From contig CAYOLO010000002.1 of assembly GCA_964404855.1 (NCBI GenBank), positions 3,494 to 67,493 of the forward strand: a stretch of 64,000 nt of DNA, given 5' to 3'. The DNA comes from an uncultured Gammaproteobacteria bacterium (lineage in GTDB: Bacteria; Patescibacteriota; Microgenomatia; CAYQLK01). Under the pieces are notes generated by a model. The model was not told where the DNA came from and did not search any database. It saw only the letters and a list, made by a program, of their open reading frames with translations. The position numbers and the translations under genes are program-made. Positions 1 to 64,000 of this stretch are shown piece by piece; position 1 is the first letter of the stretch; each line of letters begins with the position of its first letter.

Positions 1-1485
1 TTTGTCACCATCTGTTTTGATGTCTTGAGTAACTGTTTGTTGAATATAAAGGTTGCTTTTGGCGCCAGCGAAGTTGCTGTCGACGACTGATAAATAGTCA
101 CTTTCTGATTGTTTAATTTTGCCAGCATAACCTAGTTTTTCAGAAGCAACTTGGGTTTTTTCATCTTTAAAATTAAGCATTACATCTTTTTGTGCAAGAA
201 GTTTGAGTCCAAGCTCGATTAATTTTGGAAGCGTATCTTTGTTCGCACTCAAACTCTTATCCATGATTGCGTTCATCAAAACACCAATTAAGGCTTTTCT
301 TTCCTCAACAATAAAACCTCTTGGCTGTCCTGAACTTTCAAGTAGAGCGTAAACTATTTGCGGACAATCACAGGCAGGCACAATATCGTTGGTGTATTTA
401 ACACCTTCAATCTCGATTGGCCCTAGGACACTTAAAACATCAGAAAGTGCTCTAGTATTAACCGTGAAATACCCATCGACTGGCTGATACTGAGGTGATA
501 GTTTGTATAAATCTTCAAAAGCTAGTAGCGAAGTTGGAAGATCTGGTGAAAGGTTCGAATCGCGAAGGTTAAACGAATCTACTAAAGGTAGATATTTGAT
601 AATTGCTTCAGGTGCAGAAGGTTTATTGGTTATGGTGTCATCAAGATCGTAAATATTGTCAGACCCTTCGGCTTTAACCAAAGCTTTGTCGATGTTTAAG
701 TATGCATAAGCTGTAATAAATCCACCACCAGGTCTTAGTTCTTTGTCGTTAAGAAAAAGAACCATATATTTTTTAGCCCGATCGTCACCCATAATACTTG
801 GCAAAACCTCTAAAAGGGGCTTGGTTTCGGTCAAGACTTTTTCACCTTGAACGAGATAACTTTTGGCGAGGTTAATATTTGTTTTGGGTTTACCTGGAAT
901 AAAATCTGGATATCTGTTGGCGTTAATTTGCGCCATTTCCTTATTGGCCTTGGATAATTTTTCGTTTACTTTATCCAGTTCTGGCGTAATTTTTGATAAG
1001 GTTTGGATGGCTTTTTGCATTCTATCCTGGGCGGTTCCACCCAAAAAGTCGCCACTGCCAAGCCCAAGAAGGTCTGCGTATGGTTCAATAGATTCAGTAA
1101 TAATTAGACCAGCTTCTACACCTTGAACACCGGCTGACAGAGCGTGCTCAAGATCCGAAGGATATGACCCAATTAGAGGAATAAAGGTTAATGGCTTGTA
1201 AACAAGAGAGGCTGCTTGAGCTTTTTGCAAATCCCCTTTAGCCGAAGCTAGTTTTGATTTTGTTTCAGGTAAATTACCAGATCTTAGCGATACAACTGAA
1301 GCACTCAGGTTGTTTTTGGCATTTTTGAGGCTAGATCCAATAGCAAAAGCAGGAATACCTATATAAAGACCAAAAATTACAAAAATGCCGAGAATAATAA
1401 TAATTCGCTTTAATGACCTTTTTTTTTGTTTATTGCGATAAACATGGCTATTGTGAGATTGGTAGTTCGTTGAAAATTTAAGCAT
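1..1485 (-). CDS. DUF4012-family protein; N-terminal ~495 aa only, gene runs off the window start
   Basis: No stop codon reading the minus strand from the ATG at ~1485 down to position 1. The translation begins MLKFSTNYQ, followed by a TM segment, and contains LNDKELRPGGGFITAYAYLNIDKA, which resembles the DUF4012 signature (N-x-E-L-R-x-GG-x-I). It is absent from the ORF track because it has no in-window stop. Confidence 0.55.
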   Translation of the reverse strand, partial: MLKFSTNYQSHNSHVYRNKQKKRSLKRIIIILGIFVIFGLYIGIPAFAIGSSLKNAKNNLSASVVSLRSGNLPETKSKLASAKGDLQKAQAASLVYKPLTFIPLIGSYPSDLEHALSAGVQGVEAGLIITESIEPYADLLGLGSGDFLGGTAQDRMQKAIQTLSKITPELDKVNEKLSKANKEMAQINANRYPDFIPGKPKTNINLAKSYLVQGEKVLTETKPLLEVLPSIMGDDRAKKYMVLFLNDKELRPGGGFITAYAYLNIDKALVKAEGSDNIYDLDDTITNKPSAPEAIIKYLPLVDSFNLRDSNLSPDLPTSLLAFEDLYKLSPQYQPVDGYFTVNTRALSDVLSVLGPIEIEGVKYTNDIVPACDCPQIVYALLESSGQPRGFIVEERKALIGVLMNAIMDKSLSANKDTLPKLIELGLKLLAQKDVMLNFKDEKTQVASEKLGYAGKIKQSESDYLSVVDSNFAGAKSNLYIQQTVTQDIKTDGDK

Positions 1486-1522
1486 ATTTTATCTGAATAA
1501 TCTAAATAAAGTAAGAAAATTA

Positions 1523-2161
1523 TTAGACAGCGCCTTTTTGAGAAAGTAGAGCAGGAACTGTGAGGATTATAATCTTTAAATCATACAAGATTGAGCGCTT
1601 TTTTGCATAATCCGCATCCAATTTGACCCTTTTTTCGAACGAAATATCGCTCCTACCAGAAACTTGCCAAGGACCAGTTAAGCCTGGTTTGGCAGTTAGG
1701 AGTGTTTTGACGTATTTTTTGGTTTCTGGGAAGGCTTTTTGCTGATTAATTAACTCGTCTGGATAATACGCTCTTGGCCCAACAAGACTCATTTCTCCTT
1801 TTAGAACATTAATAAATTGTGGCAACTCATCAATGCTTGTTTTGCGTATAAAATGCCCTAAGGGAGTGACTCTGGGGTCGTGTGATAGTTTGTAGGAATT
1901 TTTCTTGTATTCCTCATAAAGTTTCTTGAATTTTGGGTCACTTTGTAACAAAAGATGAGCATCTTTTATCATTGAACGGAACTTATACATTTTGAACGAC
2001 TTACCGTCTTTACCGCTTCTTTTAGGCACGTCGGCAAACACAGGTCCTGGGCTTGATCTTTTGATCGCGATTGCAATTACAGGAAAAATTAAACACAGAA
2101 TAGACATCCCAACCAGTGAACCGACTATATCGATTGTGCGTTTTGCGAAATCGTAAAACAT
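1523..2161 (-). CDS. Small bacterial sugar transferase (polyprenyl-phosphate hexose-1-phosphate transferase, WbaP/PglC-like initiating enzyme)
   Basis: 212 aa. N-terminal TM helix, then KMYKFRSM...[20 protein letters not shown], the classic PF02397 motifs. Confidence 0.85.
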
Positions 2162-2164
2162 TAT

Positions 2165-3268
2165 TTAAAGATAATCTTCGTGCCCTTCCTCTTTAAGTTT
2201 AATCACAGCATCTTTAACCTTTCCACTAGCATCTTTGGCGACGACTAATAGAGCGTCTTGTGTGTCAACAATTATTAGTCCCTTAACACCAACCGCAACG
2301 AGCATTTTATTGCCGTTGGTCGAAAAGAGTAAATTATCGCTGGATTCAACCGTAATTGATTTACCGGTCGACACGTTATCTTCAGGTAATTCGCCAAGCT
2401 CGTCTTTTAGCACATCCCATGTTCCCACATCACTCCAACCCAAATCAGCAGAAATTACTAGCCGTTCTGTTGGGCCGAGTTTTTCGAGAATTGCGAGATC
2501 AATTGAGGTTTTTTCGATTGTGGCAAATAAGTCTTTTACGGCTTTACTTGAGCTGTCTCCGTTTTTGACTAATTCTGAAATTTTTTGAAGTGTTTTGTAA
2601 GTCGTAGGCGCGAATTCTTCGTAGTAACCAAGGAGTGTTTTGGTTGACCAGACTGAGTAACCTAAGTGCCAAAGGTATTCCCAAGACTCAAGAAATTCTT
2701 GAGCTTTTTCTAGGCTAGGTTTTTCAATTTGGGCGATGAATTCGAATAAACCTAAATCTTCGATTTTTTCGATCATCTTGCCTGTTTTTATGTATCCTAG
2801 CTGGGTGCTTGGAAATGTTGCTCTGACACCAAGCTCAACAATTTTTGAGGTTTTGGCGCTGACCTCTGCGGCTTTACGCAAAGACTTCAAGAAATTCTTT
2901 TCATTTTTAATTAAATGATCACTCCAAAGACTGATAACGGTCGGGTTATTGAATTTGGTATCTAACATCATGGCGGCAAAACCAATAGCAGCCATGGTAT
3001 CTCTACCTTCGGGTTCGATAATAATATTTTCTAATGGAATATGCGGAGCCTGAGAAACGATATGGCCAACAAACTCCCTTCTGGCTACGGGGAAGATATT
3101 TACAGATCCAAACTCTTTTTCAAGGCTAGCAACTAATTTTTCGAATGTACTCTTGCCACCGATTAGTGGCTGAAACTGTTTTGGTTTGTCTGATCTGGAA
3201 GCAGGCCACATTCTTGAACCGCTACCTCCACAAAAAATTGCAATTTTTATCGATTGGTCTTTTGTCAT
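2165..3268 (-). CDS. manC: Mannose-1-phosphate guanylyltransferase
   Basis: IAIFCGGSGSRMWPASR...KPKQF nucleotidyltransferase P-loop typical of ManC/GMP. 367 aa, with no C-terminal isomerase domain. Confidence 0.75.
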   Translation of the reverse strand: MTKDQSIKIAIFCGGSGSRMWPASRSDKPKQFQPLIGGKSTFEKLVASLEKEFGSVNIFPVARREFVGHIVSQAPHIPLENIIIEPEGRDTMAAIGFAAMMLDTKFNNPTVISLWSDHLIKNEKNFLKSLRKAAEVSAKTSKIVELGVRATFPSTQLGYIKTGKMIEKIEDLGLFEFIAQIEKPSLEKAQEFLESWEYLWHLGYSVWSTKTLLGYYEEFAPTTYKTLQKISELVKNGDSSSKAVKDLFATIEKTSIDLAILEKLGPTERLVISADLGWSDVGTWDVLKDELGELPEDNVSTGKSITVESSDNLLFSTNGNKMLVAVGVKGLIIVDTQDALLVVAKDASGKVKDAVIKLKEEGHEDYL

Positions 3269-4341
3269 AGATATTTTGCTATATTTTGGATAAATTGACT
3301 CTGGCGGTATTTTAGCGCATTTTGATAGAGTTTGTCAGCTTTGAAGCTTGTCTTTTCAAAAACTTTAATTGCATTTATTAGTGACTGGGGTGTTTGTTTC
3401 TCGTAAAGTATTCCGGTTTCACCATTTATAACTGTTTCTTTGGCGCCTCCACTGTTTAGTGCAATTACTGGAGTGGAAAGTGCTTGCGATTCAACAGCGG
3501 TGATGCCAAAATCTTCGTCTTGAGGCATAATCATTGCTCGTGATTGAGAAACAATATCTGCGACTTTTGAATCATTGATCCAACCTGTAAACATAACATT
3601 GTCCCCTGCAATTTTTTTTAGCCGAGACATATCACTGCCTGTACCTATAATTATTAATTTTCTATCAGGTAGATTATTGAATGCTTGAATAGCGTAATCG
3701 ATTCTTTTCCATTTTTCTAAACGAGAAACTATGACATATTGATTGGGGGTTTTTGAAATAATTCTTTTCTTGAAATAGCTATCGTCTGCAAAAGGATAGA
3801 CCACCTGACTATCAAGACTATATATATTTTTTATTTTTTGTTGGATATTTTGCGAATTGGCTATCAATATGTCTGGGCGTCTAGTTGCCAAAGAATCGTA
3901 AAATTTTAACCACTTAAAAATTGGCGAAACAAGATGCTGAAGAAAACTATTGTTTATATATCTTTTCAAATTTTGTTCGGAATACAAAAATCTGGGTGGT
4001 GAGTTGATATAGCCAATATGAAACGTTTCTGGCCTAGTAATTACAGCTTTTGCAAACAATGTAGTAAGTGAAATTATTCGATCATAATTTGAGAGATCAA
4101 AGGATTCATAGGCTATCGGGAAGAATGCCAAATATGGCTTGGGATTTTGCGCAGCTCTGGGAAATTTTTGCAACCAAGAACATACAATTCTTGTTTTAAA
4201 TCGCTCAGGGACTAATTCAGGATTATAGATTACGGTGTATATTTTTGATTCTGGATACTCATCAGCCAGACACCAAAGTAATTTTTCTGCCCCTCCTGAT
4301 TGGGTAATGGGATCAAATATTAATGCTATTTTCATACACAA
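3265..4341 (-). CDS. Glycosyltransferase family 4 (GT-B, retaining)
   Basis: C-terminal EDFGITAVESQALSTPVIALNSGGAKE motif (E-x7-E GT4 signature). Confidence 0.8.
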   Translation of the reverse strand: MCMKIALIFDPITQSGGAEKLLWCLADEYPESKIYTVIYNPELVPERFKTRIVCSWLQKFPRAAQNPKPYLAFFPIAYESFDLSNYDRIISLTTLFAKAVITRPETFHIGYINSPPRFLYSEQNLKRYINNSFLQHLVSPIFKWLKFYDSLATRRPDILIANSQNIQQKIKNIYSLDSQVVYPFADDSYFKKRIISKTPNQYVIVSRLEKWKRIDYAIQAFNNLPDRKLIIIGTGSDMSRLKKIAGDNVMFTGWINDSKVADIVSQSRAMIMPQDEDFGITAVESQALSTPVIALNSGGAKETVINGETGILYEKQTPQSLINAIKVFEKTSFKADKLYQNALKYRQSQFIQNIAKYL

Positions 4342-5416
4342 AAAGTGTTTGTTCGGCGGTTTTGCACCAGGAATATTTTTTTAGTTGTTTAGTACCTAGG
4401 TCTACTAGCCGATTTTTTTCTTTTTTATAGTTTTTTAGTAAAAATCTAATTTTTTCTTCTAAATCATCTACACTTTCGGGATTAAAATATATTGCAGCAT
4501 CCCCATATATTTCTGGAAGTGGACCAGCATCAGAACAGACTACAGGGGTTTTCATTGCCATAGCTTCTAACCCCGGAACGCCAAAACCCTCAGATTTTGA
4601 GGGGAACAAAAAAAACATCGAACCTTGATAAAGTGAAGCTATTTCTGCATCTTCAAGATTCTCTAAAAAAACAAATTGCTTACTGCTATATGTTAGGTTC
4701 TTGATATCGTTTAGATTCTTGTTGAATTTGCTAACAATCACAAACTGAAGTTCAGGAATTTTTTTGATGGCGTCGACAGCAAGTGTCAGATTTTTGTAAG
4801 GATAGCTATTACCTATATATAAACAATAATTGTCCTTAATTGAGTATTTTTTGTAGTCGAACACTTTTTTTACTCTAATGTTTTCAAACTGATCAGCACC
4901 TTCGTAAATTGCGGTTATTTTTTGACTGGAACAAGCTGGATAAGCAGACAAAATACGAGTCTTTGAATAGTTTGAGGGAGTGATAACGGATATCGACTTA
5001 TTAATGGCGTGATTAATAACTTTTTGATAAACAAAGTGTTTTAACTCGTATATAACCCTTGTTCTAGTTGAGGCCGAAAAATCCTTAAATTCGCTTTTAA
5101 TTAAATCGTGAATTGTAACGACAAAAGGTTTGTTGTAAAAAATTGGATGATTAAAGTGGGTAAAATGAACTAAATCTGGTTTTTGTGAATTAATTAATTG
5201 AATTAGTTTAAGTTGTTCGCTAAATCCATAATGGCCAATTTTTGTTTTGATAACTAATAAATTTTTTTGGCTTTGGATTTGAGCTGAATCATGAGTAATT
5301 AAAATAAACTGATGTTGTGGTGCGAGTTTGACAAGGTTGTTTACTAAGTTTTGGCTATATCTTCCAATTCCTGTGTGCTTGGGGCCAAAAAGTCTTGCAT
5401 CAATTAATACTCGCAT
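4313..5416 (-). CDS. Glycosyltransferase family 4
   Basis: SEGFGVPGLEAMAMKTPVVCSDAGPLPE motif. N-terminal GT4 domain present. Confidence 0.8.
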   Translation of the reverse strand: MRVLIDARLFGPKHTGIGRYSQNLVNNLVKLAPQHQFILITHDSAQIQSQKNLLVIKTKIGHYGFSEQLKLIQLINSQKPDLVHFTHFNHPIFYNKPFVVTIHDLIKSEFKDFSASTRTRVIYELKHFVYQKVINHAINKSISVITPSNYSKTRILSAYPACSSQKITAIYEGADQFENIRVKKVFDYKKYSIKDNYCLYIGNSYPYKNLTLAVDAIKKIPELQFVIVSKFNKNLNDIKNLTYSSKQFVFLENLEDAEIASLYQGSMFFLFPSKSEGFGVPGLEAMAMKTPVVCSDAGPLPEIYGDAAIYFNPESVDDLEEKIRFLLKNYKKEKNRLVDLGTKQLKKYSWCKTAEQTLFVYENSINI

Positions 5417-5418
5417 TA

Positions 5419-6330
5419 TTATAAATACTTCAACTGAAATATTTTAATATTTTTTTTAATATCAATAAAAAGAAAAATTAATATTTCAAGTAATTTGGGA
5501 TATTGCTGACTGTAATGTTTATGGTAGAAAATTTTCATTGTTTCATAAAAATGTTTCGAGGTCCGAAGTCTGGTTTCGATGCTTGCTTTAGATTTTTTTT
5601 CTGAGTGTTTTTTAATACCAGAGGAAATGCCTTTTGTGTGCAAAACAATTGAAGAAGGGTTATAAAAAATCTGAAAGCCTGCTTTTTTTGCCCTGTAGCT
5701 GAAGTCAATATCTTCGGCGTACATAAAAAAATCTTCATCCAGTAATCCGATTTTATTGATAACTTCTTTTTTTATTAACATAAATGCGCCAGATGGAGAG
5801 TCAATTTCGTGAACCTTATCCATTGATTTGTACCACATATGATATTGACTAAATTTTGGATTAGAAGGAAAAAACTTTTCAAGACCAATAAAATAGCTAA
5901 AGGATACCCAAGGCGTCGGAAATCCTCGGTGAGAGGCTGGATCAATCTGGCCATTTGATAAAACTAATTTCGGAGTTACAATCCCAGCTTTTGGGTGAAT
6001 ACTAAGAAAGTCGACCATTTTAACAATTGTGTCTTTTGAAACTTTGGTATCAGGATTAAGAAGAAGCACATAACTTCCTTTGGATTTTTTGATACCAATA
6101 TTACATCCTGCGGCGAACCCGACATTTTCTGGATGATTAATGATAGTGAGCCAAGGAAGCTTAAGATGTTTAATTTGTGAAATACTGTCATCACTTGAGG
6201 CGTTATCGACAACAATACAATTTAATTTAAAATTTGATTTCAGGCTTGCCTTTAAGCTAAAAATGCAGTTTTTAAGATAAATACCGGCGTTGTAATTAAC
6301 AATGACTATATCGACTGTAGGTTTAACCAT
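5419..6330 (-). CDS. Glycosyltransferase family 2 (GT-A)
   Basis: DIVIVNYNAG...VVDNASSDDS...NPDT motif series. Confidence 0.8.
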   Translation of the reverse strand: MVKPTVDIVIVNYNAGIYLKNCIFSLKASLKSNFKLNCIVVDNASSDDSISQIKHLKLPWLTIINHPENVGFAAGCNIGIKKSKGSYVLLLNPDTKVSKDTIVKMVDFLSIHPKAGIVTPKLVLSNGQIDPASHRGFPTPWVSFSYFIGLEKFFPSNPKFSQYHMWYKSMDKVHEIDSPSGAFMLIKKEVINKIGLLDEDFFMYAEDIDFSYRAKKAGFQIFYNPSSIVLHTKGISSGIKKHSEKKSKASIETRLRTSKHFYETMKIFYHKHYSQQYPKLLEILIFLFIDIKKNIKIFQLKYL

Positions 6331-6332
6331 AA

Positions 6333-7571
6333 TTATTTTTTAGTTAAGTCTCTATATATTCCATCAAGCTTGTTACCTATTACTTCCCACTCATAAACAT
6401 TCTCTACCAACTTACGAGCGTTTTTTGAAACTTTTTCTCGAAGTGGTTTGTTTTTTAGCAGTTTTACTACCATATCGGCTACCTGCTGAGGCGTCTCACC
6501 AACTAAAACACTGCTGTTATTTATTGCTTCAATCCCTTCTATGCCAACAGGAGTAGCTACGACGGGAGTACCGATTGCCATAGACTCTAAGATCTTTAAT
6601 TTTGTCCCTGAACCAATCCTAATTGGAGCAACTGACAGCCATGATTTGGTTAATATTTCTTTTTTGATTTCTTCTTCGACAAATCCGGTTACGGTAATGT
6701 TTTCGGAGTTTAATTTTGCTACATCATTACTTAGCATTCTTTGTATTCCTTTTGGAAGCAATGGTCCAACAATATAAAGATGAGCATCAATTTGACTGGT
6801 AACTAATGGCCAAATATTTTTTACGAAAAAAAACGCCGCATCAGTATTAGCAAAATACCTAAAGTTTCCCAGGAAAACAACCGTTGGTTTTGGATATTTT
6901 TTGGTTTTTGTTGGAACATAATGTTTTGTATCCACTCCGTTAGGAATTAAATCAGTAGCAACATTTATTTTTCTCTTTTTAAGATAGGATGTTAGTAGTA
7001 TTCTGTCTATTTCACTTGCAAATGTGACCTTGTCAAAATATTGGCAAACTTGGACTTCATAATTAAGCATTTTTCTGGCATCTATGTATCCAACCAGTTT
7101 GAGTAATGGATTCTTTTTTTGTTGAGCATTTCTAAAATAAACTTGAGCTTCCACGTCAACTTTGGCGAGTAAAATTGGGATTTTTATCTTATCTCTAACA
7201 GCCAGTAAGCTCTGTGCCATATAAAAAGTTTCAAGATGAATAAGATCTGGTTTTTCTTTTTTAATAACTTCAAGAATTAAATTCTCCGTTTCAGACGAAA
7301 AGTTATTTACTACTGTAAGGAATGAATATTTTGTAAGTAAAGTTCTGACTAGATTTTGTGCCGACCACGCCTTTCTCCTCAGTACTGGATAAATCTTAAA
7401 TCCTTGCTTTTCCAAAATCTTAACATCTTTAAATTCATCAGTGTTTTTTAGAAGACAGATTAAAACTATTTCGTGTTTTTTGCTTAGTTTTTTTAGAAAG
7501 TTGTAAACTCTAACTTTTCCACCCGTAATTGGTGGATAAGGAATATATGGTGATATTAGTAATACTTTCAT
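6333..7571 (-). CDS. Glycosyltransferase family 4
   Basis: MKVLLISPYIPYPPITGGK N-terminus. C-terminal GSGTKLKILESMAIGTPVVATPVGIEG. Confidence 0.8.
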   Translation of the reverse strand: MKVLLISPYIPYPPITGGKVRVYNFLKKLSKKHEIVLICLLKNTDEFKDVKILEKQGFKIYPVLRRKAWSAQNLVRTLLTKYSFLTVVNNFSSETENLILEVIKKEKPDLIHLETFYMAQSLLAVRDKIKIPILLAKVDVEAQVYFRNAQQKKNPLLKLVGYIDARKMLNYEVQVCQYFDKVTFASEIDRILLTSYLKKRKINVATDLIPNGVDTKHYVPTKTKKYPKPTVVFLGNFRYFANTDAAFFFVKNIWPLVTSQIDAHLYIVGPLLPKGIQRMLSNDVAKLNSENITVTGFVEEEIKKEILTKSWLSVAPIRIGSGTKLKILESMAIGTPVVATPVGIEGIEAINNSSVLVGETPQQVADMVVKLLKNKPLREKVSKNARKLVENVYEWEVIGNKLDGIYRDLTKK

Positions 7572-8998
7572 TTATTTAGGGAAATAATTATATATTTATT
7601 TGTACGATATAAAACCTTGTTTTCTTTAGCAAGTTTTTCTATTCCTTCATCAAATTTTAGCGAAACAACGGCTGTGGCGCCTTGGTCTTTAAATACCGAC
7701 ATTTCCTCATAAAATTCTGCCCATCCTGGTCGATTCACATAGTACAGTAGCGATAAATCACCAGCTAGAGGTGCAATAACTTTGTCGTTGGCGTTTAACA
7801 GCTCATCAGCCTTTTTACCTGCCTCTACAATATCATTATTTGTTAAATAGTAACCTTTTACTTCGTAATACCCAAATGCAATTGAAATAATGATAAGAAA
7901 AACCGCAACAGAAACACTAATTGATTTTTCAATAAGGGACTGTCCAGTTTTCAGAAGATGGTCAATACCAAGTGCAACAAATACTGCTAATACTGGCATA
8001 TAAATATATTGATAGTAATCGTGACGAACGTTCGAAGAAGCAAAGATTACGAAATACAAAATCATTGAAAATAACCAAACAAAATAAAAATAATTCTCTT
8101 TATTCTGTCTTCTGGCTACCAGTCCAAAAAACATTAAAACAAAGCCACCTGTACCTAAAATTAATTTAGCAAGTCTTTCAAAAATTAACCATCTAAAAAA
8201 TGCTCCAGTGAATCGGATATCTCCATAATTTAAATACCAATTTGAGCCAATTTGAGCCTCGGGATAATTTGCTCCCCATGCCCGCCATAGGACCAAAGGA
8301 ACAAAAGAAATTAACAAAAAACCGTAATATTTTAAGGAATAGTAAAACAAACCATCTTTTATTAAGGCAAGGTAGATTATTGGAATGAGCCAGAAAACAA
8401 CATAAGGGTAACTGAGGCTTGCTAAGGCAAATAATATACTTGAAAGAAAAAAGGATATTTTAGAATTATTAAAATAATACCTACTAAATAACCATAGTGA
8501 AGCCAAGCCTAAGCAAACCATTGTTGAATTAGGCATTATGACTCTTCCGTAATAAATACTGTATGGCATAAGCGCAAATACTAGGGCGGCTATAATTGCT
8601 ACTCTGGAATTGGAAAACTTTCTGACTAATAAAAACAGGAAAACAGCCGAAAACGAGGCAAATATTGCAGAAACGAGTCTTGCGCTCGACTCATTAATAC
8701 CAAAAATATCCCAAACAAAACCAACAATTAGTGTGTAGATTGGAAACTCCAAGAAGGTTAAACCTTGTGGGTTTGGTTTTTTACTATCAGAAATAGCAAG
8801 AATATTATCGGTTCTAGGACGCAAAATATTAAACCCTTCATCAGCAAAATTCCTAGCCACCATCGCAGTATCTGCTTGTCTAAAGGAGTGCCAGTCTGTA
8901 ATTGAATTATCGATTTTGTAGAGCCTTGGCAGTAAAGTTATAAAAAAAATAACCCCAAGCAATATTAAAGATAGAAATATCTTTTTATATATCTTCAT
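7568..8998 (-). CDS. GT-C fold polytopic membrane glycosyltransferase, ArnT/PMT_2-like
   Basis: ~11 predicted TM helices. First extracytoplasmic loop has WHSFRQADTAMVARNFADEG (the ArnT-family FRQADTA/DE-type motif). C-terminal soluble domain of ~110 aa. Confidence 0.55.
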   Translation of the reverse strand: MKIYKKIFLSLILLGVIFFITLLPRLYKIDNSITDWHSFRQADTAMVARNFADEGFNILRPRTDNILAISDSKKPNPQGLTFLEFPIYTLIVGFVWDIFGINESSARLVSAIFASFSAVFLFLLVRKFSNSRVAIIAALVFALMPYSIYYGRVIMPNSTMVCLGLASLWLFSRYYFNNSKISFFLSSILFALASLSYPYVVFWLIPIIYLALIKDGLFYYSLKYYGFLLISFVPLVLWRAWGANYPEAQIGSNWYLNYGDIRFTGAFFRWLIFERLAKLILGTGGFVLMFFGLVARRQNKENYFYFVWLFSMILYFVIFASSNVRHDYYQYIYMPVLAVFVALGIDHLLKTGQSLIEKSISVSVAVFLIIISIAFGYYEVKGYYLTNNDIVEAGKKADELLNANDKVIAPLAGDLSLLYYVNRPGWAEFYEEMSVFKDQGATAVVSLKFDEGIEKLAKENKVLYRTNKYIIISLNK

Positions 8999-9018
8999 AT
9001 TGGCAATAAATAAATTAA

Positions 9019-10608
9019 TTATTTTTTCTTACTACTAGTTTTTGATGGCATCGCGTCAATAAATTTGGTTGCCGCCATAAGAATTGCAACTAAACCCCAA
9101 AGTGTAAATGCGACTTTTGATGCCTCAAAAATATCAATATATATTGCGTTAGCAAGCAAACCAATAACAGCACAGCTGATTCCAATGACTATCCCTGCAA
9201 TTGTGGGGTCAGTAATTTTTCTAATTGATTTGAAGCTCGCGTATATAACGTAAGCAATTATTCCAAAGAATGAAATAAAACCTGCTAGGCCAGTTTCACC
9301 CAATGATCGTAAATAGTCATTATCGGTCGATTCAGCCTCTGTGAATTCGTATTTTGTAGATTTGGTTAATGTCGAGTATCCTGATCCAAAAATTGGATTT
9401 GCCTTAAAACCGCTAATTGCTTGTGGCCATAACTTATCTAACCTAATTGCTGTAGATAAATCGTATTTAAGGGCGTTATCAGAATATTGTCTTGGTACAG
9501 CAGTCAAGGTTGATTCGCCTGCAGCATTGGTCGCGATGACGTAAATTGGCTGGTCGTTGGTAACATCACTAGGTTTTGTAGAAACAGGTTGTTGATCAGA
9601 CGCAGCTAGAGGACTATCTGGATTGTTTTCCAAAAACGCGGCTTTTTCAGTCGGTTTTTTTGCAAATGGATTTTGGGCTTTTTCAATTAAAGCTGTGAGT
9701 TGATCGTTTTTTATTAATCCGCTAAATCTTGAAGACAAGTCCCCAAACGACAACATAATTACAAGAGAAAACATCATAACAACTGTAAAACTAACGACTG
9801 CCTTGATTTTTTTTCTGTCCCAATAATAAACTCCCGCGACTGCTAAGGAAATTGCGCCCAAATACGCTAGAAACGAAATTCTCGAAGCGGTAAGAATTAA
9901 AATCCAGAAACTAAACACATACAAAACTATTAATCCGAGCTGAATAAGCTTTTTCTTTATCGTTAAAATAAAGCTTAATAGCAGTGTTAATGACATCATT
10001 AAATAGGCAGCCAAATCATAATGACCGCCAAATGTTGACAGCACTCTTGCATGTTCGGTTAAGTAAAGCGCCCAACCTTTCGAAAACTCTCTATTCATTG
10101 TAGAAAAGGCGGGAAAATACATATATTTTTGCGCAAAACCGTACACAGAAATAATCAGTAAAACAATAAAGGCAACGTAAATATATTTTTTAATTTGTTC
10201 TAAAGATTTGATTGACGCAAAAACAATAAAAAACATCGAAAAATACTCCAAACGCCTAAAGTAATGCAAAAACATTTTGCCAATATGATTGGCCTCAGGT
10301 GGAACTGACTGAGTAATAAATATTGCAGACAAACAGGATAACAAGCCGACAACTGCATAAATTATTATTGGCCATGTAAGTGGATTGTTTTTTAAACTAA
10401 CTTTTCCTCGAATTAAATAGATGCCAAAAGTGATAAATGCCAAAAATATCAAAATATCTTCTAAGCGAGCACGAACAATATAACCTGGGAGAATATCGAA
10501 TAAGGGAAATTTTGGATAAACAGGAATAAAAACTATTAGAAAAATAGCTATAAATTCTAAAAGGTGGTTGTCGACAAAATTTAGTATTGCTTTCACTGAT
10601 TTTACCAA
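9019..10608 (-). CDS. Wzy_C-superfamily membrane protein (O-antigen ligase / polymerase / O-oligosaccharyltransferase family)
   Basis: Polytopic. Large loop near the C-terminus has RLDKLWPQAISGFKANPIFGSGYS...DNDYLRSLGETGLAGFISFF, resembling the WaaL/Wzy_C motif R...G.G...HN.YL...E.G..G (with D in place of H). Confidence 0.55.
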   Translation of the reverse strand: MVKSVKAILNFVDNHLLEFIAIFLIVFIPVYPKFPLFDILPGYIVRARLEDILIFLAFITFGIYLIRGKVSLKNNPLTWPIIIYAVVGLLSCLSAIFITQSVPPEANHIGKMFLHYFRRLEYFSMFFIVFASIKSLEQIKKYIYVAFIVLLIISVYGFAQKYMYFPAFSTMNREFSKGWALYLTEHARVLSTFGGHYDLAAYLMMSLTLLLSFILTIKKKLIQLGLIVLYVFSFWILILTASRISFLAYLGAISLAVAGVYYWDRKKIKAVVSFTVVMMFSLVIMLSFGDLSSRFSGLIKNDQLTALIEKAQNPFAKKPTEKAAFLENNPDSPLAASDQQPVSTKPSDVTNDQPIYVIATNAAGESTLTAVPRQYSDNALKYDLSTAIRLDKLWPQAISGFKANPIFGSGYSTLTKSTKYEFTEAESTDNDYLRSLGETGLAGFISFFGIIAYVIYASFKSIRKITDPTIAGIVIGISCAVIGLLANAIYIDIFEASKVAFTLWGLVAILMAATKFIDAMPSKTSSKKK

Positions 10609-11507
10609 ATGGTTTTAATTACTTGTTTGTATATCTGCTTTTTCTGTGTGCTTCTAAGGATTATCCCAAAGATAACAAGTCTTAGCAATGAGCCTATGGT
10701 CAATATTAATTTGATAAGCCAATATTTTATGGGATTAAAGTTTGTTTTTGAAACAAACAACAACCCTTTTACCTCTCCTATTAAGGCATTATCCGTCAAG
10801 CCTTTTGAGCTTTGTTGTCCAACATGAATAACTCGCACATCTGGAGAAAAATATGTTTTAAAACTATTTTTTTTGGCTCTAAGGCAAATATCAATATCCT
10901 CAGCGTATAAAAATATTTTAGGATTAAACCCTCCAAGTTTTCTGAATGTGTTTCTTTTAAAAATCATCATTGCTCCAGTTACCCATCCAGTTTTTTTAGT
11001 TTTTTTATAGTAAGAGTAGGATTTTTTGTGAAGCGAGGGAATAATTTTGTTTAATAATGGAATGTCGTCAACAAAAAACATCCAGAAAAAAATCGATAAT
11101 ACGCCTGGAAGACTACCGTGCGATTGTTGAAGTTCGTAATTAGGATAAAGAATCTTTGTTCCTAAAATTGAAATCTTTTTGTTCGAATCAAAAGTTTTCT
11201 TGATTTTTGGAAGAATTTCTTCGACTTCGTAAGCATCAGAGTTAAAAATCACAAAAAATCGACCTTTAGCTTTTTCTAATCCAAGGTTGTTTGCTCGGCC
11301 AAATCCTAGATTCTCAGGAGCAACTATAAACTTAACACTTTTGGGAAGATTTTTTGACAAATACGCCAGACTACCGTCCTCAGAGTTGTTGTCTACGACA
11401 ATAATTTCGTATTTTGCTTTTTTCTCATGAGAAATTATTGACTTAACTGCTTCGAGCGTTAGTTTTGGCGTGCGAAAATTTACAATAATGTAGCTGAAAT
11501 CAATCAT
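10602..11507 (-). CDS. Glycosyltransferase family 2
   Basis: YIIVNFRTPKLT...IIVVDNNSEDGS...FNSDA motifs. Confidence 0.8.
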   Translation of the reverse strand: MIDFSYIIVNFRTPKLTLEAVKSIISHEKKAKYEIIVVDNNSEDGSLAYLSKNLPKSVKFIVAPENLGFGRANNLGLEKAKGRFFVIFNSDAYEVEEILPKIKKTFDSNKKISILGTKILYPNYELQQSHGSLPGVLSIFFWMFFVDDIPLLNKIIPSLHKKSYSYYKKTKKTGWVTGAMMIFKRNTFRKLGGFNPKIFLYAEDIDICLRAKKNSFKTYFSPDVRVIHVGQQSSKGLTDNALIGEVKGLLFVSKTNFNPIKYWLIKLILTIGSLLRLVIFGIILRSTQKKQIYKQVIKTIW

Positions 11508-11510
11508 TGT

Positions 11511-12113
11511 TTACTGAAATAATTTTGGTCTACCCAATCTGTATTTGTACTCTTTCAGGTTTCTATCTTTTATGTATTTTGCCGGCACACCACCAACCAA
11601 GGTTGACGCGTCAACATCCTTAACAACCACAGACCCAGCAGCAACAACTGCGCCCTTGCCGATAGTTACTCCCGGCAATATTGTTACTCTTGGACCAATA
11701 AAAACATAATCTTCAATGTTTACTGGTGCATTTGTTGCAATAAAATCATTGCTTTCTATATCGTGTTCGGAATTATAGATTCTAACCTCTGAGGCTATAT
11801 CTACATTGTTTCCAATTTTTACTGGTGCTCTTCCGTCAATAAAGGCGTGATCACCAATAATTGTTCCATTACCAATGGTAATATTCATAGGCATATAGAA
11901 CCTGGCCCCATAATGAATGTACGACTTTGAGCCAATTTTTATTCCTGAGGCTTTATAGAATAGATTTCTAATGCTATGTGATGGAACTACACTAATAAAA
12001 TTGAGAATCATTAACCAAAAATCTAACAAATAACTATTTATCCTGATTATAATTTTGATAATTATTTCTGAACTACTTAGAGATTGTCCGTTTTTGTCAG
12101 TTATTCCAATCAT
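11511..12113 (-). CDS. Hexapeptide-repeat (LbH) sugar O-acetyltransferase, WcaF/maltose-acetyltransferase-like
   Basis: Repeated [LIV]-G-x-x-x-x-[LIV] hexapeptides: [15 protein letters not shown]...[13 protein letters not shown]...[25 protein letters not shown]. Confidence 0.8.
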
Positions 12114-12117
12114 ATAT

Positions 12118-13224
12118 TTAGTCTACAATACTTGAGATAAACTCGTAAGTTTGTTTTGCATTTTCTTGCCATGAAAATTTTAAAATCTGTTTTTGAGCAT
12201 TATTAATTAAATTATTTTTAATTTTTTTGTCATTTTGTAAGATAGAAATTTTTTCCGCAATATCTTTTGGGTTATGGGGGTCGACAAATAATCCCGCATT
12301 ACCTGCCGCCTCAGAAAGGCTCGAATTTTTCGAAACTATGACCGGACATCCGCATGCTAAAGCCTCAACCACAGGAATACCAAATCCTTCATAAAATGAC
12401 GGAAGAATTAGGCTGTCTGCCAATGAAATAATTACCGGTAAATCTTCGTCGGGTACATAATCAGTAAATGTTATTCTGTTTCTAAAATTCTTCGCGTTTT
12501 CAAAAATCGGGTCAAAAAGCCAACCTTTTTTGCCAACTACAACCAAATTAAAATCGTGATTGAACTTCATTGCGGAAATAACTCCTTGAATATTCTTCCT
12601 CGGTTGTACAGTTCCTACAAATACTGTGAAATTTTTCGGCAAAGCGTATTTTTTAATCACAGACTCCTTGGATTTTATATTTGTAATTTTTTTAAAAATA
12701 TCGGTGTTGTACCCTGGATATATCACTTTTATTGGTTTATTTAAGTCTGGGTAATATTTCTGAATGTCGTTGCGTGTTGAGTTAGAAATAGTAATTATTC
12801 CATCGCAAGCTTTCAGTGAAATATTTGTCCATTTTTTTAACTGGATAAGATCTTTTTTGGCAAAATGTTCAGGGAACTTCAAATATGCCAAATCAAAAAT
12901 AACAATTATTTTTTTAACTCCCTCAATGTTTGGCGTATAGTGGCCAGGCGTAAACAAAACCGAAATTTTTGGTTTTTTGAATTTAATCCTTAATGGTAGT
13001 GCAAAACGCGTCCACAACTTTTGTGGACCAAATACTTCATATTCAATATTATCCCCATGCGGCATGTGTGGTAGCGGTTGGGACTTGAGCAGTATTTTAA
13101 ATTTTTTTTCTGGATAAGATTTAGTTAAGTTAATAATTATTTGTAAAGCGTAGTGATTACTCCCAACTGGTCGAGCTATGTTTGCCTCATTCCCGTCGAT
13201 TGCGATGAACTTAGACTCTTTCAT
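12118..13224 (-). CDS. Glycosyltransferase family 4
   Basis: [32 protein letters not shown] motif. Tandem paralog of the next gene. Confidence 0.8.
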
Positions 13225-14305
13225 AAATTGATATTAACTTTTTGGCTGAGTTATTCCAAGAAAAACTTTCCGCTTGTTCTTGAGATTTTAATTTTACGAT
13301 TTTAATTGAGTTTGTTGTTAAAGATAAAAATTTTATAATTTTATGAACCAAGTCATTTTCATCTTTTGGGTCAAAATACATAGCTGCCTGACCACCAGCT
13401 TCTGGCATTGAGGACGTATTAGACGCAATAACTGGCGTACCAAATCTCATTGCTTCAATTATTGGCAGTCCAAACCCTTCATATAAAGAAGGGTAAATAA
13501 ATAAGGCGGAATTTCTATATACAGAAACCAACTCACCGTCTGAAACAAAACCTGTCTGAGTAATATTGTCACTTGTGGGTAAATTGATATTACCCCAACC
13601 TTTTGGTCCGACTATAACTAGTTGATATTTTTTATCAAGATTTATTTTATTGAAAGCGTTAACTAATAAATTAAGATTTTTTCTGGGCTGTAATGTTGAA
13701 ACACTTAAAAAATAAGGTTTAGTTATTTTAAATTTTTTTGAGACATCGTTAAAACTGCTGGATTTTTTATTTTGTATTTTAGTACTTGGGTAAACAATCT
13801 CTGTTTTATTAATATCGAATTCAAAATATCTAAAGAAGTCGTCTCGGCACGACTTTGATAAGAATGTAATAAAAGATGCATACTTTACTGCTCTCTCCAT
13901 ACGCGTTTGGTGCACTCTTACAGTCTTTACCGTATGATCTTCTGGCATAATTTTTGTTGTTAAGTCGTAAATAGGCACAATAATCTTTGCTTTTTTTGAT
14001 CTTGGGGTTAGCCAATCAGAACAAACAAAAACATTAATGCCGGAACAAAAATAATCTATAGGAACATTAAACTTGTGAAAAATTAACTCAAATACTGAAA
14101 CAGGAAAGGGGTATATTTTTGTTTTAGCTTGGGGATAATTTGAACAGAATTTCTTTAGTTTAAAATACCCTCTTAAACTTGTTCCAAATAATACGTATGT
14201 GTTTTTTTTATCTAGACTAATTACTGACTCGACCAAGTCAGCCGTTAAGTTCGAAACACCTGTACCATAAATAATTTGTGAAACATCGATAGCTATTTTT
14301 TTCAT
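13211..14305 (-). CDS. Glycosyltransferase family 4
   Basis: [32 protein letters not shown] motif. Confidence 0.8.
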
Positions 14306-15738
14306 TTTTTAATAAAAATCTTTACGCTGCCTATTTTATTGAAACTATAACCAGTTATTTCAGAATAATATGTTTTCAAAAAATTTTCTGTAATTAAGCT
14401 TGGATCAGTCAAATCTGAAAGATAGCTGTAATAAATAATATGATCATATTTTAGTAAAATTTGCTGTTTTTCAGTTGGAATTTTATTCATTATGAACTCA
14501 TCCCCTGCCCCAACGGCCTTACTCGTATTATAGTAATAATAAATATCGTACGGCACCTTAGTTGAAAAAACTGTCATTGCATTGGGGTATTTGGAACTTA
14601 AAAAATCGGAATATACTTTTGCCCCTTTCCAATCTTCTCTCCAAAATATCGGGTTAGCAAAATAAAGAAAAATAAAAATAAAATTGGAAACAAGAATAAA
14701 ATAAAACCCATTTTTAATAATTTGAGGATTGATTTTGAGACTTATTATAATCAAATAAATAAATGGAATTAAAAATAGCAATCTAAAGTACGAATATATT
14801 GGTAGAAAAGCTGCAATTGTCGTAACAAGCATAAAAGTGCTTAAAAAAATTATTAAAACAGGATTAAATTGCCTTTTTACCAAAAAATATACTATTGCCA
14901 ATAAATAGACAGCAGTATTTAGTAGCGCAACTATTGATATATACACTGAATAATTAAAATCAACTAAGCCAGTAGAAGTTTTTATAAAAAATTGAAAAAA
15001 GTTTTTTAAAAAGTTATTACTGCCAATTACATTTTGCCAGCCACTAAATGATGAAGAGATATTGCTTCCAGAAACTAGTTGAGTCTTAAAGATTGGAAAC
15101 ATTAAACTTGAAATAATTACAGAGATAATTGAAATCGAAAATATATAAGTAAGATTCTTTTTTTTATTCTTCCATAAAATATATCCCATATATATCGATG
15201 AGCTAAAAACATACAAATAAGCAATGTAGTTTAGATAGATGATTAAAATATTTGTAATAAAAAATAAGGTGCAGTATTTTTTTGAAAACTTTTTTCTCAC
15301 TAGTAATAAAAAATATAGATTTAAAATCACGATTAATCCCGTAAGAGAATATGGTCTTGCTTCAAATGAATAAGTAATTAAGATCGGTGAAGTCGCAACA
15401 AGTATTGAAGGCCAAAGCTGAAAATTTTTATTTTTAATAACTTCTTTAGAAATTAAATATGTAACTAAAACTGTTAATACACCAGCAATAAGTGCGGGCA
15501 AACGAAAAACATATTCATCTGACCCTAAAAGGAAATAAAAAAGTTTTTGAATTATGAAATATAATGGCGGATGAAAATCGCCCAATAAAAAGACATTAAA
15601 ATATTCCTTAATGCTAAAATTAATCGCAGTCTGAGCAGCAATTCCTTCATCTAACCAAAAACTCTGATTCCAACTAAGAACTCTAAGAATAAGAGCAAAT
15701 ACGAGAACAATAATTATTGGTTTGTTTATTTTTTTCAT
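14302..15738 (-). CDS. GT-C fold membrane glycosyltransferase, ArnT/PMT_2 (GT39/GT83-like)
   Basis: SFWLDEGIAAQTA...DFHPPLYF...FRLPALIAG are the canonical DE, HPPL and R-L-P motifs. Start chosen at the internal MKKINKP, making a 4-bp ATGA overlap with the upstream gene. The ORF-track start at 15843 is probably too long. Confidence 0.7.
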   Translation of the reverse strand: MKKINKPIIIVLVFALILRVLSWNQSFWLDEGIAAQTAINFSIKEYFNVFLLGDFHPPLYFIIQKLFYFLLGSDEYVFRLPALIAGVLTVLVTYLISKEVIKNKNFQLWPSILVATSPILITYSFEARPYSLTGLIVILNLYFLLLVRKKFSKKYCTLFFITNILIIYLNYIAYLYVFSSSIYMGYILWKNKKKNLTYIFSISIISVIISSLMFPIFKTQLVSGSNISSSFSGWQNVIGSNNFLKNFFQFFIKTSTGLVDFNYSVYISIVALLNTAVYLLAIVYFLVKRQFNPVLIIFLSTFMLVTTIAAFLPIYSYFRLLFLIPFIYLIIISLKINPQIIKNGFYFILVSNFIFIFLYFANPIFWREDWKGAKVYSDFLSSKYPNAMTVFSTKVPYDIYYYYNTSKAVGAGDEFIMNKIPTEKQQILLKYDHIIYYSYLSDLTDPSLITENFLKTYYSEITGYSFNKIGSVKIFIKK

Positions 15739-16865
15739 GATACAAAGGTTCCTGAGACAAACAGTGATAGAAAAAATATTTGAAGCAATATAAACAAAAC
15801 AAGGAGCGGGTAAATAAATATTGGCTTTAGGTAGGCAATACAAATAAATACTGGGAATGCTGTAAGCGCGTACCTCGGCATCGAACTAAATGTTCCCGTT
15901 AGCGGCGGCACCAATACTACCAGTAGTGTATATACGATTAATGGTTTTGGAAGTTTTTTTATAAACAGCATTGGAATAGCTAAGAAGCTAAGTGTAATAA
16001 AAATTTCCGTTAGAGCCAAAACAAATGCGTTCGATGTAAGTGAAACCGTAATTAGTATTTTGAAATAACGAAAAATAACTTGTGGCAGTAGTACAAAATC
16101 ACTGCTTCTTGAGTTACCAAAATAATTTTGGGCATGAATAAAATATAAAAAGTCACCGTATTTAATCTGTAGAAATATCATGTAGCTGACAAGACCAAGT
16201 GGAATTAAAAAAACAGGTAAAATTGTTTTCTTTTGTTTATAAAAATAGGTAATCATTAGTGCGGGTAATATAAAAATGCCTGCAAGGCGAGTTGCTGTTG
16301 CAAAAACACCAAAACCAACAGATAGAAATATTCGGTTAATAAAAAAATAGTAAAAAGATGCTGTTGTCAGCATTAAAAATAACCCTTCGTTATATACAGA
16401 ATTAAAAAAGAAAGAAAATGGATAACAAAGTATTAAAAGAATCACAATTTTGTATTCGATTTGGATAAAATATTTTTTTACAATTTTTTGTATGTAAATT
16501 AATGAAACAAGTAAACAGATATTGTTTATCGCAATACCTATGAATAATTTGGGGGTCACACCAAAAGACAAAATATTAATTAACAATGGATAAAATGGAA
16601 AAAATGCTTGTGTATATTGATTTGCATAGCCATCCGAAGCAATATTTAGATAATGAACACCATCAAATCCACCCCAAACATAAGATGATAATAATCCGTA
16701 TTCCCTTACAAGATTTTCAAAATATGGATAGGTTGGATTAAACTCTAAAATCTTTGCGAGATAAACGCCTAATACTGTTAATACTAGCTTCCATAATATA
16801 AATACAAAAAATACAAATCTATATTCTTTGTATTTTTTTTTAATGAACGATTTGTTGATAAACAT
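15735..16865 (-). CDS. Polytopic membrane glycosyltransferase, GT87/DUF2029 or PIG-V-like mannosyltransferase family
   Basis: GGFDGVHYLNIASDGYANQYTQAFFPFYPLL matches the D..HY..IA..GY...AFFPLYP motif of PIG-V/DUF2029-type mannosyltransferases. ~10 TM helices. Confidence 0.45.
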   Translation of the reverse strand: MFINKSFIKKKYKEYRFVFFVFILWKLVLTVLGVYLAKILEFNPTYPYFENLVREYGLLSSYVWGGFDGVHYLNIASDGYANQYTQAFFPFYPLLINILSFGVTPKLFIGIAINNICLLVSLIYIQKIVKKYFIQIEYKIVILLILCYPFSFFFNSVYNEGLFLMLTTASFYYFFINRIFLSVGFGVFATATRLAGIFILPALMITYFYKQKKTILPVFLIPLGLVSYMIFLQIKYGDFLYFIHAQNYFGNSRSSDFVLLPQVIFRYFKILITVSLTSNAFVLALTEIFITLSFLAIPMLFIKKLPKPLIVYTLLVVLVPPLTGTFSSMPRYALTAFPVFICIAYLKPIFIYPLLVLFILLQIFFLSLFVSGTFVS

Positions 16866-17859
16866 CAGAAGTTAATTTTGCCGTTTTTTCCCATGTAAAT
16901 TTTTGATTATTTTTAATTGAATCGTTTGATAACTGATCATATTCCGATTTATTAAGTGTAGTTATTTGATTTATGGTATCAATAATACTTTTTTTCGAAT
17001 ATGGATCGAAATATCTTGCAGCAGTACCACCTACTTCAGGCAGACAAGATATGTTCGATGTGGCAACTGGTGTACCACACGCCATTGATTCAAGAATTGG
17101 AAAACCAAACCCTTCATCCCAAGAAGGAACAACTGTTAGGTGTGCTAAATTGTAAATATCTACAAGGTCGTTTGCTGACTCGATTTCGCCAATAATTTGA
17201 GAATTTTTTGAATTTGCAACCATTTTTTTAATCTTAATTACTTCTGCTGAATGACCACTAAATGGCCTACCGGCTAAAAACAGTCTGATTTTAAAACTCT
17301 CAGCGGCTTGAATTAGGCGGATAACGTTTTTGTTGGGATTAATATCGCCTAGGTAAAGTACAAATTTATCAGGAAGTTTATATTTTTTTTGGGTTTGAAT
17401 TAATTCTTTTTTTTGTTTTTTTACAAAAATTGGATCAGCCGCTAGTGGAATAGAATATATTTTTTGAGGATTAATACCTGTAAGGACTGAAATACGCTTT
17501 TTTGAATGCAAACTGTCTGTAATTATTGCATCGGCTTTTTTTAATTTTTGTTTTTGAATTTGCCATTTAATTGCACCTTTTATTCCTTTTGGGAAAATTT
17601 TTGGATAATCAATGGGAATTAGATCATGGACAGTAATAACGGTGGGGCGAGTAAACCTACTAGGCAACGTTAAAAAAAATGGATCAAAATATGGATAATG
17701 CACCACATCTGGTTCGTCGCTGTAACTATCAACTAATCTGACAAGACTTTCCGACTTAAGCGAATTAACTAGGTTATTAATATAAGTTCCAGATCCTCTG
17801 GCTTTATGCCCAGTAATCAAGCGGGTCTGGTCGATCAATACTTTGGTTTTTTGACTCAT
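16840..17859 (-). CDS. Glycosyltransferase family 4
   Basis: WDEGFGFPILESMACGTPVATSNISCLPEVGG motif. Confidence 0.8.
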   Translation of the reverse strand: MSQKTKVLIDQTRLITGHKARGSGTYINNLVNSLKSESLVRLVDSYSDEPDVVHYPYFDPFFLTLPSRFTRPTVITVHDLIPIDYPKIFPKGIKGAIKWQIQKQKLKKADAIITDSLHSKKRISVLTGINPQKIYSIPLAADPIFVKKQKKELIQTQKKYKLPDKFVLYLGDINPNKNVIRLIQAAESFKIRLFLAGRPFSGHSAEVIKIKKMVANSKNSQIIGEIESANDLVDIYNLAHLTVVPSWDEGFGFPILESMACGTPVATSNISCLPEVGGTAARYFDPYSKKSIIDTINQITTLNKSEYDQLSNDSIKNNQKFTWEKTAKLTSDVYQQIVH

Positions 17860-18622
17860 AATATTTTAAGTACGTAGAAATATAATGGAATCCAGAATAA
17901 AGCGAAAACGCAAAACCTGCCATACCATCCCGAAATCCTTGATGACGAAAATATAGTAAAAAAAATGTTTTTATAGGATAAAAAAATAAATACTTAACAG
18001 AAAAACCAAAGGTTATTTTTGTCTCAGCTGCCTTAAGATATCTGGCGTCCATACTACTGTATCTATTTGAACGAATTAGATATCTAGTAAAACTTACATC
18101 TCCATAATGCAGCATGTCGTTTTTTACCCAACCTATTTCTCCATCAATTTCAATCTGTTCGTGTGTGGCTTTGGCTGGAACCCTGCCTTTCCCTTTTTTA
18201 AACAATCTAATGACTGGGTCCGGATAGTTTGCAGTTTTTTTCATCCAGTGAGCTAAAAAATAATTTTTTCTGGGAATGTAATATCCTGCATACTTACTGC
18301 CATTTAAAATAATTTTTGAAATTTCTTCTTTTAAGTCTGATGTTAACTCTTCGTCAGCATCTAACTGAAAAATCCAATCTCCTTGACAGATGTCGATTGC
18401 TTTTTGCTTATTAACATGAAAGTGTGGTGGATTATCCACAACAAAAACTTTGGCTCCTAATTTTTTGGCTAATTTAACTGTGTTATCGGAGGATGATCCG
18501 TCAAAAATTACAATTTCATCTGCCCAACCCTTTACAGAATTAAGCGAGTGTTCAATATTTTTTTCTTCGTTGTACGTTGCCATCGCAATCGACAACTTAA
18601 TAGCTTTATTTTTTACAGTCAT
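17804..18622 (-). CDS. Glycosyltransferase family 2 (WaaE/KdtX-like subfamily)
   Basis: LSIAMATYNEEKNI...FDGSSSDNT...QLDADEE. Paralog of 26097..26906. Confidence 0.8.
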   Translation of the reverse strand: MTVKNKAIKLSIAMATYNEEKNIEHSLNSVKGWADEIVIFDGSSSDNTVKLAKKLGAKVFVVDNPPHFHVNKQKAIDICQGDWIFQLDADEELTSDLKEEISKIILNGSKYAGYYIPRKNYFLAHWMKKTANYPDPVIRLFKKGKGRVPAKATHEQIEIDGEIGWVKNDMLHYGDVSFTRYLIRSNRYSSMDARYLKAAETKITFGFSVKYLFFYPIKTFFLLYFRHQGFRDGMAGFAFSLYSGFHYISTYLKYYESKNQSIDRPDPLDYWA

Positions 18623-20246
18623 TGGAATTAATCATAACAAACTTCGGTCGATTGAAGCTATCAAAAATGACCTCACGATTATTGATTCCCCTGAACTCGC
18701 TAGGTGTGCCAATCAACAAATCTGCACTATTCGAATCCGCACATGACAATGTGGGCTTAAATGAAATATTTGAAAATCCATGTACACTCCACAGACCAGA
18801 TGGTTCTGAATTAGCCTTTCGAGTTTTGATGTAATCTTCAGGACTATACTGCCAGTAATATAAAAGATTAGCGTAAGCTCGACCATATTCGTCAGTTACT
18901 AAAATCTTTGGATATTTATCTTTAACTTTTTTTAAACTTTCAGACATTTGCCTGTAACCATCCTGCCAGCTATCTGCAAATTTTTTAGGATAAAAATAAA
19001 TATAATCTGAGTAAAATATTAAAAATTGAAATAATAAAAGAAACAGAAAGGTGGTTAATAAAATTTTTTTTAGCTTGGCCTTTTTTACCTGCTCAAATAG
19101 ATATATCATTCCATACGAGCTAGTAAGAATTAATGCTGGTAACATGTGAAGTGTTCTTAGGGCGTGGGGAGTTTCTCTGGCTACGCTTGCAGCAATCGGA
19201 GAAAGTAAAATCCAAAACAAAATAAAATAAAAAAACTTCCTTTTGTTTTTGAATAGATATATTAATCCTATAAAAATAAGTATTATTTCAATCAAATATA
19301 GTTGCCCCATTTTTTGTGAAGAGAAGCGGGGATTTACATCTCCTGTTAAAAATAAATATTGATGTGAAAAGTGGTCCAAATAGTGATCAAAATAATTTTG
19401 TGCATGAAATACTCGGCGGTTATAAATTATTTTTGAAATTAATGAATTGTTATTTCGAAGTTGTAACGAATTTGATTTGCTGACTGGCTCAGGATCAGAA
19501 AAAATATTAACTTCATTAAACCTTAATTGTCCGGAGTTTGTTAATCCAAATGAGATTAATGGAATAATTAATATTATTCCTAATATCATTGACACGATTA
19601 GATATTTTGCGTAATTTATTGAGATTTTTTTGTTAAATAATTGCCATAATCCAAGAAAAAATATCCAAATTGGGAGAAAATACCGGGTACCATTGAATGC
19701 ATACATTGACCCGACAAAAAATATTACTGATAAAAATATTAACCTTGACTTAATTGTTGATTTAACAAAAAATAATGTACCAGCAGTAGCTAAAGTTGTC
19801 GCAAGGTTAGCTTCAAATGCTGCTCTGGATAATTGTATGCTCCAAGGTGAAATACAAATAAAGAGTGCGGCAAGGAGCGGATATTTTTTGTTTTTTGGAG
19901 TAATCTCTTTGGCTAAAAGATAAATTAATAATATTAATATAGTCCCTGAAATTATTGACGTTAATCTAACTGTTAGATAGTTCAGGCCAAATAATTTAAC
20001 AAGTGGAGCAGTTAGATAGATATATAGCGGTGCTTTATAGTCGCCGTATGCTGTGAATGCTTGAACTGGCAACAAGTTGCCATGTTCGTCTTTTAGTGTT
20101 TCAGCAATTGAATAACTATTGTAACCAATTGATACTTCATCCCAATATAGGGATGGAGGGGAATTAAAAATATTAAAGATTCTTAAAAAAAATCCAAAAA
20201 ATAATATTAAAATTAGGTATTTATTATTACTTATTAATTTTTTCAT
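18606..20246 (-). CDS. GT-C fold membrane glycosyltransferase, ArnT/PMT_2-like (tandem paralog A)
   Basis: LYWDEVSIGYNSYSIAETLKDEHGNLLP...YKAPLYIYL...VRLTSIISG. ~12 TM helices plus a C-terminal soluble domain. Confidence 0.7.
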   Translation of the reverse strand: MKKLISNNKYLILILFFGFFLRIFNIFNSPPSLYWDEVSIGYNSYSIAETLKDEHGNLLPVQAFTAYGDYKAPLYIYLTAPLVKLFGLNYLTVRLTSIISGTILILLIYLLAKEITPKNKKYPLLAALFICISPWSIQLSRAAFEANLATTLATAGTLFFVKSTIKSRLIFLSVIFFVGSMYAFNGTRYFLPIWIFFLGLWQLFNKKISINYAKYLIVSMILGIILIIPLISFGLTNSGQLRFNEVNIFSDPEPVSKSNSLQLRNNNSLISKIIYNRRVFHAQNYFDHYLDHFSHQYLFLTGDVNPRFSSQKMGQLYLIEIILIFIGLIYLFKNKRKFFYFILFWILLSPIAASVARETPHALRTLHMLPALILTSSYGMIYLFEQVKKAKLKKILLTTFLFLLLFQFLIFYSDYIYFYPKKFADSWQDGYRQMSESLKKVKDKYPKILVTDEYGRAYANLLYYWQYSPEDYIKTRKANSEPSGLWSVHGFSNISFKPTLSCADSNSADLLIGTPSEFRGINNREVIFDSFNRPKFVMINSNDCKK

Positions 20247-21924
20247 ATTGAGCTGAGTCTGTTATATCGATAGCTGTATCCTTATTAGGGGATAATATTT
20301 GTTTTATCGGCTCCGCTAAAAATTCGTCTTTTTCTCCAATTAATAATATTTTCTTATCTTTTGTAATGGTTTTGGGGTTAATGTTTATAAAACGATATTT
20401 TCCCAAAGCATTTCCTTCAAAACCTTCATACCCTGCTTTTGTTCCACCTTGGCTTAGATATATTTCTGGGTTCACTTTCAAATATAGTAGCCAATAAATG
20501 TAAGATTGTTCTAATTTATTTGATATCCATATTTCATCGTACTGATTCTCAACCTCATTACTATATTCTACTGCCTCTTTCCTTCCAAACTGCCAGTCCT
20601 GTGATGTTTCAAATTTGTAGTGACTAATGTATTGATGATAATAAAAATAAAAGTTAACCAAAGTAAAAATAATTAATAATCCAAATATTACTCTTTGTAG
20701 TTGATTTTTTTTCTTACTCAGCCAACTAATTCCCAAACCTCCTAGTATTGATAAAGGTATCATTAAAACTGATGCCCTGATCGAATGTGGAGCCTCAAAT
20801 GTCAGTGCTGACGCCATTGGTGAAATAAGTAGAAGTGACAATACAAGAACTTTTTCCTTGTTAAATTTTTTCTTTTTTACTAATACCCATGTGCCTAAAA
20901 TAATAAATGCCGATTGCGACAACAAAACTAAACCAACTCTTGTTGCGTGATGTCTTGGATTATCTTGTGTATAAATTAAAAATTCTGGTGAAAAATGCGA
21001 TAAGTAGTTAGAAAATAAGAGATCTAGCTGGTAAAAACTCCTATTGTGAAATAGTTTTGATGGCAAATTGTTGCCATTTTCAATGTCAAATAATTTTCTG
21101 GCTGGATCAATCTGGTCGATATTTTTTTTAGAAAAAATACTCGTGTCTTCAAAACGGTTTTGTGCTCCTGAAAAAAATATCGAATATGTGAGAGGAGCTA
21201 TTAGGATTAAGCTTAATAAAACGGAAAAAATAATTTGTTTTCTTGCTAAGCTAAAAATTTGTTTCCAGTAAAGAATTACTAGAATTGCAACAATAAGTGG
21301 AATAATTAATTTTGCAGAATGGTACGCATACATCCCAATAGCAAAGAAAACAATCGATATATTAATATTGTTATGTTTTCCATTAACAAATTTATAGAAA
21401 AAATATAATCCAAAGATAATAAAAAATACTAAAATATTTCCCTCAAAAGCCACTCTAGAAAAATGAATGGACCACGGAAGAAGTGCCAAAAATAAAGATG
21501 TATATATTGCAATCTTTCTTTTTTTAAACAATTGAAAAGTTAACAAATATATTCCCAAAACACTAAATAAGCCCAAAATCAAACTAGGCAATCTCACTAC
21601 ATTACCAACCGGTCCAAATATTGCTACGAATGGTACTGTCAAATAAATATATAACGGCGATTTGTAATCATCAAACGATCTAAACACCAGTGGAAGTGTT
21701 TCTCCGTACTCATCCTTGCCTGTTTCCAGTAGAGACCATGCATTGTAAGTAATTGATACTTCGTCCCAATTTAACGAAGTTGCTGACTTTTCAAAAGCGT
21801 AAGTCCGTACAAAAACAGCAATAAATAAAACACTTAAGATTAAGATATGTTTTTTACATTTACCCAGCATTTCCAAAATTATTGATGATTTCTTTGTCCG
21901 ATAGTTTGTAGTATTTTGTTTCAT
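20227..21924 (-). CDS. GT-C fold membrane glycosyltransferase, ArnT/PMT_2-like (tandem paralog B)
   Basis: LNWDEVSITYNAWSLLETGKDEYGETLP...YKSPLYIYL...VRLPSLILG is clearly paralogous to 18606..20246. The true start is possibly the internal MLGKCKK (~21870). Confidence 0.7.
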   Translation of the reverse strand: MKQNTTNYRTKKSSIILEMLGKCKKHILILSVLFIAVFVRTYAFEKSATSLNWDEVSITYNAWSLLETGKDEYGETLPLVFRSFDDYKSPLYIYLTVPFVAIFGPVGNVVRLPSLILGLFSVLGIYLLTFQLFKKRKIAIYTSLFLALLPWSIHFSRVAFEGNILVFFIIFGLYFFYKFVNGKHNNINISIVFFAIGMYAYHSAKLIIPLIVAILVILYWKQIFSLARKQIIFSVLLSLILIAPLTYSIFFSGAQNRFEDTSIFSKKNIDQIDPARKLFDIENGNNLPSKLFHNRSFYQLDLLFSNYLSHFSPEFLIYTQDNPRHHATRVGLVLLSQSAFIILGTWVLVKKKKFNKEKVLVLSLLLISPMASALTFEAPHSIRASVLMIPLSILGGLGISWLSKKKNQLQRVIFGLLIIFTLVNFYFYYHQYISHYKFETSQDWQFGRKEAVEYSNEVENQYDEIWISNKLEQSYIYWLLYLKVNPEIYLSQGGTKAGYEGFEGNALGKYRFININPKTITKDKKILLIGEKDEFLAEPIKQILSPNKDTAIDITDSAQYEKINK

Positions 21925-22783
21925 TATTTCGACTTGTGATAATTTTAGGATACTTTAATAAAAACCACATAATTGAACTTAACATGTTTGTGTCCATTTT
22001 AATGAGTGATTTAATTGTTAACTGAATCAAAGTAATATAAAAACTTAACAATATTTTTTTATCAGTAATATTTTTAGCAGAAAAAATTAACATATTTCTA
22101 GCGGCTATTTTTGTAATTCTGTCGGCGGAATGGTGTTTTCTAATTGAACCAATTTCGTGAAAATGATCAACCACAATCTCAGGTGCAAATAAAATTTCCC
22201 ATCCAGACTTAATTGCCCGGTAAGATAAGTCAATGTCCTCCCAATAAAATGGATTATATATTTCATTAAATCCACCAAGCTTTTTAAATTTTTCTAAACT
22301 AACTGCGCAACTACCTCCTGAAATCCAAAGCGTCCTACCAAATTCATTCTTTCCTTTTGCGTGATTAAGTAGACCTTTTTTAAAGATACCGACTCCTCTA
22401 CCCCTTAACACAATGTTTTTGTCTTCAAAACTTCGATCCTGAAAACCAATACCAAAAAGATTCTCGTTTTCAAAATAACTTTCAATTTGCCTTGTGTAAT
22501 CTTTGTTTACAGCTACATCTGTGTTAAGCAAAACAACGATTGGAGTTTTTGCTTTTTTTACCCCACTATTAACATTTGATGAAAAGCCTTTATTTATTTT
22601 ATTTGTTATTATTTCAACATTTGGAAAATTATTAGCCAAAAAACTTAAACTATCATCGCTTGAGTTATCGTCAGATATTATTATTTGTGAATCTGGAAAA
22701 TTTTTGATTATGTTTGGAAGATTACGTCTAAGCAATTTCGAACCGTTGTAGTTAGGTATAACGACTGTAATTTTTTTACTCAT
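21860..22783 (-). CDS. Glycosyltransferase family 2
   Basis: ITVVIPNYNGSKLL...IIISDDNSSDDS...LNTD. Confidence 0.8.
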   Translation of the reverse strand: MSKKITVVIPNYNGSKLLRRNLPNIIKNFPDSQIIISDDNSSDDSLSFLANNFPNVEIITNKINKGFSSNVNSGVKKAKTPIVVLLNTDVAVNKDYTRQIESYFENENLFGIGFQDRSFEDKNIVLRGRGVGIFKKGLLNHAKGKNEFGRTLWISGGSCAVSLEKFKKLGGFNEIYNPFYWEDIDLSYRAIKSGWEILFAPEIVVDHFHEIGSIRKHHSADRITKIAARNMLIFSAKNITDKKILLSFYITLIQLTIKSLIKMDTNMLSSIMWFLLKYPKIITSRNNETKYYKLSDKEIINNFGNAG

Positions 22784-25079
22784 TTTTTTTAATTTTAAAA
22801 ATAAACAAAGACATTAGTATTATAGATGTCAAAGAGACTAGCGCACCAACCCTAAATGAGTTGGGCTTGTATTCAAAAATAATTTCATTTTCTCCCGATG
22901 GAACGTAAATGCCGCGAAAAGTATGATTGGTTCTATATATTTTCGTGTCGATATTATTTACTTTGGCTTTCCAGCCAGGAAAATAATTATCTAGCAAAAC
23001 TAAGAATGAGTTGTTCGTGGTTTTGGTTTTTATTTTGACAGTATTAGATTCATAACTAGTAATATTGACAATACTCTCTGCATTTGTAGTTTGAGGAATA
23101 TTGTCACTCGTACCACCCATAACAACGGCTTGCGATCTGGGATCGAAATCTTTATCGAGCAAAGATTGTTTGCTTTCAATATCAGAATTAACATTAATAA
23201 TATTCTGAACAAAATAGGCACGCTCAAGATACTTTTGGTTAATGAATACGTTTGTAACTCCTTCACTAAAAATTGGTTTTGTATTATTTAATTCATTATC
23301 AAAGCTCAAAATATATTTTGCGTTAATTAAGGGATATAAATTTGAATTAATATTCTTAGGTCTGACAATACGGTTAAACTTTACTTGTTCAAGATTAGAA
23401 GATTCAATTAGTCCAATAAGTTCAGCATATGTTTTGGGATACAACGGATCGTAACCTTCAGGTGATTGAATTCCATACACGGCTGAAATGTTGGGTGGAA
23501 AAATTCGATCATCATTAGTTGAAACACGAAAAACAGAATTGTCGTGATTAATAAATTCGGTTATTTTGGTTGTGGGATAAAACAAAGGCTTGGTCGAATA
23601 GGGTAAAAACTTATTTGCATAAAATGCCAATTCTGCTAGAGAAATAATTGTAAGGCATATAAGACATAATTTAAGAGGAATAAGTTTTAATCGTGACAAA
23701 GATACAAACATTAATACGAGTAAAAATACAAACAAAGGAAAAATAAGATTTCGTTTTGCTGTTATTTGGTTTTTTAGGAAATCTTCAGGTAAGAAAATAT
23801 TGAAATTAAAATATGTTAAATAAATTAAAAGTCCAAATACTAAAGTCAATATTATAAAAACTGAAATCAACTTAAATTTAGTAATTTTAAGCTTATACAT
23901 TTCATCCACACCAAAAGCAGCTAGACAGCATAAAGCAAAAATTACGATAAATATTAAACGACTGGGTTGAGCAGAAGAAATAAATGGAATTTGATTTGCA
24001 TAAATTATCTGTGAAAGTAAATTGTTTGTTGAAAAAACTAAGGCAATAATTAAAAGAATTAAAAAGAAAATATTAATTTTTCTTTTTTTAATTCCTAGTA
24101 ATGAAAAAAATAATGCCGCTACAGAAAAGCTTAAATTAAATTCTAAATGATTCCATACGCCCCAATAATTTTGCCTTGCAGGAGAACCAAAAAAGTCTGG
24201 AGATATTAAAGAAATAAAATGTTTCAATGGAATAAACCAATCCTCCTGACCAAAATAGGATATGTCGACAGACCTGAATGAATTTTTTATTAATTCTAAA
24301 GTTGGAAAAATCTGAATCGAAACCGTAAGAATCGATAAAATTAAAATAATTAAAAGTTGAGGTACTCTGCTTATTAATCTACTGTTAAAAAAAATAACTA
24401 TGACAAAAAATACGATAACTAGATATGCATAAAAAGTAAATTGTAAATGTCCTGATATTGGAATTAATATTAGACTAGCGTAAAATAAAAATATATTTTT
24501 TCGGCTAAAACTTTGTTCTAAGCCTAAGACGAAATACAGAGCTAGTGGTAAAAAAGCAAAAATAAAGACAATATTTCCCCATTCTAGCCACCCGATTGAA
24601 AAACCTGACAAGGCATAGCAAACACTTGAAAAGGTAGCACTAATTTTTGAAACTGAAAGTTTTCTAAGAAAAAGAAACATTGAAAAAAAAGTGATTGGAA
24701 TCTGAATAAAAATAAATAAATGCCACGAGTCTAACCCTGAAGATAAAAGCATTATGTTCAAAGGAAAAAAGACACCAGACTGAAAATTTGCCAGTAGTGG
24801 ATAACCAGAAAAAGAATAAGGATTCCAGAGTGGAAGGCTAAAATTTTTGATTGCCTCGACAGTTAGATACTTCCATGGAAATATTTGCAAAAACGGGTCA
24901 GTAATTAGAGCATTTTTGAACGGATATCCAGCAGGGTAAATATTTAAAAATAAATCTCTAAAAGGATGGTATAGTCCGACCAAGTTATCACCAGGGAAAA
25001 GTTTTTTTGGCCACAAAATAATTAGGGTAGATAAAAAAATAATTACCGAAAATATTTTAAGAAAATATTTTTTCAACAT
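22776..25079 (-). CDS. YfhO-family polytopic membrane protein (GT-C, extracytoplasmic glycosyltransferase)
   Basis: 767 aa. N-terminal WNPYSFSGYPLLANFQSGVFFP. Many TM helices. C-terminal beta-rich domain with DNYFPGWKAKVNNIDTKIYRTNHTFRGIYVPSGENEIIFEYKP, as in YfhO (Y..GWkA.VdG...I...n..f.gv.v.aG.h.i...Y.P). Confidence 0.55.
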   Translation of the reverse strand: MLKKYFLKIFSVIIFLSTLIILWPKKLFPGDNLVGLYHPFRDLFLNIYPAGYPFKNALITDPFLQIFPWKYLTVEAIKNFSLPLWNPYSFSGYPLLANFQSGVFFPLNIMLLSSGLDSWHLFIFIQIPITFFSMFLFLRKLSVSKISATFSSVCYALSGFSIGWLEWGNIVFIFAFLPLALYFVLGLEQSFSRKNIFLFYASLILIPISGHLQFTFYAYLVIVFFVIVIFFNSRLISRVPQLLIILILSILTVSIQIFPTLELIKNSFRSVDISYFGQEDWFIPLKHFISLISPDFFGSPARQNYWGVWNHLEFNLSFSVAALFFSLLGIKKRKINIFFLILLIIALVFSTNNLLSQIIYANQIPFISSAQPSRLIFIVIFALCCLAAFGVDEMYKLKITKFKLISVFIILTLVFGLLIYLTYFNFNIFLPEDFLKNQITAKRNLIFPLFVFLLVLMFVSLSRLKLIPLKLCLICLTIISLAELAFYANKFLPYSTKPLFYPTTKITEFINHDNSVFRVSTNDDRIFPPNISAVYGIQSPEGYDPLYPKTYAELIGLIESSNLEQVKFNRIVRPKNINSNLYPLINAKYILSFDNELNNTKPIFSEGVTNVFINQKYLERAYFVQNIINVNSDIESKQSLLDKDFDPRSQAVVMGGTSDNIPQTTNAESIVNITSYESNTVKIKTKTTNNSFLVLLDNYFPGWKAKVNNIDTKIYRTNHTFRGIYVPSGENEIIFEYKPNSFRVGALVSLTSIILMSLFIFKIKKNE

Positions 25080-26100
25080 TTTTATTAAATTCTGATACTG
25101 AATATTTTTTTGCAGTAGTTTGTGCTGATTTCGACATTTGTGAAAATAGTTTGGGGTTACTAATTAATTCTAAAGTTTTTATTGCTAACATTTCAGCCGT
25201 AGTAAAAAATAATCCATTATTTTTTTCTAAAATATACTCTTTTGGTCCACCACCATCATAGACAATTGGTACTGATCCTGAGGAAGAGGCTTCAAGTATG
25301 GAAATACCAAAATGTTCAAAATATTCTGGATCAGACTCTTTACACTCAAATCCTGTTGCGTGCCAATAAACTTTTGACTCAGAAATAAGCTTCGATAGTT
25401 CCGTAAAACTTAGATTAGGAAAAAACTTTATTTTATAACCCTTTGCTTTGGACTTAAGTTGATCCAAATGCATCAAGTCTATATCTGAGATTCCTCCGAT
25501 TAAATACAAACTAAAATGTTTATTTTTTTTGCTTAGAATTTTGAATGCCTCAATTAATATATCCTGTCTTTTACTATTGAGTACGGCATCAAATCGGCCA
25601 ATAGAAATAATAATATTTTTTTTGTTTGATTTTTTAAAAAGAGTAACTGGAGGATAGAGAACTTCAGAATTTACTGAATATGTATTGTCAATTACTTTTT
25701 TTGTGAACTTAGAGTTAACAATCACGGAGTCAAACAATTTAAGCTTAATTTTATCTATTATTGTTGGTTTTATCTTACTGAATGGAACTTGAAAATGAAT
25801 ATAATTTTTTGAGGACATTGGTATTGGAATAGATCCATCAGACAAGTGAAGATAGTGGTCGTATTTTCTTAAAAATTGATACTTTGCCAACAAACCAAGA
25901 GAGTTGAGATTTATTTTGACCAAACTAAGTCCTTCTAGTGGTAGATTAAACCTTTTTTTAATATCTAATAAATTTATATCCTTATCAAATAGAATATCAA
26001 CTGAGTGTCCATTTTTTAGATAATTACTGCAGATCGCTAATATATATTTTTCCCCACCACCCAAGGTGTCAAGATATGGATCATATACTGCGACTCTCAT
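25057..26100 (-). CDS. Glycosyltransferase family 4
   Basis: EHFGISILEASSSGSVPIVYDGGGPKE motif. Confidence 0.75.
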   Translation of the reverse strand: MRVAVYDPYLDTLGGGEKYILAICSNYLKNGHSVDILFDKDINLLDIKKRFNLPLEGLSLVKINLNSLGLLAKYQFLRKYDHYLHLSDGSIPIPMSSKNYIHFQVPFSKIKPTIIDKIKLKLFDSVIVNSKFTKKVIDNTYSVNSEVLYPPVTLFKKSNKKNIIISIGRFDAVLNSKRQDILIEAFKILSKKNKHFSLYLIGGISDIDLMHLDQLKSKAKGYKIKFFPNLSFTELSKLISESKVYWHATGFECKESDPEYFEHFGISILEASSSGSVPIVYDGGGPKEYILEKNNGLFFTTAEMLAIKTLELISNPKLFSQMSKSAQTTAKKYSVSEFNKNVEKIFS

Positions 26101-26906
26101 TTGCTTGACTCTTTTTCCAACTGATCTTCAATTAAATCGTATCGCTCCTTAATACTTGGAGTCTGTTGTCGCTCCCAGAGTTTAAAATAAGTAATCATTA
26201 CGCTAAACACTTGCATAAACGACTCAATTACACCTCTTATGCCATTTTTATAGTTTTCATCACTGATATATTTTTTAAAAAATTGTGTAAGAAACAGCTT
26301 AAATAACCTTACCGACGTAATCTTAGGATGGTTAATATTGAAGAGGTTCTCAGCCTCGATTTCTGACCAAGAATTTGTTTTTTCTATCATTGCCGCAACA
26401 CTTCTATGTGTTAAGTGAACGATGTTTGATTTTAGATTTGACTCCTTTCCTTCAAAATTAACCCCTTCATGTATATGTCCTGTCCAGCCTTTAAATTTTT
26501 TAAGCCTAAATAGTCTGGGTTGGGCGTCTGGATACCAAGTTTTGCTATCCAACTCTTTGCCTAATATATAATTTTTTCTATTAACCCAATAAGCAGAACT
26601 TGGATTTTTCGAGGTGATAACTGATTTTATTTCCTCAGCAAGCTTTTTTGTAATCCTCTCATCCGCGTCTAAATAAAATATCCATTCTGTCTTTAGCTCA
26701 TTTAATATGGCGTTTCGCTTTTGTGAAAAATTTAAATTTTTCTCTAATTTGATTACTTGAGCGCCAAGACTACTGGAAATTTTTGTTGTAGAATCGGTAG
26801 ATGAATCGTCTAAAAGGACAATATCATTAGTTAGTAATTTAAGGCTTTTAATAGCATTACCTATTAATTCTTCTTCATTTTTGGCAATAATTACTGCAGT
26901 TATCAT
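26097..26906 (-). CDS. Glycosyltransferase family 2 (WaaE/KdtX-like subfamily)
   Basis: ITAVIIAKNEEELI...LDDSSTDST...YLDADER. Paralog of 17804..18622. Confidence 0.8.
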   Translation of the reverse strand: MITAVIIAKNEEELIGNAIKSLKLLTNDIVLLDDSSTDSTTKISSSLGAQVIKLEKNLNFSQKRNAILNELKTEWIFYLDADERITKKLAEEIKSVITSKNPSSAYWVNRKNYILGKELDSKTWYPDAQPRLFRLKKFKGWTGHIHEGVNFEGKESNLKSNIVHLTHRSVAAMIEKTNSWSEIEAENLFNINHPKITSVRLFKLFLTQFFKKYISDENYKNGIRGVIESFMQVFSVMITYFKLWERQQTPSIKERYDLIEDQLEKESSK

Positions 26907-27778
26907 ATTTTTTTAAATATACTCCCTGTATACATTTTAAACATTAAAAAATCTTGAACGGCAATTTTTTGTGCCTTACGGCCGTTAATTAAAAAAACTA
27001 AGGATTGCCGAAAAACAGCAATTTTTGTTCTAATTGGTGAGTAAATAAGGGCAAAATACATTCGATTGCGCGTAATATAGTAATCTTGAATTGGAGAACC
27101 TACACTTGATGATTTGGCGTTATGATGAAACATGCTCGAAATAGGAATATATTTAATTTTGAACCCATTTTTTTTGGCTCTTAAACTAAAATCTAAATCT
27201 TCTAAATATAAAAAGTATTTTTCGTTCATAAAGCCAACCTTTTCAAAAACTTTTCTGCTTATTAATTCTCCGCAACCTGTTGAGTAATCAATTTCTTTAA
27301 TTTGATCGTATTGTCCACGATCCTCTTCATCAACTCCGATGTGCGTGCCATAACAATTATCCCAATCTATCTTTCCTCCTGCGTACCAGATAACTTTTGG
27401 ATTATCGGTAAAATATATTTTTGGCGACAGAATGTCAGCTTCCCCTCTATTTTTGAATAAATTAAGGATCGTATCTTTTTTTATAAGAGTATCGGGGTTT
27501 AATATAAAAAAATAGTCTGAATCAGATTCCAGTCCTTTTTTAATTGCTATATTAATTCCGCCGGCAAACCCAGTATTATTTTTGTTTGTAATTATTTTGG
27601 CTTTTACGTAATTTTTTGAGATTAAACTAACAGTATCGTCTTTTGAGGCATTGTCTGAAATAATTACTTCAAGGCTAAAACCTTCTAGTTTAGATTGATA
27701 GACGGATTTTAGACAGTCTAATATGTAATCCATACTATTGTAAGTTACTATCAATACAGAAATTTTTGAGTTGTTCAT
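26903..27778 (-). CDS. Glycosyltransferase family 2 (rhamnosyltransferase-like)
   Basis: ISVLIVTYNSMDYILDCL...IISDNASKDDT...LNPDT. Confidence 0.8.
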   Translation of the reverse strand: MNNSKISVLIVTYNSMDYILDCLKSVYQSKLEGFSLEVIISDNASKDDTVSLISKNYVKAKIITNKNNTGFAGGINIAIKKGLESDSDYFFILNPDTLIKKDTILNLFKNRGEADILSPKIYFTDNPKVIWYAGGKIDWDNCYGTHIGVDEEDRGQYDQIKEIDYSTGCGELISRKVFEKVGFMNEKYFLYLEDLDFSLRAKKNGFKIKYIPISSMFHHNAKSSSVGSPIQDYYITRNRMYFALIYSPIRTKIAVFRQSLVFLINGRKAQKIAVQDFLMFKMYTGSIFKKI

Positions 27779-29247
27779 TTTATTGATGATCTAAATATTG
27801 TAATATTTTTTATTAATCTATCTTTTGCTGTTAAAAAGCTAGTTATTAAATAAACAACGATTCCACAAGATAATATTCCAAAAACGGTAAATATATTGCT
27901 TGGTTCAACGGTTGCGAATAAAAATTTTAAAACTAATATTAAAACAAGTGTGGAAACTATTGGAGAAAATAATACTTTTACAGCGTTAATTTTTAGTTCT
28001 TTGTATCCGATATAGAATGCAAGCAAACTCGACGCTGTAACGATTAACCACGCTATAGCAACCCCGAGGCTCTCAAATTTTGATGCTAATGGAATGCTTA
28101 GTATCCAAGTAAGACTTGTCCATAATAGCATTAGTTTTAAGGTGGTTTTTATTTTACCGACCGCATTAAGTGCGTTTGTAATTATGATTGTTACAGAGCT
28201 AACATACGATCCAAGTATGTAAATTTGAAGTAGGCTATAAGCAGGCAACCATTTTTCATAATTTGGAATAATCCCGATTAAACTACTTGAAGACATTAAT
28301 AATGATGTAAGAATTGGGAAGGTAAGCAAAGCTGAAATAAAGATTGCTTCTTCAATCGCACGACTTAATGCTTGTTTGTCTGATTGAAGCCTTGAAAAGG
28401 CAGGAAAGGTTACTTTTATAACATTATCCATAATTACTCTTAAAGGAAGATATGCCCATTTTTGTGCCCAACCTAAATATCCAATTTGAGTAACATTTAG
28501 TAATTTTCCTAATATTATTGTCATAAAATCGTCCTTAATTAATGCCAAAATACTGTTTAATTGAAACAATACACCGAAGTTAATCAATTTTTTTGCTGAT
28601 TGTTTATCAATGCCAAGACTAGGCTTCCAAGGAGAAACAAAATACATGGTAATTACACCAAAAATTGACCTTAATATCACTGCATATGTAAAGCTATTTA
28701 GTCCGTGCCCTTGCCATGCAAGATATAGAACCGAAATTGAAAAGATTAAATTTTCGACGATTTGAGGGATAATAAATTTTTCAAAGGCTAATTTACGTTC
28801 AAGTAATATTGAAGGAATCGTTTTTAAGGATGATAGAAACAGTGAAATTATTAAGACTCGAAGCAACCAAACGCCCTTTTGATCAAGATTAAAAATACTA
28901 CCTGCCCAAATAGAAAATATTAAACCACTTATTACTAATATTCCAACTAAAGACTGTTGAATTGTAAATGTTGTTACTAAATCCTTTCTTGAGACAGCCT
29001 CCTTTTTTTGTATTAAGGCGGCAGCTAGTCCAATATCTGAAAGATATGTTAAAAAGCCGGTAATTGCCGATACTAAAATAAAAATTCCATATTCCTTGGG
29101 TGCCAGTAGAATCGTTAAACCTAAATTAGATATAAAACTAATAACTTGAATGAAGATTGTCCGTCCAACCAAAGAAAAAACACCCTTAATCGAGCGTTTT
29201 TTAACTGCAGCTATATCTAGCTCAATTGATGAATCTAGGTCTGACAT
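27775..29247 (-). CDS. Oligo/polysaccharide flippase, MOP/PST family (Wzx-like)
   Basis: 490 aa with ~14 TM helices. N-terminal KKRSIKGVFSLVGRTIFIQVISFISNLGLTILLAPKEYGIFILVSAI is typical of PF01943. Confidence 0.75.
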   Translation of the reverse strand: MSDLDSSIELDIAAVKKRSIKGVFSLVGRTIFIQVISFISNLGLTILLAPKEYGIFILVSAITGFLTYLSDIGLAAALIQKKEAVSRKDLVTTFTIQQSLVGILVISGLIFSIWAGSIFNLDQKGVWLLRVLIISLFLSSLKTIPSILLERKLAFEKFIIPQIVENLIFSISVLYLAWQGHGLNSFTYAVILRSIFGVITMYFVSPWKPSLGIDKQSAKKLINFGVLFQLNSILALIKDDFMTIILGKLLNVTQIGYLGWAQKWAYLPLRVIMDNVIKVTFPAFSRLQSDKQALSRAIEEAIFISALLTFPILTSLLMSSSSLIGIIPNYEKWLPAYSLLQIYILGSYVSSVTIIITNALNAVGKIKTTLKLMLLWTSLTWILSIPLASKFESLGVAIAWLIVTASSLLAFYIGYKELKINAVKVLFSPIVSTLVLILVLKFLFATVEPSNIFTVFGILSCGIVVYLITSFLTAKDRLIKNITIFRSSIK

Positions 29248-30940
29248 TCTTGATTTTTTTTAGAAATAATAGACAAATAATTATTGATAAACTAACAAGG
29301 CTAATTATCTCACTAATTAACCTGATTGGAGTACGGGAAAAATTAAGTTCAATTATGGATTCTCCTTGAGGAATCATCACTGTTATTAACTTTAGCCGAT
29401 TAACATTATCTACTTTTGTTTTTTGACCATTTATTTTGACTTCCCACCCAGGAAAATCAAATGTGTTGAATTGTACTTTTCCATTTGTCGAAAGGGCTGC
29501 TCGATATTTTTGATTTCCTGAATTAAACTCTATATTTTCTATAATCCCTTCCCCTTCAAGTATTTCGAATTGGCTTTGAGGTAAGTCAATTTCATCGATA
29601 TCAGGAATGGTTGTAAAATCTTTAGAGACTTTGGTTGCAACACCTTTTGGAATATATTCGAACGAAGACCTGCTGGTCGCCCAATCAAGTCTTTGTTTTG
29701 ATAAGTAATCAGAATCAGAAAACTGCTTAAATGACTCTGGAGAAAACCTACCGAATAACTCAAAAATTGTTATTGCAAATACAATCGTTAAAAATAAATA
29801 TGAATATTTTTTATTTTTTTTACTTGTTTCATTGCATAAAAATGCGAAAACAAATGGTGCAAATAAGGTTACGAAGGTTAAAAATCTCCATGGAAATTGC
29901 AAATAAGCAATTGGCTCAAATGCTAACCAAATAGGTTTGGAATATTTTAGCGTCATAAATAATGGCAGCAAAATAAACAATGGAAGTAGCTGATTTAAAA
30001 CTATTTTTTTATTTTTTATTACATTGTAAGTAATAATTCCAAGGCTCACCATTATTCCAATTAATAATACTTTTCCAACCTCAAACGACATTCCATCGTT
30101 TAATTCAGGTAATGAGCCTCCGTATCCCCAAGCAGAGTCCCAAAGTTGCCGAATATATACAAAATGAATTCTATAGTCAGCTAGTTCAGTAAGAAGTATT
30201 CCGTCAACAAGCGTAAATTTTTTTTCAATGATGGATGGGATAGACGAAAAAGCGGAAAGTCCTCCTCCAAGCCCTAATGAAACAACCGTTATAACTATTT
30301 TTCTAACCGACCGTGTTTGTATATAAAGTACAAAAACCCAGACCAATATAATTAACAAAAATCCAAGTGCTGTAAGCGTGTGAGTAAGAATAAGCCCTGC
30401 AAAAGCTAAAGATAAAAATACAAAACTTTTTATTAGATTTTTAGATTTTTTATCAAAAATATTATAAATATTTAATAAAATTAGAGGTAAAAATACAAAG
30501 GAAAATGCTTCTGATAATGCACCCCTTACGTACACATCTAGCGCCCTATAGCTGGTTAATACATAAAACGATGAACAGATTGCTGATATATTTTTTGAAT
30601 AAAACTTATTTAATAAAAAATACATCGAAACCATTGATCCTAAAAACGAGATAAAAATTATTAGTTTTACTGACAGAATTAAGGATGCCCCCATTAAATA
30701 AAATACTGAACCAATATAATAAATTAATGGCGGGTAAAAAATAAATAATGGATATCCAAAACCAAATCCTAAATGATTAACCCACCTAACTGGAAATTGT
30801 CCAGATTTTAAGGCTTCTGTAAGTAAATAAATTCGAGCAACTTGCTGGTCATCATGAACACTAAAAAACTGATTATTTAGTATTGAATAACTAACATAAA
30901 TTAACGCAACTAATGGAATTAAAATAATAATTTTTTTCAT
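29222..30940 (-). CDS. Polytopic membrane protein, YfhO-like / GT-C candidate (tandem paralog A)
   Basis: N-terminal FFSVHDDQQVARIYLL...FPVRWVNHLGFGFGYPLFIFYPPL. C-terminal domain FDFPGWEVKINGQKTKVDN shares the PGW[KE]xxxNG motif with the YfhO-like 22776..25079. Confidence 0.45.
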   Translation of the reverse strand: MKKIIILIPLVALIYVSYSILNNQFFSVHDDQQVARIYLLTEALKSGQFPVRWVNHLGFGFGYPLFIFYPPLIYYIGSVFYLMGASLILSVKLIIFISFLGSMVSMYFLLNKFYSKNISAICSSFYVLTSYRALDVYVRGALSEAFSFVFLPLILLNIYNIFDKKSKNLIKSFVFLSLAFAGLILTHTLTALGFLLIILVWVFVLYIQTRSVRKIVITVVSLGLGGGLSAFSSIPSIIEKKFTLVDGILLTELADYRIHFVYIRQLWDSAWGYGGSLPELNDGMSFEVGKVLLIGIMVSLGIITYNVIKNKKIVLNQLLPLFILLPLFMTLKYSKPIWLAFEPIAYLQFPWRFLTFVTLFAPFVFAFLCNETSKKNKKYSYLFLTIVFAITIFELFGRFSPESFKQFSDSDYLSKQRLDWATSRSSFEYIPKGVATKVSKDFTTIPDIDEIDLPQSQFEILEGEGIIENIEFNSGNQKYRAALSTNGKVQFNTFDFPGWEVKINGQKTKVDNVNRLKLITVMIPQGESIIELNFSRTPIRLISEIISLVSLSIIICLLFLKKIKNVRPRFIN

Positions 30941-32571
30941 CGTTTTTTTTGAAGTTTAATGAAATAGATAATTATTACTAAACAGCCAAGAATACTTAAA
31001 ACATTTGAAACCGTTCTTATTTTTGTATCAACAAACTCGAGTTTAACATCACTTCTGCCATTTAATATTTTGAAGTTAATTAATCCATCGGTTTGATAAT
31101 TAATTTCAGATTCGCTTCCATTTATAAATAACTTCCATCCCGGATAATACATTTTATTGACCGTTATAAAAGCGGCATCATCAGAGACTGTGGTAAATGA
31201 AATTAATTGAGTTTTCTGACTTAGATTCTCAACTATTACTGATTGAGGTGATGTAATTAAACTATTTGGTCTTAATTTTAATTCCTTATTAAACCAAATC
31301 GTTGATAATTCTGACTGATTTACTGTTGTTGAATCATTAGTTAGATAGTATTCGTCTGGATAGTTATTTTTTTCTACTTGAATTTGTGGAAAATATAAAA
31401 AGATTGTAAGACCAATTATTAGTATTAAATATATATTTTTAATCTTTTTAAAATAAGTTAAAACCAAAATAAGAATTAATGTACTTGAGAAGGTAGTTAG
31501 TGACAAAAATCTCCAAGGAAACTGAACTAATTTGTCGATACTAAATATTTCCCAAATTTTTGCTGAAATTGGAGTAATGAAAAAAATTGAAATACAAAAC
31601 AAGCTGAATGCAGATAAAAATTTTATTCTCCAGTTTTTATTGTGATGATCTAAAAAGAAAATAATTAATCCTAACAAAGAAAATATTATTGCGACAGTAG
31701 ATATTGGATATGATTTTTCACCGGAACTTGAAATATTGGTAATAAATGGTAGATCAATTAGCAAACTGAACACGCTGGGATAATGTTCCGCGTAACGAGC
31801 AATTAATATTTGAGGCTGTAAAGTATAAGCCCTTTCAAAAAGAGCAGGTGTCCAAAAGCTCGCTGAGACTAACAATGAGAGTAAAAATATCTTAATTAAA
31901 GATAAAATATTTTTGTATGACCAAGTTGTAAAAATAAGTCCGGCTAAATATGTAGCCGGAAGAAGAATTAATGCCAAAGTATTATGACCAATAATTACCA
32001 TTACCGAGGCGACAACAGAAGTAATAAAGGCTAGTTTTCTTTTGTTTTGCAAATAGCCGATTATTCCTAATGTGATAAATGGAACAAAAGCAAAAACAAA
32101 AATCTCTCCAAACGATCCCCTTTTATAAAGATCAATTATTTTGTATGGAGCAAATATATAAAACGTTGTGACGGTTAATGAAATAAGCGAATTTTTTGAA
32201 AATTTGCTTGAAAGTAAATAAATACCAGCAGATCCAATTAGTCCAAGAGCAAAAATTGATATTTTTACCGAGGTTTGTAATCCAAATCCAAATAAATGAA
32301 AAAACTCGCTTAAATAAAAAAAGCCCGGATAAAAAAAATTAAATATTGGATATCCATACCCATAATTTAGGTTATCTGCAATTCGAACAGGAATATGAAA
32401 ATCTGAAAAGCTTTTAAAAAATGCACCAACCCTAATTAACATTAAATTTCCATCATCGGTGCTAAAAAAACCAGCACTCAATAATGGCCAACTAAATATA
32501 ATATTAATAAATAGAATAAATAAAAAACCACAAATTATTTCGCGGTTTTTATTAAACGCCTTTTTGAGCAT
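30937..32571 (-). CDS. Polytopic membrane protein, YfhO-like / GT-C candidate (tandem paralog B)
   Basis: FFSTDDGNLMLIRVGAF...IPVRIADNLNYGYGYPIFNFFYPGF and the C-terminal KMYYPGWKLFINGSE. Clear paralog of 29222..30940. Confidence 0.45.
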   Translation of the reverse strand: MLKKAFNKNREIICGFLFILFINIIFSWPLLSAGFFSTDDGNLMLIRVGAFFKSFSDFHIPVRIADNLNYGYGYPIFNFFYPGFFYLSEFFHLFGFGLQTSVKISIFALGLIGSAGIYLLSSKFSKNSLISLTVTTFYIFAPYKIIDLYKRGSFGEIFVFAFVPFITLGIIGYLQNKRKLAFITSVVASVMVIIGHNTLALILLPATYLAGLIFTTWSYKNILSLIKIFLLSLLVSASFWTPALFERAYTLQPQILIARYAEHYPSVFSLLIDLPFITNISSSGEKSYPISTVAIIFSLLGLIIFFLDHHNKNWRIKFLSAFSLFCISIFFITPISAKIWEIFSIDKLVQFPWRFLSLTTFSSTLILILVLTYFKKIKNIYLILIIGLTIFLYFPQIQVEKNNYPDEYYLTNDSTTVNQSELSTIWFNKELKLRPNSLITSPQSVIVENLSQKTQLISFTTVSDDAAFITVNKMYYPGWKLFINGSESEINYQTDGLINFKILNGRSDVKLEFVDTKIRTVSNVLSILGCLVIIIYFIKLQKKR

Positions 32572-32572
32572 A

Positions 32573-34090
32573 TTATTTGACTTCGAAAATTCTTAAATAG
32601 GTATTTGAATTACCCTTTGCATACTTGCCCAATTCCAATATATTTTGATTTTTAAATAATTCTTCATCCTGTGTTAGGTTATAGATAAAAAAAGTTTTCT
32701 GGGTTTTTGATTTTTCTAACACTTCGACCGGAATGGTTTTTACAGGGTAGTATCCTTTTATTTCAACATTTGGATTTTTAATCAATTCAATTTCTAACGC
32801 ATAAGGAAGAAGGCCAAATGTTCCTTCGGTTCCAACAAAAATCTTTTCAGCTAGAGACGCGTTGTTAATTATTTCAACAGCTTCTTCTATTCCACCCCCT
32901 GCTGGCCAATCATTAAATAGTTGATTTTTATCGTTTTCAGGAATAATGGAGTTTGTTGGATTAATTATAATTGACATTATTCCCAATATTGGCCAAATTA
33001 AAATAATTGAAATTGTAAAAAGTTTTAATTTTAGTGATTTAATTTTTTCAATTTTTTCGACCACAAAATATGAACTTACAACAAAAATTATTGGAACCAA
33101 ATAGAGTAGATATCTTGGATAAATTATTTTTCCAAAAAAAGCAGTAGTAAAAAATGGCACCATTACCCAGATAAGTAAGAAAATTATTTTAAAGTTTAGC
33201 TTGAATCCGTAATAAATGGCAGACAAAATAAATAGAAAAAATGGAATTGGGGTTAAGTATTGAAACATCCAACTAATCAAGGCTGGCGTATTACCAAAGA
33301 CTAAGTAAAATGGGTTTTGAATAAATTCTTTGTTCGTGAGAATAAAAGTATGATTTTTCTCATCTATCATATTGAATAACGGGAAAAGCCTTAGCGAATT
33401 AAACATTGAATAAGCAATAAAGGTTGAAAGTAAAAATAATCCAATCAGCTTAAAAACAGTGGTTTTATTAAAACTAAATTTGTTTCTAATTTGAAGTAGT
33501 AAACTAAACGGAAGCAAATATATAAAAAAGTTTGCAGAAGACTTAGTCAAAAGTCCAAGACCGATTGTGAAACCTAATAAAAGTGACAAGTCAACTCTTG
33601 GTTTTTTTACCAAAAGCACTGTAAATAACACACTATAAATGCTTATCATTGAGATTAAACTTTCGTATATTGCTAATCGGTTATATACAAAAAAGAATGG
33701 ACTGGTTAAAAACAAACTTGCAGCAATAAGTCCTGTAAGCGAATTTTTTAGAACTCTACCTAAAAAATATATTCCAATGATTGAAACCAAGCCATAAAGA
33801 ACTGATAGTAATCTTACTGCCAGTAAGGAGTCATTTAATAACTTAACTGGAATCATTGCTATCCAAATAAATAATGGTTGTTTCCCGTCAAGAAGCGAAA
33901 TATATCTTAAAGATGCATCATTGGCAGCAATTTGAGCCCATCGTACATAGATCGCCTCATCTGTAAAAATTGGAGTCTTGTTAATAAAAACAAGATTGAT
34001 TAGTAAATAGATAATGATAATTCCAAAAAGTATGAATAGTTGATTAAGAGGAATTACTTTATTTATTTTCACAATAATTTTCGATGCCAT
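32573..34090 (-). CDS. GT-C fold membrane glycosyltransferase, ArnT/PMT_2-like
   Basis: PIFTDEAIYVRWAQ...KQPLFIW...AVRLLSVLYG (DE / PL / RL motifs). ~12 TM helices plus a C-terminal soluble domain. Confidence 0.65.
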   Translation of the reverse strand: MASKIIVKINKVIPLNQLFILFGIIIIYLLINLVFINKTPIFTDEAIYVRWAQIAANDASLRYISLLDGKQPLFIWIAMIPVKLLNDSLLAVRLLSVLYGLVSIIGIYFLGRVLKNSLTGLIAASLFLTSPFFFVYNRLAIYESLISMISIYSVLFTVLLVKKPRVDLSLLLGFTIGLGLLTKSSANFFIYLLPFSLLLQIRNKFSFNKTTVFKLIGLFLLSTFIAYSMFNSLRLFPLFNMIDEKNHTFILTNKEFIQNPFYLVFGNTPALISWMFQYLTPIPFFLFILSAIYYGFKLNFKIIFLLIWVMVPFFTTAFFGKIIYPRYLLYLVPIIFVVSSYFVVEKIEKIKSLKLKLFTISIILIWPILGIMSIIINPTNSIIPENDKNQLFNDWPAGGGIEEAVEIINNASLAEKIFVGTEGTFGLLPYALEIELIKNPNVEIKGYYPVKTIPVEVLEKSKTQKTFFIYNLTQDEELFKNQNILELGKYAKGNSNTYLRIFEVK

Positions 34091-35169
34091 TTGTATAGTA
34101 TAAAGCTTAACGGAAGACTAGATATGATAATTATATATTTTAGATAGAATGACAATCCTTCATATGAGCCAGATTGTATATATGGAATATGGGAAAAAGG
34201 TAAAAGTAGACTGATTAAAATAATACAATCTCTTGTGTAGCTACCCTTTGGAGAAATATAGGCGAGTGGAAGGACCCAAATTATGTACCAAATTTGAAAC
34301 TCTGTTCTAAAGGAAGCAATAAAAATTGAGAGTAAAGTTAAAAATAATAATGAGCTTGAAAAATATTTTGGAGTAAATTTTTTAATAATTAATGAAGGTA
34401 TCATAAAAAAGTTCGCGTATTTAATAAGCCCGCCAATAATTAAGGAAAAATAACTGATTTTTGTGTTTGCGACATAAACAACACTAATAATTAACGCTAA
34501 GGCGACATAAATGTCATTGTGGTTCCCGATTAATACCTCAGTAATTATTAACGGATTAAATAAAAATAGAAGGTTTTTATTGTCTGATTTTGAATTTAAT
34601 AACTTACTCGCAATAATTGCTGATATTATCGCAATTATTTTGAACAAAAATATTTGTATAAGTAGTTTAGTGGATATTAATGTGACTATTATTCCTGGTA
34701 TCAACCACAAAGGTCCGTATGGATACGTTCTATGTGTCCATCGCATAAAGTGAACCATGGGGTTGTTTGGGAAGTCGAGAGCTGAAAAATTATATGGATT
34801 CCCCCCATATTGAGTAATTATTTTTGAATCAAAAATGTAATTAAAAATGTCATAAGAAAGTAAAGCAGAATACGAAAAGGTTAATGGAAAAACTAATACA
34901 AATATTAATGATTTTTTGTTTATGTCGGCTAAATTTTTTTGGAAACTTAAAACCAAATAGATAATAATCCAAACAACTAAAAGTGAAGCAAAAACTAAGC
35001 TTGAAAGATTGCGATGATAGAAACCTAGATTTTGTAAACTATGTTGAAAAGACAAAACAAAAGTATTTTGTGAAAGCGTTAGATTTAGATCTGTAAGCGA
35101 GTATGAATAAACTGTTGTAGTTATTGATACTAAAAAAATGAGCAACAATATTAGCTTGGAACGATTCAC
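34069..35169 (-). CDS. Polytopic membrane glycosyltransferase, GT87/PIG-M/DUF2029-like (mannosyltransferase-like)
   Basis: SYDIFNYIFDSKIITQYGGNPYNFSAL...HRTYPYGPLWL matches the PIG-M/GT87 pattern D-x-D-Y-x-V-F-x-D-A...G-x-S-P-Y...Y-x-Y-T-P-L-L. Confidence 0.45.
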   Translation of the reverse strand: MNRSKLILLLIFLVSITTTVYSYSLTDLNLTLSQNTFVLSFQHSLQNLGFYHRNLSSLVFASLLVVWIIIYLVLSFQKNLADINKKSLIFVLVFPLTFSYSALLSYDIFNYIFDSKIITQYGGNPYNFSALDFPNNPMVHFMRWTHRTYPYGPLWLIPGIIVTLISTKLLIQIFLFKIIAIISAIIASKLLNSKSDNKNLLFLFNPLIITEVLIGNHNDIYVALALIISVVYVANTKISYFSLIIGGLIKYANFFMIPSLIIKKFTPKYFSSSLLFLTLLSIFIASFRTEFQIWYIIWVLPLAYISPKGSYTRDCIILISLLLPFSHIPYIQSGSYEGLSFYLKYIIIISSLPLSFILYKWHRKLL

Positions 35170-35176
35170 AAAAGAT

Positions 35177-35905
35177 TTATGCTTTTATCCAGTGATGTTT
35201 GAGCCAGATCTTTGCAAGACTGGTGAGTGTCATAATGGCATTTTTAGCTGTAACATGCATTCTTGTTTCACCGCCATAATTCCATTCGACAGGAACTTCA
35301 GCAACTTTATATTTCAACTTTCTAGCCATATATAAGATTTCTACATCGAAAATGATATTTTCTATTATTTGTCTTGAAAAAAGATCCTTAGCAGAATCAT
35401 GACTAAACATTTTAAATCCAGTTTGTGAATCTTTAATCCCTCTAACTAAAAATTCGCGAATGAAAGTAAACATTTTACCTAATACTCTTCTGTATAGAGG
35501 TTGTGATGCTCGCAAGTCTTTTCCTGTTGACTGTATCCTTGAACCGATTGCGATATCGGCTCCGTTGTTAATAGCTAGAATAAGTTTGTCTGCTTCTGTA
35601 ATTGGTGTTGCCATATCTGCGTCGGCAAAAATAATATATTTACCTTTTGCCTCAAGCATCCCTTTTTTGACTGGATATCCCTTAAAGTAGTTCTTTGGTG
35701 ATTTTAGAATTTTTAAATTACTTTGACTTTTGATTAAATCTTCAACAATCTGGACAGTGTTATCTTTGGAAAAATCATCAGAAACAATGATTTCGCCAGA
35801 TATTTTTTTTGAATCAAAGTATTCTTGAACTGATTTTATTGAAGAAGCTATTCTTTCCGACTCGTTATAAGTAGGGATTACGACTGATAAATATATTTCT
35901 AACAT
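35177..35905 (-). CDS. Polyprenol-phosphate sugar synthase, GT2 Dpm1/CsbB/GtrB-like
   Basis: LSVVIPTYNESERI...IIVSDDFSKDNT...FADADMATP...DSQTGFKMFS, the Dpm1-type motifs. 242 aa soluble form. Confidence 0.75.
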   Translation of the reverse strand: MLEIYLSVVIPTYNESERIASSIKSVQEYFDSKKISGEIIVSDDFSKDNTVQIVEDLIKSQSNLKILKSPKNYFKGYPVKKGMLEAKGKYIIFADADMATPITEADKLILAINNGADIAIGSRIQSTGKDLRASQPLYRRVLGKMFTFIREFLVRGIKDSQTGFKMFSHDSAKDLFSRQIIENIIFDVEILYMARKLKYKVAEVPVEWNYGGETRMHVTAKNAIMTLTSLAKIWLKHHWIKA

Positions 35906-35930
35906 AGGTTAATTTTACTTGTATTCTTTT

Positions 35931-37448
35931 TTATTTACTAGGCTCGTGAATTAGACGGAATATTTTAATATGCCCAGGAATAAAATCAAGCTCCTGATCA
36001 AGCTGTCTTGGCCCAAAAGATAAAATTTGAGGCATAGGACTTAGATTGTAACGACAATCCTTTTCTTCACATACAACAATTAACTGGTCGGTTATTTGAT
36101 TTTCAATTGGTGTAGGAGCAAGATTACTCTTTTCTAAAAAGAACCGGTACGCGTAATCTGTGTTACCGCTTGCCATAAGGGCAAAATTGTATGGCTTACC
36201 ACCAGCCAACTCTAGTACTTTATTTGAGACACTTTTAGCTGTCTTTAACTGATTTGATTCTTGTTTAAAAATAATATTCTTTGGTAAAAGATATGCAATA
36301 AGGGCAAATGTACAGACAATTAATATTATGGAGACAATTTTTTGTTTTTTAAAAGTAAAAAAGATTAACGAAAGTAATAAAAATGGCACAGGAAACAAAA
36401 AAGAAAAATAGTAGTTGTACAACTCGCCATTATAAAATGCTAAACCTAAAATTCCTGATAATGCCCAAATAATAACGACTAAATAAAAATCGTTAATTTT
36501 TTTGGATTTAAAAAATCCTACAGAAATTACTGCAAGCAACAAAGTAGCCAGACCTACAAATAATGCGGCCTCTGAGTTAGTTATAGATAATGTTTCTCTA
36601 AACAAACGACTAATTGCCGATAATACATTATCACCGAATTGAAATTCCCGAATGCCAACTGCGCCGGATGGTTTCGTTACAAATTCAATAATCGTCGAAG
36701 TGTTTTTAAATCCATGCCTTAATTCGAACAAAAAGTATGGTGAAAATGTAAATAAAAAGCCTGAGAAGGTAATTAGATATATTTTTATTAATCTAGATAT
36801 ATTATCGATTGAAAAAATAGTTGTAATTATAAAGATAGGCAATGCAAGTATTAAGCCTAAATAGTGTGATTGAATTGCTAAACCAAAAATAGCTCCAACT
36901 GCAAAACTAAAAACTAACTTATTTTTTTCTTTTGATAACAACAAAAATACAAATATTAACAACGACAAAAACGGTAAAATATTAGGATTCCAGCTTGATC
37001 TTGAAAACATAACCACTACTGGAGACACAGAATAAAGTAGGGCAGCAAGAAATGCAGGTAAAAACCCTAAATATTTTTTAATAACTAAATACAGAATAAT
37101 TACTGTAACAAAACCAAGGACTGCAACCTCAAATGCCATTCCAACTGGAGACATACCAAAAAGCAAAAAACCAGGAATTACCAAGTAATAATATGCAGGG
37201 CCAAGAAAAAACCCTCCAACTGAAGCAGATGGGCCTAATAAAGTAAGTTTTCCTTCCTGAAAAATATTTAATAAAACTAAGGCGTCTCTTCCTTCATCAC
37301 CGAGAAATGTCATATGCCCTTCAATATTCCAAAACCTTAGAATTGAAGCAATTATTACTAAAACTAATAAAAAAAAGAATTCAAGCTTTTGATTTTTGGC
37401 ATACAAAAAAAGTTTTTTTTGGTATTGAGACAATAATTTATTTAACAT
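35931..37448 (-). CDS. GT-C fold membrane glycosyltransferase, ArnT/PMT_2-like (divergent)
   Basis: RFWNIEGHMTFLGDEGRDALVLLN...LGPSAS...GMAFEVAVLG. ~12 TM helices plus a C-terminal soluble domain. Confidence 0.55.
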   Translation of the reverse strand: MLNKLLSQYQKKLFLYAKNQKLEFFFLLVLVIIASILRFWNIEGHMTFLGDEGRDALVLLNIFQEGKLTLLGPSASVGGFFLGPAYYYLVIPGFLLFGMSPVGMAFEVAVLGFVTVIILYLVIKKYLGFLPAFLAALLYSVSPVVVMFSRSSWNPNILPFLSLLIFVFLLLSKEKNKLVFSFAVGAIFGLAIQSHYLGLILALPIFIITTIFSIDNISRLIKIYLITFSGFLFTFSPYFLFELRHGFKNTSTIIEFVTKPSGAVGIREFQFGDNVLSAISRLFRETLSITNSEAALFVGLATLLLAVISVGFFKSKKINDFYLVVIIWALSGILGLAFYNGELYNYYFSFLFPVPFLLLSLIFFTFKKQKIVSIILIVCTFALIAYLLPKNIIFKQESNQLKTAKSVSNKVLELAGGKPYNFALMASGNTDYAYRFFLEKSNLAPTPIENQITDQLIVVCEEKDCRYNLSPMPQILSFGPRQLDQELDFIPGHIKIFRLIHEPSK

Positions 37449-37462
37449 ATTTCGACCCTAAG

Positions 37463-38614
37463 CTATGAAGATTTTTTTCGCCAAATTACTTTTGTATTTA
37501 AAATCCAGTTTAGAGCCAAGCCCAAAATCACACCGATTGCCAAAGAAATTTGCTTGTGAATTCCGAAATAAGGAGTGAGAGTGTTAATAACTAAAATTTG
37601 AATTAATGGTGAGCCGAGTGCAGTTATATTAAATTTAATAAAACGGGTAAATATTGATCCGCCAACCTTTCGATATCTAAATGTCCAAAAATTATTTATT
37701 AGAAAAATAGTAACAATCGACATCTCACCCGAAAGCAATGTCGCCATAAACAATGGTGTATCTTTGATCGCTGAAATCAGCCCAGATAATCCATCCACAG
37801 AGTGAGTGGACCTAAAAATTGTTGTTGCAACCGATAATGTAATTGCATTAACCAAATAACCGACAACTCCTGTAATTAAAAATTTAATTAATTCAGAGTG
37901 ATATTTAACAGAAACCAAAATTACTACCCTAAGCGAGTCAATTATTTCGTTTTTTTGAATCTTGGAATGACCTTTTTCTCTGTCGATAAATTCAATTGGG
38001 ACTTCTTTAATTTTTGCTCCACTTTTGTATAGGGCATAAAATAAATGAATTTTGTATGAGAAACGATTAGATAACAGATTATGATAGTCAATTTTTTTGA
38101 GATACTCTGTTTTTGTTGCTCTAAATCCAGTAGTCATATCGTGAAACTGTGGAGCAAGCAAAATAACTCTTGCGACAATATTTCCTAATGCAGATTGAAT
38201 TTTACGATGAATACCCCAGTCGGAAGGAATTGAACCACCTTTTATATACCTTGTACCAACTGCGACATCTGCACCATTTTTGATTGCTGATACCATAGCT
38301 GATACATACTGAGGTTTATGAGAACCATCTGCATCCATCTCAAAAACGACTTCGGCATTTAGCTCATTAATTGCATAATCAAACCCTCTAACATAAGCAG
38401 CACCTAACCCATTCTTCTTACCGGAAATAAGGAATATATTTTTATTTTTTTTCTGTAAAGTTTTTATAACTTCTGCGGTTCCATCTGGCGACTCGTCGTC
38501 AACAAAAAGAATTTTTAAATCAATATCTTTAGGATTGTATTTAGTTATTTCTGAATAGATATACTCAATGTTATCCTTTTCGTTGTAAGTTGGGATTATG
38601 ATAACTACTTTCAT
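37463..38614 (-). CDS. Dpm1-like GT2 polyprenol-phosphate sugar synthase fused to a C-terminal GtrA-family membrane domain
   Basis: N-terminus VVIIIPTYNEKDNI...VDDESPDGT...EMDADGSH...TTGFRATK (Dpm1 motifs). C-terminal ~130 aa with 4 TM helices and NNFWTFRYRK (GtrA PF04138 hallmark). Confidence 0.75.
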   Translation of the reverse strand: MKVVIIIPTYNEKDNIEYIYSEITKYNPKDIDLKILFVDDESPDGTAEVIKTLQKKNKNIFLISGKKNGLGAAYVRGFDYAINELNAEVVFEMDADGSHKPQYVSAMVSAIKNGADVAVGTRYIKGGSIPSDWGIHRKIQSALGNIVARVILLAPQFHDMTTGFRATKTEYLKKIDYHNLLSNRFSYKIHLFYALYKSGAKIKEVPIEFIDREKGHSKIQKNEIIDSLRVVILVSVKYHSELIKFLITGVVGYLVNAITLSVATTIFRSTHSVDGLSGLISAIKDTPLFMATLLSGEMSIVTIFLINNFWTFRYRKVGGSIFTRFIKFNITALGSPLIQILVINTLTPYFGIHKQISLAIGVILGLALNWILNTKVIWRKKSS

Positions 38615-39630
38615 TAAGTGTTTTGGGCAGCTTTAACTACTTTGCGATATTTTTCCATATCGGCATCGACCATCATCTTGACTAGTTCAGAAAATGTAGT
38701 TTTTGGTGTCCAACCAAGTTTTTCTTTTGCTTTGGTTGCGTCCCCTTTTAGAAAATCGACCTCAGCGGGGCGCATAAATTTTTCATCAAGCCCAATATGG
38801 TTTTGCCAATTATCAATACCGACGTGTTTGAATGCTTCTACTATAAAATCTTTAATTGTGTGAGTTTCACCTGTAGCAATAACAAAATCCTCTGGTTGGT
38901 CTTGTTGCAACATTAACCACATTGCCTCTACATAATCTCCAGCAAAACCCCAGTCACGGGCAGCATCGAGGTTACCAAAATCAACCTTGTCAATAAGTCC
39001 AAGCTTAACTCTTGCAGCTGCGTCGGTAACTTTTCTAGTTACAAACTCGATACCTCGTCTTGGCGACTCGTGGTTGAAAAGTATTCCTGAAACGGCAAAC
39101 ATATCATATGACTCCCTATAATTAATTGTCATCCAGTGCCCATAAAGCTTGGCAACTCCGTAAGGGCTTCTGGGATAGAATGGTGTTTTTTCTGTTTGAG
39201 GAGTTTCTTGAACTTTGCCAAACATTTCTGAAGAGGAAGCCTGGTAAAATTTTGCGTCTGGCTTGACGTGCTTTAATGCGTCAAGCATTCTAGTGACACC
39301 CATACCAGTAAGTTCACCAGTAAGTACGGCTTGATTCCATGAAGTCTTAACAAAAGACTGGGCGGCTAAGTTATATACCTCGTCCGGCTGACTTAAGTCG
39401 ATTGCGGAAATTAACGACTGTTCATCATAAAGGTCACCTTCAACTAAATGTAGTTGAGGTAAAATAGACTCTATTCTTTCGGTGTTTGGTGTTGATAAAC
39501 GTCTAACGACACCATAAACATCGTAACCTTTTTCTAGTAGCAATTCAGCTAAATACGAGCCGTCCTGACCAGTAATTCCTGTAATAAGTGCGGTCTTTGA
39601 TTTTGTTTCTTTCATAGTATTTATCCTCAA
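38614..39630 (-). CDS. gmd: GDP-mannose 4,6-dehydratase
   Basis: [33 protein letters not shown]...TERI and downstream GMD-specific blocks. 338 aa. Confidence 0.9.
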
Positions 39631-40541
39631 GAAATTTTAGCAGATTTTGAATTAATCTGTGCTTTTAAGATTTTAATAGCTTCTACGTTTGTTAAAACAG
39701 GTACACCTAACGACTCAATTTTTTTAACGATTAAGCCTCCATTGATTGGCCGTTTGGCTTTGTCAGGAAAATTTTGTCTAAATAAATAAATCGATCCTCT
39801 TTCTATAGGATAATTAAACTCAAAAACCTGATTAATTATTTGTCCAAAACTGTAAGGGGTGACAACATCTGAATTTGCCAAGTGATAGACACCACCTAAT
39901 GATTTTTCAAGACTAAGGTTAATAAAATCGGCAAGGCAGTCAATAAAAGTGGGGGTCAGAAATTGATCATTAAAAAGTGGATATAACGATTGATTCTCCA
40001 TCTTGGAAATAAGATCGCGAGCAAAATCCCCTTTTGTAAAACTAGATCTGAATGGATAAGCAATTCTGATAATTTGATGCTTGTCGGAGTCATTTAATAT
40101 GTTGTCCTCTGCGAGCTTTTTGGTCCAACCGTACCAGCTAAGATTCTCTTGGGAGCTGGTTGGGTCAGTCTCTGTATATGGACCTTTATTCCCGTCAAAA
40201 ACAAAATCTGTAGAAATAAAAACCACTTTTGCGTTATGGGACGCGGCAGCGTTAAGAACATTTTGAGTCACATTTACATTTGTCTGATAGCAAAGACCTT
40301 CAATGTCACCCTTCTGATTTTCCGCCTCGTCTACAGCTGTGTAGCCAGCAAAATGAAGAATTATTTCGAAATCCAAGTTATCTAATGTTTTTTTAAGCTG
40401 TGACAAATCATTTAAGTCAGATTGAATATCGGCTCGCCCTATCTCTCTAGAAATTGTCGTGATTGTGTGTTTATCTCTTAGAAGCTCATAGACTCTACTT
40501 CCGACGAGTCCCGTCGAACCGGTAAATAATATTTTTGACAT
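39627..40541 (-). CDS. RmlD-family NAD(P)H sugar-nucleotide 4-ketoreductase (dTDP-4-dehydrorhamnose reductase-like)
   Basis: [14 protein letters not shown] Rossmann motif. [38 protein letters not shown] matches the RmlD substrate-binding domain pattern STDYVFDG..Y.E.D...P...YG.SK..GE. Confidence 0.65.
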
Positions 40542-40553
40542 AATATTTAAAAA

Positions 40554-41423
40554 TTAACTACTATTCTCAGCTACAGACATTAAATATTTTCCGTATCCGC
40601 TTTTTAATAAAGGCTCAGCCAAATCAATCAGTTGAGCTTTAGTGATAAATCCTTTTTGAAAAGCCGTTTCTTCAATACATCCAATCTTAACTCCTTGTCG
40701 TTGTTCAATTACTTGCACGAATTGTGAAGCTTGCATCATTGAATCAAAGGTGCCGGTATCAAGCCAAGCCGTGCCTTGTTCTAGTATTGCTACTTTGAGT
40801 TTATTCTCTTTTAGATAGTAAGCGTTTACGTCTGTAATCTCATATTCACCGCGCTCACTAGGTTTGATGTTTTTTGCAATTTCAATAACATTGTTGTCGT
40901 AAAAATATAAGCCAGTAACAGCATAGTTTGATTTTGGTTTAGAGGGTTTTTCTTCAATCGATACCGCGATATTATCCTTATCAAATTCAACGACTCCATA
41001 TCTTTCTGGGTCAGAAACTCGATATGCAAAAACTTTACCTCCTTCGATTGAATCAGTTTGTGGAAGCACATCATCGAGCGAAGAACCATAAAAAATATTG
41101 TCACCCAATATCATCGCAACTGAATCCGAGCCGATAAAAGATTCCCCAATAACGAAAGCTTGCGCCAATCCGTTAGGGATTTCTTGAATAGCGTAATTAA
41201 AACTACACCCATACTTACTTCCATCACCAAGAAGTTTTTGAAATCCTGGAAGATCCTGTGGAGTAGAAATAATTAATACCTCATTAATTCCAGCTTTTAG
41301 TAGAATAGACAAAGGATAGTAAATCATTGGCTTGTCGTAGACAGGCATGATTTGTTTACTGATTGCGTAAGTAATTGGGTAAAGTCTGGTTCCGGAACCT
41401 CCGGCGAGTATTATTCCTTTCAC
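40554..41423 (-). CDS. rfbA: Glucose-1-phosphate thymidylyltransferase
   Basis: [39 protein letters not shown] is a near-canonical RmlA N-terminus. 289 aa. Confidence 0.9.
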
Positions 41424-41438
41424 AAGATATATAGTAGC

Positions 41439-41705
41439 TTAACGACTTAAAAACATCAAATATGCTATTACAACAATTAAAAATGATAATCCTAAATATT
41501 CTAGGACCGTATGAGGGTGTTTTTTGGTAACAGCAAAGTAATGAATTACTCCCCAAAAAAAATAAAAAACTGCAAATATGAGTGAGATTAAAAATTGCGT
41601 CATTTGGTTTGACTGAAACAACATAATACTGCCAAATGCAAGTCCAATTGCAAAAAACAACATTCCCCAATGAAAGTGTAAGTGGGTTATTTTTTTACTA
41701 CTCAT
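41439..41705 (-). CDS. Small hypothetical membrane protein (3 TM)
   Basis: 88 aa with three hydrophobic helices and no recognisable motif. The overlapping ORF 41356..41670 in another frame is probably spurious. Confidence 0.4.
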   Translation of the reverse strand: MSSKKITHLHFHWGMLFFAIGLAFGSIMLFQSNQMTQFLISLIFAVFYFFWGVIHYFAVTKKHPHTVLEYLGLSFLIVVIAYLMFLSR

Positions 41706-41707
41706 AT

Positions 41708-42643
41708 TTATAGAATTGATCCCGAACTAATAAATGTAATTACAATGGCAAACAAGCTAAATACAAATAAATGAGCAAAATTGTGATGTAGCGCACGGTT
41801 TATTCTATTTCTGCGAACGTAGATGATATCAAGTGTAATTAATAGGACCAGTAGAGAAGAAATTATCAAGCTAACTGTTTTAATAATTAAATACGGATTG
41901 AGTGGATAATTTACCTGAACTTGCGACGCTTCTCCTTGGACTGCTTCTGTGCTTACCGGCGTTCCACCTGTTTCCGAGGTGTCTGAGTTAGTTGTCCCAA
42001 CTATTGTAGCTGATGAAGTAGCAGGTTGGCTGTTAGTTGTTTGGGCGGGTGTTGGTGTCTCAACTTGCTGAGCTGGAGCTGGATTGGCTGGAGAAGCAAA
42101 CATCTGCACAACTAAAGAACCGTTTACTCCATTGAGATTGCCTTCGGTTACAGCTACTCCTATTTCTGTAAAACTACCATCCAACAAATTTTGCTTATGT
42201 GAAGGCGAGTTCATCCAGGCAACAACTACAGAGTTTGCGTTGTCAAAATCCCTTGCTAAGTTTTCGCCGGCAACAGAATATTTATAACCAGACTGGCTAA
42301 TAAATTGCCAAGGAGTTTTTCCATCGGGAGCAAAATGAGCCCAGTAGTTTTGGTTTAACATGTCTTGAGCTTTGGCAGCAGCTGCTTGAGACAAAAGTTG
42401 GTTTTCTTTAACTGGTCGTACGCCTTGAGAAATTCTTCTTTCGTTAGTAAGGCTAATTATGTCTGTGGTAGAAATATTTGTTGAAATACCTAATACATTA
42501 GAACCAGGAATTGAAAATATTTTCAAAAATACTTGGAGGAGTATTAAAAAAATAACATATGAAAAAATCGCTGGTGCTTTTACAGCGTGAGCCCTATGAT
42601 TGTTCTTGTGGTGAGGTAAAAAAAACTTAACTATTGATGTCAT
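41708..42643 (-). CDS. CAP/SCP/PR-1 domain protein with Thr/Pro-rich stalk and C-terminal membrane anchor
   Basis: N-terminal TM/signal anchor. CAP domain motifs HFAPDGKTPWQFI...GENLARDF...VVVAWMNSPSHKQNLLDGSFTEIGVAV. Then a T/S/P-rich low-complexity region and a terminal TM helix. Confidence 0.7.
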   Translation of the reverse strand: MTSIVKFFLPHHKNNHRAHAVKAPAIFSYVIFLILLQVFLKIFSIPGSNVLGISTNISTTDIISLTNERRISQGVRPVKENQLLSQAAAAKAQDMLNQNYWAHFAPDGKTPWQFISQSGYKYSVAGENLARDFDNANSVVVAWMNSPSHKQNLLDGSFTEIGVAVTEGNLNGVNGSLVVQMFASPANPAPAQQVETPTPAQTTNSQPATSSATIVGTTNSDTSETGGTPVSTEAVQGEASQVQVNYPLNPYLIIKTVSLIISSLLVLLITLDIIYVRRNRINRALHHNFAHLFVFSLFAIVITFISSGSIL

Positions 42644-42963
42644 TAGGAATACTTTGAGTCTTCATACTTAACTTTAACATAGCTACCGACCTTAAGATTA
42701 TTGACAGGAATTTTTAAACTAAACGCCAATGCATTTGCAACTGAAACCCCAACTCTAGTACCAGTAAATGAGCCTGGACCTGAGTTGACAAAAATTCTGC
42801 CGACTTTTTTTATTGGAAATTTTTCAAAAATTTTATTCAAGTGCGGAATTAGTGTTTCCGATCCAACACCTTGAAAGGCTTGAGAAAAGACATTAGAACC
42901 ATCCTTTTCAAGGATTTTTATAATTGTCTGATTCGGTTTTATGGTGTCAATATATAGATCCAT
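42643..42963 (-). CDS. tsaB: tRNA t6A37 biosynthesis protein TsaB (YeaZ), N-terminal subdomain only (106 aa)
   Basis: VNSGPGSFTGTRVGVSVANALAFSL matches the TsaB GPGSFTG-R-G motif. The ORF stops after ~106 aa, where canonical TsaB is ~230 aa. Confidence 0.55.
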   Translation of the reverse strand: MDLYIDTIKPNQTIIKILEKDGSNVFSQAFQGVGSETLIPHLNKIFEKFPIKKVGRIFVNSGPGSFTGTRVGVSVANALAFSLKIPVNNLKVGSYVKVKYEDSKYS

Positions 42964-42965
42964 AA

Positions 42966-43550
42966 CTATATTTTAACTGCCCCATCTCTTAATATCACTA
43001 AGTTTTCGTTTTCAAAAGTTATGACAGTCGACTCTTTGCCAAACCCATCTACTGAGCTAAAAACAGCATCCACAAGTTTAAGAAGATTTGGATCAAGTTG
43101 AGAAATAGTTTGGGGTGGAGTTTGCCCCGCAAAATTGGCCGAGGGTCCAAGAATCGGCCTATCTAATATTTTTAGAACCTCCAATAATTTTTGATGATTA
43201 GGAATTCTAACCCCAACCTTTTTAGTTGTTGAGACAAAACTTTTATCTTCTATTTCTTTTTTGGCCGACAATACGACCGTCAGAGCACCTGGCCAATATT
43301 TATTCAATATTTTTTTTGCAGTAGGGTTAATGATTGCCAACTTATTTACCCAGCTGGTATTTGGAATAAGAAGTGAGGTTGGTTTATCAGGCAGGCGGTT
43401 TTTGATTGAGTAGAGTCTTTTGATTGCTTGATCATCATCATAAACACAACCTATTCCCCATACTGTATCAGTTGGAAAAATAACTATCCCCCCTTTTGCA
43501 AAAACCTTAGCTATGACCTGAGGATCACTCGATTGTAATAATTCTTTCAT
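42966..43550 (-). CDS. tsaC: L-threonylcarbamoyladenylate synthase, YrdC/TsaC type (single domain)
   Basis: VIFPTDTVWGIGCV...KNRLPDKPTSLLI...YWPGALTVVL...VGVRIPNH...LGPSANFAGQ are YrdC family blocks. 194 aa, no Sua5 C-terminal domain. Confidence 0.85.
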   Translation of the reverse strand: MKELLQSSDPQVIAKVFAKGGIVIFPTDTVWGIGCVYDDDQAIKRLYSIKNRLPDKPTSLLIPNTSWVNKLAIINPTAKKILNKYWPGALTVVLSAKKEIEDKSFVSTTKKVGVRIPNHQKLLEVLKILDRPILGPSANFAGQTPPQTISQLDPNLLKLVDAVFSSVDGFGKESTVITFENENLVILRDGAVKI

Positions 43551-43935
43551 TGTCTGATTTGGTTTTTAGAAATGTAATTTTTTTAGCAAAAATATTGTTT
43601 AAATTAGCTTTGTCTGGCCACTCAATAATAAATATTTTTTTAGGGTCCGATTCGATAATTTCTCTTACACCTAACATTTCAAACTGACTTGGATTCTCGA
43701 GTCTATATAGATCAAGATGATAAAGCCTGTCATAAATTTTGAGAAACACAAAAGTTGGGCTTGAAATTGTCCTAGTAATACCCAGACCTTTGGCGAAACC
43801 TCTAACAAACGCCGTTTTGCCCGCACCTAAATCGCCAGTTAGAAAAATAACTCCTCCAGAATATAAATACTCTTGAGCTAAATCTTGACCTATTTTTTCA
43901 GTTTCGATTTGATTTTTTGAGATAATTTGTTCCAT
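43525..43935 (-). CDS. tsaE: tRNA t6A37 ATPase TsaE (YjeE)
   Basis: IFLTGDLGAGKTAFVRGFAKGLGI...SPTFVFLKIY...LYHLDLYRL matches TsaE Walker A and signature blocks. Confidence 0.85.
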   Translation of the reverse strand: MEQIISKNQIETEKIGQDLAQEYLYSGGVIFLTGDLGAGKTAFVRGFAKGLGITRTISSPTFVFLKIYDRLYHLDLYRLENPSQFEMLGVREIIESDPKKIFIIEWPDKANLNNIFAKKITFLKTKSDNERIITIE

Positions 43936-44255
43936 GTGATGACTGCAGTTATGCTTCCGAGTGAATCAATAATAACATCTCTGCCTCTTGGCTCACGACC
44001 TGGGATAAATGATTGATGAAACTCATCTGAAATAGCATATGTAATACAAAATATAATACTAATCCAAATATTTTTTGTGGCACGATAAACCAAAACCCCA
44101 AGAATAAAATATTCAATGAAGTGTGCAAGTTTTTTGAGGGCAAAGTCAATTGCATAAGAGTCGACTGTCGAGATTGTTGGCCGGTTACTTACAGCAAAAA
44201 TTAGTCCACACCAAATGATAACTGGAACGTATAGAAATATTGTTTGTTTAGTCAC
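43890..44255 (-). CDS. VanZ-family membrane protein
   Basis: Four TM helices. DEFHQSFIPGREPRGRDVIIDSLGSI matches the VanZ motif. Confidence 0.7.
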   Translation of the reverse strand: MTKQTIFLYVPVIIWCGLIFAVSNRPTISTVDSYAIDFALKKLAHFIEYFILGVLVYRATKNIWISIIFCITYAISDEFHQSFIPGREPRGRDVIIDSLGSITAVITWNKLSQKIKSKLKK

Positions 44256-44264
44256 TGGAAAAAA

Positions 44265-44588
44265 TTATGAATGGTTCTTTAAAATATGAAACCGATCTTT
44301 ATAGGTGATACCTTGGATTATTCCACCTAAGCACAAGCTTTTGACTAATATTAAATGGTTAAAACTCGTTGTGGTGAGAATAAGAACAACAAAAACTAGT
44401 GAGAGGGTCATCCAGTGATGAATGTGAATCTTCCACTTGCTAGTTTGAATAAGTAGATTCGGCATTATTTCAACTCGCTTAATACCAAGTTTCGGTAAAC
44501 GATTAGGTTTAATGTGAATAGGTTTGGAAAGGAAGTGCGAAATAAAATATCCGACCACTAGCCCGACACCAGTAAAAACTATATCCAT
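44265..44588 (-). CDS. Small hypothetical membrane protein (2 TM)
   Basis: 107 aa with two hydrophobic segments and no recognisable motif. Confidence 0.4.
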   Translation of the reverse strand: MDIVFTGVGLVVGYFISHFLSKPIHIKPNRLPKLGIKRVEIMPNLLIQTSKWKIHIHHWMTLSLVFVVLILTTTSFNHLILVKSLCLGGIIQGITYKDRFHILKNHS

Positions 44589-44597
44589 ACTATTATT

Positions 44598-45815
44598 CTA
44601 TACAATTTTTAGTATAGATTTAAGTTTTTTGAAGACTTTGCTCTTTTTTATTTTTTTATTTATCTTTTTTTTGTTAGAAAAATAAACTGTATGTACCAAA
44701 AAGCCTAATGTAATTAGAGCAGTTGAAATATAAAACGGAATAAAATTGTCTGTTTTTGTTATCTCTTCAACTTGATTTTGTTTTTTGACTGCCGAAGCTG
44801 AGGATGATGTTTTGGCTCCAAGAACTTTTTTAGGAGTAGGAGTTTTAGTTATTTTTGGCGTTGGCGTTGGTTTAGTAGTTGGAGTTGGTTTTACGGTCGG
44901 CGTAGCTGTAGGGGTTGGTGTAATAATTGCGACAATTGAGTTGACTTCACCAGGTGTAGGATCTGTAGTTTTTTGCCAATTACCAGAAGCGTCAATAGCA
45001 AATGAAACGCCTTTGGTGGAAGCTGGATATGAATAACTATTAATTACTTGATCATTGTATAAAATTCTTCCACTGTCTCCACCGTTGTTAAATATTGAAC
45101 TTGTGTAAAAGACAAAATATTGTAATGGTTCGAGCGTATACTTTGGCAAGTTATTTGGTTTTGAGCCACCATCAATATCATCGATTTGAAAATTGCTTAA
45201 TTCAATCGCAAGCTCCATAGGGTTGTAAATTTCTATCCATTCGTCGCCATCAAGAGGGTCGGGCAGAATTTCTGTAATTATTAAAGTGTTTACTGAAAAA
45301 TTTGTTTGATTTTGCGACCCTCCCACTGCTTGTGGGGTTGGTGTAGCAGTTACATCAGGACACGGTTCGCCACCGACAAAATTAAGTGAGTCTTTGGTGT
45401 TGTTTTCAAAAACTTTCCAACTATTTCCTCCATCAACTTCCAAACCCACTGACTGATTCTCCGATGAAGTAGTAACATCCGGCATGGGAATTGTAATTTG
45501 CGAATAAGGATCATTTGTATTTTCTGGGGAGAAAAGCCGAATACTGTCAGGAGTTGAATTGTTTAAAAATGTCATATCAAAAGATATAACCCCCCTGGGA
45601 GAAATCGAGCCAGATAAAGTTTTAAACTGACTTTCAGTCGAGTCTCTAACCTTCCAACCTTCTAAGCTAACACTGGTACACTCTGAATTGTATAACTCTA
45701 CCCAATCAGAGCTTGATTGGTAAGAAAATTCATTAATGAAAATTGAGGCAAAAGTGCCTGATGAATTGGTAACGGATAATATTATAGATAATAAAAAAGC
45801 TAAAAATATTTTCAC
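44598..45815 (-). CDS. Surface protein with two lamin-tail domains (LTD), Pro/Thr-rich stalk and C-terminal TM anchor
   Basis: FINEFSYQSSSDWVELYNSECTSVSLEGWKV and LIITEILPDPLDGDEWIEIYNPME match the LTD pattern (INE...DWVELYN...L.GW). PT-rich linker TPTPTATPTVKPTPTTKPTPTPKITKTPTPKK, then a TM helix and a K-rich tail. Apparent GTG start with a signal peptide. Confidence 0.65.
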   Translation of the reverse strand: MKIFLAFLLSIILSVTNSSGTFASIFINEFSYQSSSDWVELYNSECTSVSLEGWKVRDSTESQFKTLSGSISPRGVISFDMTFLNNSTPDSIRLFSPENTNDPYSQITIPMPDVTTSSENQSVGLEVDGGNSWKVFENNTKDSLNFVGGEPCPDVTATPTPQAVGGSQNQTNFSVNTLIITEILPDPLDGDEWIEIYNPMELAIELSNFQIDDIDGGSKPNNLPKYTLEPLQYFVFYTSSIFNNGGDSGRILYNDQVINSYSYPASTKGVSFAIDASGNWQKTTDPTPGEVNSIVAIITPTPTATPTVKPTPTTKPTPTPKITKTPTPKKVLGAKTSSSASAVKKQNQVEEITKTDNFIPFYISTALITLGFLVHTVYFSNKKKINKKIKKSKVFKKLKSILKIV

Positions 45816-45901
45816 TGCCCTTAATTAATTCTTTTAAGGCAGGAGACTAAAAATTTATCACTTTCGGGTTAGTTTCGCAATAGATAGTTTTTACTAGAAG
45901 A

Positions 45902-47059
45902 CTACTGCGGATAAATATGGAGATAATAGGTTTCTAATCCGTCATTGTGTACGACCTTGGCAAAAGTCAGAGTACCTGGGTAAGCTCCTCCGCAGGTATA
46001 AGACCCTCCGTATAATTTGCCTTCCTTAACGGCTTTAACTGTACTTCCTCCTCCGTCCATATCGATACCTGCGTGAACACCACCATTGTAGCGTTGTGCA
46101 TAATAATGTGAGCTCCCATAACCTTGGTTTATACTAATTGGATTATTAACCGGCCACTCAAATGGACCATCTGGATAGATAGTGCCATAATCGTCATACT
46201 TATCAGGTGGATAATTATAAGAGAAAGACGTTTTTTTTAGATAATTATTTGGATTCTCAACACTGCCGTTTTTATGAACTTCGAAATGAAGATGGGCTCC
46301 ACTAGAACAACCTGAGGCACCATTGATAATGTTTCCAATTGTGTCTCCAGTTTTGACATCTCTAATCAAAGTAAGCTTTCCATAAGAAATGGCTGCCTGT
46401 TCAGCTCGAGCTTGAGCAAGCTGGGCTTGATAGGTTCGCTCGTCGTTTTTGGTGATGACCAAAAGACTCTCTTTTTCTTTTTTCTGTCGAGTCAGAGTCG
46501 ACTGAAGTGCATCTAGTGAAACCTTAAGCTTTTCTGCCTCAAGCTTTTTGTCTTCTAAGGTTTCTTTTTGATTGGTGTAGGAGCTTTTGGTGGTTTGGAG
46601 TTGGCCAAGAATTTTACGGTCGCTTTGTTGGATGGTTTTGAGGTATTTGTAACGCGCTAGAAGCTTGCCAAAGTCGTTACTTGAGAGGAATAGGTCCAAT
46701 GGCGAGATACGGCCATTCTTGTACGTGTTAGTGATGCGAATGAGGACTTTATCTGACTGTGTTGTTAAAGTCCCTCTAATCCTATCAATACGGCCTCCTA
46801 GTACACCGATTTCTTCCTCTAGCTTGGCTAGGTCTAATTCAGTCTGGGCGATTCTTAGTGTAGTCAACTCAACTTGATCATCAAGTTTAGTAATTTCACT
46901 TTTTAGGCTTTTGGCCATTGTTTGTGTTTGGGCTAGCTTTTGCTCTAACTCCTCAATTTTGGATTTATCTGCATCAACGATAGTTACCGGAAAAAGACCC
47001 AGCAGCAAGACAAACACCAAGCAAACTTGAATTATTTTAGTAAGGTTAAAAATTTTCAT
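45902..47059 (-). CDS. Coiled-coil peptidase M23 family protein (EnvC/PcsB-like, putative FtsEX-regulated peptidoglycan hydrolase)
   Basis: Signal peptide, ~200 aa heptad-rich coiled coil, then M23 motifs GASGCSSGAHLHFEVHKNGSVENP and later YNGGVHAGIDMDGG...TYYLH. Lies immediately downstream of ftsE-ftsX. Confidence 0.75.
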   Translation of the reverse strand: MKIFNLTKIIQVCLVFVLLLGLFPVTIVDADKSKIEELEQKLAQTQTMAKSLKSEITKLDDQVELTTLRIAQTELDLAKLEEEIGVLGGRIDRIRGTLTTQSDKVLIRITNTYKNGRISPLDLFLSSNDFGKLLARYKYLKTIQQSDRKILGQLQTTKSSYTNQKETLEDKKLEAEKLKVSLDALQSTLTRQKKEKESLLVITKNDERTYQAQLAQARAEQAAISYGKLTLIRDVKTGDTIGNIINGASGCSSGAHLHFEVHKNGSVENPNNYLKKTSFSYNYPPDKYDDYGTIYPDGPFEWPVNNPISINQGYGSSHYYAQRYNGGVHAGIDMDGGGSTVKAVKEGKLYGGSYTCGGAYPGTLTFAKVVHNDGLETYYLHIYPQ

Positions 47060-47133
47060 AGCTAAAAATTGCCTTTTTTTGTTTCAGGCTTAATCTTTTT
47101 ATTATAAACTCGACAAAGACTTATTAGAAAATT

Positions 47134-48003
47134 TTAGATTCGCAAATATCTTCTTAGAGAAATTTGCGCCCCGATTGCTCCAATTAATGCACCAGCTAAT
47201 GATTGGCCGCCAATTAGTAGTAAAAATACACTAATTGGAATTGGAAAAATAGGAATTCCTGTAAAAAATGGTGAAATTTCTGGAGAGAAATACAAAACAA
47301 GCATAGTAATAACAAGGCTAGAAATCAACGCACCTACAACACCATAAAGAATACCTTCAAAAATAAATGGTGCTTTAATATACCAATTCGAGGCACCAAT
47401 TAGCCTCATAATTTTGATTTCCTCTCTTCTGATGGCAATTCTCATACCAATAACCATAAAAACAATTAATACTGAAACAGTAGTTAAAAACGCCACGAGC
47501 GCTACACCGCCGACTCTTAAAATTCTGGTCCAATTGGTTAATTTTTCAACCACATCCTTTTGGTATACAACCTCATCAATTATTTCTTCTTTTACCAGTA
47601 TCTCTGAAATTTTTTCTAAGTCGGATGCGTTGTATGTTGAAATATCTAAGGATGCAGGAAGAATGTTGGCCGTAACCAACTCAAGAAGGAGTGGATCGTT
47701 TTTGTTTTGATCTTGATAGATTTTTAAGGCGTCTTCTTTGGAAATGAACTTAACTTCGCTGGTTAGATTCGTGTCAGTTATGGTTTTTTGTAAAGCAAAT
47801 ATCTGATCATTTTGTGCAGTATCTTTAAAAAAGGCTGAAATCTGAGGTCTTGCTTCGAAATATTTAATTACCTCATTACTTCCGACAGCCACCAGAACGA
47901 ACAGTCCAGAGATAAAAAAGGTGGCAGCCATAACAACAAAAGCTGCTAGAGCTTGGTATGGTGATCTGCGAATATATCTTGCGGTAGTTTTAATCTTTGC
48001 CAT
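47134..48003 (-). CDS. ftsX: Cell-division ABC transporter permease FtsX
   Basis: 289 aa. N-terminal cytoplasmic RRSPYQALAAFVVMAATFFISGLF, one extracellular domain, and a C-terminal 3-TM bundle, which is FtsX topology. Follows ftsE with overlap. Confidence 0.8.
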   Translation of the reverse strand: MAKIKTTARYIRRSPYQALAAFVVMAATFFISGLFVLVAVGSNEVIKYFEARPQISAFFKDTAQNDQIFALQKTITDTNLTSEVKFISKEDALKIYQDQNKNDPLLLELVTANILPASLDISTYNASDLEKISEILVKEEIIDEVVYQKDVVEKLTNWTRILRVGGVALVAFLTTVSVLIVFMVIGMRIAIRREEIKIMRLIGASNWYIKAPFIFEGILYGVVGALISSLVITMLVLYFSPEISPFFTGIPIFPIPISVFLLLIGGQSLAGALIGAIGAQISLRRYLRI

Positions 48004-48691
48004 ATTTACCTTTGTTTTTGTCTGATAATATTTTGCCTTTTTCTAAGTGAATCACACGCCTTTGACGTTTATCAACAATTGGGACGTCGTGTGTCGCTAC
48101 GATCACTGTTGTTCCGAGCTCTTTATTAATGTTTTCGAGCAAATCGATAATAAGATCTGAATTACCAGGATCGAGATCACCAGTTGGTTCATCGGCGAGT
48201 AGTATTGATGGCTTGGCAATAATTGCCCTAGCAATACTGGTCCTTTGGACTTCACCGCCAGATAATTGAGAAGGGAAATGCTTAGCCTTGTCTGCGATCC
48301 CGACCATATCCAAGGTTTCCATGACTTGCTGTCTAATTTTGGAGTCTTTTTCTCCAATAACTTGAAGAGCAATTGCCACATTCTCAGCAACAGTTCGATC
48401 GTTTAACAGTTTGAAATCTTGAAAGACCATACCAATATCTCGTCTTAGTTTGGGAACTTTTGATCTTTTGAGCTTAGATAGATTAAAATCGTTGACTTTA
48501 ATCTCGCCCGAAGAAAAATTTAGCTCTTTGTTGATTAACTTAAGAATCGTCGATTTACCTGCACCTGACTTGCCTATCAGGAAAACGAAATCTTTGTCGG
48601 GTATTTCGAGTGTGATTTCCTCAAGCCCAATTGAACCATCAGGGAATTTTTTACTAACTTGGTCAAAAATAATCATAAAGGCAGTTAACAA
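47990..48691 (-). CDS. ftsE: Cell-division ABC transporter ATP-binding protein FtsE
   Basis: Walker A GKSGAGKST, signature LSGGEVQRTSIARAI, Walker B ILLADEPTGDLD. The true start is probably the internal MIIFDQVSKKF. Confidence 0.85.
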   Translation of the reverse strand: MLTAFMIIFDQVSKKFPDGSIGLEEITLEIPDKDFVFLIGKSGAGKSTILKLINKELNFSSGEIKVNDFNLSKLKRSKVPKLRRDIGMVFQDFKLLNDRTVAENVAIALQVIGEKDSKIRQQVMETLDMVGIADKAKHFPSQLSGGEVQRTSIARAIIAKPSILLADEPTGDLDPGNSDLIIDLLENINKELGTTVIVATHDVPIVDKRQRRVIHLEKGKILSDKNKGKYGKD

Positions 48692-48753
48692 TACTTACTA
48701 AGTAGGGATTTTACCAAATGTATTAAAAAGATTCGACCCTAGAAATGAAACTT

Positions 48754-49161
48754 TTACTGCGAAGCCTCAACTCGACCAACATCCATAAGCCATCCGACCT
48801 GACTTGAAGAGAAGGTCTCCCCATAGACGGTAACTTTTTGCCCAACATATTCATTGAGATCTAATACCGAGGATGTAAGGTATGCAGTTTGACTTTCATC
48901 ACCTCGGATTAGTTTGTGAGTACCACTCGCAAAATTTTCCCCATCAGACACATCGTTTTTCTCAATTACACCTTCGGCTTTATCTCGAAAAGAAGCTGCG
49001 TCTTTTTGTTGAACTTGTTCAGTATGTTCAGATACAGACCCCTCTTCCTTTGCGGAAAGCGAAGAAGCAGATTTGGATGGTGTTGCTTGAGCGAGAACAA
49101 ATCCTGTGCCAACTCCAAGGATTATTGAGATAATAGGAACGATAATGAATGCGAGTTTCAT
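48754..49161 (-). CDS. Small secreted/anchored hypothetical protein
   Basis: 135 aa. N-terminal signal/TM segment MKLAFIIVPIISIILGVGTGFVLAQA, then an acidic Ser-rich region. No known motif. Confidence 0.4.
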   Translation of the reverse strand: MKLAFIIVPIISIILGVGTGFVLAQATPSKSASSLSAKEEGSVSEHTEQVQQKDAASFRDKAEGVIEKNDVSDGENFASGTHKLIRGDESQTAYLTSSVLDLNEYVGQKVTVYGETFSSSQVGWLMDVGRVEASQ

Positions 49162-49201
49162 CTAAATATTATTAGAACTAATATAACTTAGATTGTAGCA
49201 G

Positions 49202-50320
49202 TTAATTTTTGACATTGTCTAGGTCAGACTTAAGCTCAGCAAGAATAAAGTTTTCTATATGTCCTTCTAAAACCGATTCTGCGTTTGTATCTTCGTATCC
49301 AGTTCTTATGTCTTTGACAAGTTTATAAGGGTGTAATACGTAAGATCTTATTTGGTTACCCCAACCAGCCATAGTCAAACCACTTTTTAGTTTTTGATTC
49401 TCAACATCCGCTTGATCTTTTTGTCTTTGAAACAATTTTGCTCTCAACAGTTTCATGGCATTTTCCTTGTTTTGAGCTTGATATCTTTGGGTTTGTGATG
49501 CCACGACAATACCCGTAGGCAGATGTTTAATCCTGACAGCAGTTTCGACTTTATTGACGTTTTGCCCACCAGCACCCGCTGAACGGTAAGTGTCGACTTC
49601 AATATCTTCAGGTCTGATTTCTATGTCAGGATTATCGTCCATTTCTGGCATAACTTCGACGAGAGCAAAAGAAGTTTGCCTTAGTTGATCAGCATTAAAT
49701 GGTGATTGTCTCACGAGTCGATGGACGCCCATTTCCCTTTTTAAATAACCATAAGCATAATCTCCAGATATTAGAATCGACACCTCTTTTACTCCTGCCT
49801 CCTCGCCTTCTACCTCGTTTATTACCTCGCTTTTCCAACCTTGTTTTGTTTCTGCATATCGTTGATACATTCTTGACAACATCGCAGCCCAGTCCATGGC
49901 CTCAGTTCCACCTTGTCCAGAATGGACAGACACTATTGCGTTTGCTTGGTCATGAGGACCAGAAAGAAAGACTAGTATTTCTAGAGCGGCAATTTGATTT
50001 TTTAAGTCCTGATATTCTAAGTTGAGCGAGTTCTCAGTTTTTTCATCAATTTCTAAATTGTCCTCTTTTGCATAATTTAACACGTCAATATTCTCATTGA
50101 TTTTTTGCTGAAGACTTATAACAGTTGCTATTTCTTTTTCGATTAGTGAAATTTCTTTCATCACTTTTTGAGCAGTAATATTGTCAGACCAAAAATTAGG
50201 ATCTTTAGTAAGTAAATTAAGCTCTTCAAGTTTCTTTTTTTTCTCGGGAATATTTAACCTGTTGGTAATAATTTCTAAATTTGAAAGTAATTCTTGATAA
50301 TTTGTTACGAGAGAATCCAT
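49202..50320 (-). CDS. prfB: Peptide chain release factor 2
   Basis: SPF tripeptide (RQSPFNA) and GGQ motif ([11 protein letters not shown]). 372 aa in a single uninterrupted frame. Confidence 0.9.
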
Positions 50321-50353
50321 ATATTATTTTTTAACCAGTTAAAATTGATGACT

Positions 50354-51184
50354 TTATGAAACCAAGCCTAACAGAAACAAGAATATTATTAAAAATCCAA
50401 ATGCATATCTGTAAACAACGAAGGATATAAGAGTAAATTTTGTTAAGAAATGCATCATAAATTTAATGGCTAAAAATCCAGATATAGCTGCTGCGACAAT
50501 ACCAACAATAAAAGATAGTTGTAGGTCTTTTGGAAAAGATGATGGATTTATAATAAATGGCCAAAGTTGCTTTAATGCTGCACCGGCAATAGTCGGAACC
50601 GCCATTAAAAATGCGAACCGAGCAGCTTCAACTCTTTTTAACCCTAAAACCATTCCTGAAGAAATAATAATTCCCGATCTGCTCGTACCTGGAATTAGCG
50701 AGATTGCTTGCGCTACCCCCAAAACCAAAGCATCTGTAAAACTTAATGAAGAAAGACTTCTGTTGTGTTTGGCTCTTCGTTCGGAATATATGAAATATAA
50801 AGAAACAGAAAATAACATTAGAGCAACTAACATTGGTGAGCGAAACGCAGAGTCAACAATATCTTCGAACAAAAATCCAACTATACCTGCTGGTATGGCT
50901 GAGATTAAAACAAGCCATCCTAATTTTTGTTCTTGCGACTTAATGCTAAAAAAATAAAACGACTTTAGTATTCCAATAAATACCCGCCTAAGATCGTTAA
51001 AAAAATAAATAATTACTGCCAGAAGTGTACCCAGGTGTAATGCCACATCAAAAACTAGCCCAAATTCTGCTGAAGATACATGAAAAAGAGATTCAAAGAC
51101 GATTAAATGTCCTGTTGAAGAAATTGGTAAAAATTCTGTTGCGCCCTGAATAATACCTAAAAAAATAAATGCCAAAATTCCCAT
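50354..51184 (-). CDS. uppP: Undecaprenyl-diphosphate phosphatase
   Basis: LGIIQGATEFLPISSTGHL and PGTSRSG blocks characteristic of UppP/BacA. 276 aa, 8 TM helices. Confidence 0.9.
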   Translation of the reverse strand: MGILAFIFLGIIQGATEFLPISSTGHLIVFESLFHVSSAEFGLVFDVALHLGTLLAVIIYFFNDLRRVFIGILKSFYFFSIKSQEQKLGWLVLISAIPAGIVGFLFEDIVDSAFRSPMLVALMLFSVSLYFIYSERRAKHNRSLSSLSFTDALVLGVAQAISLIPGTSRSGIIISSGMVLGLKRVEAARFAFLMAVPTIAGAALKQLWPFIINPSSFPKDLQLSFIVGIVAAAISGFLAIKFMMHFLTKFTLISFVVYRYAFGFLIIFLFLLGLVS

Positions 51185-51198
51185 ACCTAATTATTATA

Positions 51199-51864
51199 TT
51201 ACTTTGTCATTTTAATCCAATTTTTAAATGAATTAATTTGTAATAACAAAGGGAAAACCACTAAGACTAGAACTGAAAAAAGGCTAATAATCGCGAGAGT
51301 TTGAGTAGAATAAATTATTTCATTAATAAAGTAAAAGATTAAAAATATGTAAATTACAGTAGGAATCATTGTTGCAATTAGATATTTTTTGTAGGACAAG
51401 TTGGAAATTCCACTTGCGTAACTAACTAAACCAAAGCTAACCCCTGGAAGTGATCTGAAAATTAATACCGACCGTGTGTTTATGTATTCAGAAAATGAAT
51501 TTATTTGGCTTCGATCGTTTTTCGTGGTTAAAAGTTTTAAAACCTTCTCCGTAAAGTATCTTCCAATATAAAAATTAATCGTAGCGGAAATAAAAAAGGC
51601 AATAATTGTTGAAATAACTCCAACAAAAAAAGGAAATGACACTCCTCCAGCTAAAATAAATGGAACATCTGGAAGAGGAGGAATTAAAATTGCAAAACTA
51701 ACTATAAATATATAAACAATTGGCGACAATGCACCGTAATTCGATATTGAAGACTTTGTTGATTCTATTAATTTTAACAAGTCAGGGTTATTACTGAACC
51801 CGAACCCAAGCGTTAAAATAAAAGCTAAATATATTAAATAGTAAAAAACAAATGTCTTATTCAA
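51199..51864 (-). CDS. DedA/TVP38/SNARE-associated family membrane protein
   Basis: 221 aa. PLPDVPFILAGGVSFPF...IGRYFTEKV...FRSLPGVSFGLVSYASGISNLSYKKY fits PF09335 re-entrant helix motifs. Confidence 0.65.
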   Translation of the reverse strand: MNKTFVFYYLIYLAFILTLGFGFSNNPDLLKLIESTKSSISNYGALSPIVYIFIVSFAILIPPLPDVPFILAGGVSFPFFVGVISTIIAFFISATINFYIGRYFTEKVLKLLTTKNDRSQINSFSEYINTRSVLIFRSLPGVSFGLVSYASGISNLSYKKYLIATMIPTVIYIFLIFYFINEIIYSTQTLAIISLFSVLVLVVFPLLLQINSFKNWIKMTK

Positions 51865-51924
51865 AAACGGAAATAATCTTTGATAATCGACTTGATTCTA
51901 ACAAAAAAATGAAAACTTTGTTCT

Positions 51925-53439
51925 TTACTTGGCACCAAGTATAACTACCACATCGGCTGAAGTCTTAACATCAGTTGGTAGCTTAGATCCCTTATCAGTT
52001 GCTGTATAGCCAGCGGTTTTGAGCTCAGCTATTAACGCTTTAATAAAATCATCTGAGGCTTTGCCAACATTGTATATCTCCGTTGCAGTGTAATCTTCAG
52101 TGGGAGCGTTAGTTGCAGAAACAGTATCGAAGTCTGCAGAATCTAAGGCCTTACTTACAACACCTGCGGCACCAGCCTTACCTGAACCGTTTTGAACCTG
52201 TACTGAAAATTCGTCTTTTTTAATATTAGCTGAAGGTGAAGATTCAACAGGAGTTGGCGTAGCTTGAATTATTGGTGCAGGGGTGGGTGTTGGAGTAAGT
52301 GTTGTTTGGCTAACAACAGCGGGTGAAAAGAATGGAACATTGAATGGAAGATAGCCTGCTCTTGCGAGAACACCAACAACCAAAAACAGCACAACTAAAA
52401 TAATAATTACACCTACAAGCCAAGCTTTCCAACTGGTGGTTTCCTCATCGTAATAACGATAATCTCTACTATCGTTTAATCTACGAAGTGTGTCTTCGTT
52501 TTCGTTTTCGTTAGTATATTCCTCTGACATAGCAGTTTTGTCTTTTTCTTCTAGTAATTGATGGGCAGATGTTTTGGCCGAAGAAGATTCTTCTTTTTTC
52601 TCTTCTTCGTTATTCTCGTGGGCAATTTCTTGCGGTAGGTCTTTCACAACAAGCCGAGCAGATATTATTGAATCTAAGTATAACGACTTGGTATTATCTG
52701 TCAAGTTTTTTATTGTAATAGGCTTTCTTGCCAGAGTAATTTTTGAAGGGAGTTTGATTTCGGGTGTTTTTGGAAAACCAATGAGCGCGACTTTTTTGAT
52801 GTTTAGTCCATATTCTTTTTTATTTTGAACGAACTCAATTGCCTTTGAAACACGTGTAACTAGTTCAACTGGATCTGGACTGTTAATTGTTTCGGTGTAA
52901 TACACGGCCGAATCTTTAACTGCAGCTAAAATGTATTGATCAGCGGTTTTGAGGGCAATTAGCGCTTCTTTTTCTTTTGCAAATTTTTCCATACCCAAAA
53001 TCACGGGAGCGAAACCGAGGAATTCCATATTTAACTCTTGAGAATATTTGAGATAGAGCTCTTTAGTTTCCGTGGGGTAAACTGTAACTTGAGTTCTTTG
53101 GTCGTCAATATTGTAATGAACAGCCTCGATTTCCTGACTGGTCAACGAATATTTATCTTTTACTTTTTGTGTAATTTCTTTATCTGACAAACCAGAAACA
53201 TCTGTTAGTACTGTAGTTAAGGTTTTGTACTCTGGCCAGACTGCGAAAAGCTTGGTAGGTAGATCTGGGTTGGCAGTTTTAATATCACGTAAGGCTTTTT
53301 GAATATGCTTATGATCTCTTTGGTCGCTTACTTTCTCTGAAATATTTTTTATAAATGCAACTTTTGAACCGTCTACCTCAAAAATACAGATTTTAATCCC
53401 TTCTGGGTCAATTAGTAGTGTTGCAAAACTGTTATTCAT
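51925..53439 (-). CDS. Membrane protein with a PilM-like(?) N-terminal cytoplasmic domain, single TM helix, and an extracellular C-terminal LytR_C domain
   Basis: N-terminal ~270 aa (LLIDPEGIKICIFEVDGSKV...) is paralogous to the N-domain of 54044..55144. Then an acidic linker, the TM segment WLVGVIIILVVLFLVVGVLA, and a PT-rich linker. The C-terminus FSVQVQNGSGKAGAAGVVSKAL...ATEIYNVG matches the LytR_C pattern V.V.NG.g..GlA. Confidence 0.45.
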   Translation of the reverse strand: MNNSFATLLIDPEGIKICIFEVDGSKVAFIKNISEKVSDQRDHKHIQKALRDIKTANPDLPTKLFAVWPEYKTLTTVLTDVSGLSDKEITQKVKDKYSLTSQEIEAVHYNIDDQRTQVTVYPTETKELYLKYSQELNMEFLGFAPVILGMEKFAKEKEALIALKTADQYILAAVKDSAVYYTETINSPDPVELVTRVSKAIEFVQNKKEYGLNIKKVALIGFPKTPEIKLPSKITLARKPITIKNLTDNTKSLYLDSIISARLVVKDLPQEIAHENNEEEKKEESSSAKTSAHQLLEEKDKTAMSEEYTNENENEDTLRRLNDSRDYRYYDEETTSWKAWLVGVIIILVVLFLVVGVLARAGYLPFNVPFFSPAVVSQTTLTPTPTPAPIIQATPTPVESSPSANIKKDEFSVQVQNGSGKAGAAGVVSKALDSADFDTVSATNAPTEDYTATEIYNVGKASDDFIKALIAELKTAGYTATDKGSKLPTDVKTSADVVVILGAK

Positions 53440-53523
53440 ATCTCAAAGACATTTATTTAATAGCTAATACATCCATATTAAATAGATACTCAATATTTTG
53501 CTATAGCCTTATTTTTTGAAAAA

Positions 53524-54036
53524 TTATCTAGTGACCGTAATTGTCTCACCAAGTTCTGCAGAAGGAGCGGTAACAGTAATGCGATCGTCGGTCGTTACCA
53601 CGACTGTATAACCAGTTTGATAGGCAGTACAATCTGTAAATGAACCATCCTGAGGATCGATTGGAACCGAGGCAATATACTCTGGAGTAACATCATCACA
53701 AATATTTGCCATTGCAGGAATTGAGGTAGTAGAAGAGCCGATTTCTCTTTCTGTCGAGTCAACGCCGCTTGGGAAACCTGCAGAGTTATTAATATAATAC
53801 TGTTGGATCGCGTTTAAGATTGCATTAATATCAGATTTTCTTTGGGTGTTTCTTGCCTGAGCAAACTGTCTTGCAGGGTTAAGTGCAACTAAAACAATCG
53901 CAAAAAGTACACCAATGATTGCAATTACAACTAGAAGTTCAATAAGGGTAAATCCTCTGGGAGACTTAATATTTTTGGGCAGATTCATATTTAACTGATT
54001 TAACTTAATATTAGGTATTAGTATTTGGCTTGTCAA
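53524..54036 (-). CDS. Type IV pilin (probable major pilin)
   Basis: Class III signal KSPRG|FTLIELLVVIAIIGVLFAIVL with Glu at +5. C-terminal Cys pair (ANICDD...TDCTAY) suggests a D-region disulfide. The true start is probably the internal MNLPKN (~53988). Confidence 0.85.
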   Translation of the reverse strand: MTSQILIPNIKLNQLNMNLPKNIKSPRGFTLIELLVVIAIIGVLFAIVLVALNPARQFAQARNTQRKSDINAILNAIQQYYINNSAGFPSGVDSTEREIGSSTTSIPAMANICDDVTPEYIASVPIDPQDGSFTDCTAYQTGYTVVVTTDDRITVTAPSAELGETITVTR

Positions 54037-54043
54037 GAAGATT

Positions 54044-55144
54044 TTATTGTTGTTGAGCGCTTTCTGTTGAGGGTACTACTAAAATTTGAGGAGAACTTTT
54101 CGGTTGAGAAAATTTTTGTGAGGGAATTATGGTTGGCTCGGTTTTGGCTGCAGGAGCAACAGTACCATTTTTTCGGATATTTTTTGATTTTGTTGATTGG
54201 AATTGCATATATACGACTATTCCCAAAACTACTAAAAGAGTTGCCAATATTAAAATAGTAGCAATGATTTTTGGTGAAGGTTTTTTGGATTGTGTATTTT
54301 CGGTAGTTTCCAACTTATTTGTTTCTTTTTCAGATGGAGAATTTGCTTCAATTTTTTTGATCTGCTCAGCAGAAATTATTTCGGGCGATTTGGTTTTGGA
54401 AAAATTTGAAATAATTAATTCATCAAAACTTCCTGTAACCTGTGGAATCTTCAATAAACTGATTTTTTCAATTGTTACCGCTTTGTCCGAATCTGTTATT
54501 ACTGTATCAATTTCAAGACTAAAATCTTGGTCAGTTTTGTAAAACCTTATTAACTCTGGAAGAATTTTTTCACTATCTACCTGTTTATATATTTGGTAAT
54601 CTACTACCCGCTCCTTGTGATTTAGTATTACAATTAAGCCATTTTTGCTGTTAAGACAAGTTAATATTGTTTTTGATTTTTTAGGGATATTAGCTAATAA
54701 GTTTGGGGAAAATAGTAAAACTAATGGATAACTTTTAACAATACTAATCTTGTCTGCAAAGCATTTAAAAAGCAAATTCTTAATCGGATTTGGGGAAGCA
54801 AAAATTGTACTGATTTCATCGCCTTTTATAATAAAAAAATCCGCCTCATCAGCTGAATAGGGCAAAATCTGGTCGGCTAATGATAATAGCTCCGTTGGTG
54901 TTTTTTTGGTTGAATTAATAAATGACATGTCTGAAGCGAAAATAATTTCGACTTCTTGGCTTTTTTTGGATTTTGGATCAAGAGGGATTGCTTTTTTAAC
55001 GGCGTTTACTAGAGAATTTATATCTTGCGAAAAACTGATATTTTTGCCTTCGATGCCTACTTTTTCATAGACAGTTAAGCTACTCCTTGAAACTAAAATT
55101 TTTAAATTATTATTAGGCAGTATAGACATTATATTTCTCTCCAA
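54044..55144 (-). CDS. Putative T4P inner-membrane assembly protein (PilM-like N-domain + C-terminal TM anchor)
   Basis: 366 aa. N-terminal ~300 aa soluble domain (LKILVSRSSLTVYEKVGIEGKNISF...) resembles the start of actin-like PilM. TM helix IIATILILATLLVVLGIVVY near the C-terminus. Paralogous to the N-domain of 51925..53439. Confidence 0.3.
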   Translation of the reverse strand: MERNIMSILPNNNLKILVSRSSLTVYEKVGIEGKNISFSQDINSLVNAVKKAIPLDPKSKKSQEVEIIFASDMSFINSTKKTPTELLSLADQILPYSADEADFFIIKGDEISTIFASPNPIKNLLFKCFADKISIVKSYPLVLLFSPNLLANIPKKSKTILTCLNSKNGLIVILNHKERVVDYQIYKQVDSEKILPELIRFYKTDQDFSLEIDTVITDSDKAVTIEKISLLKIPQVTGSFDELIISNFSKTKSPEIISAEQIKKIEANSPSEKETNKLETTENTQSKKPSPKIIATILILATLLVVLGIVVYMQFQSTKSKNIRKNGTVAPAAKTEPTIIPSQKFSQPKSSPQILVVPSTESAQQQ

Positions 55145-55506
55145 GAACTAATTTGTAAATTATTTTCGGTTGATAATACTATTACTTCAATTGTCCTTTT
55201 TGTATTGTTAAATTCAACGGACGAAGTTATAGTTTTTGGATTAGTACCAGTTACATTAATTGTAATATTGCTACCGTTTACAGTTAGCGTATTTCCTGAA
55301 TAAGTCTGGTTTCTAAGTAAATTAAGAATAGCATCTTCAATCCCTGATTCGGCAAGTAAATATGCTTTTGTTGTATTTGACGAAGTATTTGATTGAATTA
55401 ATTGTCCAAGCAATGAAGTCGAGGCTGATGTAAAAATAACTGTTGCTATTGCAGAAATTACTATGACAGCCAGTAGTGCAGAACCATTATTTTTTTTCTG
55501 CTTCAT
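55129..55506 (-). CDS. Minor pilin-like / pseudopilin (atypical)
   Basis: 125 aa. N-terminal KKNNG|SALLAVIVISAIATVIF hydrophobic helix, but no Glu+5. Embedded among pilin genes. Confidence 0.4.
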   Translation of the reverse strand: MKQKKNNGSALLAVIVISAIATVIFTSASTSLLGQLIQSNTSSNTTKAYLLAESGIEDAILNLLRNQTYSGNTLTVNGSNITINVTGTNPKTITSSVEFNNTKRTIEVIVLSTENNLQISSWREI

Positions 55507-56009
55507 TGCCTTTTGTTTACAGTGAAACTTATATTGATTTGATCAACACTACTGGAAACGGTTCGAGACTGAAGTACGATATCAAAATTTAACGTCGCTG
55601 ATCCCGACTCGTAGCTAGAATTTTTTACACTAAAACTATTAACATACGTTTGGTTCGAATTGATTCTATATGTGCCGTTAGGGTCAGTGATTTGGAGCGC
55701 ACCATCAGCTAGTGTATAAGAGTAATTCTCAGTGTCAAAAACAAAATGTAATTCATCAGCCGTTTCTCCAACAATAGCTGGAGTAGAAATACTGGCAGCT
55801 CTGCGAATATCATTACGTAATTTCGTACTAATAAATCTTGCATCAGAATCCAAATAAGAGATATTTCTCGATTCGATCATAAATGAAAGTGTCTGCAAGA
55901 TAATATCGGTGATAAAAATAATAACAATTGAGAGCAATGCTATATATAACAATACTTCGACAAAAGTGGTGCCTTTTGGTTTTGGTTTTTTAAAAAAAAT
56001 ATTTTTCAT
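55503..56009 (-). CDS. Minor type IV pilin-like protein
   Basis: KPKG|TTFVEVLLYIALLSIVIIF prepilin-type N-terminus with Glu at +5. 168 aa. Confidence 0.6.
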   Translation of the reverse strand: MKNIFFKKPKPKGTTFVEVLLYIALLSIVIIFITDIILQTLSFMIESRNISYLDSDARFISTKLRNDIRRAASISTPAIVGETADELHFVFDTENYSYTLADGALQITDPNGTYRINSNQTYVNSFSVKNSSYESGSATLNFDIVLQSRTVSSSVDQINISFTVNKRQ

Positions 56010-57859
56010 TGAATATATGTAATTCTAAAGTTGTTTACGGTTGGCGTCACAATACCATCACCAGTGAGTAATATTTTTGCTCTAATATACTGTCCATCAG
56101 AACCAGTTAAGGGATAGGCACCATTTGATGTGTAGTAGGTCGTAGGAGTACCATCAGGTCCAAGAAATTCAAACCCATACCCCAAAGAATTTACTGCAAC
56201 CTGAAACTTGAGCTCTGTTCCATTAGGAACGTCTGCGTCCCAGTTAACAGATTGAACAGAGGTGAACCCATTATTTGTGTTAAAAGTTTGTGAATATAAT
56301 TCCCCATAAGTAACGTAGTTAGAACCACCGCCATTAACCACAATTAATTCTCTTGAATTTGACTGGGTTAAAGCATATGCATACGAACCAACTGTTAACA
56401 CCGCTTGAGAGTTGGCCCCGATTGAGTGTGTGCCAATAGGAGATGGCGTGGCAGGATCAGAAAGATCATAAATATACAGACCAAGACCAGAAATATTGTC
56501 AACAAAAAATCCTTTATTATCTGCAATATACATATCTCCTATGTTATTAATGCTAAACTGCGACAATTCACTGATTGAAGCTGGGGTTGCTGCAGAGAGA
56601 ATGAATATTTTGTTTTGTGCAGAAGACAGATAGATATTAGGATATTGGAAAAAAATTGAAGTTGCATTTTCACTGCCACTTATATCGTATGTGGCTGCAA
56701 TATTGTTGGTTGGATATTCAATTAATAAATCAACAACAACAACTTCTTGATTATCTATGTGAGTTGATAGGTATATATACCGCCCATCTAAATAAATATC
56801 ACTTATTGTATCGCTAAAATCTTGAGACGATATTAGGGTGGGGCTGGCTGGGTTCGCAATATTTACCGTATTAAATTCTTTTTCTGTACCATCTAAAGCT
56901 CTAATTACATAAAGCCTATTCCCAGAAACTGTTAGATTTGTAGCATCTACTGAGCCTGAAAGATTAATATTGCTCGTAGGCAATGGGGCAGTAGGATCGG
57001 TGATGTTATAAATTTTAACCTCCTGATTATCATCAGAAGTTGCAACGAATGCGTAACCGCCACTGACAAATATTTTCTTTCCATTTGAACCTAATTCTGT
57101 AGCAGAAATTAGTGATGGGCTGGCGGGGTTAGCAAGACTATAAATCAAAAACTCTTGCCCTCCTGGGTCATTATCTTTAACTATAAACAACCTACCATCA
57201 TCAACCGCAAAACTATTGACTGTCTGCGAATTAGTTATATTTATGTTCCCAACTCTTCCGGCAGCACCCCAACCTGGACCAGTGTTAGACTCTAAAACAA
57301 TTTCTCCATCATCTGATGTAGTTATAGAAGTATTATTTCTATCTCCACTATTAAAATCGGTACTAGTAGTTTGATTCCAAAATCCGTTTCCAGCATACCT
57401 TGTTATTAGTTGAGTGGTAGATAGAGATCCGCTTACTGGACTAGTCCAAGAAATATCAACTATTATTTGTTTTGAATCAGGATCAATGGTTCCATCTGGA
57501 CAATCAACAATAAGCAAATTTGAATCCCGACAAACATTATCTATTTGAACAGCTCTTGTAAATTGAGTGCCAGCGATTGCTTCGTCGCCAGACGCCAAGG
57601 TCCACTGATCGCCGGACATTACGGGATGGTACACACCTTCAAGAGACAAGGTGTCCCAACTTGATTCTTTAATTGAGCGAATAATATCAACCGAACTATC
57701 CAACAGATCTCTTGAGACATATTTAATATTAGAAGCTAAAAAAGAAGACCTAACCAACACCATTACTTGAATAGCTAAACCAATAATTACCGAAGATATG
57801 GCAATCGCAATTAGTAGCTCTATTAATGCAATACCTTTATTGGATTGTGATTGCTCCAT
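56006..57859 (-). CDS. Large minor pilin: prepilin N-terminus fused to an LVIVD-repeat beta-propeller domain
   Basis: Start taken at the internal MEQSQSNKG|IALIELLIAIAISSVIIGLAI (prepilin motif, Glu+5). The body contains about six repeats of the ...GYAFVA...EVKIYNITDPTAPLP / IYDLSDPATPSPI type, which is the LVIVD repeat (PF08309) pattern. Confidence 0.6.
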   Translation of the reverse strand: MEQSQSNKGIALIELLIAIAISSVIIGLAIQVMVLVRSSFLASNIKYVSRDLLDSSVDIIRSIKESSWDTLSLEGVYHPVMSGDQWTLASGDEAIAGTQFTRAVQIDNVCRDSNLLIVDCPDGTIDPDSKQIIVDISWTSPVSGSLSTTQLITRYAGNGFWNQTTSTDFNSGDRNNTSITTSDDGEIVLESNTGPGWGAAGRVGNINITNSQTVNSFAVDDGRLFIVKDNDPGGQEFLIYSLANPASPSLISATELGSNGKKIFVSGGYAFVATSDDNQEVKIYNITDPTAPLPTSNINLSGSVDATNLTVSGNRLYVIRALDGTEKEFNTVNIANPASPTLISSQDFSDTISDIYLDGRYIYLSTHIDNQEVVVVDLLIEYPTNNIAATYDISGSENATSIFFQYPNIYLSSAQNKIFILSAATPASISELSQFSINNIGDMYIADNKGFFVDNISGLGLYIYDLSDPATPSPIGTHSIGANSQAVLTVGSYAYALTQSNSRELIVVNGGGSNYVTYGELYSQTFNTNNGFTSVQSVNWDADVPNGTELKFQVAVNSLGYGFEFLGPDGTPTTYYTSNGAYPLTGSDGQYIRAKILLTGDGIVTPTVNNFRITYIQ

Positions 57860-58310
57860 ATGGATTAATTGTGACTGTTTTAGTGACATTGTCGAATGAG
57901 GAAAAAACCAAAGTGTTTTGTACATCTGAATATGCAGTCAGTTTGCCTGTGAGGCGGTCAAAAATTAATTGAGAATTAGGAAGATTAATCTGAGATAAGG
58001 TAATACCAGATGAAAAGTTCACCACAAAGTTTGTGGAATTATTTGAAGAATAATTATTACCTTTAAAAACAGTATATGAAGTTGAGGTAAAGTAAACTCC
58101 GTAGTTGTCGTCCCCAGATGCATCTTGGGATTGTGAAACTGATTTGTTTTGTGATTCTCTAATTGCGGAATTAACTTCGAGAATTGTGCTTTCTAGGCTT
58201 GTTTGATTTTGTTGATTCGTAAAAACAACCGAACTAAAAACAACTACCAATCCCAAAATTGTAACAACTAATATTAACTCAACTAAAGTAAATCCTTTTT
58301 TTATAAACAT
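57837..58310 (-). CDS. Type IV pilin-like protein (minor pilin)
   Basis: MFIKKG|FTLVELILVVTILGLVVVF is a canonical prepilin leader and N-terminal helix. 157 aa. Confidence 0.8.
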   Translation of the reverse strand: MFIKKGFTLVELILVVTILGLVVVFSSVVFTNQQNQTSLESTILEVNSAIRESQNKSVSQSQDASGDDNYGVYFTSTSYTVFKGNNYSSNNSTNFVVNFSSGITLSQINLPNSQLIFDRLTGKLTAYSDVQNTLVFSSFDNVTKTVTINPYGAITIQ

Positions 58311-58317
58311 ATAAATA

Positions 58318-59397
58318 TTAAACCGCCTTATTCAAAGATCCAATTAGTTCATAAACTGGACCAATAAATGAAATAATTAATCCTCCAACTCCCAATGCGA
58401 TAATTACCAAAATGACTGGTTCAATAATTACTGAAATATTTTTTAACTTATCGGAAACTGAAGTGGAATAATATTCAAAAACTTGAGCCATTGAAGATTC
58501 CAGAGTTCCAGATTTTTCTCCTGTAGCTAATATTCTTCGAAAAGTAGATGGGTAGATTCTTCGGTGCTTTTCAAAAGCTGCTTCTAGGGTGGAACCTGCA
58601 GCAAGGTCTCTGGAAATCTGTATCATAGTTTTTTTAACATCAGGAAGAATTAAAGTGTCTTTCGTTAAATCAAGCACTTCGAGTATCGGAATTCCCGAGG
58701 TAAGAAGTGAGGAAAAAATTGTAGACACCCTAGCCAAGTCAATTTCTAACATGATTTTTCTGGTGACAGGGATATGCGACAAAATAAAAATGAAAGTTTT
58801 TTTACCAATACTACTGCGGATAAAAAGGATGATTAATATCGCGATTAAAATTATTCCAATTATCGATAAAGCCTGATTCTTTTGTAAGAAAAGTGACAAC
58901 TCGATTAATATGCGTGTCGGCAATGGAATTTTTACATTTAATCTTAAAAATGTTTCTCCAAGTCTTGGAATCACAAAAAGGATTAGAACCGTTGACACAA
59001 CAGCCATAACCCCCATTACCATCCCAGGATAAGTCATTGCAGATTTAATAGATTTTTTAATAAATTCCTGTTCTTTTAGTGTCCTCACTAGAATCTTTAA
59101 GGATTCTGTTAATGTGCCTCCAACTTCGCCTGCTTTTACAACAGAAATTTCTGAACGAGAAAAAAATAAAGGAAAGGTTGCCATGCCTTCATTTAATGAT
59201 TTACCTGATTCAAGTGTTTTTACTAGTGAATTAAATATATTATTTTTTGACGACTTATCAGAATCTTCAACGATTGACGCGATTGCCTGATCAATCGGAA
59301 TACCTGCGTCTATCATTGTGGCAAGGTTTTGAAAAAACTCAATCTTGGTTTTGGTTGGAATTGGATTTGGATTAAATATGGGCAGAGTTATGTTCAT
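58318..59397 (-). CDS. pilC: Type IV pilus platform protein PilC (GspF family)
   Basis: Two T2SSF repeats with 3 TM helices: LLTSGIPILEVL.../...EPVILVIIALGVGGLIISFIGPVYELIGSL. 359 aa. Confidence 0.8.
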   Translation of the reverse strand: MNITLPIFNPNPIPTKTKIEFFQNLATMIDAGIPIDQAIASIVEDSDKSSKNNIFNSLVKTLESGKSLNEGMATFPLFFSRSEISVVKAGEVGGTLTESLKILVRTLKEQEFIKKSIKSAMTYPGMVMGVMAVVSTVLILFVIPRLGETFLRLNVKIPLPTRILIELSLFLQKNQALSIIGIILIAILIILFIRSSIGKKTFIFILSHIPVTRKIMLEIDLARVSTIFSSLLTSGIPILEVLDLTKDTLILPDVKKTMIQISRDLAAGSTLEAAFEKHRRIYPSTFRRILATGEKSGTLESSMAQVFEYYSTSVSDKLKNISVIIEPVILVIIALGVGGLIISFIGPVYELIGSLNKAV

Positions 59398-61118
59398 TTT
59401 GTTGGCTGAGTTTTTACTGAATCTTCATAATCAACACTTTCTGATACCGCATCTAAGACCTCTTCAAGTGTTGTCAGCCCAGCGGCTGCTTTATCGATAC
59501 CATCTTCAAGCATTGTTGTAAAACCTTCAAGTCTTGCTTGCGAAGTAAGCTGCTCAAGTGAGGCTTTGTTTTGAATCAATTCGCGGATTTTTGGGGTGAT
59601 TTTTAAGATTTCAAAAACAGCAATCCTTCCTATAAATACCTCATCGGGGTCCAAATCTTGTTTTGGTCTATAAAAACTAGTTTTTGTTAATAATCCAGTT
59701 GCCGTTTCTTTACCTAGATATTGTGAAAATCTTTCTATAATTGCTTCAGGGACTTGGTAATTTTCTATTTTATTCGGATCGAGTCGTCTAACTAGTCTTT
59801 GCGCCATAACCACAGATAGAGTGGATGCTAAGAGAAAAGGTTCAACACCTAAATCCTCGAATCTTGGAATGGCCGTAGGGGCATCATTGGTGTGTAGTGT
59901 TGATAAAACTAGATGGCCAGTTAAGGCTGAGTGAATTGCGATATCAGCTGTTTCTGAGTCTCGAATTTCTCCAACCAAGATTATATCTGGATCATGCCTA
60001 AGAATTGACCTTAGTCCAGAAGCAAAAGTAAGACCAGTTACTGTATTTACTTGAATCTGATTAACGCGATCGATAGTGTACTCGACTGGGTCCTCGATAG
60101 TAATAATATTAACGTCTTCTTTGTTGAGGATTTTTAGTAAATTATAAAGAGTTGTGGTCTTTCCCGAACCTGTTGGTCCGGTTGAAAGTATCATTCCTTG
60201 AGGCTTATCAAGTTCAAGTCGCATTAATTCAAGATTTTTCCCTCGTAGTCCAATTTCTTCCAAACTTTTGGGTGCTGACGAATCAGATAGCAATCTTAAT
60301 ACTGCGTCTTCACCAGTAGATAAAGGTAAAATTGATACACGTACAGAATATTGTTCGGTCAGATAATCGAATCTAAAACGCCCGTCTTGTGGAACCCTAT
60401 GTTCGTCAATTTTTAGTGACGATAAAATTTTAATTCTAGCTATTAGTCCAGATTGAATATTTTTTGGTAACTCAAGGATATCCCTAAGCCTCCCATTAAT
60501 TCTAAACCTTATAATTACTCTAGTCTGATAACCGACAATATGGATATCTGACGCGTTTTTGGCTGCAGCAAACTGAAGAATTTTGTCAAAAGTTTTAACA
60601 ACGTTAATATTTTCACCAACATTGATTCCTTTTGCACCAGCAGCAAGTGAGGCAGTTTTGGTAATTTCTGATTTAAACCCTTCAACTACATCTTGTCTGT
60701 ACTGACCCATAGCCTTATTTAGTATTGAAGGTAGCGTAAAGTATAGTTTGACTGCCTTGTGTGTTTTTTGGCTAATTTGATTAAACGCTGTCTGATTATT
60801 TGGGTCTGATGTAGCGACCGAAACCTCGTTTGCGTTAGCTTCAAAAATTAGACATCTATTTTTGTTGGCGAACCCTGGTGGAATCAAATTAAGGATTTTT
60901 GAATCAATTTTTGATCTTAAAGCAGTAAAGGGAAATCCTGAAGTTTTTGACAAGATCTCACCTAATGTTTCTTCCTGTATTAAACCTCTAGAAAGAATTA
61001 CTTCTATGATTGGCTGCTTAAACATTCTTGAGGCGTTTAAAGCGTCCTCATATTGTGCCTCATCTACATAGCCTGATTCTAGTAATGATTTTTTTAGATC
61101 TTCGTTGGGCAGAAGCAT
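59394..61118 (-). CDS. pilB: Type IV pilus assembly ATPase PilB (GspE family) with N-terminal T2SSE_N domain
   Basis: N1 domain (ETLGEILSKTSGFPFTAL). Walker A GPTGSGKTTTLY. Asp box, Walker B IILVGEIRD and His box TGHLVLSTLHTNDA. Confidence 0.85.
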   Translation of the reverse strand: MLLPNEDLKKSLLESGYVDEAQYEDALNASRMFKQPIIEVILSRGLIQEETLGEILSKTSGFPFTALRSKIDSKILNLIPPGFANKNRCLIFEANANEVSVATSDPNNQTAFNQISQKTHKAVKLYFTLPSILNKAMGQYRQDVVEGFKSEITKTASLAAGAKGINVGENINVVKTFDKILQFAAAKNASDIHIVGYQTRVIIRFRINGRLRDILELPKNIQSGLIARIKILSSLKIDEHRVPQDGRFRFDYLTEQYSVRVSILPLSTGEDAVLRLLSDSSAPKSLEEIGLRGKNLELMRLELDKPQGMILSTGPTGSGKTTTLYNLLKILNKEDVNIITIEDPVEYTIDRVNQIQVNTVTGLTFASGLRSILRHDPDIILVGEIRDSETADIAIHSALTGHLVLSTLHTNDAPTAIPRFEDLGVEPFLLASTLSVVMAQRLVRRLDPNKIENYQVPEAIIERFSQYLGKETATGLLTKTSFYRPKQDLDPDEVFIGRIAVFEILKITPKIRELIQNKASLEQLTSQARLEGFTTMLEDGIDKAAAGLTTLEEVLDAVSESVDYEDSVKTQPTK

Positions 61119-61123
61119 TTTTG

Positions 61124-61642
61124 TCAGAGATGTTTTTGGATCGCGCTAACCACGTCCTGTGGTGTAATATCCGCTTTAATTAAAAAATCGACTGCGCCCA
61201 ATGATTTGGCTCGAGTCTTGTCTGTTTCTTGGCTTAAATTGGTCAAAATAAGAACTGGTGTGTTACCAATAATTGATTTTGCTTGTTCTAAAAACCCAAA
61301 ACCGTCCAGTTTAGGCAACATCAAATCTAGCAGGATTATGTCTGGATGAAAAGTTTTTAGTGCCACGAGTGCCTCTTCACCATTTAATGCCTCTTTAACC
61401 ATATAGCCAGAGTTATTCAGTTTGGTGCTGTACATACGAAGAATGACAGGGTCGTCCTCAATCAAAAGTATATTTTTAGAGTTTGTGTTAGTTGTTGGTT
61501 GTGGCGAAACAGGGACACTTTCAATAGGCACAGAAGTTGAATTAGTTTGAATATTTTGCGGCATTTCTGGAGAGGATTCAGTCGCGACGTCTGGCTGATT
61601 TGGCAGTGGTTTAGGTTGGGTTTGGTTTAATACATCATCCAT
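61124..61642 (-). CDS. Single-domain response regulator (CheY-like receiver) with ~55-aa Pro/Gln/Thr-rich N-terminal extension
   Basis: Receiver motifs ILLIEDDPVI...ILLDLMLPKLDG...VLILTNL...K and no output domain. The N-terminus PKPLPNQPDVATESSPEMPQNIQTNSTSVPIESVPVSPQPTTN is low complexity. Confidence 0.8.
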   Translation of the reverse strand: MDDVLNQTQPKPLPNQPDVATESSPEMPQNIQTNSTSVPIESVPVSPQPTTNTNSKNILLIEDDPVILRMYSTKLNNSGYMVKEALNGEEALVALKTFHPDIILLDLMLPKLDGFGFLEQAKSIIGNTPVLILTNLSQETDKTRAKSLGAVDFLIKADITPQDVVSAIQKHL

Positions 61643-61689
61643 AGATATAATTATACTGAAATTTCCACAAACATTTAGCTACTAACAAC

Positions 61690-63762
61690 TTAAGAAAACT
61701 GGGTATCCCTATGTAAAGGAGTTTTGTTCTCTTTATTTATAGGTATAGAGAAAGAGAATGTAGAACCTTTTCCAACTTCTGAATGTACGAAAACTTTCCC
61801 GTGCATTTTTTCAATTAGATCCTTGGCAATATATAAACCTAGACCACTGCCCTCTTGGCTCCTTGAGCGTGAATTGTCGATTCGATAAAATCTTTGGAAA
61901 ATTTTAGGAATTTCTGTACTTTCAATTCCGACACCAGTATCTTGAATCGATACATAAACAAAGTTTTCATCGTTTTTCAAAAACAATGAAACTGTACCCT
62001 TTTCAGTATATTTGAAAGCGTTGGAAATAAAATTATTTAATACTTCAATTACCTTATCTGAATCGACTAACACCCTGGGGATCTCTACAGCAGAAGGGTG
62101 AAATATTAAATCAATTGGCTTATCGCCCGATAATACTTTCCAAGAAGGCAAATTGTCGGATATTAGTTTGGTTATATCAACAGGTTGTAAATTAAACTGT
62201 AATGCTCGGTTTTGCAGTTTGGAGACAGTCAAAATATTGTTAACTAGAGAAGTTAGTCTGTTCACACTCTTGTAGACTTCTGTAAGGTATTGTTTAATTT
62301 CTGAATTTATTTCACCTGCGTCTCCATTTAAGATCATATCTACATATCCTTTAATCGTGGTCATTGGAGTTCTAAGTTCGTGCGAAGTAACAGACAAAAA
62401 CTCGTCTTTTTGTTTGTCCATATTCATAAGTTCTAAGTTAACTCTTTTGAGATTATCTGCTAATTTCGCTTCTTCAGTTAAATCAGTTAATACAACAAGT
62501 ATTTCATCCTGACCGTCTTCATGCCTAATCGGTATTGACACCATTTTTATCTGTTTTTTGATATTAGAAACCTCAATTGTTAATTCTTCGGAGGTTTCAG
62601 TTTTATGTGAAATTAGTGTCTGATTGTATGGCATTAATCTGAGATCAAAATTTACCCCATCTTTTGTTTGAGGTTTAACACCACTAATTATTTCGTTGAT
62701 TGTTGAAACAGAATCAAGGTCTGATCCTAAAAATTCTGTGATTTTTTGGTTGTAAAAAATTAATTTCTGATCAGAAATTCTAATCGCCATGATACCGACA
62801 GGGGTATTATTGATAATCTTTTTGATTTTTTCTTCTTCGACTGTAATGAGTTTGTTTTTTTCTGAAATTTCAGCTGTCCTTTCTGATACTTTCTTTTCCA
62901 ACTCGTGAGTTTGAGACATGAATATCATTAAAATTGCCACTGCCAGAGTTTGTATGGCAATTATTGAAGCATAGACAATCTGTATCGCAATTTGACCTGA
63001 CTCGGTTATAAAGTTTTTCGGGAAAAACTGTAGATTAAAAATAACTTTTCCAAATTCTGAAACAATGCCTACTTGATGAATTTTTTGTGTTTCTGCGGCC
63101 TCATATGGAATTAAATTCTTACTATTGACGTCAACAGAAATATTGAATTTTTCTGCGTTACTAGATGAAAATACGTTTCTAGATAATCTATTAATATCTA
63201 CAACGCCAAATGCTAGGATAGTTGGTCCATTTACTACCTCTATGGGTTTAAAAATTACAAATAATGTTCGTTTGCTAGGAAGAGTTATTGGTCCTCCAAC
63301 AAATTCTTCCTTATATATAATATTGGATTTAATTGATTCTTCTATTTCAGGGATAACAATAAAATCGTTAATAAAGTCTTTGTTTGGGATAGAACTGTCG
63401 GAAGAAACAATTGAATAAAGATTTGCATCAACAAGTCCAATTTGGTTAAAAATGCTTTTAGATGTAATCAAACTCTGGGCGTAATTTTTTAAATTATCGT
63501 TCTCGACTGTTGCATTACTTGAGTAATAATTTCCAAGACTTGATAAATCGGAATAATGTCTGTCTATTTCCGAATTAAATTTTGAGAGGACAACCTCAGC
63601 TTGAGACCTATTTGATTTGTCTAGTTCTCTATCTAGACTTGAAACAAGTGCGCTTTTAATAAAAAGATGAGCAGATATATTAGCAACTGTAAAAAGCACT
63701 AAAGCCAACAATAGAATTATCGTGCGAAGATTTGCAGAGAATATTTTTGGGGCAGGAGTCAT
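61690..63762 (-). CDS. Sensor histidine kinase: two TM helices flanking a ~250-aa extracytoplasmic sensor domain, then PAS, HisKA and HATPase_c
   Basis: H-box SVTSHELRTPMTTIKGY, N-box NNFISNAFKYTE, G-boxes IQDTGVGI and GSGLGLYIAKDL. PAS-like region between TM2 and HisKA. Confidence 0.85.
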   Translation of the reverse strand: MTPAPKIFSANLRTIILLLALVLFTVANISAHLFIKSALVSSLDRELDKSNRSQAEVVLSKFNSEIDRHYSDLSSLGNYYSSNATVENDNLKNYAQSLITSKSIFNQIGLVDANLYSIVSSDSSIPNKDFINDFIVIPEIEESIKSNIIYKEEFVGGPITLPSKRTLFVIFKPIEVVNGPTILAFGVVDINRLSRNVFSSSNAEKFNISVDVNSKNLIPYEAAETQKIHQVGIVSEFGKVIFNLQFFPKNFITESGQIAIQIVYASIIAIQTLAVAILMIFMSQTHELEKKVSERTAEISEKNKLITVEEEKIKKIINNTPVGIMAIRISDQKLIFYNQKITEFLGSDLDSVSTINEIISGVKPQTKDGVNFDLRLMPYNQTLISHKTETSEELTIEVSNIKKQIKMVSIPIRHEDGQDEILVVLTDLTEEAKLADNLKRVNLELMNMDKQKDEFLSVTSHELRTPMTTIKGYVDMILNGDAGEINSEIKQYLTEVYKSVNRLTSLVNNILTVSKLQNRALQFNLQPVDITKLISDNLPSWKVLSGDKPIDLIFHPSAVEIPRVLVDSDKVIEVLNNFISNAFKYTEKGTVSLFLKNDENFVYVSIQDTGVGIESTEIPKIFQRFYRIDNSRSRSQEGSGLGLYIAKDLIEKMHGKVFVHSEVGKGSTFSFSIPINKENKTPLHRDTQFS

Positions 63763-63835
63763 TAGTGATATTTTTATTATTGTAACCTACCTGAGTAGTG
63801 GTTATTCATTTCTTAATAATTTAATAAGCCTAAGC

Positions 63836-64000
63836 TTATTTTCCATGGCATTTTTTGAATTTTTTCCCAGAGCCGCAAGGGCAGGGGTCGTTTCTACCTA
63901 CTTTAGGGTTATCATTTTTAGAAATCTTATTGGTAATAGGTTGATCCGTAGAGTCGGGAGCTCCAATGGCTTCTGCGGTTAGAGGGTCAATCTCTGGTAG
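63836..64000 (-). CDS. secA: 3' end of secA (C-terminal zinc-binding tail); the rest of the gene lies beyond the window end
   Basis: Minus-strand translation from the window edge: ...[24 protein letters not shown] is the SecA C-terminal SEC-C zinc-finger ([21 protein letters not shown] in E. coli). Only ~54 codons are in the window. Confidence 0.7.

Follow-up and report, generated by a model that had tools for sequence, protein, structure and literature searches.

The minus-strand segment 1523–41423 of the 64-kb window (the whole stretch of DNA analyzed) carries a tightly packed block of glycan-assembly genes, which we judge, with a probability of about 0.5, to be a conserved assembly line with which a monoderm-type Curtissbacteria (CPR) cell makes one large glycan of its envelope. 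Its parts are recognizable by family or fold, their catalytic motifs are kept, and their order is strictly syntenic in related genomes. GT-C enzymes account for one third of the genes (11/34).

Organization of the Locus

With a minimum length of 100 aa, the ORF listing of this segment contains 34 entries (Table 1), where the initial annotation had counted 35 genes. No intergenic gap exceeds 25 nt, and the genes overlap at 23 of the 33 junctions. The locus is probably polycistronic; promoter and terminator scans gave results at chance level, uninformative on operon structure. The co-orientation noted initially is real but uninformative, since nearly all ORFs of the window (60/64, the exceptions being four short overlapping ORFs) lie on the same strand. 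None of the ~24 non-overlapping ORFs in the remainder of the window is GT-C-like, so the clustering of GT-Cs is far beyond chance.

Table 1. Features of the locus and its surroundings, with the basis of each assignment.
Gene	Assignment	Position	Strand	Basis
–	DUF4012 membrane-anchored protein, immediately downstream of the PGT	1..1485	-	DUF4012 (Pfam), E 5.9e-17
g01	initiating polyprenyl-phosphate sugar-1-phosphate transferase (PGT), small Bac_transf type	1523..2161	-	PF02397, E 8.9e-59; TIGR03025/WbaP C-terminal domain
g02	ManC-type mannose-1-phosphate guanylyltransferase	2165..3268	-	PF00483 + PF22640; TIGR01479, E 1e-69
g03–g06	GT4, GT4, GT2, GT4; cytoplasmic Leloir transferases	3265..7571	-	Pfam
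g07	GT-C, PMT_2	7568..8998	-	PF13231, 54 bits; FRQADTA, invariant in orthologues
g08	Wzy_C-domain polytopic protein	9019..10608	-	PF04932, 48.6 bits
g09–g12	GT2, hexapeptide O-acetyltransferase (WcaF-like), GT4, GT4	10602..14305	-	Pfam, NCBIfam
g13	GT-C, PMT_2	14302..15843	-	PF13231; WLDEGIAA
g14	GT-C, PIG-V/Gpi18-like	15735..16865	-	homologues with PF04188; invariant FDGVHY
g15, g16	GT4, GT2	16840..18622	-	Pfam
g17, g18	paralogous GT-Cs, PMT_2	18606..21924	-	33% identical to each other; WDE
g19	GT2	21860..22783	-	Pfam
g20	GT-C, YfhO family, 767 aa	22776..25079	-	PF09586, 91 bits
g21–g23	GT4, GT2, GT2	25057..27778	-	Pfam
g24	Wzx/MOP-family flippase	27775..29247	-	PF13440, E 2e-48
g25, g26	paralogous GT-Cs, PTPS_related/YfhO group	29222..32571	-	PF10131 (g25); HDDQQ, TDDG
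g27	GT-C, PMT_2	32573..34090	-	Pfam; TDEAIY
g28	GT-C, MptA/MptB (GT87-like) family	34069..35169	-	PF26314 MptA_B_family (precomputed); SYDIFNY
g29	soluble DPMS/PpgS-like GT2	35177..35905	-	PF00535, E 1e-27
g30	GT-C, PMT_2	35931..37448	-	Pfam; GDEGRD
g31	polyprenyl-phosphate mannose synthase; GT2 catalytic domain fused to GtrA/DPMS 4-TM domain	37463..38614	-	PF00535 + PF04138
g32–g34	GDP-mannose 4,6-dehydratase (Gmd), RmlD-family reductase, RmlA	38614..41423	-	NCBIfam
–	UppP/BacA, DedA/VTT protein	50354..51864	-	PF02673, E 4.5e-76; PF09335, E 6.7e-20

Family calls with Pfam and NCBIfam profiles yield one PGT, ManC, Gmd, an RmlD-like reductase, RmlA, seven GT4 (g03, g04, g06, g11, g12, g15, g21) and six GT2 enzymes (g05, g09, g16, g19, g22, g23), an acetyltransferase, Wzx, one Wzy_C protein, two polyprenyl-P-sugar synthases, and 11 GT-Cs. 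Cytoplasmic GT genes and GT-C genes are interleaved, not segregated. The corresponding initial assignments, among them ~15 GT2/GT4 enzymes and two synthases (g29, g31), hold in HMM, fold or profile tests.

In this Curtissbacteria-type genome the locus lies between ftsEX-M23/uppP/dedA on one side and DUF4012/the dcw cluster on the other. The DUF4012 protein, cut by the left window edge, has 629 aa in relatives and is the same neighbor in loci L096–L098. UppP/BacA and the DedA/VTT protein, outside the segment, are possibly linked to it through lipid-carrier recycling. A type IV pilus gene block is found 12 kb from the locus.

Precursor and Cytoplasmic-Stage Proteins

The score of g02 is below the TIGR01479 cutoff because the PMI domain is absent. 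Both g32 (TIGR01472, 448 bits vs. a cutoff of 415) and g34 (TIGR01207) exceed their cutoffs; g33 is below that of TIGR01214, and its best PDB matches are RmlD. NCBIfam and PDB searches found neither RmlB nor RmlC in the window, a gap in the 6-deoxyhexose route that counts against an assembly line for a single glycan. The best NCBIfam match of the Wzx protein g24, "O-glycosylation flippase", is weak (106 bits vs. a 720-bit cutoff). Judged by its domain, g08 may act as polymerase, ligase, or O-oligosaccharyltransferase; it has no sequence match in the PDB.

The GT-C Enzymes and Their Donor Synthases

All 11 GT-C calls (six, three and two in the initial tally) are supported by Pfam, fold or profile tests; by profile and fold, these polytopic proteins belong with the GT-C enzymes and not with transporters or other non-GT families. 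They comprise six PMT_2 proteins (g07, g13, g17, g18, g27, g30), all scoring above the gathering threshold, three YfhO/PTPS-related, one PIG-V-like, and one MptA/B-like protein. Pairwise identities among these divergent enzymes are 17–33%. Each has an acidic first-loop motif that aligns with D55-E56 of ArnT and is invariant in orthologues down to ~50% identity. The real start of g13 is probably at 15741, giving 479 aa, as its orthologues have 478–479 aa. The sole GT-C that reaches the true PMT model PF02366 is g18 (23.7 bits vs. a cutoff of 22.7), and neither PMT_4TMC nor MIR domains were found.

The AF2 model of g14 (pLDDT 91.8) has GT-Cs as all 29 of its best 29 Foldseek matches, and it matches PimE, GPI-mannosyltransferase I, and ALG9/12. 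A profile–profile comparison (hhalign) of g28 with the g14 family gives a probability of 92% (E 6e-7). The full-length paralogue of g25, g26 (E 1e-37), has homologues with PF10131/PF09586, and its model (pLDDT 94.8) matches PglB, STT3, and AftD; its C terminus forms a β-sandwich followed by a terminal TM helix. Hydropathy gives g20 a large extracytoplasmic region toward the C terminus, with a TM helix at the very end.

The paralogues g29 and g31 are encoded next to GT-C genes (g29–g28, g31–g30). Residues 1–379 of g31 align end to end with the Dol-P-Man synthase of Pyrococcus furiosus (5MLZ, E 2e-46), which, together with ManC in the locus, strengthens the earlier proposal of polyprenol-P-Man-type donors. 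The top NCBIfam matches of g29 (PgfS, Dol-P-hexose transferase, PpgS) are all below cutoff, leaving it a candidate for the second polyprenyl-P-sugar synthase. That there are only two clear lipid-donor synthases for 11 GT-Cs counts against the assembly line.

Conservation among Microgenomates

The order of g05–g34 is identical in independent assemblies at ~95%, ~80%, and ~55% identity, so the locus is not an assembly chimera, a possibility raised initially; its blocks are collinear, with no insertions, down to ~50% identity. A mobile or acquired island was also considered and rejected: this is a syntenic, vertically conserved core locus, for which the original label "island" is a misnomer. The density of GT-Cs, described as unusual, is so relative to cultured bacteria but not within Microgenomates-type CPR genomes, where a median of 6 GT-Cs per 21 kb (50 species-representative loci) makes such richness the norm in the class. 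To our knowledge, studied bacterial sugar-polymer loci have far fewer extracytoplasmic GT-C genes than 11. Complete genomes of relatives are ~0.8 Mb, and the host genome is probably small as well.

Proposed Mechanism and Comparison with Known Systems

In the preferred model, the glycan would be assembled in two stages. ManC, Gmd, the RmlD-like reductase, and RmlA would supply GDP-mannose, GDP/dTDP-6-deoxyhexose, and dTDP-glucose; g01 would prime undecaprenyl phosphate, and up to 13 GT4/GT2 enzymes and the O-acetyltransferase would build a lipid-linked (Und-PP) oligosaccharide in the cytoplasm. Wzx would move it across the membrane, where the single Wzy_C protein may polymerize the flipped glycan or ligate it to an acceptor. 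From GDP-mannose g31 would make polyprenyl-P-mannose, its fused GtrA-like TM domain possibly also aiding lipid presentation, and g29 would provide a second polyprenyl-P-sugar. On the outer side of the membrane, each of the 11 GT-Cs would draw on such lipid donors to add residues to the exported glycan or polymerize them on it. The identity of the donors, the order of steps, the single product, and the acceptor are those that we infer.

Several of the results above support this model: the match of g31 to the Pyrococcus synthase, with ManC in the locus, the retained acidic motifs of the GT-Cs, the tight packing, the unchanged gene order, and the genomic setting. In addition, every component of a Wzx-type lipid-linked pathway and of multi-component transmembrane glycosylation is found in one contiguous run, and the g31–g30 and g29–g28 adjacencies parallel the GT-A/GT-C gene neighbors of the characterized pairs CsbB-YfhO and YkcC-YkcB (PMC8035078). 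Such three-component systems, which include GtrA/B/C of Shigella/Salmonella phages, CsbB-GtcA-YfhO, GacI/J/K/L, and CsdAB/CD/EF (PMC8035078; PMC11127046), similarly deliver a GT2-made polyprenyl-P-sugar to a PMT_2/YfhO-family GT-C outside the membrane, have a GtrA-type TM module, and are embedded in or lie beside a Wzx-type pathway. However, they comprise one synthase and one GT-C for a single side-chain sugar, with 1–3 scattered pairs in characterized genomes, whereas here two clear synthases and 11 GT-Cs share one locus, and synthase and GtrA-like module form a single fused protein, as in archaeal DPMS. The proposed action of the GT-Cs resembles that of GtrC, YfhO, and GacL, which decorate O-antigens, teichoic acids, and rhamnans, as well as that of MptA/B and PimE, which extend mycobacterial lipomannan.

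Mycobacterial and corynebacterial assembly of LM, LAM, and arabinogalactan (Ppm1, PimE, MptA, MptB, MptC, EmbA-C, AftA-D) likewise combines many GT-Cs with one or two polyprenyl-P-sugar donors, MptA/B-family and PimE-like folds, and supply of PPM from GDP-Man, the glycan being polymerized and branched outside. The locus differs in its Und-PP/Wzx/Wzy_C route and in the absence of arabinan (DPA) genes and of enzymes of Emb/Aft size with CBMs, although g20 and g26 still have β-rich C-terminal domains; the mycobacterial genes are, moreover, dispersed over 4 Mb instead of forming one 40-kb block. With Wzx/Wzy-dependent O-antigen, capsule, and secondary cell-wall polysaccharide loci it shares the grouping of PGT, nucleotide-sugar genes, GT2/GT4, acetyltransferase, Wzx, and Wzy_C, but those loci are hypervariable, whereas here gene content is invariant down to ~50% identity, one third of the genes are GT-Cs, and Wzz/PCP, export, and LCP ligase genes were not found. 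Eukaryotic and archaeal lumenal glycosylation (DPMS, ALG3/9/12, PIG-V/M/B, PMT, STT3/AglB) offers a full-length archaeal DPMS homologue of g31, the PIG-V/ALG-like family and fold of g14, and the succession of a cytoplasmic stage, a flip, and a Dol-P-sugar-dependent stage; the locus is set apart by its bacterial context and Bac_transf priming, and no STT3/AglB-type oligosaccharyltransferase was detected at family level.

Alternative Readings

For one repeat unit, 24 transferases is a large number, which exceeds the needs of typical units and favors more than one product. It is possible, if less probable, that two or three separate envelope-glycosylation pathways lie together only through genome compaction and conserved order: a Wzx-dependent wall polysaccharide (g01–g12, g21–g24), a three-component decoration or lipoglycan block (g25–g31), and a deeply conserved g16-g15-g14 module. 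The last, a GT2/GT4/PIG-V-like trio, stands alone in 31 of 48 distant Microgenomates loci lacking the other genes of the window; the g25–g31 block of donor synthases and GT-Cs is contiguous, with Wzx between it and the rest; and many unrelated functions abut on the one strand of the 64-kb window, so that adjacency is weak evidence for a shared product. Against such a division, the 40 kb contain PGT, Wzx, and Wzy_C in just one copy each, and the collinearity without insertion and the interleaving of the two kinds of GT genes also speak for a single line.

We rate it as rather unlikely that the main product is a lipoglycan anchored in the membrane like mycobacterial PIM/LM/LAM, with GT4s mannosylating a lipid anchor in the cytoplasm and the PIG-V-like, MptA/B-like, and PMT_2 enzymes polymerizing and branching mannan outside from polyprenyl-P-mannose. 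The family of g28, the fold matches of g14, and the presence of a PPM-synthase homologue, ManC, and seven GT4s would suit it, as would the genome-based proposal of a PIM-like pathway in a Saccharibacterium (PMC6031116); however, profile searches of the window revealed no PI synthase, PIM-type acyltransferase, or DPA/arabinan genes, and PGT, Wzx, and Wzy_C indicate an Und-PP-linked route. The Wzy_C domain is also common to O-oligosaccharyltransferases, and we consider it improbable that g08 is of the PglL/PilO/WsaB type and transfers the flipped glycan to pilins or S-layer/surface proteins, the PMT_2 enzymes O-mannosylating secreted proteins or extending protein-linked glycans. Profile searches of the window found neither a Wzz/PCP chain-length regulator nor an LCP catalytic domain to size and anchor the product, which counts against the assembly line and favors protein glycosylation. 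The weak flippase match of g24 and the nearby pilus genes also favor protein glycosylation; pilin glycosylation in CPR is suspected, though unexplored (PMC11623550). Yet the Wzy_C assignment fits each role of g08 alike, true PMT features are confined to the marginal score of g18, and the PMT_2/YfhO relatives characterized in Gram-positives act on glycopolymers (PMC8035078). That GtlB, GacL, CsdD/F, and YfhO, characterized GT-Cs that decorate glycopolymers, belong to the Pfam families PMT_2 and YfhO (PMC8035078, Table 2) also speaks for the preferred model.

The initial observation of a GT-C-rich glycan locus is confirmed, and its interpretation is supported. Under the preferred model of one envelope glycan, an uncultured CPR bacterium with a tiny genome would commit a conserved 40-kb, 34-gene block to a surface sugar polymer, and related uncultured lineages have similar GT-C-rich clusters.

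Organization of the glycan locus

The window, 1-64000, is a single unbroken coding strand with intergenic space near zero. It encodes 64 open reading frames (ORFs) of 100 aa or more, all but four of them on the minus strand; these four are short and overlap longer genes of that strand. The glycan locus comprises 34 of these ORFs (g01 to g34, numbered from the low coordinate and transcribed from g34 to g01), one fewer than the 35 genes of the initial annotation, and is packed with gaps of at most 25 nt and overlaps at 23 of its 33 junctions. The parts that had been named in it stood up to Pfam, NCBIfam, fold, and profile searches. No family was found in the window by Rfam at gathering score, no tRNA by a tRNA scan, and promoter and terminator scans remained at chance level.

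Features of the glycan locus and its surroundings
Feature	Position	Assignment	Basis
Glycan locus	1523-41423	g01 to g34, minus strand	ORF listing
g01		small Bac_transf phosphoglycosyltransferase (PGT)	PF02397
g02		ManC	Pfam/NCBIfam
g03, g04, g06, g11, g12, g15, g21		seven GT4	Pfam/NCBIfam
g05, g09, g16, g19, g22, g23		six GT2	Pfam/NCBIfam
g07, g13, g17, g18, g27, g30		six GT-C	PMT_2 gathering score (Pfam)
g13	14302-15843	513 aa from mechanical TTG start	
g18	20227-21924	565 aa from mechanical start	
g08		Wzy_C	Pfam
g10		WcaF-like acetyltransferase	Pfam/NCBIfam
g14		GT-C	fold
g16-g15-g14 trio	15735-18622	GT2, GT4, PIG-V-like GT-C	
g20		GT-C	YfhO gathering score (Pfam)
g24		Wzx	PF13440/PF01943
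g25		GT-C	PTPS_related gathering score (Pfam)
g26		GT-C	fold, paralogy to g25
g28	34069-35169	GT-C	precomputed PF26314, hhalign
g29, g31		DPMS-like GT2 enzymes; GtrA/DPMS TM domain on g31	Pfam/NCBIfam
g32		Gmd	TIGR01472, above equivalog cutoff
g33		RmlD-family reductase	below cutoff; top PDB matches RmlD
g34		RmlA	above cutoff
CAP-domain and Lamin-tail-domain proteins	41708-42643 and 44598-45815	candidate surface proteins	
t6A genes	42643-43935	Sua5, TsaE	
TsaD/TsaB-family fragment	42643-42963	106 aa	
UppP/BacA and DedA/VTT	50354-51864	Und-PP phosphatase and its neighbor	
LytR_C protein	51925-53439	LytR_C domain	
Type IV pilus block	53524-61118	PilB, PilC, 3 ORFs with the pilin N-terminal methylation motif (PF07963), 3 ORFs without Pfam match	
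Pilin-like protein	56006-57925	639 aa, C-terminal beta-propeller	

The initiating PGT and the flippase of a Wzx/Wzy-type pathway are present as g01 and g24. The Wzy_C domain of g08 is common to polymerases, WaaL ligases, and O-oligosaccharyltransferases (O-OTases), and neither NCBIfam nor PDB sequence searches gave a match that discriminates among these roles. The GT2s, Wzx, and Wzy_C all scored well short of the cutoffs in NCBIfam, and PDB sequence searches with g14, g28, and g08 returned no match. No window ORF matched Wzz/PCP or the LCP catalytic domain, which may be encoded elsewhere in the genome; the sole LCP-related match in the window is the LytR_C domain. The identification of g32 as RmlB was rejected since the protein scores above the Gmd equivalog cutoff (448 bits, vs 91 bits for RmlB), PF16363 being common to both; RmlB and RmlC are absent from the window.

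As mechanically called, g13 overlaps its upstream gene by 109 nt and g18 by 65 nt, whereas their orthologues are shorter (478-479 and 546 aa, respectively). The true starts are therefore probably internal ATGs, that of g13 lying near 15741.

Genomic setting

The RF2 protein of the window falls into the same 90% cluster as MBP6979575.1, labelled Candidatus Curtissbacteria, and named homologues of g14 and g26 come from Curtiss-, Gottesman-, Beckwith-, and Levybacteria. The locus sits between two envelope/division regions, with the type IV pilus block, the LytR_C protein, DedA, UppP, RF2, FtsE, FtsX, and an M23 peptidase upstream, and DUF4012 and the dcw cluster downstream. UppP and DedA adjoin each other 9 kb upstream of the locus and, from what is established about their families, could plausibly recycle the lipid carrier of a pathway that frees much polyprenyl phosphate outside the membrane.

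Among the other neighbors, the CAP-domain (cysteine-rich secretory protein) protein, with a hydrophobic C terminus, flanks the locus in the window as well as in relatives, and the Lamin-tail-domain protein lies near it. The t6A genes are accompanied only by the TsaD/TsaB-family fragment, which corresponds to a truncated TsaB or else to a minimal form. The pilin-like protein recalls the PilX2 adhesin of the saccharibacterium TM7x (PMC11623550).

The GT-C enzymes

Each of the 11 proteins of the GT-C set contains at least eight hydrophobic segments by hydropathy, in keeping with the polytopic architecture of ~7-13 TM segments, and the six PMT_2 (ArnT/PMT-like), three YfhO-like, and two GT87/PIG-like enzymes counted in the initial annotation (6 + 3 + 2 = 11) were all borne out by Pfam, fold, and profile tests, which also rule out that these proteins are transporters. 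The remaining 23 kb of the window hold no GT-C-like ORF.

The six PMT_2 proteins are mutually 17-20% identical, with only the g17/g18 pair reaching 33%. They are therefore old, diverged paralogues rather than products of recent amplification, and recent tandem duplication is excluded. Their joint profile matches ArnT (5EZM, E 1.4e-5) and aligns the DE motif with Asp55-Glu56 of ArnT. All 11 GT-Cs have an acidic motif in their first extracytoplasmic loop (FRQADTA, WLDEG, FDGVHY, WDE in two of them, PGDN..PFRD, HDDQQ, TDDG, TDEAIY, SYDIFNY, and GDEGRD), and in each case it is unchanged in orthologues down to ~50% overall identity.

PTPS_related, the family of g25, is presumably a member of the GT-C clan. 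The protein encoded by g26 has no Pfam match, but is paralogous to g25 over its full length (E 1e-37), has homologues with PF10131/PF09586, and, like g25, resembles g20. In their AF2 models, g14 and g26 both form helical bundles. The g26 model (pLDDT 94.8), in which the bundle is followed by a C-terminal beta-sandwich and a terminal TM helix, matches PglB, STT3, AftD, DPY19, and ArnT, the top Foldseek matches being all GT-C. Most homologues of g14, although not g14 itself, carry PF04188 (PIG-V/Gpi18-like), and the top 29 PDB matches of its model (pLDDT 91.8) in Foldseek are exclusively GT-C with probability near 1, at modest strength (E-values from 8e-3, TM-scores ~0.4-0.5); PimE and GPI-MT-I are among the GT-Cs that its fold resembles. 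The least directly tested member is g28, for which the Pfam-A search gave no family even at E = 10, whereas the identical protein and its orthologues carry PF26314 (MptA_B_family) in precomputed annotation, a discrepancy that may reflect different copies of Pfam. A profile of the g28 family aligned with the g14 family by hhalign over 297 columns (probability 92%, E 6e-7), which together with PF26314 points to a GT-C.

Probable lipid-linked sugar donors

Residues 1-379 of g31, the TM domain included, align with the Dol-P-Man synthase of Pyrococcus furiosus (5MLZ, E 2e-46). Because of this match and the presence of ManC in the same locus, polyprenyl-P-mannose is, judged from sequence, the most likely donor for the GT-Cs. 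The GT-A synthase of multi-component transmembrane glycosylation is represented by g31, with its soluble paralogue g29 as a candidate second synthase, for which the top NCBIfam models (PgfS, Dol-P-hexose transferase, and PpgS) all score below cutoff. Weak resemblance to Dol-P-hexose transferases and AglJ in NCBIfam suggests that g16 and g22 could be further donor synthases. GT-A and GT-C genes adjoin each other as g31-g30 and g29-g28, in the window as well as in relatives. The locus has no free-standing GtrA, the GtrA/DPMS TM domain being fused to g31, and a single Wzx, which may serve an oligosaccharide rather than a lipid-linked monosaccharide.

Conservation of the locus

Neither an assembly chimera nor a recently acquired, hypervariable polysaccharide island is compatible with the distribution of the locus among relatives. 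Eight contigs carry the identical g28 protein, and the six of them that were listed each derive from a separate sample; the sequence collection indexes the exact protein of g01 in 43 blocks; and g22-g31 are reproduced at 99-100% on one 12-kb contig. Segments of related contigs are collinear with the window, g05-g22 without gain or loss in L014 (~95% identity), L008, L009, and L015 (~75-97%), and L010, L011, and L016 (~48-88%), g22-g34 and the flanking CAP-domain gene in L094 and L095, and g01-g12, followed by DUF4012, RecO, and mraZ-rsmH-ftsI-mur, in L096-L098. With identical order at ~95%, 80%, and 55% identity in independently assembled contigs, recent horizontal transfer is ruled out, and the island status proposed initially had to be abandoned. 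GC3 dips modestly in g13-g31, cytoplasmic genes included (0.24 vs 0.28-0.30), and since synteny is kept, the dip is a long-standing trait of the locus.

At equal evolutionary distance, GT-C genes are 48-55% identical in amino acids, whereas cytoplasmic g05 and g06 are 82-88% identical. Comparison of L008, L010, and L016 with window 5419-26906 shows the GT-Cs more diverged, yet with order and catalytic-loop motifs unchanged.

In a scan for the g14 family with one genome per GTDB species, 399 relatives were found, and the best 80 loci were kept; the record titles of these 80 are all CPR-type or plainly mislabelled, mostly of Microgenomates lineages. Many CPR-type TPA MAG records (within L014-L093) carry the title 'uncultured Gammaproteobacteria bacterium' or 'uncultured Pseudomonadales bacterium', and one is titled 'TM6'; these labels appear to be placeholders or taxonomic errors. 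Iterated HMMs seeded from the GT-Cs of the window were run on the 50 loci with a length of 18 kb or more, all picked for a g14 homologue, and counted 3-8 GT-C-like ORFs per ~21 kb (median 6), so the 11 in 40 kb of the window are typical of loci containing a g14 homologue. A Pfam check of 67 such ORFs from 16 random loci found 50 PMT_2, 31 PMT, 5 PTPS_related, 3 YfhO, and 3 STT3 matches and exposed a single false positive, a GT2; precomputed annotations of two loci agree. In 31 of 48 distant Microgenomates loci (L019-L093), a g16-type GT2, a GT4, and a PIG-V-like GT-C form a conserved trio with a shared orientation, which suggests that g16-g15-g14 is an ancient core unit around which GT-C clusters vary.

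Proposed assembly of the glycan

The best-supported reading of the locus, to which we assign a probability of about 0.5, is an assembly line divided between two compartments. In the cytoplasm, the PGT would prime Und-P, up to 13 Leloir glycosyltransferases would extend the chain, and O-acetylation would take place; Wzx would flip the product across the membrane, and the Wzy_C protein would polymerize or ligate it. Outside the membrane, the 11 GT-Cs would add or polymerize residues, drawing on polyprenyl-P-mannose made by g31 and on another lipid-linked sugar made by g29, and the nearby UppP and DedA would suit carrier recycling.

Three other explanations, which overlap one another, have to be weighed against this assembly line. 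That the locus combines several co-located pathways is possible, if doubtful. An LM/LAM-like lipoglycan would account for a polyprenyl-P-mannose synthase (g31) next to GT-Cs of the GT87/MptA-B/PimE type (g28 with PF26314 and g14 by its fold), but is unlikely, as the genes for a PI anchor (PgsA1, PimA/PimB', acyltransferase) and the DPA/arabinan enzymes were not detected in Pfam searches of the window ORFs. Protein O-glycosylation, with the Wzy_C protein acting as an O-OTase, appears more improbable still: among the GT-C proteins, PF02366 (PMT) is reached by g18 alone and marginally (23.7 bits vs 22.7), and PMT_4TMC, the companion domain of GT39 protein O-mannosyltransferases, was found by Pfam in none.

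Every part of the locus falls into a known family. The novelty lies in the architecture, in which many GT-Cs per donor synthase are interleaved with a Wzx-type pathway and kept in strict synteny among relatives, while clusters comparably rich in GT-Cs occur across Microgenomates; the phylogenetic setting is new as well. The observation made at the outset is confirmed, and its interpretation, once corrected as above, is supported. To our knowledge, comparable GT-C numbers are used only by actinobacterial LM/LAM/AG assembly. A search of one literature collection for CPR together with GT-C, PMT, or mannosyltransferase found no direct description and no linking paper. A PIM-like pathway was proposed for one Saccharibacterium (PMC6031116), ~8 Dol-P-Man-synthase-like genes were noted in Peribacteria (PMC4736985), and 'unexplored glycosylation processes' in Saccharibacteria (PMC11623550). 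In characterised bacteria, each modification employs a single GT-A with a single GT-C, and a genome has 1-3 such pairs (PMC8035078; PMC11127046). In contrast to such three-component decoration by one synthase and one GT-C, the locus would represent an assembly line of many GT-Cs, widening the range known in bacteria.

Implications for the CPR cell surface

CPR bacteria (Patescibacteria) account for a large part of the diversity of bacteria, and their envelope chemistry is essentially undescribed. The locus takes 40 kb of a probably small genome (complete relatives have ~0.8 Mb), and this share, the strict gene order, and the class-wide GT-C-rich clusters together mark the glycan as a major, selected feature of the surface that presumably forms the interface of these ultra-small cells with hosts, phages, and their surroundings. 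The Dol-P-Man synthase homologue, the second donor synthase, and 11 divergent GT-Cs with identifiable catalytic loops provide a parts list for heterologous reconstitution. We can tentatively speculate that Microgenomates-type CPR build their main envelope glycopolymer, an undescribed class of bacterial polymer, mostly outside the membrane by a conserved set of ~6-11 GT-Cs fed by polyprenyl-P-mannose, with the class-wide GT2/GT4/PIG-V-like core as its seed. If so, this polymer class would be analogous to, and independent of, actinobacterial LM/LAM and the lumenal assembly of GPI and N-glycans in eukaryotes, and might be indispensable to the surface of the episymbiotic cell.

Follow-up and report, generated by a model that had tools for sequence, protein, structure and literature searches.

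Six minus-strand open reading frames (A to F) of the window, by which we mean the whole 64,000-nucleotide stretch of DNA analysed here, are read by us, with moderate confidence, as catalytically intact PMT_2-type GT-C glycosyltransferases that add lipid-linked sugars onto the glycan of their own operon on the outer side of the membrane. The reading rests on the fold, on conserved motifs, on the orientation of the loop, on the homology of the donor synthases, and on the operon structure and its synteny. The reading frames were recovered where the original prediction had placed them, and the strings quoted there were found in the sequence:

7568-8998, minus strand: A, PMT_2 GT-C glycosyltransferase, 476 aa (Pfam, AF2 model, Foldseek, family conservation)
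14302-15738, minus strand: B, PMT_2 GT-C, 478 aa (Pfam, hhalign, orthologs)
18606-20246, minus strand: C, PMT_2 GT-C, 546 aa, old tandem paralog of D (Pfam)
20227-21870, minus strand: D, PMT_2 GT-C, 547 aa from the ortholog-supported start (Pfam, AF2 model, Foldseek)
32573-34090, minus strand: E, PMT_2 GT-C, 505 aa (Pfam, family alignment, hhalign)
35931-37448, minus strand: F, PMT_2 GT-C, 505 aa (Pfam, alignment, natural fusions, synteny)

All six proteins matched the Pfam family PMT_2 (PF13231; gathering threshold 26.1 bits), with scores of 54.3 (A), 34.6 (B), 34.9 (C), 43.7 (D), 60.2 (E) and 48.9 bits (F). They share a layout of a short K/R-rich N-terminus, a first transmembrane helix (TM1) and a motif loop of 36-63 aa, and each ends in a non-hydrophobic tail of 99-138 aa, in agreement with the C-terminal soluble domain originally proposed. 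The six look intact and are unremarkable additions to a known class of enzyme.

Sequence searches of the PDB were uninformative, single-sequence phmmer with A, D and E giving no matches and the A family profile only noise, and comparison at the level of the fold was therefore needed. The profile of the C/D family matched PDB sequences only at ArnT 5ezm (E 0.0028, over the TM2-TM6 region). AF2 models of A (pLDDT 90.8, pTM 0.91) and D (pLDDT 88.4, pTM 0.89) were confident. By Foldseek, the A model matched ArnT best (5f15, E 4.9e-9, TMq 0.65), within a set comprising ArnT, STT3, PglB, AglB, ALG9/12, DPY19, AftA and Pmt4 (E 5e-9 to 8e-5), while the D model matched AglB, STT3, ArnT, PglB and Pmt4 along with the others of this set; weaker matches of the two models include Emb, Aft and PimE. 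The GT-C core is thus present in A and D, and the fold assignment holds. The other four are tied to the fold of D by homology: C is 33% identical to D, and hhalign related B and the A, E and F families to the C/D family with probabilities of 98.7-99.5%. A and D also have a C-terminal alpha/beta domain, at about residues 386-476 in A and 427-547 in D.

In GT-C enzymes an acidic motif of DxD, DD or DE type shortly after TM1 is essential (PMC6801728). A crude hydropathy-based helix picker missed helices, so that loop parity and whole-protein positive-inside counts were unreliable, and it was replaced by a test of the charges flanking TM1 across the families. Net charge was higher on the N-terminal than on the C-terminal flank in 146 of 150 family sequences (N-in). 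Natural fusions of a GT2 domain to F (P0345 and P0355) point the same way, P0355 having a single hydrophobic segment between its cytoplasmic-type GT2 domain and FLGDEGRD. Judged by charge bias and fusions, the motif loop would lie outside the cell, and the proposal of ArnT/PMT-like GT-C enzymes whose first loop beyond the membrane holds an acidic motif is borne out by the sequences together with the models of A and D. Neither refuting condition named in the original prediction arose: the two models do not lack the GT-C core, and the loop is not predicted to be cytoplasmic.

The nature of this motif had been given as Asp-Glu in all six, an assignment that stands for B, C/D, E and F and falls for A. 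Every aligned sequence of the C/D family (38/38), the E family (40/40) and the F family (35/35) has the pair. C carries WDE, KDEHG and DYKAPLY, and the invariant residues of D are D36-E37, D53-E54, D68 and K70. Those of the E family are P40, F42, D44, E45, Y48 and W51, together with D68-G-K70-x-P72, and E aligned with C/D over 411 columns (hhalign 99.5%). In F, F-L-G-D51-E52-G-R-D55 is fully invariant, as is a Cys pair of the C-terminal domain (C460/C465); the hhalign alignment of F loop 1 to the C/D motif is ambiguous. B contains W-L-D30-E31, paired with the D-E of the C/D profile (hhalign 98.8%), and has GDFHPPLY where C and D have DYKPPLY, with His in place of Lys. Orthologs of B (93%, 77% and 49% identity) retain both motifs, D-E included. 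B belongs to a narrow, lineage-specific family: scans for its relatives gave no more than 2 loci among species genomes and no match among metagenome contigs, and a third ortholog (locus L005) was reached via the contig of a D homolog, so that deep conservation of the B motif rests on three orthologs. These orthologs support the B start at 15738, not a longer TTG-initiated reading frame to 15843.

The pair flagged in A, D53-E54 within FADEG, is not conserved. Position 53 is Lys in 29 of 40 homologs and Asp in 3 of 40; position 54 is acidic in 33 of 40. Invariant in loop 1 of the A family are instead D35, H37, R40, Q41, D43, T44 and R49, which define the motif D35-W-H37-x-x-R40-Q41-x-D43-T44, and in the hhalign alignment with the C/D family (99.1%) it is D43-T44, not D53-E54, that stands opposite the invariant D-E. 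D35 and D43 are both candidates for the catalytic Asp of A. From its sequence conservation, the flagged D-E of A is a non-conserved coincidence, and the chance occurrence of such a pair within a loop of ~55 residues, by a rough estimate about one in ten, is not unlikely. The invariant motif had itself been quoted in the original prediction and was misattributed. As a variant of the GT-C loop-1 motif, DWHxxRQxDT is a target for learning how far the canonical D-E can vary.

C and D had also been taken for a clear recent duplication, a dating contradicted by the data. The two proteins are 32.7% identical over 513 aa, and comparison of their DNA revealed no in-register repeat. Both genes are present at three related loci (L001, L002 and L005). 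A related genome has them in tandem, with 52% identity to the window for the D ortholog, 60% for the C ortholog and cross-identities of ~31%. As judged from these comparisons, C/D is an ancient, stably retained tandem duplication. Orthologs of D begin at M19 of the reading frame first proposed, and D therefore spans 20227-21870 rather than ending at 21924.

All six genes belong to a co-oriented, operon-like array, of which the following parts are relevant here:

1523-41423, minus strand: whole 34-gene operon-like array (Pfam, gaps, synteny)
1523-2161, minus strand: phosphoglycosyl transferase, PGT (Pfam)
9019-10608, minus strand: Wzy_C protein (Pfam)
27775-29247, minus strand: Wzx (Pfam)

The largest intergenic gap in the array is 25 nt, and 22 junctions overlap. 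Some 40 kb encode about 24 glycosyltransferases, roughly ten of them GT-C and 13 of them Leloir enzymes (7 GT4 and 6 GT2), together with ManC, an acetyltransferase, Gmd, an RmlD-like reductase and RmlA. Gene order is conserved at five related loci (L001-L005): one block runs GT2-GtrA, F, GT2, Y, E, P2, P1, Wzx (50-82% identity) and another YfhO, GT2, D, C, GT2, GT4, X, B (49-60% identity); the additional genes are described below. Scans for promoter and terminator consensus at the operon ends performed no better than on shuffled sequence. From its gene content and organisation, the array is probably an operon for a cell-surface sugar coat. The operon context, the additional GT-Cs and the two donor synthases had been overlooked in the original prediction.

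A count of six GT-C enzymes is too low, as further GT-C clan proteins and candidate donor synthases are encoded in the same array, listed here together with the polytopic protein X:

15735-16865, minus strand: X, polytopic protein of 376 aa beside B, no family match above threshold
22776-25079, minus strand: YfhO-family GT-C of 767 aa, previously unflagged (Pfam YfhO, 91.4 bits)
29222-30940, minus strand: P1, match to Pfam PTPS_related
30937-32571, minus strand: P2, paralog of P1
34069-35169, minus strand: Y, polytopic protein of 366 aa, candidate MptA/MptB-type (ortholog annotation)
35177-35905, minus strand: small GT2 of 242 aa, DPMS/GtrB/ArnC type (5mlz match)
37463-38614, minus strand: GT2 + GtrA/DPMS-TM fusion protein (Pfam Glycos_transf_2, GtrA_DPMS_TM)

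P1 and P2 form a second adjacent paralog pair (27% identity), each with a soluble domain of 120-140 aa followed by a C-terminal TM anchor. PTPS_related belongs to the GT-C Pfam clan (PMC7801869), and an ortholog of P2 matches YfhO weakly. Y is probably a GT-C mannosyltransferase of MptA/MptB type, as suggested by a 50%-identical ortholog at L003 with a precomputed match to Pfam PF26314 (MptA_B_family), which our local Pfam copy does not reproduce; in that copy X, Y and P2 had no match even at E <= 10. X has a sub-threshold NCBIfam match to the AZOBR_p60025 glycopolymer-formation family (E 1.7e-7) and is conserved next to B, being syntenic at L001, L002 and L005. Comparison of X and Y by hhalign with PMT_2-family profiles revealed no relation. 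On these sequence assignments the operon would encode about ten GT-Cs in total.

The fusion protein at 37463-38614 aligns over its full length, TM domain included, with the Pyrococcus furiosus Dol-P-Man synthase (PDB 5mlz; E 2e-46), its residues 1-379 pairing with 23-373, and is probably a polyprenyl-phosphate-hexose synthase, mannose being the probable hexose, that supplies donor. The small GT2 at 35177-35905, a second candidate polyprenyl-phosphate-sugar synthase, matches the catalytic domain of 5mlz (E 1.5e-18), then GtrB sll0501 and ArnC; no other protein of the window resembles the GT2 portion of the natural GT2-GT-C fusions as closely (32% identity, E 8.5e-23). These two DPMS-like genes flank F, a linkage and gene order kept at 67% identity; neither protein reached NCBIfam equivalog cutoffs. 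Candidate translocation elements are the GtrA_DPMS_TM domain that forms part of the synthase and a single Wzx (27775-29247), and no stand-alone GtrA flippase is encoded in the operon. By analogy with archaeal DPMS, the GtrA-like domain may serve only as the membrane anchor of the synthase.

From these parts we infer the identity of donor and acceptor and the order of action as follows. At the cytoplasmic face, the PGT and the 13 Leloir GT4/GT2 enzymes would build a polyprenyl-PP-linked oligosaccharide from nucleotide sugars made by ManC, Gmd, the RmlD-like enzyme and RmlA; Wzx would flip it, and the Wzy_C protein would polymerise or ligate it. In parallel, the two DPMS-like enzymes would charge polyprenyl phosphate with hexose, most likely mannose and/or glucose. 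After translocation of the lipid-linked sugar, single sugars would be moved onto the glycan at the outer face by A to F, the YfhO-family protein, P1/P2 and probably Y, using the invariant acidic motif just after TM1 in catalysis, with the alpha/beta C-terminal domain helping to bind the acceptor. Such a role has a precedent in a three-component system where the C-terminal domain of the GT-C serves as carbohydrate-binding module (PMC11127046). The six enzymes represent five anciently diverged subfamilies and therefore probably differ in linkage or acceptor site. Co-location in the operon is in itself no proof that the GT-Cs act on the operon's own glycan. The inventory is lopsided, with about ten GT-Cs and only two recognisable donor synthases.

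In monoderm bacteria, wall polymers are modified by a GT-A C55-P-sugar synthase, a GtrA or Wzx flippase and a GT-C, the PMT_2 protein GtlB among them, and YfhO counts as a member of such three-component glycosylation systems (PMC8035078). Counterparts to all three component types of GtlA/GtcA/GtlB and CsbB/GtcA/YfhO (Listeria, Bacillus, Staphylococcus) and of GacI/J/K/L (S. pyogenes) occur in the window: a GT-A/GT2 polyprenyl-phosphate-sugar synthase, a candidate for translocation (GtrA- or Wzx-type) and polytopic GT-Cs whose acidic motif is predicted to be extracytoplasmic. Whereas those systems combine one synthase with one GT-C for one side-chain sugar, the window has about ten GT-Cs and two synthases in a 34-gene Wzx/Wzy-type operon.

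The families originally named (ArnT, PMT, GT39, GT83) describe a resemblance rather than a membership. That the six are true ArnT-type enzymes, transferring an aminoarabinose-like sugar onto lipid A or an analogue and conferring resistance to cationic peptides, is extremely improbable. ArnT (GT83, PDB 5EZM/5F15) shares with them the polytopic GT-C core and the C-terminal soluble alpha/beta domain, is the best structural match of A, a match of D and the sole PDB sequence match of the C/D profile; a K-P-P block after loop 1 aligns, and some homologs are annotated 'ArnT family' in their sources. Sequence identity to ArnT, however, is 10-13%, and none of the six matched the NCBIfam ArnT equivalog at E <= 0.1. 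The defining first-loop motifs RYA and YFEKP (PMC5377068) are absent from all six, a loose D/E-x-K-P analogue occurring only in C, D and E. The operon contains no ArnA, ArnB or ArnD genes. On equivalog match, defining motifs and arn pathway genes, ArnT membership is effectively refuted. To our knowledge, CPR/Microgenomates bacteria are generally described as having no LPS outer membrane. We consider it unlikely that some or all of the six are protein O-glycosyltransferases placing single hexoses on Ser/Thr of secreted, S-layer or pilin proteins with a polyprenyl-phosphate-sugar donor, like actinobacterial Pmt or the streptococcal Pgf/GtrB-dependent GT-Cs. PMT_2 is a PMT-related Pfam model of the same clan as PMT/Pmt (GT39), which share the loop-1 D-E motif and draw on polyprenyl- or dolichyl-phosphate-mannose from a DPMS/Ppm1-type GT2, of which the DPMS-like synthase is an analogue; Pmt4 and Pmt1/2 are among the fold matches. 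D marginally reaches Pfam PMT (PF02366), scoring 23.7 bits where 22.7 are required, with a match that covers profile positions 80-228, and PF02366 matches occur among many A and D homologs as well. Pilins are encoded in a type IV pilus locus at a distance of 12-20 kb, and protein glycosylation that depends on GT-C enzymes has been described in monoderm bacteria (PMC12041528). Yet the other five fall short of the PMT model, no PMT_4TMC or MIR domain was found in the six at E <= 0.01, and no candidate Ser/Thr-rich acceptor is encoded within the operon, where genes for PGT, Wzx, Wzy_C and 13 Leloir enzymes are mixed in among the six, a context that fits a lipid-linked oligo- or polysaccharide pathway.

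Quite unlikely in our estimate is a series of about ten GT-Cs building most of the glycan outside the membrane, in the manner of the mycobacterial Mpt/Emb/Aft or the ER-lumenal ALG3/9/12/6/8/10 enzymes, with C/D and P1/P2 as possible heterodimers (compare Pmt1-Pmt2 and EmbA-EmbB). GT-C genes are unusually many for a single operon, the Y ortholog is annotated MptA_B_family, both paralog pairs are kept in tandem with overlapping reading frames at 50-60% ortholog identity, and the A model also matches ALG9, ALG12 and AftA. As here, many GT-C paralogs (MptA/B, PimE, EmbA/B/C and AftA-D, fed by Ppm1 and DPA synthases) occur in mycobacteria and corynebacteria, where they cooperate on one envelope glycan using polyprenyl-phosphate-sugars; those enzymes, however, are of GT53/85/87/89 rather than PMT_2 type, the mycobacterial genes are dispersed rather than gathered in one operon, and the array of the window has no arabinofuranose pathway. 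Moreover, 13 Leloir enzymes with Wzx and Wzy_C would already be enough for a conventional repeat-unit pathway, and only two donor synthases are present. A fuller version, an ER-lumen-like or mycobacterium-like line of about ten GT-Cs from at least 7 ancient families, with C/D and P1/P2 as heterodimers and a mechanistically distinct A family, is likewise doubtful; the A family, with D-W-H-x-x-R-Q-x-D-T in place of D-E and widespread in Microgenomates, would then differ in donor or in catalytic arrangement. Such a line could yield the surface glycan by which these episymbionts meet their hosts. Our preferred reading remains that of GT-Cs adding single lipid-linked sugars to a glycan assembled by the Wzx/Wzy-type pathway.

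The host is a tiny-genome (~1 Mb) CPR bacterium, Curtissbacteria-like. CPR/Patescibacteria account for much of the diversity of bacteria and live attached to other microbes, and their surface chemistry is almost without experiments. In the literature we found nothing specific on CPR together with GT-C, ArnT or GT39, and no experimental data on CPR glycosylation systems; one paper calls glycosylation in CPR 'unexplored', pilin glycosylation there being only predicted. With the motif of A corrected, the C/D pair dated and donor synthases added, the array offers a set of defined parts with which to reconstitute the system in a heterologous host and to predict surface sugars. Devoting 40 kb of a ~1-Mb genome to one glycan operon amounts to a heavy investment in extracytoplasmic glycan.

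All long open reading frames (ORFs) of the window lie on the minus strand. The six ORFs flagged in the original prediction as ArnT/PMT-like enzymes were present, the motif strings quoted for them were found in the sequences, and only the start of one ORF had to be corrected:

7568-8998 (-): A, PMT_2 protein
14302-15738 (-): B, PMT_2 protein
18606-20246 (-): C, PMT_2 protein
20227-21924 (-) as flagged, 20227-21870 (547 aa) from the ortholog-supported start: D, PMT_2 protein
32573-34090 (-): E, PMT_2 protein
35931-37448 (-): F, PMT_2 protein

All six matched Pfam family PMT_2 (PF13231) above the gathering score (34.6-60.2 bits; cutoff 26.1), and D marginally reached PF02366 (PMT) as well. Orthologs place the start of D at M19 of its ORF and agree with the ATG start initially proposed for B, a longer TTG ORF being without support. 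The best protein matches are annotated as Candidatus Curtissbacteria, Levybacteria, Beckwithbacteria or Patescibacteria, which assigns the source to the Microgenomates within the CPR, and homologs are already designated 'glycosyltransferase family 39' or 'ArnT family' by their sources. C and D excepted, pairwise identity among the six reaches at most ~31% over at most ~150 aa, and the ORFs represent five anciently separated PMT_2 subfamilies. Hundreds to thousands of homologs per subfamily were found in Patescibacteria (CPR), except for the B family, which appears to be narrow.

The acidic motif of GT-C enzymes, polytopic glycosyltransferases using lipid-linked sugars, has been defined as a DxD-, DD- or DE-type motif soon after the first transmembrane helix (TM1), within the first loop on the luminal or extracytoplasmic side; it is essential in several families (PMC6801728). 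Its conservation was evaluated by column counts in alignments of the A (40 sequences), C/D (38 sequences), F (35 sequences) and E families (40 representatives at 50% clustering). In the C/D family, W-D36-E37 and a second motif, K/R-D53-E54-Y-G, were each found in 38/38 sequences, and D68-Y-K70-P-P-L-Y was essentially invariant. F42-x-D44-E45-x-x-Y48 and D68-G-K70-x-P72 were each present in all 40 E representatives, and the entire block F48-L-G-D51-E52-G-R-D55 in 35/35 F sequences. The D-E of B, kept together with 'GDFHPP[LI]Y' in orthologs at 93%, 77% and 49% identity, was aligned by hhalign with that of C/D (98.8% probability). Comparing F with C/D, hhalign gapped out the first C/D motif and paired 'GRD' with 'GKD'; D51-E52 of F matches this first motif by its spacing from the conserved Arg that closes TM1 and is probably equivalent to it.

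The first-loop Asp-Glu motif attributed to all six proteins thus holds for B to F, but not for A. The stretch quoted for A (FRQADTAMVARNFADEG) was the right one, but the wrong residues had been credited: position 53 (flagged as D53) is Lys in 29/40 sequences, the 3/40 with Asp being close relatives, and position 54 (flagged as E54) is acidic in 33/40. The invariant residues of this loop are D35, H37, R40, Q41, D43, T44 and R49. Profile-profile alignment of A with C/D (99.1%, E = 8.6e-19, 374 columns) placed D43-T44 opposite the C/D D-E and 'ADEG' opposite the second C/D motif 'KDEYG', while an ungapped reading places H37-S38 opposite D-E with D35 just upstream. D35 and D43 are candidates for the catalytic Asp, and this motif variant is one of three less ordinary features of the finding.

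Charge bias across TM1 was measured over all family alignments (n = 150 sequences). Net charge ranged from +2.7 to +4.0 in the N-terminal flank and from +0.4 to -2.3 in the C-terminal flank, with the former exceeding the latter in 146/150 sequences, which argues for a cytoplasmic N-terminus and for loop 1, with its motif, lying outside the cytoplasm as predicted. In two F homologs from Microgenomates, a CPR subgroup, an F-type GT-C naturally carries a GT2 domain fused at its N-terminus (P0345, 708 aa; P0355, 733 aa). This GT2 domain is DPMS-like and has to draw on nucleotide sugars of the cytoplasm; in P0355, one strongly hydrophobic segment stands between it and FLGDEGRD. The fusions provide Rosetta-stone evidence for functional coupling as well as a built-in topology marker. 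The general GT-C topology (PMC6801728) agrees with both tests.

Sequence searches of the PDB returned nothing with single sequences or with the 40-member A family profile; the C/D family profile weakly matched ArnT 5EZM (E = 0.0028), with 'YKPPLY' opposite ArnT 'KPPFHMW'. Confident AlphaFold2 models of A (pLDDT 90.8, pTM 0.91) and D (pLDDT 88.4, pTM 0.89) were built from the family alignments and compared with the PDB using Foldseek. The closest structure to A was ArnT 5F15 (E = 4.9e-9, TMq 0.65); next came STT3, PglB, AglB, ALG12, ALG9, DPY19, AftA and Pmt4, and D matched AglB, STT3, ArnT, PglB, Pmt4, DPY19 and Emb. Since these are GT-C enzymes and transporters appeared only at a probability of ≤0.2, both models contain the anticipated GT-C core. 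A small alpha/beta domain follows the last transmembrane helix in the models (~386-476 in A, ~427-547 in D), and non-hydrophobic tails of 99-138 aa terminate all six proteins, bearing out the proposed soluble C-terminal domain. This domain carries an invariant Cys pair in the F family. In a recently described system the C-terminal domain of the GT-C is a carbohydrate-binding module (PMC11127046).

The tandem pair C/D had been interpreted as a clear recent duplication, which our data contradict. The two proteins are paralogs (E = 9e-69, 32.7% identity over 513 aa) and their genes overlap by 20 nt; no in-register DNA repeat was found between them, the DNA matches being short AT-rich chance hits only. 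Both copies occur in the same tandem layout in assembly GCA_964445355.1 (L005), where the orthologs of D and C are 52% and 60% identical and cross-identities are ~31%. The duplication is therefore older than the split from L005 and has been stably kept since.

The six genes belong to a larger array, missed in the original prediction, of 34 co-oriented genes (1523-41423 (-)) with a largest intergenic gap of 25 nt and 22 overlapping junctions, which we presume to be transcribed as one operon. It further encodes:

in operon (-): Bac_transf phosphoglycosyl transferase and ManC-like nucleotidyltransferase (Pfam)
in operon (-): seven GT4 and six Leloir-type GT2 enzymes
in operon (-): hexapeptide acetyltransferase
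in operon (-): Gmd, RmlD-like reductase and RmlA
9019-10608 (-): Wzy_C protein
15735-16865 (-): X, unassigned polytopic protein
22776-25079 (-): YfhO-family GT-C
27775-29247 (-): Wzx flippase
29222-30940 (-): P1, PTPS_related protein of the GT-C clan
30937-32571 (-): P2, neighbour of P1 and 27% identical to it
34069-35169 (-): Y, unassigned polytopic protein
35177-35905 (-): second DPMS-like GT2 (5MLZ catalytic-domain match)
37463-38614 (-): fusion of GT2 and GtrA/DPMS transmembrane domain (5MLZ match)

Gene order is conserved in other loci. The order RmlA, RmlD-like, Gmd, GT2-GtrA, F, GT2, Y, E, P2, P1, Wzx recurs in two of them (L003 and L004; orthologs 50-82% identical), the order YfhO, GT2, D, C, GT2, GT4, X, B, GT4 in L005 (orthologs 49-60% identical), and the middle of the operon in CAYQLK010000001.1 and CAYROP010000001.1 at 77-100% identity. 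P1 and P2, whose 27% identity extends over ~550 aa and whose genes overlap by 4 nt, are kept as a pair in L003 and L004; unlike the six PMT_2 proteins, both carry a soluble domain of 120-140 aa followed by a C-terminal transmembrane anchor. The Y ortholog in L003 (10278-11378, 50% identical) has a precomputed match to Pfam PF26314 (MptA_B_family), while our local Pfam scan of Y and this ortholog gave no match at E ≤ 10, perhaps because different Pfam versions were used. By direct evidence nine proteins of the operon belong to the GT-C clan; there is probably a tenth, and possibly an eleventh if X is one. With about ten GT-Cs and ~24 glycosyltransferases in a single compact operon, this very small genome shows an unusual density of such genes. 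GC content is 28-32% over the central operon (14000-38000) and 35-39% in the flanks and at both operon ends, possibly owing to the codon composition of membrane proteins, or because the core of the cluster is variable or was acquired.

F is flanked by both DPMS-like GT2 genes. The product of 37463-38614 aligns along its entire length with Pyrococcus dolichyl-phosphate mannose synthase 5MLZ (E = 2e-46), with GtrB and ArnC as the next hits. That of 35177-35905 matches the 5MLZ catalytic domain (E = 1.5e-18) and, of all proteins in the window, best matches the GT2 portion of the natural fusions (32% identity, E = 8.5e-23). Two further GT2 proteins (17804-18622 (-) and 26097-26906 (-)) are paralogs with 30% identity, and one of their genes shares 17 nt with the end of C. 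Both proteins have a conserved hydrophobic or amphipathic extension at the C-terminus and weakly resemble GT2 enzymes of the SunS and arsenosugar types; they could make lipid-linked donors as synthases of a third type. A BacA/UppP undecaprenyl-diphosphate phosphatase (50354-51184 (-)) and an adjacent DedA/VTT-domain protein (51199-51864 (-)) are encoded ~9 kb upstream of the operon. The two families have been connected with polyprenyl-phosphate carrier recycling, DedA as Und-P flippase, and some ten GT-Cs releasing lipid phosphate outside the membrane would depend heavily on such recycling.

Multi-component systems are described for wall polymers of Gram-positive bacteria and O antigens of Gram-negative ones: C55-P-sugar is made by a GT-A enzyme and translocated by a protein of the GtrA or Wzx type, after which a GT-C passes the sugar to the polymer outside the membrane; the PMT_2 protein GtlB of Listeria and YfhO are members of such three-component systems (PMC8035078). 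The operon resembles these systems in its architecture, and we therefore propose that its cytoplasmic half would build and then flip a polyprenyl-PP-linked repeat unit, that the two DPMS-like synthases would supply polyprenyl-phosphate-hexose, plausibly mannose because ManC is encoded in the operon, and that the GT-Cs would add sugars on the outside of the membrane, with every subfamily serving its own position. The analysis establishes the fold, the invariant motifs, the synthase homology, the genetic linkage, the synteny and, from sequence, the loop orientation; the donor sugar, the acceptor, the order of action and co-transcription of the array are inferred. This class of mechanism is well known, and a specialist would not be surprised that a glycan cluster of CPR bacteria contains PMT_2 GT-Cs; we found no experimental work on CPR glycosylation in the literature. 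A true ArnT function is effectively excluded, as the six proteins lack the RYA and YFEKP motifs and an ArnT equivalog match, and the operon lacks arn pathway genes.

A Pmt-like O-glycosylation of pilins, S-layer or secreted proteins would fit the type IV pilus locus nearby and the GT-C-dependent protein glycosylation described for streptococci (PMC12041528), but the hallmarks of PMT are missing and the context of the operon is polysaccharide-like; we consider a protein acceptor unlikely. The proposed glycan assembly could be more elaborate, proceeding serially outside the cytoplasm in a mycobacterium-like or ALG-like manner with C/D and P1/P2 as putative heterodimers. This is attractive in view of the number of GT-C genes and of how long both pairs have been kept together, though we consider it quite improbable. 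It seems doubtful that such a serial assembly line and heterodimeric pairs hold jointly with a mechanism peculiar to the A subfamily.

The pilus block (53524-61118 (-)) encodes a PilB-type ATPase (59394-61118), PilC/T2SSF (58318-59397), two N-methyl pilin-like proteins (57837-58310 and 53524-54036) and a beta-propeller protein (56006-57925); under O-glycosylation, the pilins would be possible acceptors. Directly upstream of the operon lies a gene for a CAP/SCP-domain protein (41708-42643 (-)) with a C-terminal transmembrane segment and a Thr/Ser/Pro-rich linker, the kind of region targeted by streptococcal O-glycosylating GT-Cs, and farther on one for a lamin-tail-domain protein (44598-45815 (-)); both occupy the same positions in L003. 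The public records CAYQLK010000001.1 and CAYROP010000001.1 are titled 'uncultured Gammaproteobacteria bacterium', while the named close homologs of the window's orthologous proteins are annotated as Candidatus Curtissbacteria; these MAGs have probably been mislabelled taxonomically. A single 372-aa ORF (49202-50320 (-)) encodes a class-I peptide chain release factor with PCRF and RF-1 domains.

Follow-up and report, generated by a model that had tools for sequence, protein, structure and literature searches.

A conserved Microgenomates surface-glycan operon with a YfhO-family protein, a tandem PF10131 pair and candidate polyprenyl-phosphate-sugar synthases

Three membrane proteins encoded within a 64 kb stretch of DNA (the window, by which we mean the whole stretch analyzed) belong to a surface-glycan operon that occupies ~40 kb of one strand. 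Their host is not a Firmicute but an uncultivated, ultra-small CPR bacterium (Microgenomates). The reading that we favor, with arguments for and against it about evenly balanced, is that these proteins are extracytoplasmic GT-C glycosyltransferases and that polyprenyl-phosphate-sugar donors feed the glycosylation of the locus's own Wzx-exported glycan. The argument draws on family and fold assignments, on homology between families, on the organization of the operon, and on gene-order conservation across Microgenomates; the lipid-sugar donors, the sugars used, the flipping agent and, above all, the acceptor are proposed. The genes and motifs of the operon given below with coordinates are on the minus strand.

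The three open reading frames named in a preliminary description of this DNA are all present, at 22776-25079, 29222-30940, and 30937-32571, and code for proteins of 767, 572, and 544 aa, respectively. All three had been taken for YfhO-like proteins; a Pfam search with PF09586 confirmed family membership for the first, but not for the other two. The 767-aa protein is a YfhO-family GT-C glycosyltransferase by its match to PF09586 (91.4 bits, cutoff 28.5, E 6.5e-26), a domain carried by 120 of 120 of its homologs among the matches listed. It consists of an N-terminal multi-TM core and a ~250-aa extracytoplasmic C-terminal domain with a terminal beta-sandwich, followed by a terminal TM helix. The products of 29222-30940 and 30937-32571 gave no match to PF09586 in the Pfam search, even at E<=10. 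The 572-aa protein (tandem paralog number 2) matched PF10131 (PTPS_related; 54 bits, cutoff 26.4, E 1.4e-14), while the 544-aa protein (tandem paralog number 1) matched zero Pfam models at E<=10; its homologs mostly carry PF10131, and some also PF09586. A precomputed annotation of 30937-32571 contains a "faint" YfhO hit. The two genes are tandem paralogs, as had been supposed, with 27% identity over 550 aa (E 5e-39), and by sequence comparison they are members of PF10131, a sister family of YfhO.

Profile-profile alignment (hhalign) of the 30937-32571 family with the YfhO family gave a probability of 99.8% and E 1.2e-27 over 347 columns, while alignments of the PF10131-type family with the PMT_2 families of the same operon were weaker (1e-13 to 3e-9). 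By this measure YfhO is therefore the nearest relative of PF10131 among the families compared here. The N-terminus of 29222-30940 also aligned with the YfhO protein (E 1e-4). A PDB sequence search with 22776-25079 returned no match at E<=1. The AF2 models of 30937-32571 (pLDDT 95.3, pTM 0.93) and 22776-25079 (pLDDT 90.0, pTM 0.91) had GT-C enzymes exclusively as significant PDB matches in Foldseek; the top matches were PglB, STT3, AftA, AglB, AftD, DPY19, and ArnT for the former and AftD, STT3, ArnT, and PglB for the latter. Both proteins are thus modeled with a GT-C fold, and the same fold would be expected for 29222-30940 from its identity to the 544-aa paralog. The view of the three as GT-C-type enzymes, mutually related through the TM core and the C-terminal domain, is supported; their catalytic role in sugar transfer is predicted.

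The C-terminal motif originally given as PGW[KE]-x-x-[IV]-N-G was recovered as PGWKAKVNN in the beta-domain of the YfhO protein (22953-22979), as PGWEVKING in 29222-30940 (29426-29452), and as PGWKLFING in 30937-32571 (31117-31143), the first of these ending in N-N and not in N-G. Written as PGW[KE]xx[IV]N[GN], it has exactly three occurrences when the 64 kb window is translated in six frames, one in each focal protein and none elsewhere, and it was absent from all of 2000 residue shuffles of the cluster proteome. The proposed similarity of the C-termini is backed by alignment statistics: in BLASTP, the C-terminus of the 767-aa protein gave E 1e-7 against the 572-aa and 5e-6 against the 544-aa protein, and hhalign of the C-terminal regions gave a probability of 99.0% and E 8e-18 over 93 columns, among them those of the PGW strand and of the TM helix at the end. 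In the alignments of both families, Y-x-P-G-W shows little or no variation; P477 is invariant and G478 and W479 are >=90% conserved in the 30937-32571 family (alignment A1), and Y700, P701, and W703 are conserved in the 22776-25079 family (alignment A3). The AF2 models agree with the beta-rich nature ascribed to this domain and add one TM helix after it (strands 445-513 and helix 517-543 in the 544-aa protein; strands 670-737 and helix 740-766 in the 767-aa protein). The Y-x-P-G-W strand and the terminal TM helix were found in all three focal proteins. Because their K/R-rich N- and C-termini fit a cytoplasmic-in/cytoplasmic-in topology, the beta-domain would be located outside.

The N-terminal motifs described for the tandem pair, HDD/TDD...R...PVR...G[FY]GYP[LI]F, are present as well, and D40, R47, P61, R63, G71, Y72, G73, P75, and F79 are conserved family-wide. 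In the 544-aa protein, the first extracytoplasmic loop carries T38-D39-D40 (32452-32460), whose D40 (>=90% conserved) is the putative catalytic Asp; the 572-aa paralog has HDD at 30848-30856. D40 aligns with an Asp after TM1 that is nearly invariant among YfhO proteins (D31; 24987-24989 in the YfhO gene), a family in which the loop acidic residues D31/D42 are conserved. By the GT-C paradigm, the loop Asp would be catalytic.

The array containing these genes (1523-41423) comprises 34 listed co-directional minus-strand genes with no intergenic gap >40 bp. The earlier count of three transferases was too low, since the operon has at least ten recognizable GT-C genes of four families: one YfhO, two PF10131, six PMT_2, and one GT87-like. 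The PMT_2 proteins are encoded at 32573-34090 (ArnT/PMT-like; PF13231, 3.7e-16), at 35931-37448, directly downstream of the DPMS-like synthase described below (PF13231, 1.1e-12, and a sub-cutoff Agl23-like match), and, in the downstream half of the array, at 7568-8998, 14302-15843, 18606-20246, and 20227-21924. The GT87/MptA-B-like GT-C candidate (34069-35169), an 8-TM membrane protein, lies directly downstream of a small GT2 gene. It has a precomputed PF26314 MptA_B_family assignment, and PF09594 (GT87) was matched by 12 of its 31 orthologs (best E 1.1e-5); the protein itself had no Pfam match in the search run here. Its profile gave only a chance hit in the PDB. A polytopic protein without family assignment (15735-16865) was considered as its paralog and ruled out (BLASTP E 0.13).

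Other genes of the operon would specify the synthesis and export of a glycan. The Wzx/MOP-family flippase (27775-29247; PF13440, 2e-48, with PF01943 and MurJ) has sub-cutoff NCBIfam matches to O-glycosylation Wzx and to TuaB. Between it and the YfhO gene lie genes for a cytoplasmic GT4 (25057-26100) and two cytoplasmic GT2 enzymes (26097-26906 and 26903-27778). The downstream half (1523-22783) encodes a Bac_transf priming transferase (1523-2161), a Wzy-like Wzy_C protein (9019-10608), ManC, seven GT4, five GT2, and an acetyltransferase. At the other end are Gmd (38614-39630; TIGR01472, 448 bits, cutoff 415, for which an rmlB reading was dropped), an RmlD-like reductase (39627-40541; 166 bits with the rmlD model, below the cutoff of 224), and RmlA (40554-41423; TIGR01207, 463 bits, cutoff 361). 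GDP-sugar genes are thus among those of the cluster. A 104-aa ORF (41356-41670) that overlaps the rmlA start and has no family match is probably spurious. Promoter and terminator scans at both array ends gave no signal above shuffled controls, and no tRNA or Rfam family was found in the 64 kb window. The window further includes genes for a type IV pilus and for LTD and CAP surface proteins, the pilus genes lying >15 kb off, beyond housekeeping genes.

The gene at 37463-38614 encodes a putative polyprenyl-phosphate-sugar synthase with type-III DPMS architecture, i.e., a GT2 domain and a GtrA/DPMS 4-helix TM domain (PF00535, 2.4e-28; PF04138, 1.1e-13, 51.8 bits against a cutoff of 26.1). Its residues 1-379 align, at full length, to residues 23-373 of P. 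furiosus DPMS (5MLZ) with E 2e-46. The domains of the "Dpm1-GtrA fusion" reported earlier are therefore present, but the protein is not a special fusion, having the full-length architecture of the P. furiosus enzyme. No stand-alone GtrA ORF was found in the cluster. Defining features of type-III DPMS were taken from PMC12992685. The Dol-P phosphate ligands R117 (SRY), R131, S135, and K178 (KIL) correspond to TRY, R, S, and KIH in 37463-38614. The DADxQHPP motif (x = L/F/Y) is replaced by DADGSHKP at the aligned position, and in the polar pocket and gate N248 is kept, N277 is changed to I (in a gapped segment), and F338 to L. R341 of PfDPMS is N, like in non-Thermococcales type-III enzymes. Type-III DPMS has been described as a hyperthermophilic archaeal trait, and its TM domain has been proposed to flip the enzyme's own product (PMC12992685). 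The TM domain of 37463-38614 may do the same, with two defining residues (N277 and F338) not kept. Given the DADGSHKP sequence, the N277 and F338 changes, and the bacterial host, the donor sugar of this enzyme is uncertain.

The stand-alone Dpm1-like GT2 reported at 35177-35905 (242 aa) does have the GT2 domain (PF00535, 1.1e-27) and no predicted TM segment. Its best PDB match is PfDPMS (1.5e-18), it has a DAD motif and 26% identity to 37463-38614 (E 5e-18), and its sub-cutoff NCBIfam matches are PgfS, Dol-P-hexose transferase, and PpgS; we consider it a Dpm1/PpgS-like enzyme and a probable second synthase. Orthologs of the two GT2 candidates in relatives match ArnC, PgfS, AglJ, and PpgS. Judged by their sequences, both proteins are candidate polyprenyl-phosphate-sugar synthases; because all NCBIfam matches to named synthases are far below the curated cutoffs, the sugar and even the lipid acceptor are putative. 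A TM-less GT-A acting together with a distinct membrane protein is known from earlier work, as is the use of Wzx-type flippases in systems of this kind (PMC8035078). With two synthase-like GT2 genes sharing the operon with ten GT-C genes, the three-step logic put forward in the preliminary description (a cytoplasmic lipid-sugar synthase, flipping, and an extracytoplasmic GT-C) is a fair reading.

Related loci were scanned on the basis of a 14-sequence alignment. The conserved order is DPMS, PMT_2, GT2, GT87-like, PMT_2, PF10131, PF10131, (GT2), Wzx, GT2, GT2, GT2, YfhO, GT4. Of the 44 fully flanked loci of relatives, 31 had the core gene set, 34 had PF10131 genes in tandem, and 38 had an ortholog of YfhO; the core order is conserved across Levy-, Curtiss-, and Gottesmanbacteria. 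The glycosylation system had been called multiplied; several genes are indeed present, but multiplied GT-Cs are not peculiar to this genome and reflect an ancient gene order kept across Microgenomates. The conserved order indicates that GT-Cs, synthases, Wzx, and cytoplasmic glycosyltransferases are inherited as one unit. The operon takes up ~40 kb of a genome of probably ~1 Mb (the chromosome of a related Levybacteria member is 1.14 Mb).

According to the reading that we favor, the Bac_transf enzyme would start an oligosaccharide on undecaprenyl phosphate, the cytoplasmic GT2 and GT4 enzymes would extend it, Wzx would export it, and the Wzy_C protein would possibly polymerize or ligate it. 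In parallel, 37463-38614 and 35177-35905 would load single sugars onto polyprenyl phosphate, and the GtrA-like TM domain of the former may flip its own product. The exported glycan would then receive these sugars on the outer side from the YfhO protein, the PF10131 pair, and at least seven further GT-Cs (six PMT_2, one GT87-like), with a separate position or linkage for each enzyme. We propose that the acceptor is bound by the C-terminal PGW beta-sandwich that the focal proteins share and that the last TM helix keeps at the membrane surface. Against this reading, the window yielded neither an LCP catalytic domain nor any other enzyme for attachment.

Other acceptors have to be weighed. O-oligosaccharyltransferases such as PglL and PilO carry a Wzy_C domain, and the GT-Cs could, like PMTs and Pgf, O-glycosylate surface proteins (pilins, S-layer, LTD- or CAP-domain proteins) from polyprenyl-P-sugars, while the Wzy_C protein may act as such an enzyme and add the Wzx-exported glycan en bloc. 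We consider this unlikely. It is favored by the six PMT_2 proteins of the operon, the Wzy_C protein at 9019-10608, and the type IV pilus, LTD, and CAP genes of the same window; indeed, a protein acceptor would suit Wzy_C and the pilus genes in the vicinity just as well as the exported glycan does. Residues 688-759 of the YfhO protein resemble the C-terminal end of S. mutans PgfM2, the two GT2s resemble PgfS and AglJ, and the best NCBIfam neighbor of Wzx is an O-glycosylation flippase, but these matches are all sub-cutoff, and far below the curated values. GT-C-dependent protein glycosylation is documented in streptococci (PMC12041528). However, the analysis turned up no acceptor protein that has a Ser/Thr-rich region, the pilus genes are distant and separated by housekeeping genes, and the set of one priming transferase and 12 GT2/GT4 enzymes of the cytoplasm points to a long polymer more than to short O-glycans. 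Far less probable still is the original frame, in which CsbB/GtcA/YfhO-type three-component systems add sugars to lipoteichoic or wall teichoic acid. One true YfhO-family protein, Dpm1/CsbB-like GT2s, and a GtrA-type TM domain agree with it, and LTA or WTA is the target of characterized YfhO proteins (PMC8035078, PMC5836110), but the fit is poor: the host is a CPR bacterium, the 64 kb window yielded no LtaS, TagF/TarF, TagO, or LCP catalytic domain, relatives keep the genes beside Wzx, GT2, and GT4 polysaccharide genes and not teichoic-acid genes, and the YfhO HMM recognizes only one of the three proteins.

The presence of ten or more GT-Cs exceeds the usual need of simple side-chain decoration, which speaks against the favored reading. 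Most of the glycan might be built outside by GT-Cs that use polyprenyl-P-sugars to elongate and branch it, the way lipomannan, lipoarabinomannan, and arabinogalactan are made in mycobacteria, to give a lineage-wide Microgenomates envelope lipoglycan or polysaccharide; we regard this as unlikely. Ten GT-C genes of four families, including the GT87/MptA-B-like one, are consistent with it, as are the GT-C genes of relatives (median 6 per 21.5 kb, maximum 10), the two or three lipid-sugar synthase paralogs of the ancestral locus, the structural matches of the focal models to AftA, AftD, AftB, and EmbB in Foldseek, and the resemblance of the TM-less small GT2 to the PpgS model. Against this, a sequence does not reveal processivity, support for a GT87/MptA-B assignment is weak (best E 1e-5, in orthologs only), and a complete Wzx-type cytoplasmic assembly set is also in the locus. 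Extended to the lineage, the proposal would be, with similarly low probability, that the Microgenomates locus (a type-III-DPMS-like synthase, one or two TM-less synthases, Wzx, GT2/GT4, and at least six GT-Cs of four families, including the PF10131 pair) encodes a lineage-defining envelope glycopolymer assembled largely outside from polyprenyl-phosphate sugars. If true, bacteria would have a self-flipping synthase in the DPMS-like enzyme, PF10131 would form a new functional family of GT-Cs, and a mycobacterial-style strategy would operate in ultra-small CPR cells.

Much of bacterial diversity consists of CPR lineages, and to our knowledge nothing is known chemically about their envelope glycans. 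Our literature search found no functional study of PF10131/PTPS_related, of YfhO in Patescibacteria, or of Microgenomates envelope glycans. Since its core order is conserved across Levy-, Curtiss-, and Gottesmanbacteria, the operon may well represent a core pathway of the envelope in this class. Mechanisms of this kind are well established, and current ideas are not overturned. PF10131, listed among the GT-C/PMT-clan families (PMC7801869), is now placed concretely as a sister of YfhO with a fold modeled as GT-C, an Asp conserved in the loop, and the PGW domain in common, the latter proposed to face the acceptor. Its Pfam name, "6-pyruvoyl-tetrahydropterin synthase-related", is misleading, and the family is without a characterized member; in the present data its closest relative is YfhO, whose C-terminal PGW domain it also has.

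Type-III DPMS of P. furiosus (5MLZ, 9EP0) has the same GT2 domain, interface helices, and 4-helix GtrA-like TM domain as 37463-38614, which retains DAD, H94, P96, R117, Y118, R131, S135, K178, and N248. That family was described as archaeal and hyperthermophilic, whereas the host here is bacterial, and 37463-38614 is thus a type-III-DPMS-like enzyme outside hyperthermophilic archaea. The Gram-positive three-component systems, CsbB/GtcA/YfhO of B. subtilis and S. aureus, GtlA/GtcA/GtlB of Listeria, and CsdAB/CD/EF with CflA of L. lactis, have the logic proposed here, in which a Dpm1-like GT-A makes a polyprenyl-P-sugar that is flipped and used outside by a polytopic GT-C, and several GT-A/GT-C sets occur in one genome here, as in L. 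lactis and B. subtilis. They differ in that two or three candidate synthases here would serve at least ten GT-Cs in one operon, not scattered GT-A/GT-C pairs, in a CPR host with no teichoic-acid genes seen, no stand-alone GtrA, and PF10131 proteins as two of the three. S. mutans Pgf (PgfS, PgfM1, PgfE, PgfM2) likewise combines a GT2 synthase with YfhO-like GT-Cs, but the scores here are far below cutoffs (18 vs 1500 bits for PgfM2, 54-59 vs 500 bits for PgfS), and no target adhesin was identified. The mycobacterial Ppm1/PpgS and GT-C network (PimE, MptA/B/C, Emb, Aft, Rv3779) has many GT-Cs that draw on few polyprenyl-P-sugar synthases, as is proposed here, and the likeness includes the TM-less PpgS-like GT2, the GT87/MptA-B-like protein, and the hits to AftA, AftD, and EmbB. 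This similarity is at the clan level only, and the genes described here form one operon that also contains a Wzx-dependent assembly set.

The three focal proteins, encoded on the minus strand at 22776–25079, 29222–30940 and 30937–32571 (767, 572 and 544 aa, respectively), all carry a C-terminal [YF]-x-P-G-W-[KE]-x-x-[IV]-N-[GN] motif, after which comes a hydrophobic tail. Translating the whole window in six frames gave three occurrences of the strict pattern, each within a focal protein; 2000 residue-shuffled versions of the cluster proteome gave none. The C-termini are similar by BLASTP (E-values of 1e-7 and 5e-6) and by profile–profile comparison (probability 99.0%, E 8e-18, 93 columns). The 29222–30940 and 30937–32571 products are paralogs along their full length (27% identity, E 5e-39), and the N-terminal motif residues of this tandem pair (D40, R47, P61, R63, G71, Y72, G73, and P75) are kept across 83 family members. 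Thus, the motif is embedded in true homology. What the preliminary description observed in the three proteins, including the matching N-terminal motifs of the tandem paralogs, is confirmed, except that the 767-aa protein ends its motif in N-N and not in the claimed N-G.

All three proteins had been described as YfhO-type. When the Pfam check was run, the 22776–25079 product alone passed the YfhO model (PF09586, 91 bits versus a cutoff of 28.5); that of 29222–30940 was assigned to PF10131 (PTPS_related), and no Pfam model matched that of 30937–32571 even at E ≤ 10. Homologs of the latter are mostly PF10131 proteins, some of which additionally match PF09586. In profile–profile comparison, the transmembrane core of the PF10131-type proteins aligned with the YfhO family at a probability of 99.8% (E 1.2e-27, 347 columns), while matches to the operon's own PMT_2 families ranged from E 1e-13 to 3e-9, and the PF10131 type is therefore much nearer to YfhO. 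“YfhO-like” is therefore a fair term for the relatedness of all three proteins, yet two of them fail formal membership. Placing PF10131 next to YfhO is of some value; no characterised PF10131 member was found in the literature.

Confident AlphaFold2 models built on family alignments were obtained for 30937–32571 (pLDDT 95.3, pTM 0.93) and 22776–25079 (pLDDT 90.0, pTM 0.91). The significant Foldseek PDB matches of both were exclusively GT-C enzymes (PglB, STT3, AglB, AftA, AftD, ArnT, and DPY19). Each model has a C-terminal β-sandwich followed by one TM helix. The N- and C-termini are K/R-rich, which suggests that both protein ends are cytoplasmic; this topology would place the Asp-bearing first loop and the β-domain outside.

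The 37463–38614 gene (minus strand) encodes GT2 and GtrA/DPMS_TM domains and had been described as a Dpm1–GtrA fusion. Both domains are present, but the protein can be aligned over its entire length to the dolichyl-phosphate mannose synthase (DPMS) of P. furiosus (E 2e-46), and the architecture is therefore native to type-III DPMS. It keeps the DAD motif, N248, and the lipid-phosphate-binding residues R117, R131, S135, and K178, and lacks other residues that define type-III DPMS (DADxQHPP is DADGSHKP, N277 is I, and F338 is L); R341 is replaced by N at the aligned site. The type-III enzymes have been described as restricted to hyperthermophilic archaea, and their TM domain has been proposed to flip the lipid-sugar product (PMC12992685, 2026). 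Here, in contrast, a full-length homolog with partly kept motifs sits in a CPR bacterium, a finding of some value. By analogy, the protein may combine synthase and flippase, which would in effect back the three-component logic proposed earlier. The second Dpm1-like gene, 35177–35905, encodes a TM-less GT2 of 242 aa with a DAD motif and 26% identity to the catalytic domain of the 37463–38614 product. Its closest solved relative is P. furiosus DPMS (1.5e-18), and its top NCBIfam neighbours (PgfS, Dol-P-hexose transferase, and PpgS) all score under cutoff. According to a review of such systems, a separate membrane protein can partner a soluble GT-A, and Wzx-type flippases may replace GtrA (PMC8035078).

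The focal genes are part of an array (1523–41423) of 34 listed genes, all in the minus orientation and never more than 40 bp apart. Its members include a Bac_transf priming enzyme, ManC, Gmd, an RmlD-like reductase, RmlA, Wzx, a Wzy_C protein, an acetyltransferase, and eight GT4 and eight GT2 genes that are neither synthase-like nor membrane-embedded. Ten GT-C genes were recognisable (six PMT_2, one YfhO, two PF10131, and one GT87/MptA-B-like), and this unusually high density is of some value. An eleventh GT-C-like enzyme could be the 376-aa polytopic membrane protein of 15735–16865 (minus strand), which has no Pfam family and whose sole match was a weak, sub-cutoff one to the [quoted passage not shown]; since the gene overlaps its upstream neighbour by 108 bp, the start is possibly miscalled. 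In the 38614–41423 segment (minus strand), the gene that resembles rmlB is in fact Gmd (448 bits versus a cutoff of 415). The RmlD-like reductase next to it scores under cutoff and may be a GDP-4-keto-6-deoxymannose reductase. The RmlA assignment holds; neither RmlB nor RmlC is present in the window. ManC (2165–3268, minus strand) stands at the opposite array end, 36 kb from the Gmd/RmlA group. Directly downstream of the priming transferase, a DUF4012 ORF (PF13196, 5.9e-17; 1–1488, minus strand), 496 aa or longer and anchored by an N-terminal TM segment, runs off the left window end and may belong to the operon. At the operon head, between rmlA and a CAP-domain gene, lies an 88-aa ORF (41439–41705, minus strand) with hydrophobic stretches and no family match; an overlapping 104-aa ORF (41356–41670) is probably spurious.

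A scan with one genome per species returned 508 relatives of the 30937–32571 protein. ORFs were called in the best 80 of these loci and assigned to window proteins with BLASTP. The genes recur in the order (SDR, UDP-Glc dehydrogenase, SDR), DPMS-like, PMT_2, small GT2, GT87-like, PMT_2, PF10131, PF10131, (second small GT2), Wzx, GT2, GT2, GT2, YfhO, GT4. Full 10 kb flanks were available for 44 loci; of these, 38 contained a YfhO ortholog, 34 a tandem PF10131 pair, and 31 the whole core set, and the median number of GT-C genes per 21.5 kb was six. In the closest relative, L005 (75% identity), 18 genes run collinear with those of the window. The conserved order shows that the GT-C multiplication is old and lineage-wide, and a conserved Microgenomates glycan locus is of some value. 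Sugar-nucleotide genes at the locus head vary between lineages: relatives have UDP-glucose 6-dehydrogenase and SDR, the window RmlA and Gmd instead. In most relatives, a third TM-less Dpm1-like GT2 (~240 aa) separates the second PF10131 gene from Wzx; it is missing from the window and L005. Examples for these two features of relatives are L012:13118–13849 and L072:1533–2831.

The host is a Microgenomates (CPR) bacterium. For all three proteins searched, the named homologs come from Levy-, Curtiss-, Gottesman-, and Daviesbacteria, to whose RF2 the window RF2 is 52–55% identical. Many GTDB representatives with a Microgenomates-type locus are titled “uncultured Gammaproteobacteria bacterium” (L006–L084; TPA assemblies, binchicken or SRP isolates); such titles appear to reflect a placeholder or an erroneous taxonomy. 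Elsewhere in the window are type IV pilus genes (PilB, PilC, and a β-propeller protein with an N-methyl motif; 56006–61118), FtsEX, a PcsB-like protein, and UppP. The operon is flanked by likely surface proteins: a CAP/SCP-domain protein (41708–42643), a Lamin-tail-domain (LTD) protein (44598–45815), and a 504-aa protein (51925–53439) that has a LytR_C domain only and no LCP catalytic domain. All of these coordinates are on the minus strand, as are nearly all window ORFs of at least 120 aa; the two plus-strand exceptions are contained in minus-strand genes. No tRNAs or Rfam matches were found in the whole window. GC content is 0.29–0.32 over the operon versus 0.35–0.40 in flanking housekeeping genes.

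In the mechanism that we favour, and to which we give about an even chance, cytoplasmic GTs would build an undecaprenyl-linked glycan for export by Wzx, the two Dpm1-like enzymes would make polyprenyl-P-monosaccharides, and the GT-Cs, among them the three focal proteins, would attach these sugars to the glycan once it has been exported, on the outer side of the membrane, where the PGW β-domain would bind the acceptor. The GT-Cs might instead serve Pgf- or PMT-like protein glycosylation, with the Wzy_C protein (9019–10608, minus strand; O-antigen ligase/polymerase-type) possibly an O-oligosaccharyltransferase. Since the operon encodes Wzy_C and the window type IV pilus genes, en bloc O-glycosylation of pilins is conceivable; we consider protein glycosylation unlikely overall, and mycobacteria-like extracytoplasmic polymerisation driven by GT-Cs equally so. 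The teichoic-acid decoration proposed in the preliminary description is very unlikely; the window yielded no LtaS, TagF, TagO, or LCP catalytic domain. Taken as a whole, the interpretation given in that description is partly supported. The alternatives differ chiefly in the acceptor, which sequence alone is insufficient to decide. The system belongs with the multi-component transmembrane glycosylation systems, an already known kind.
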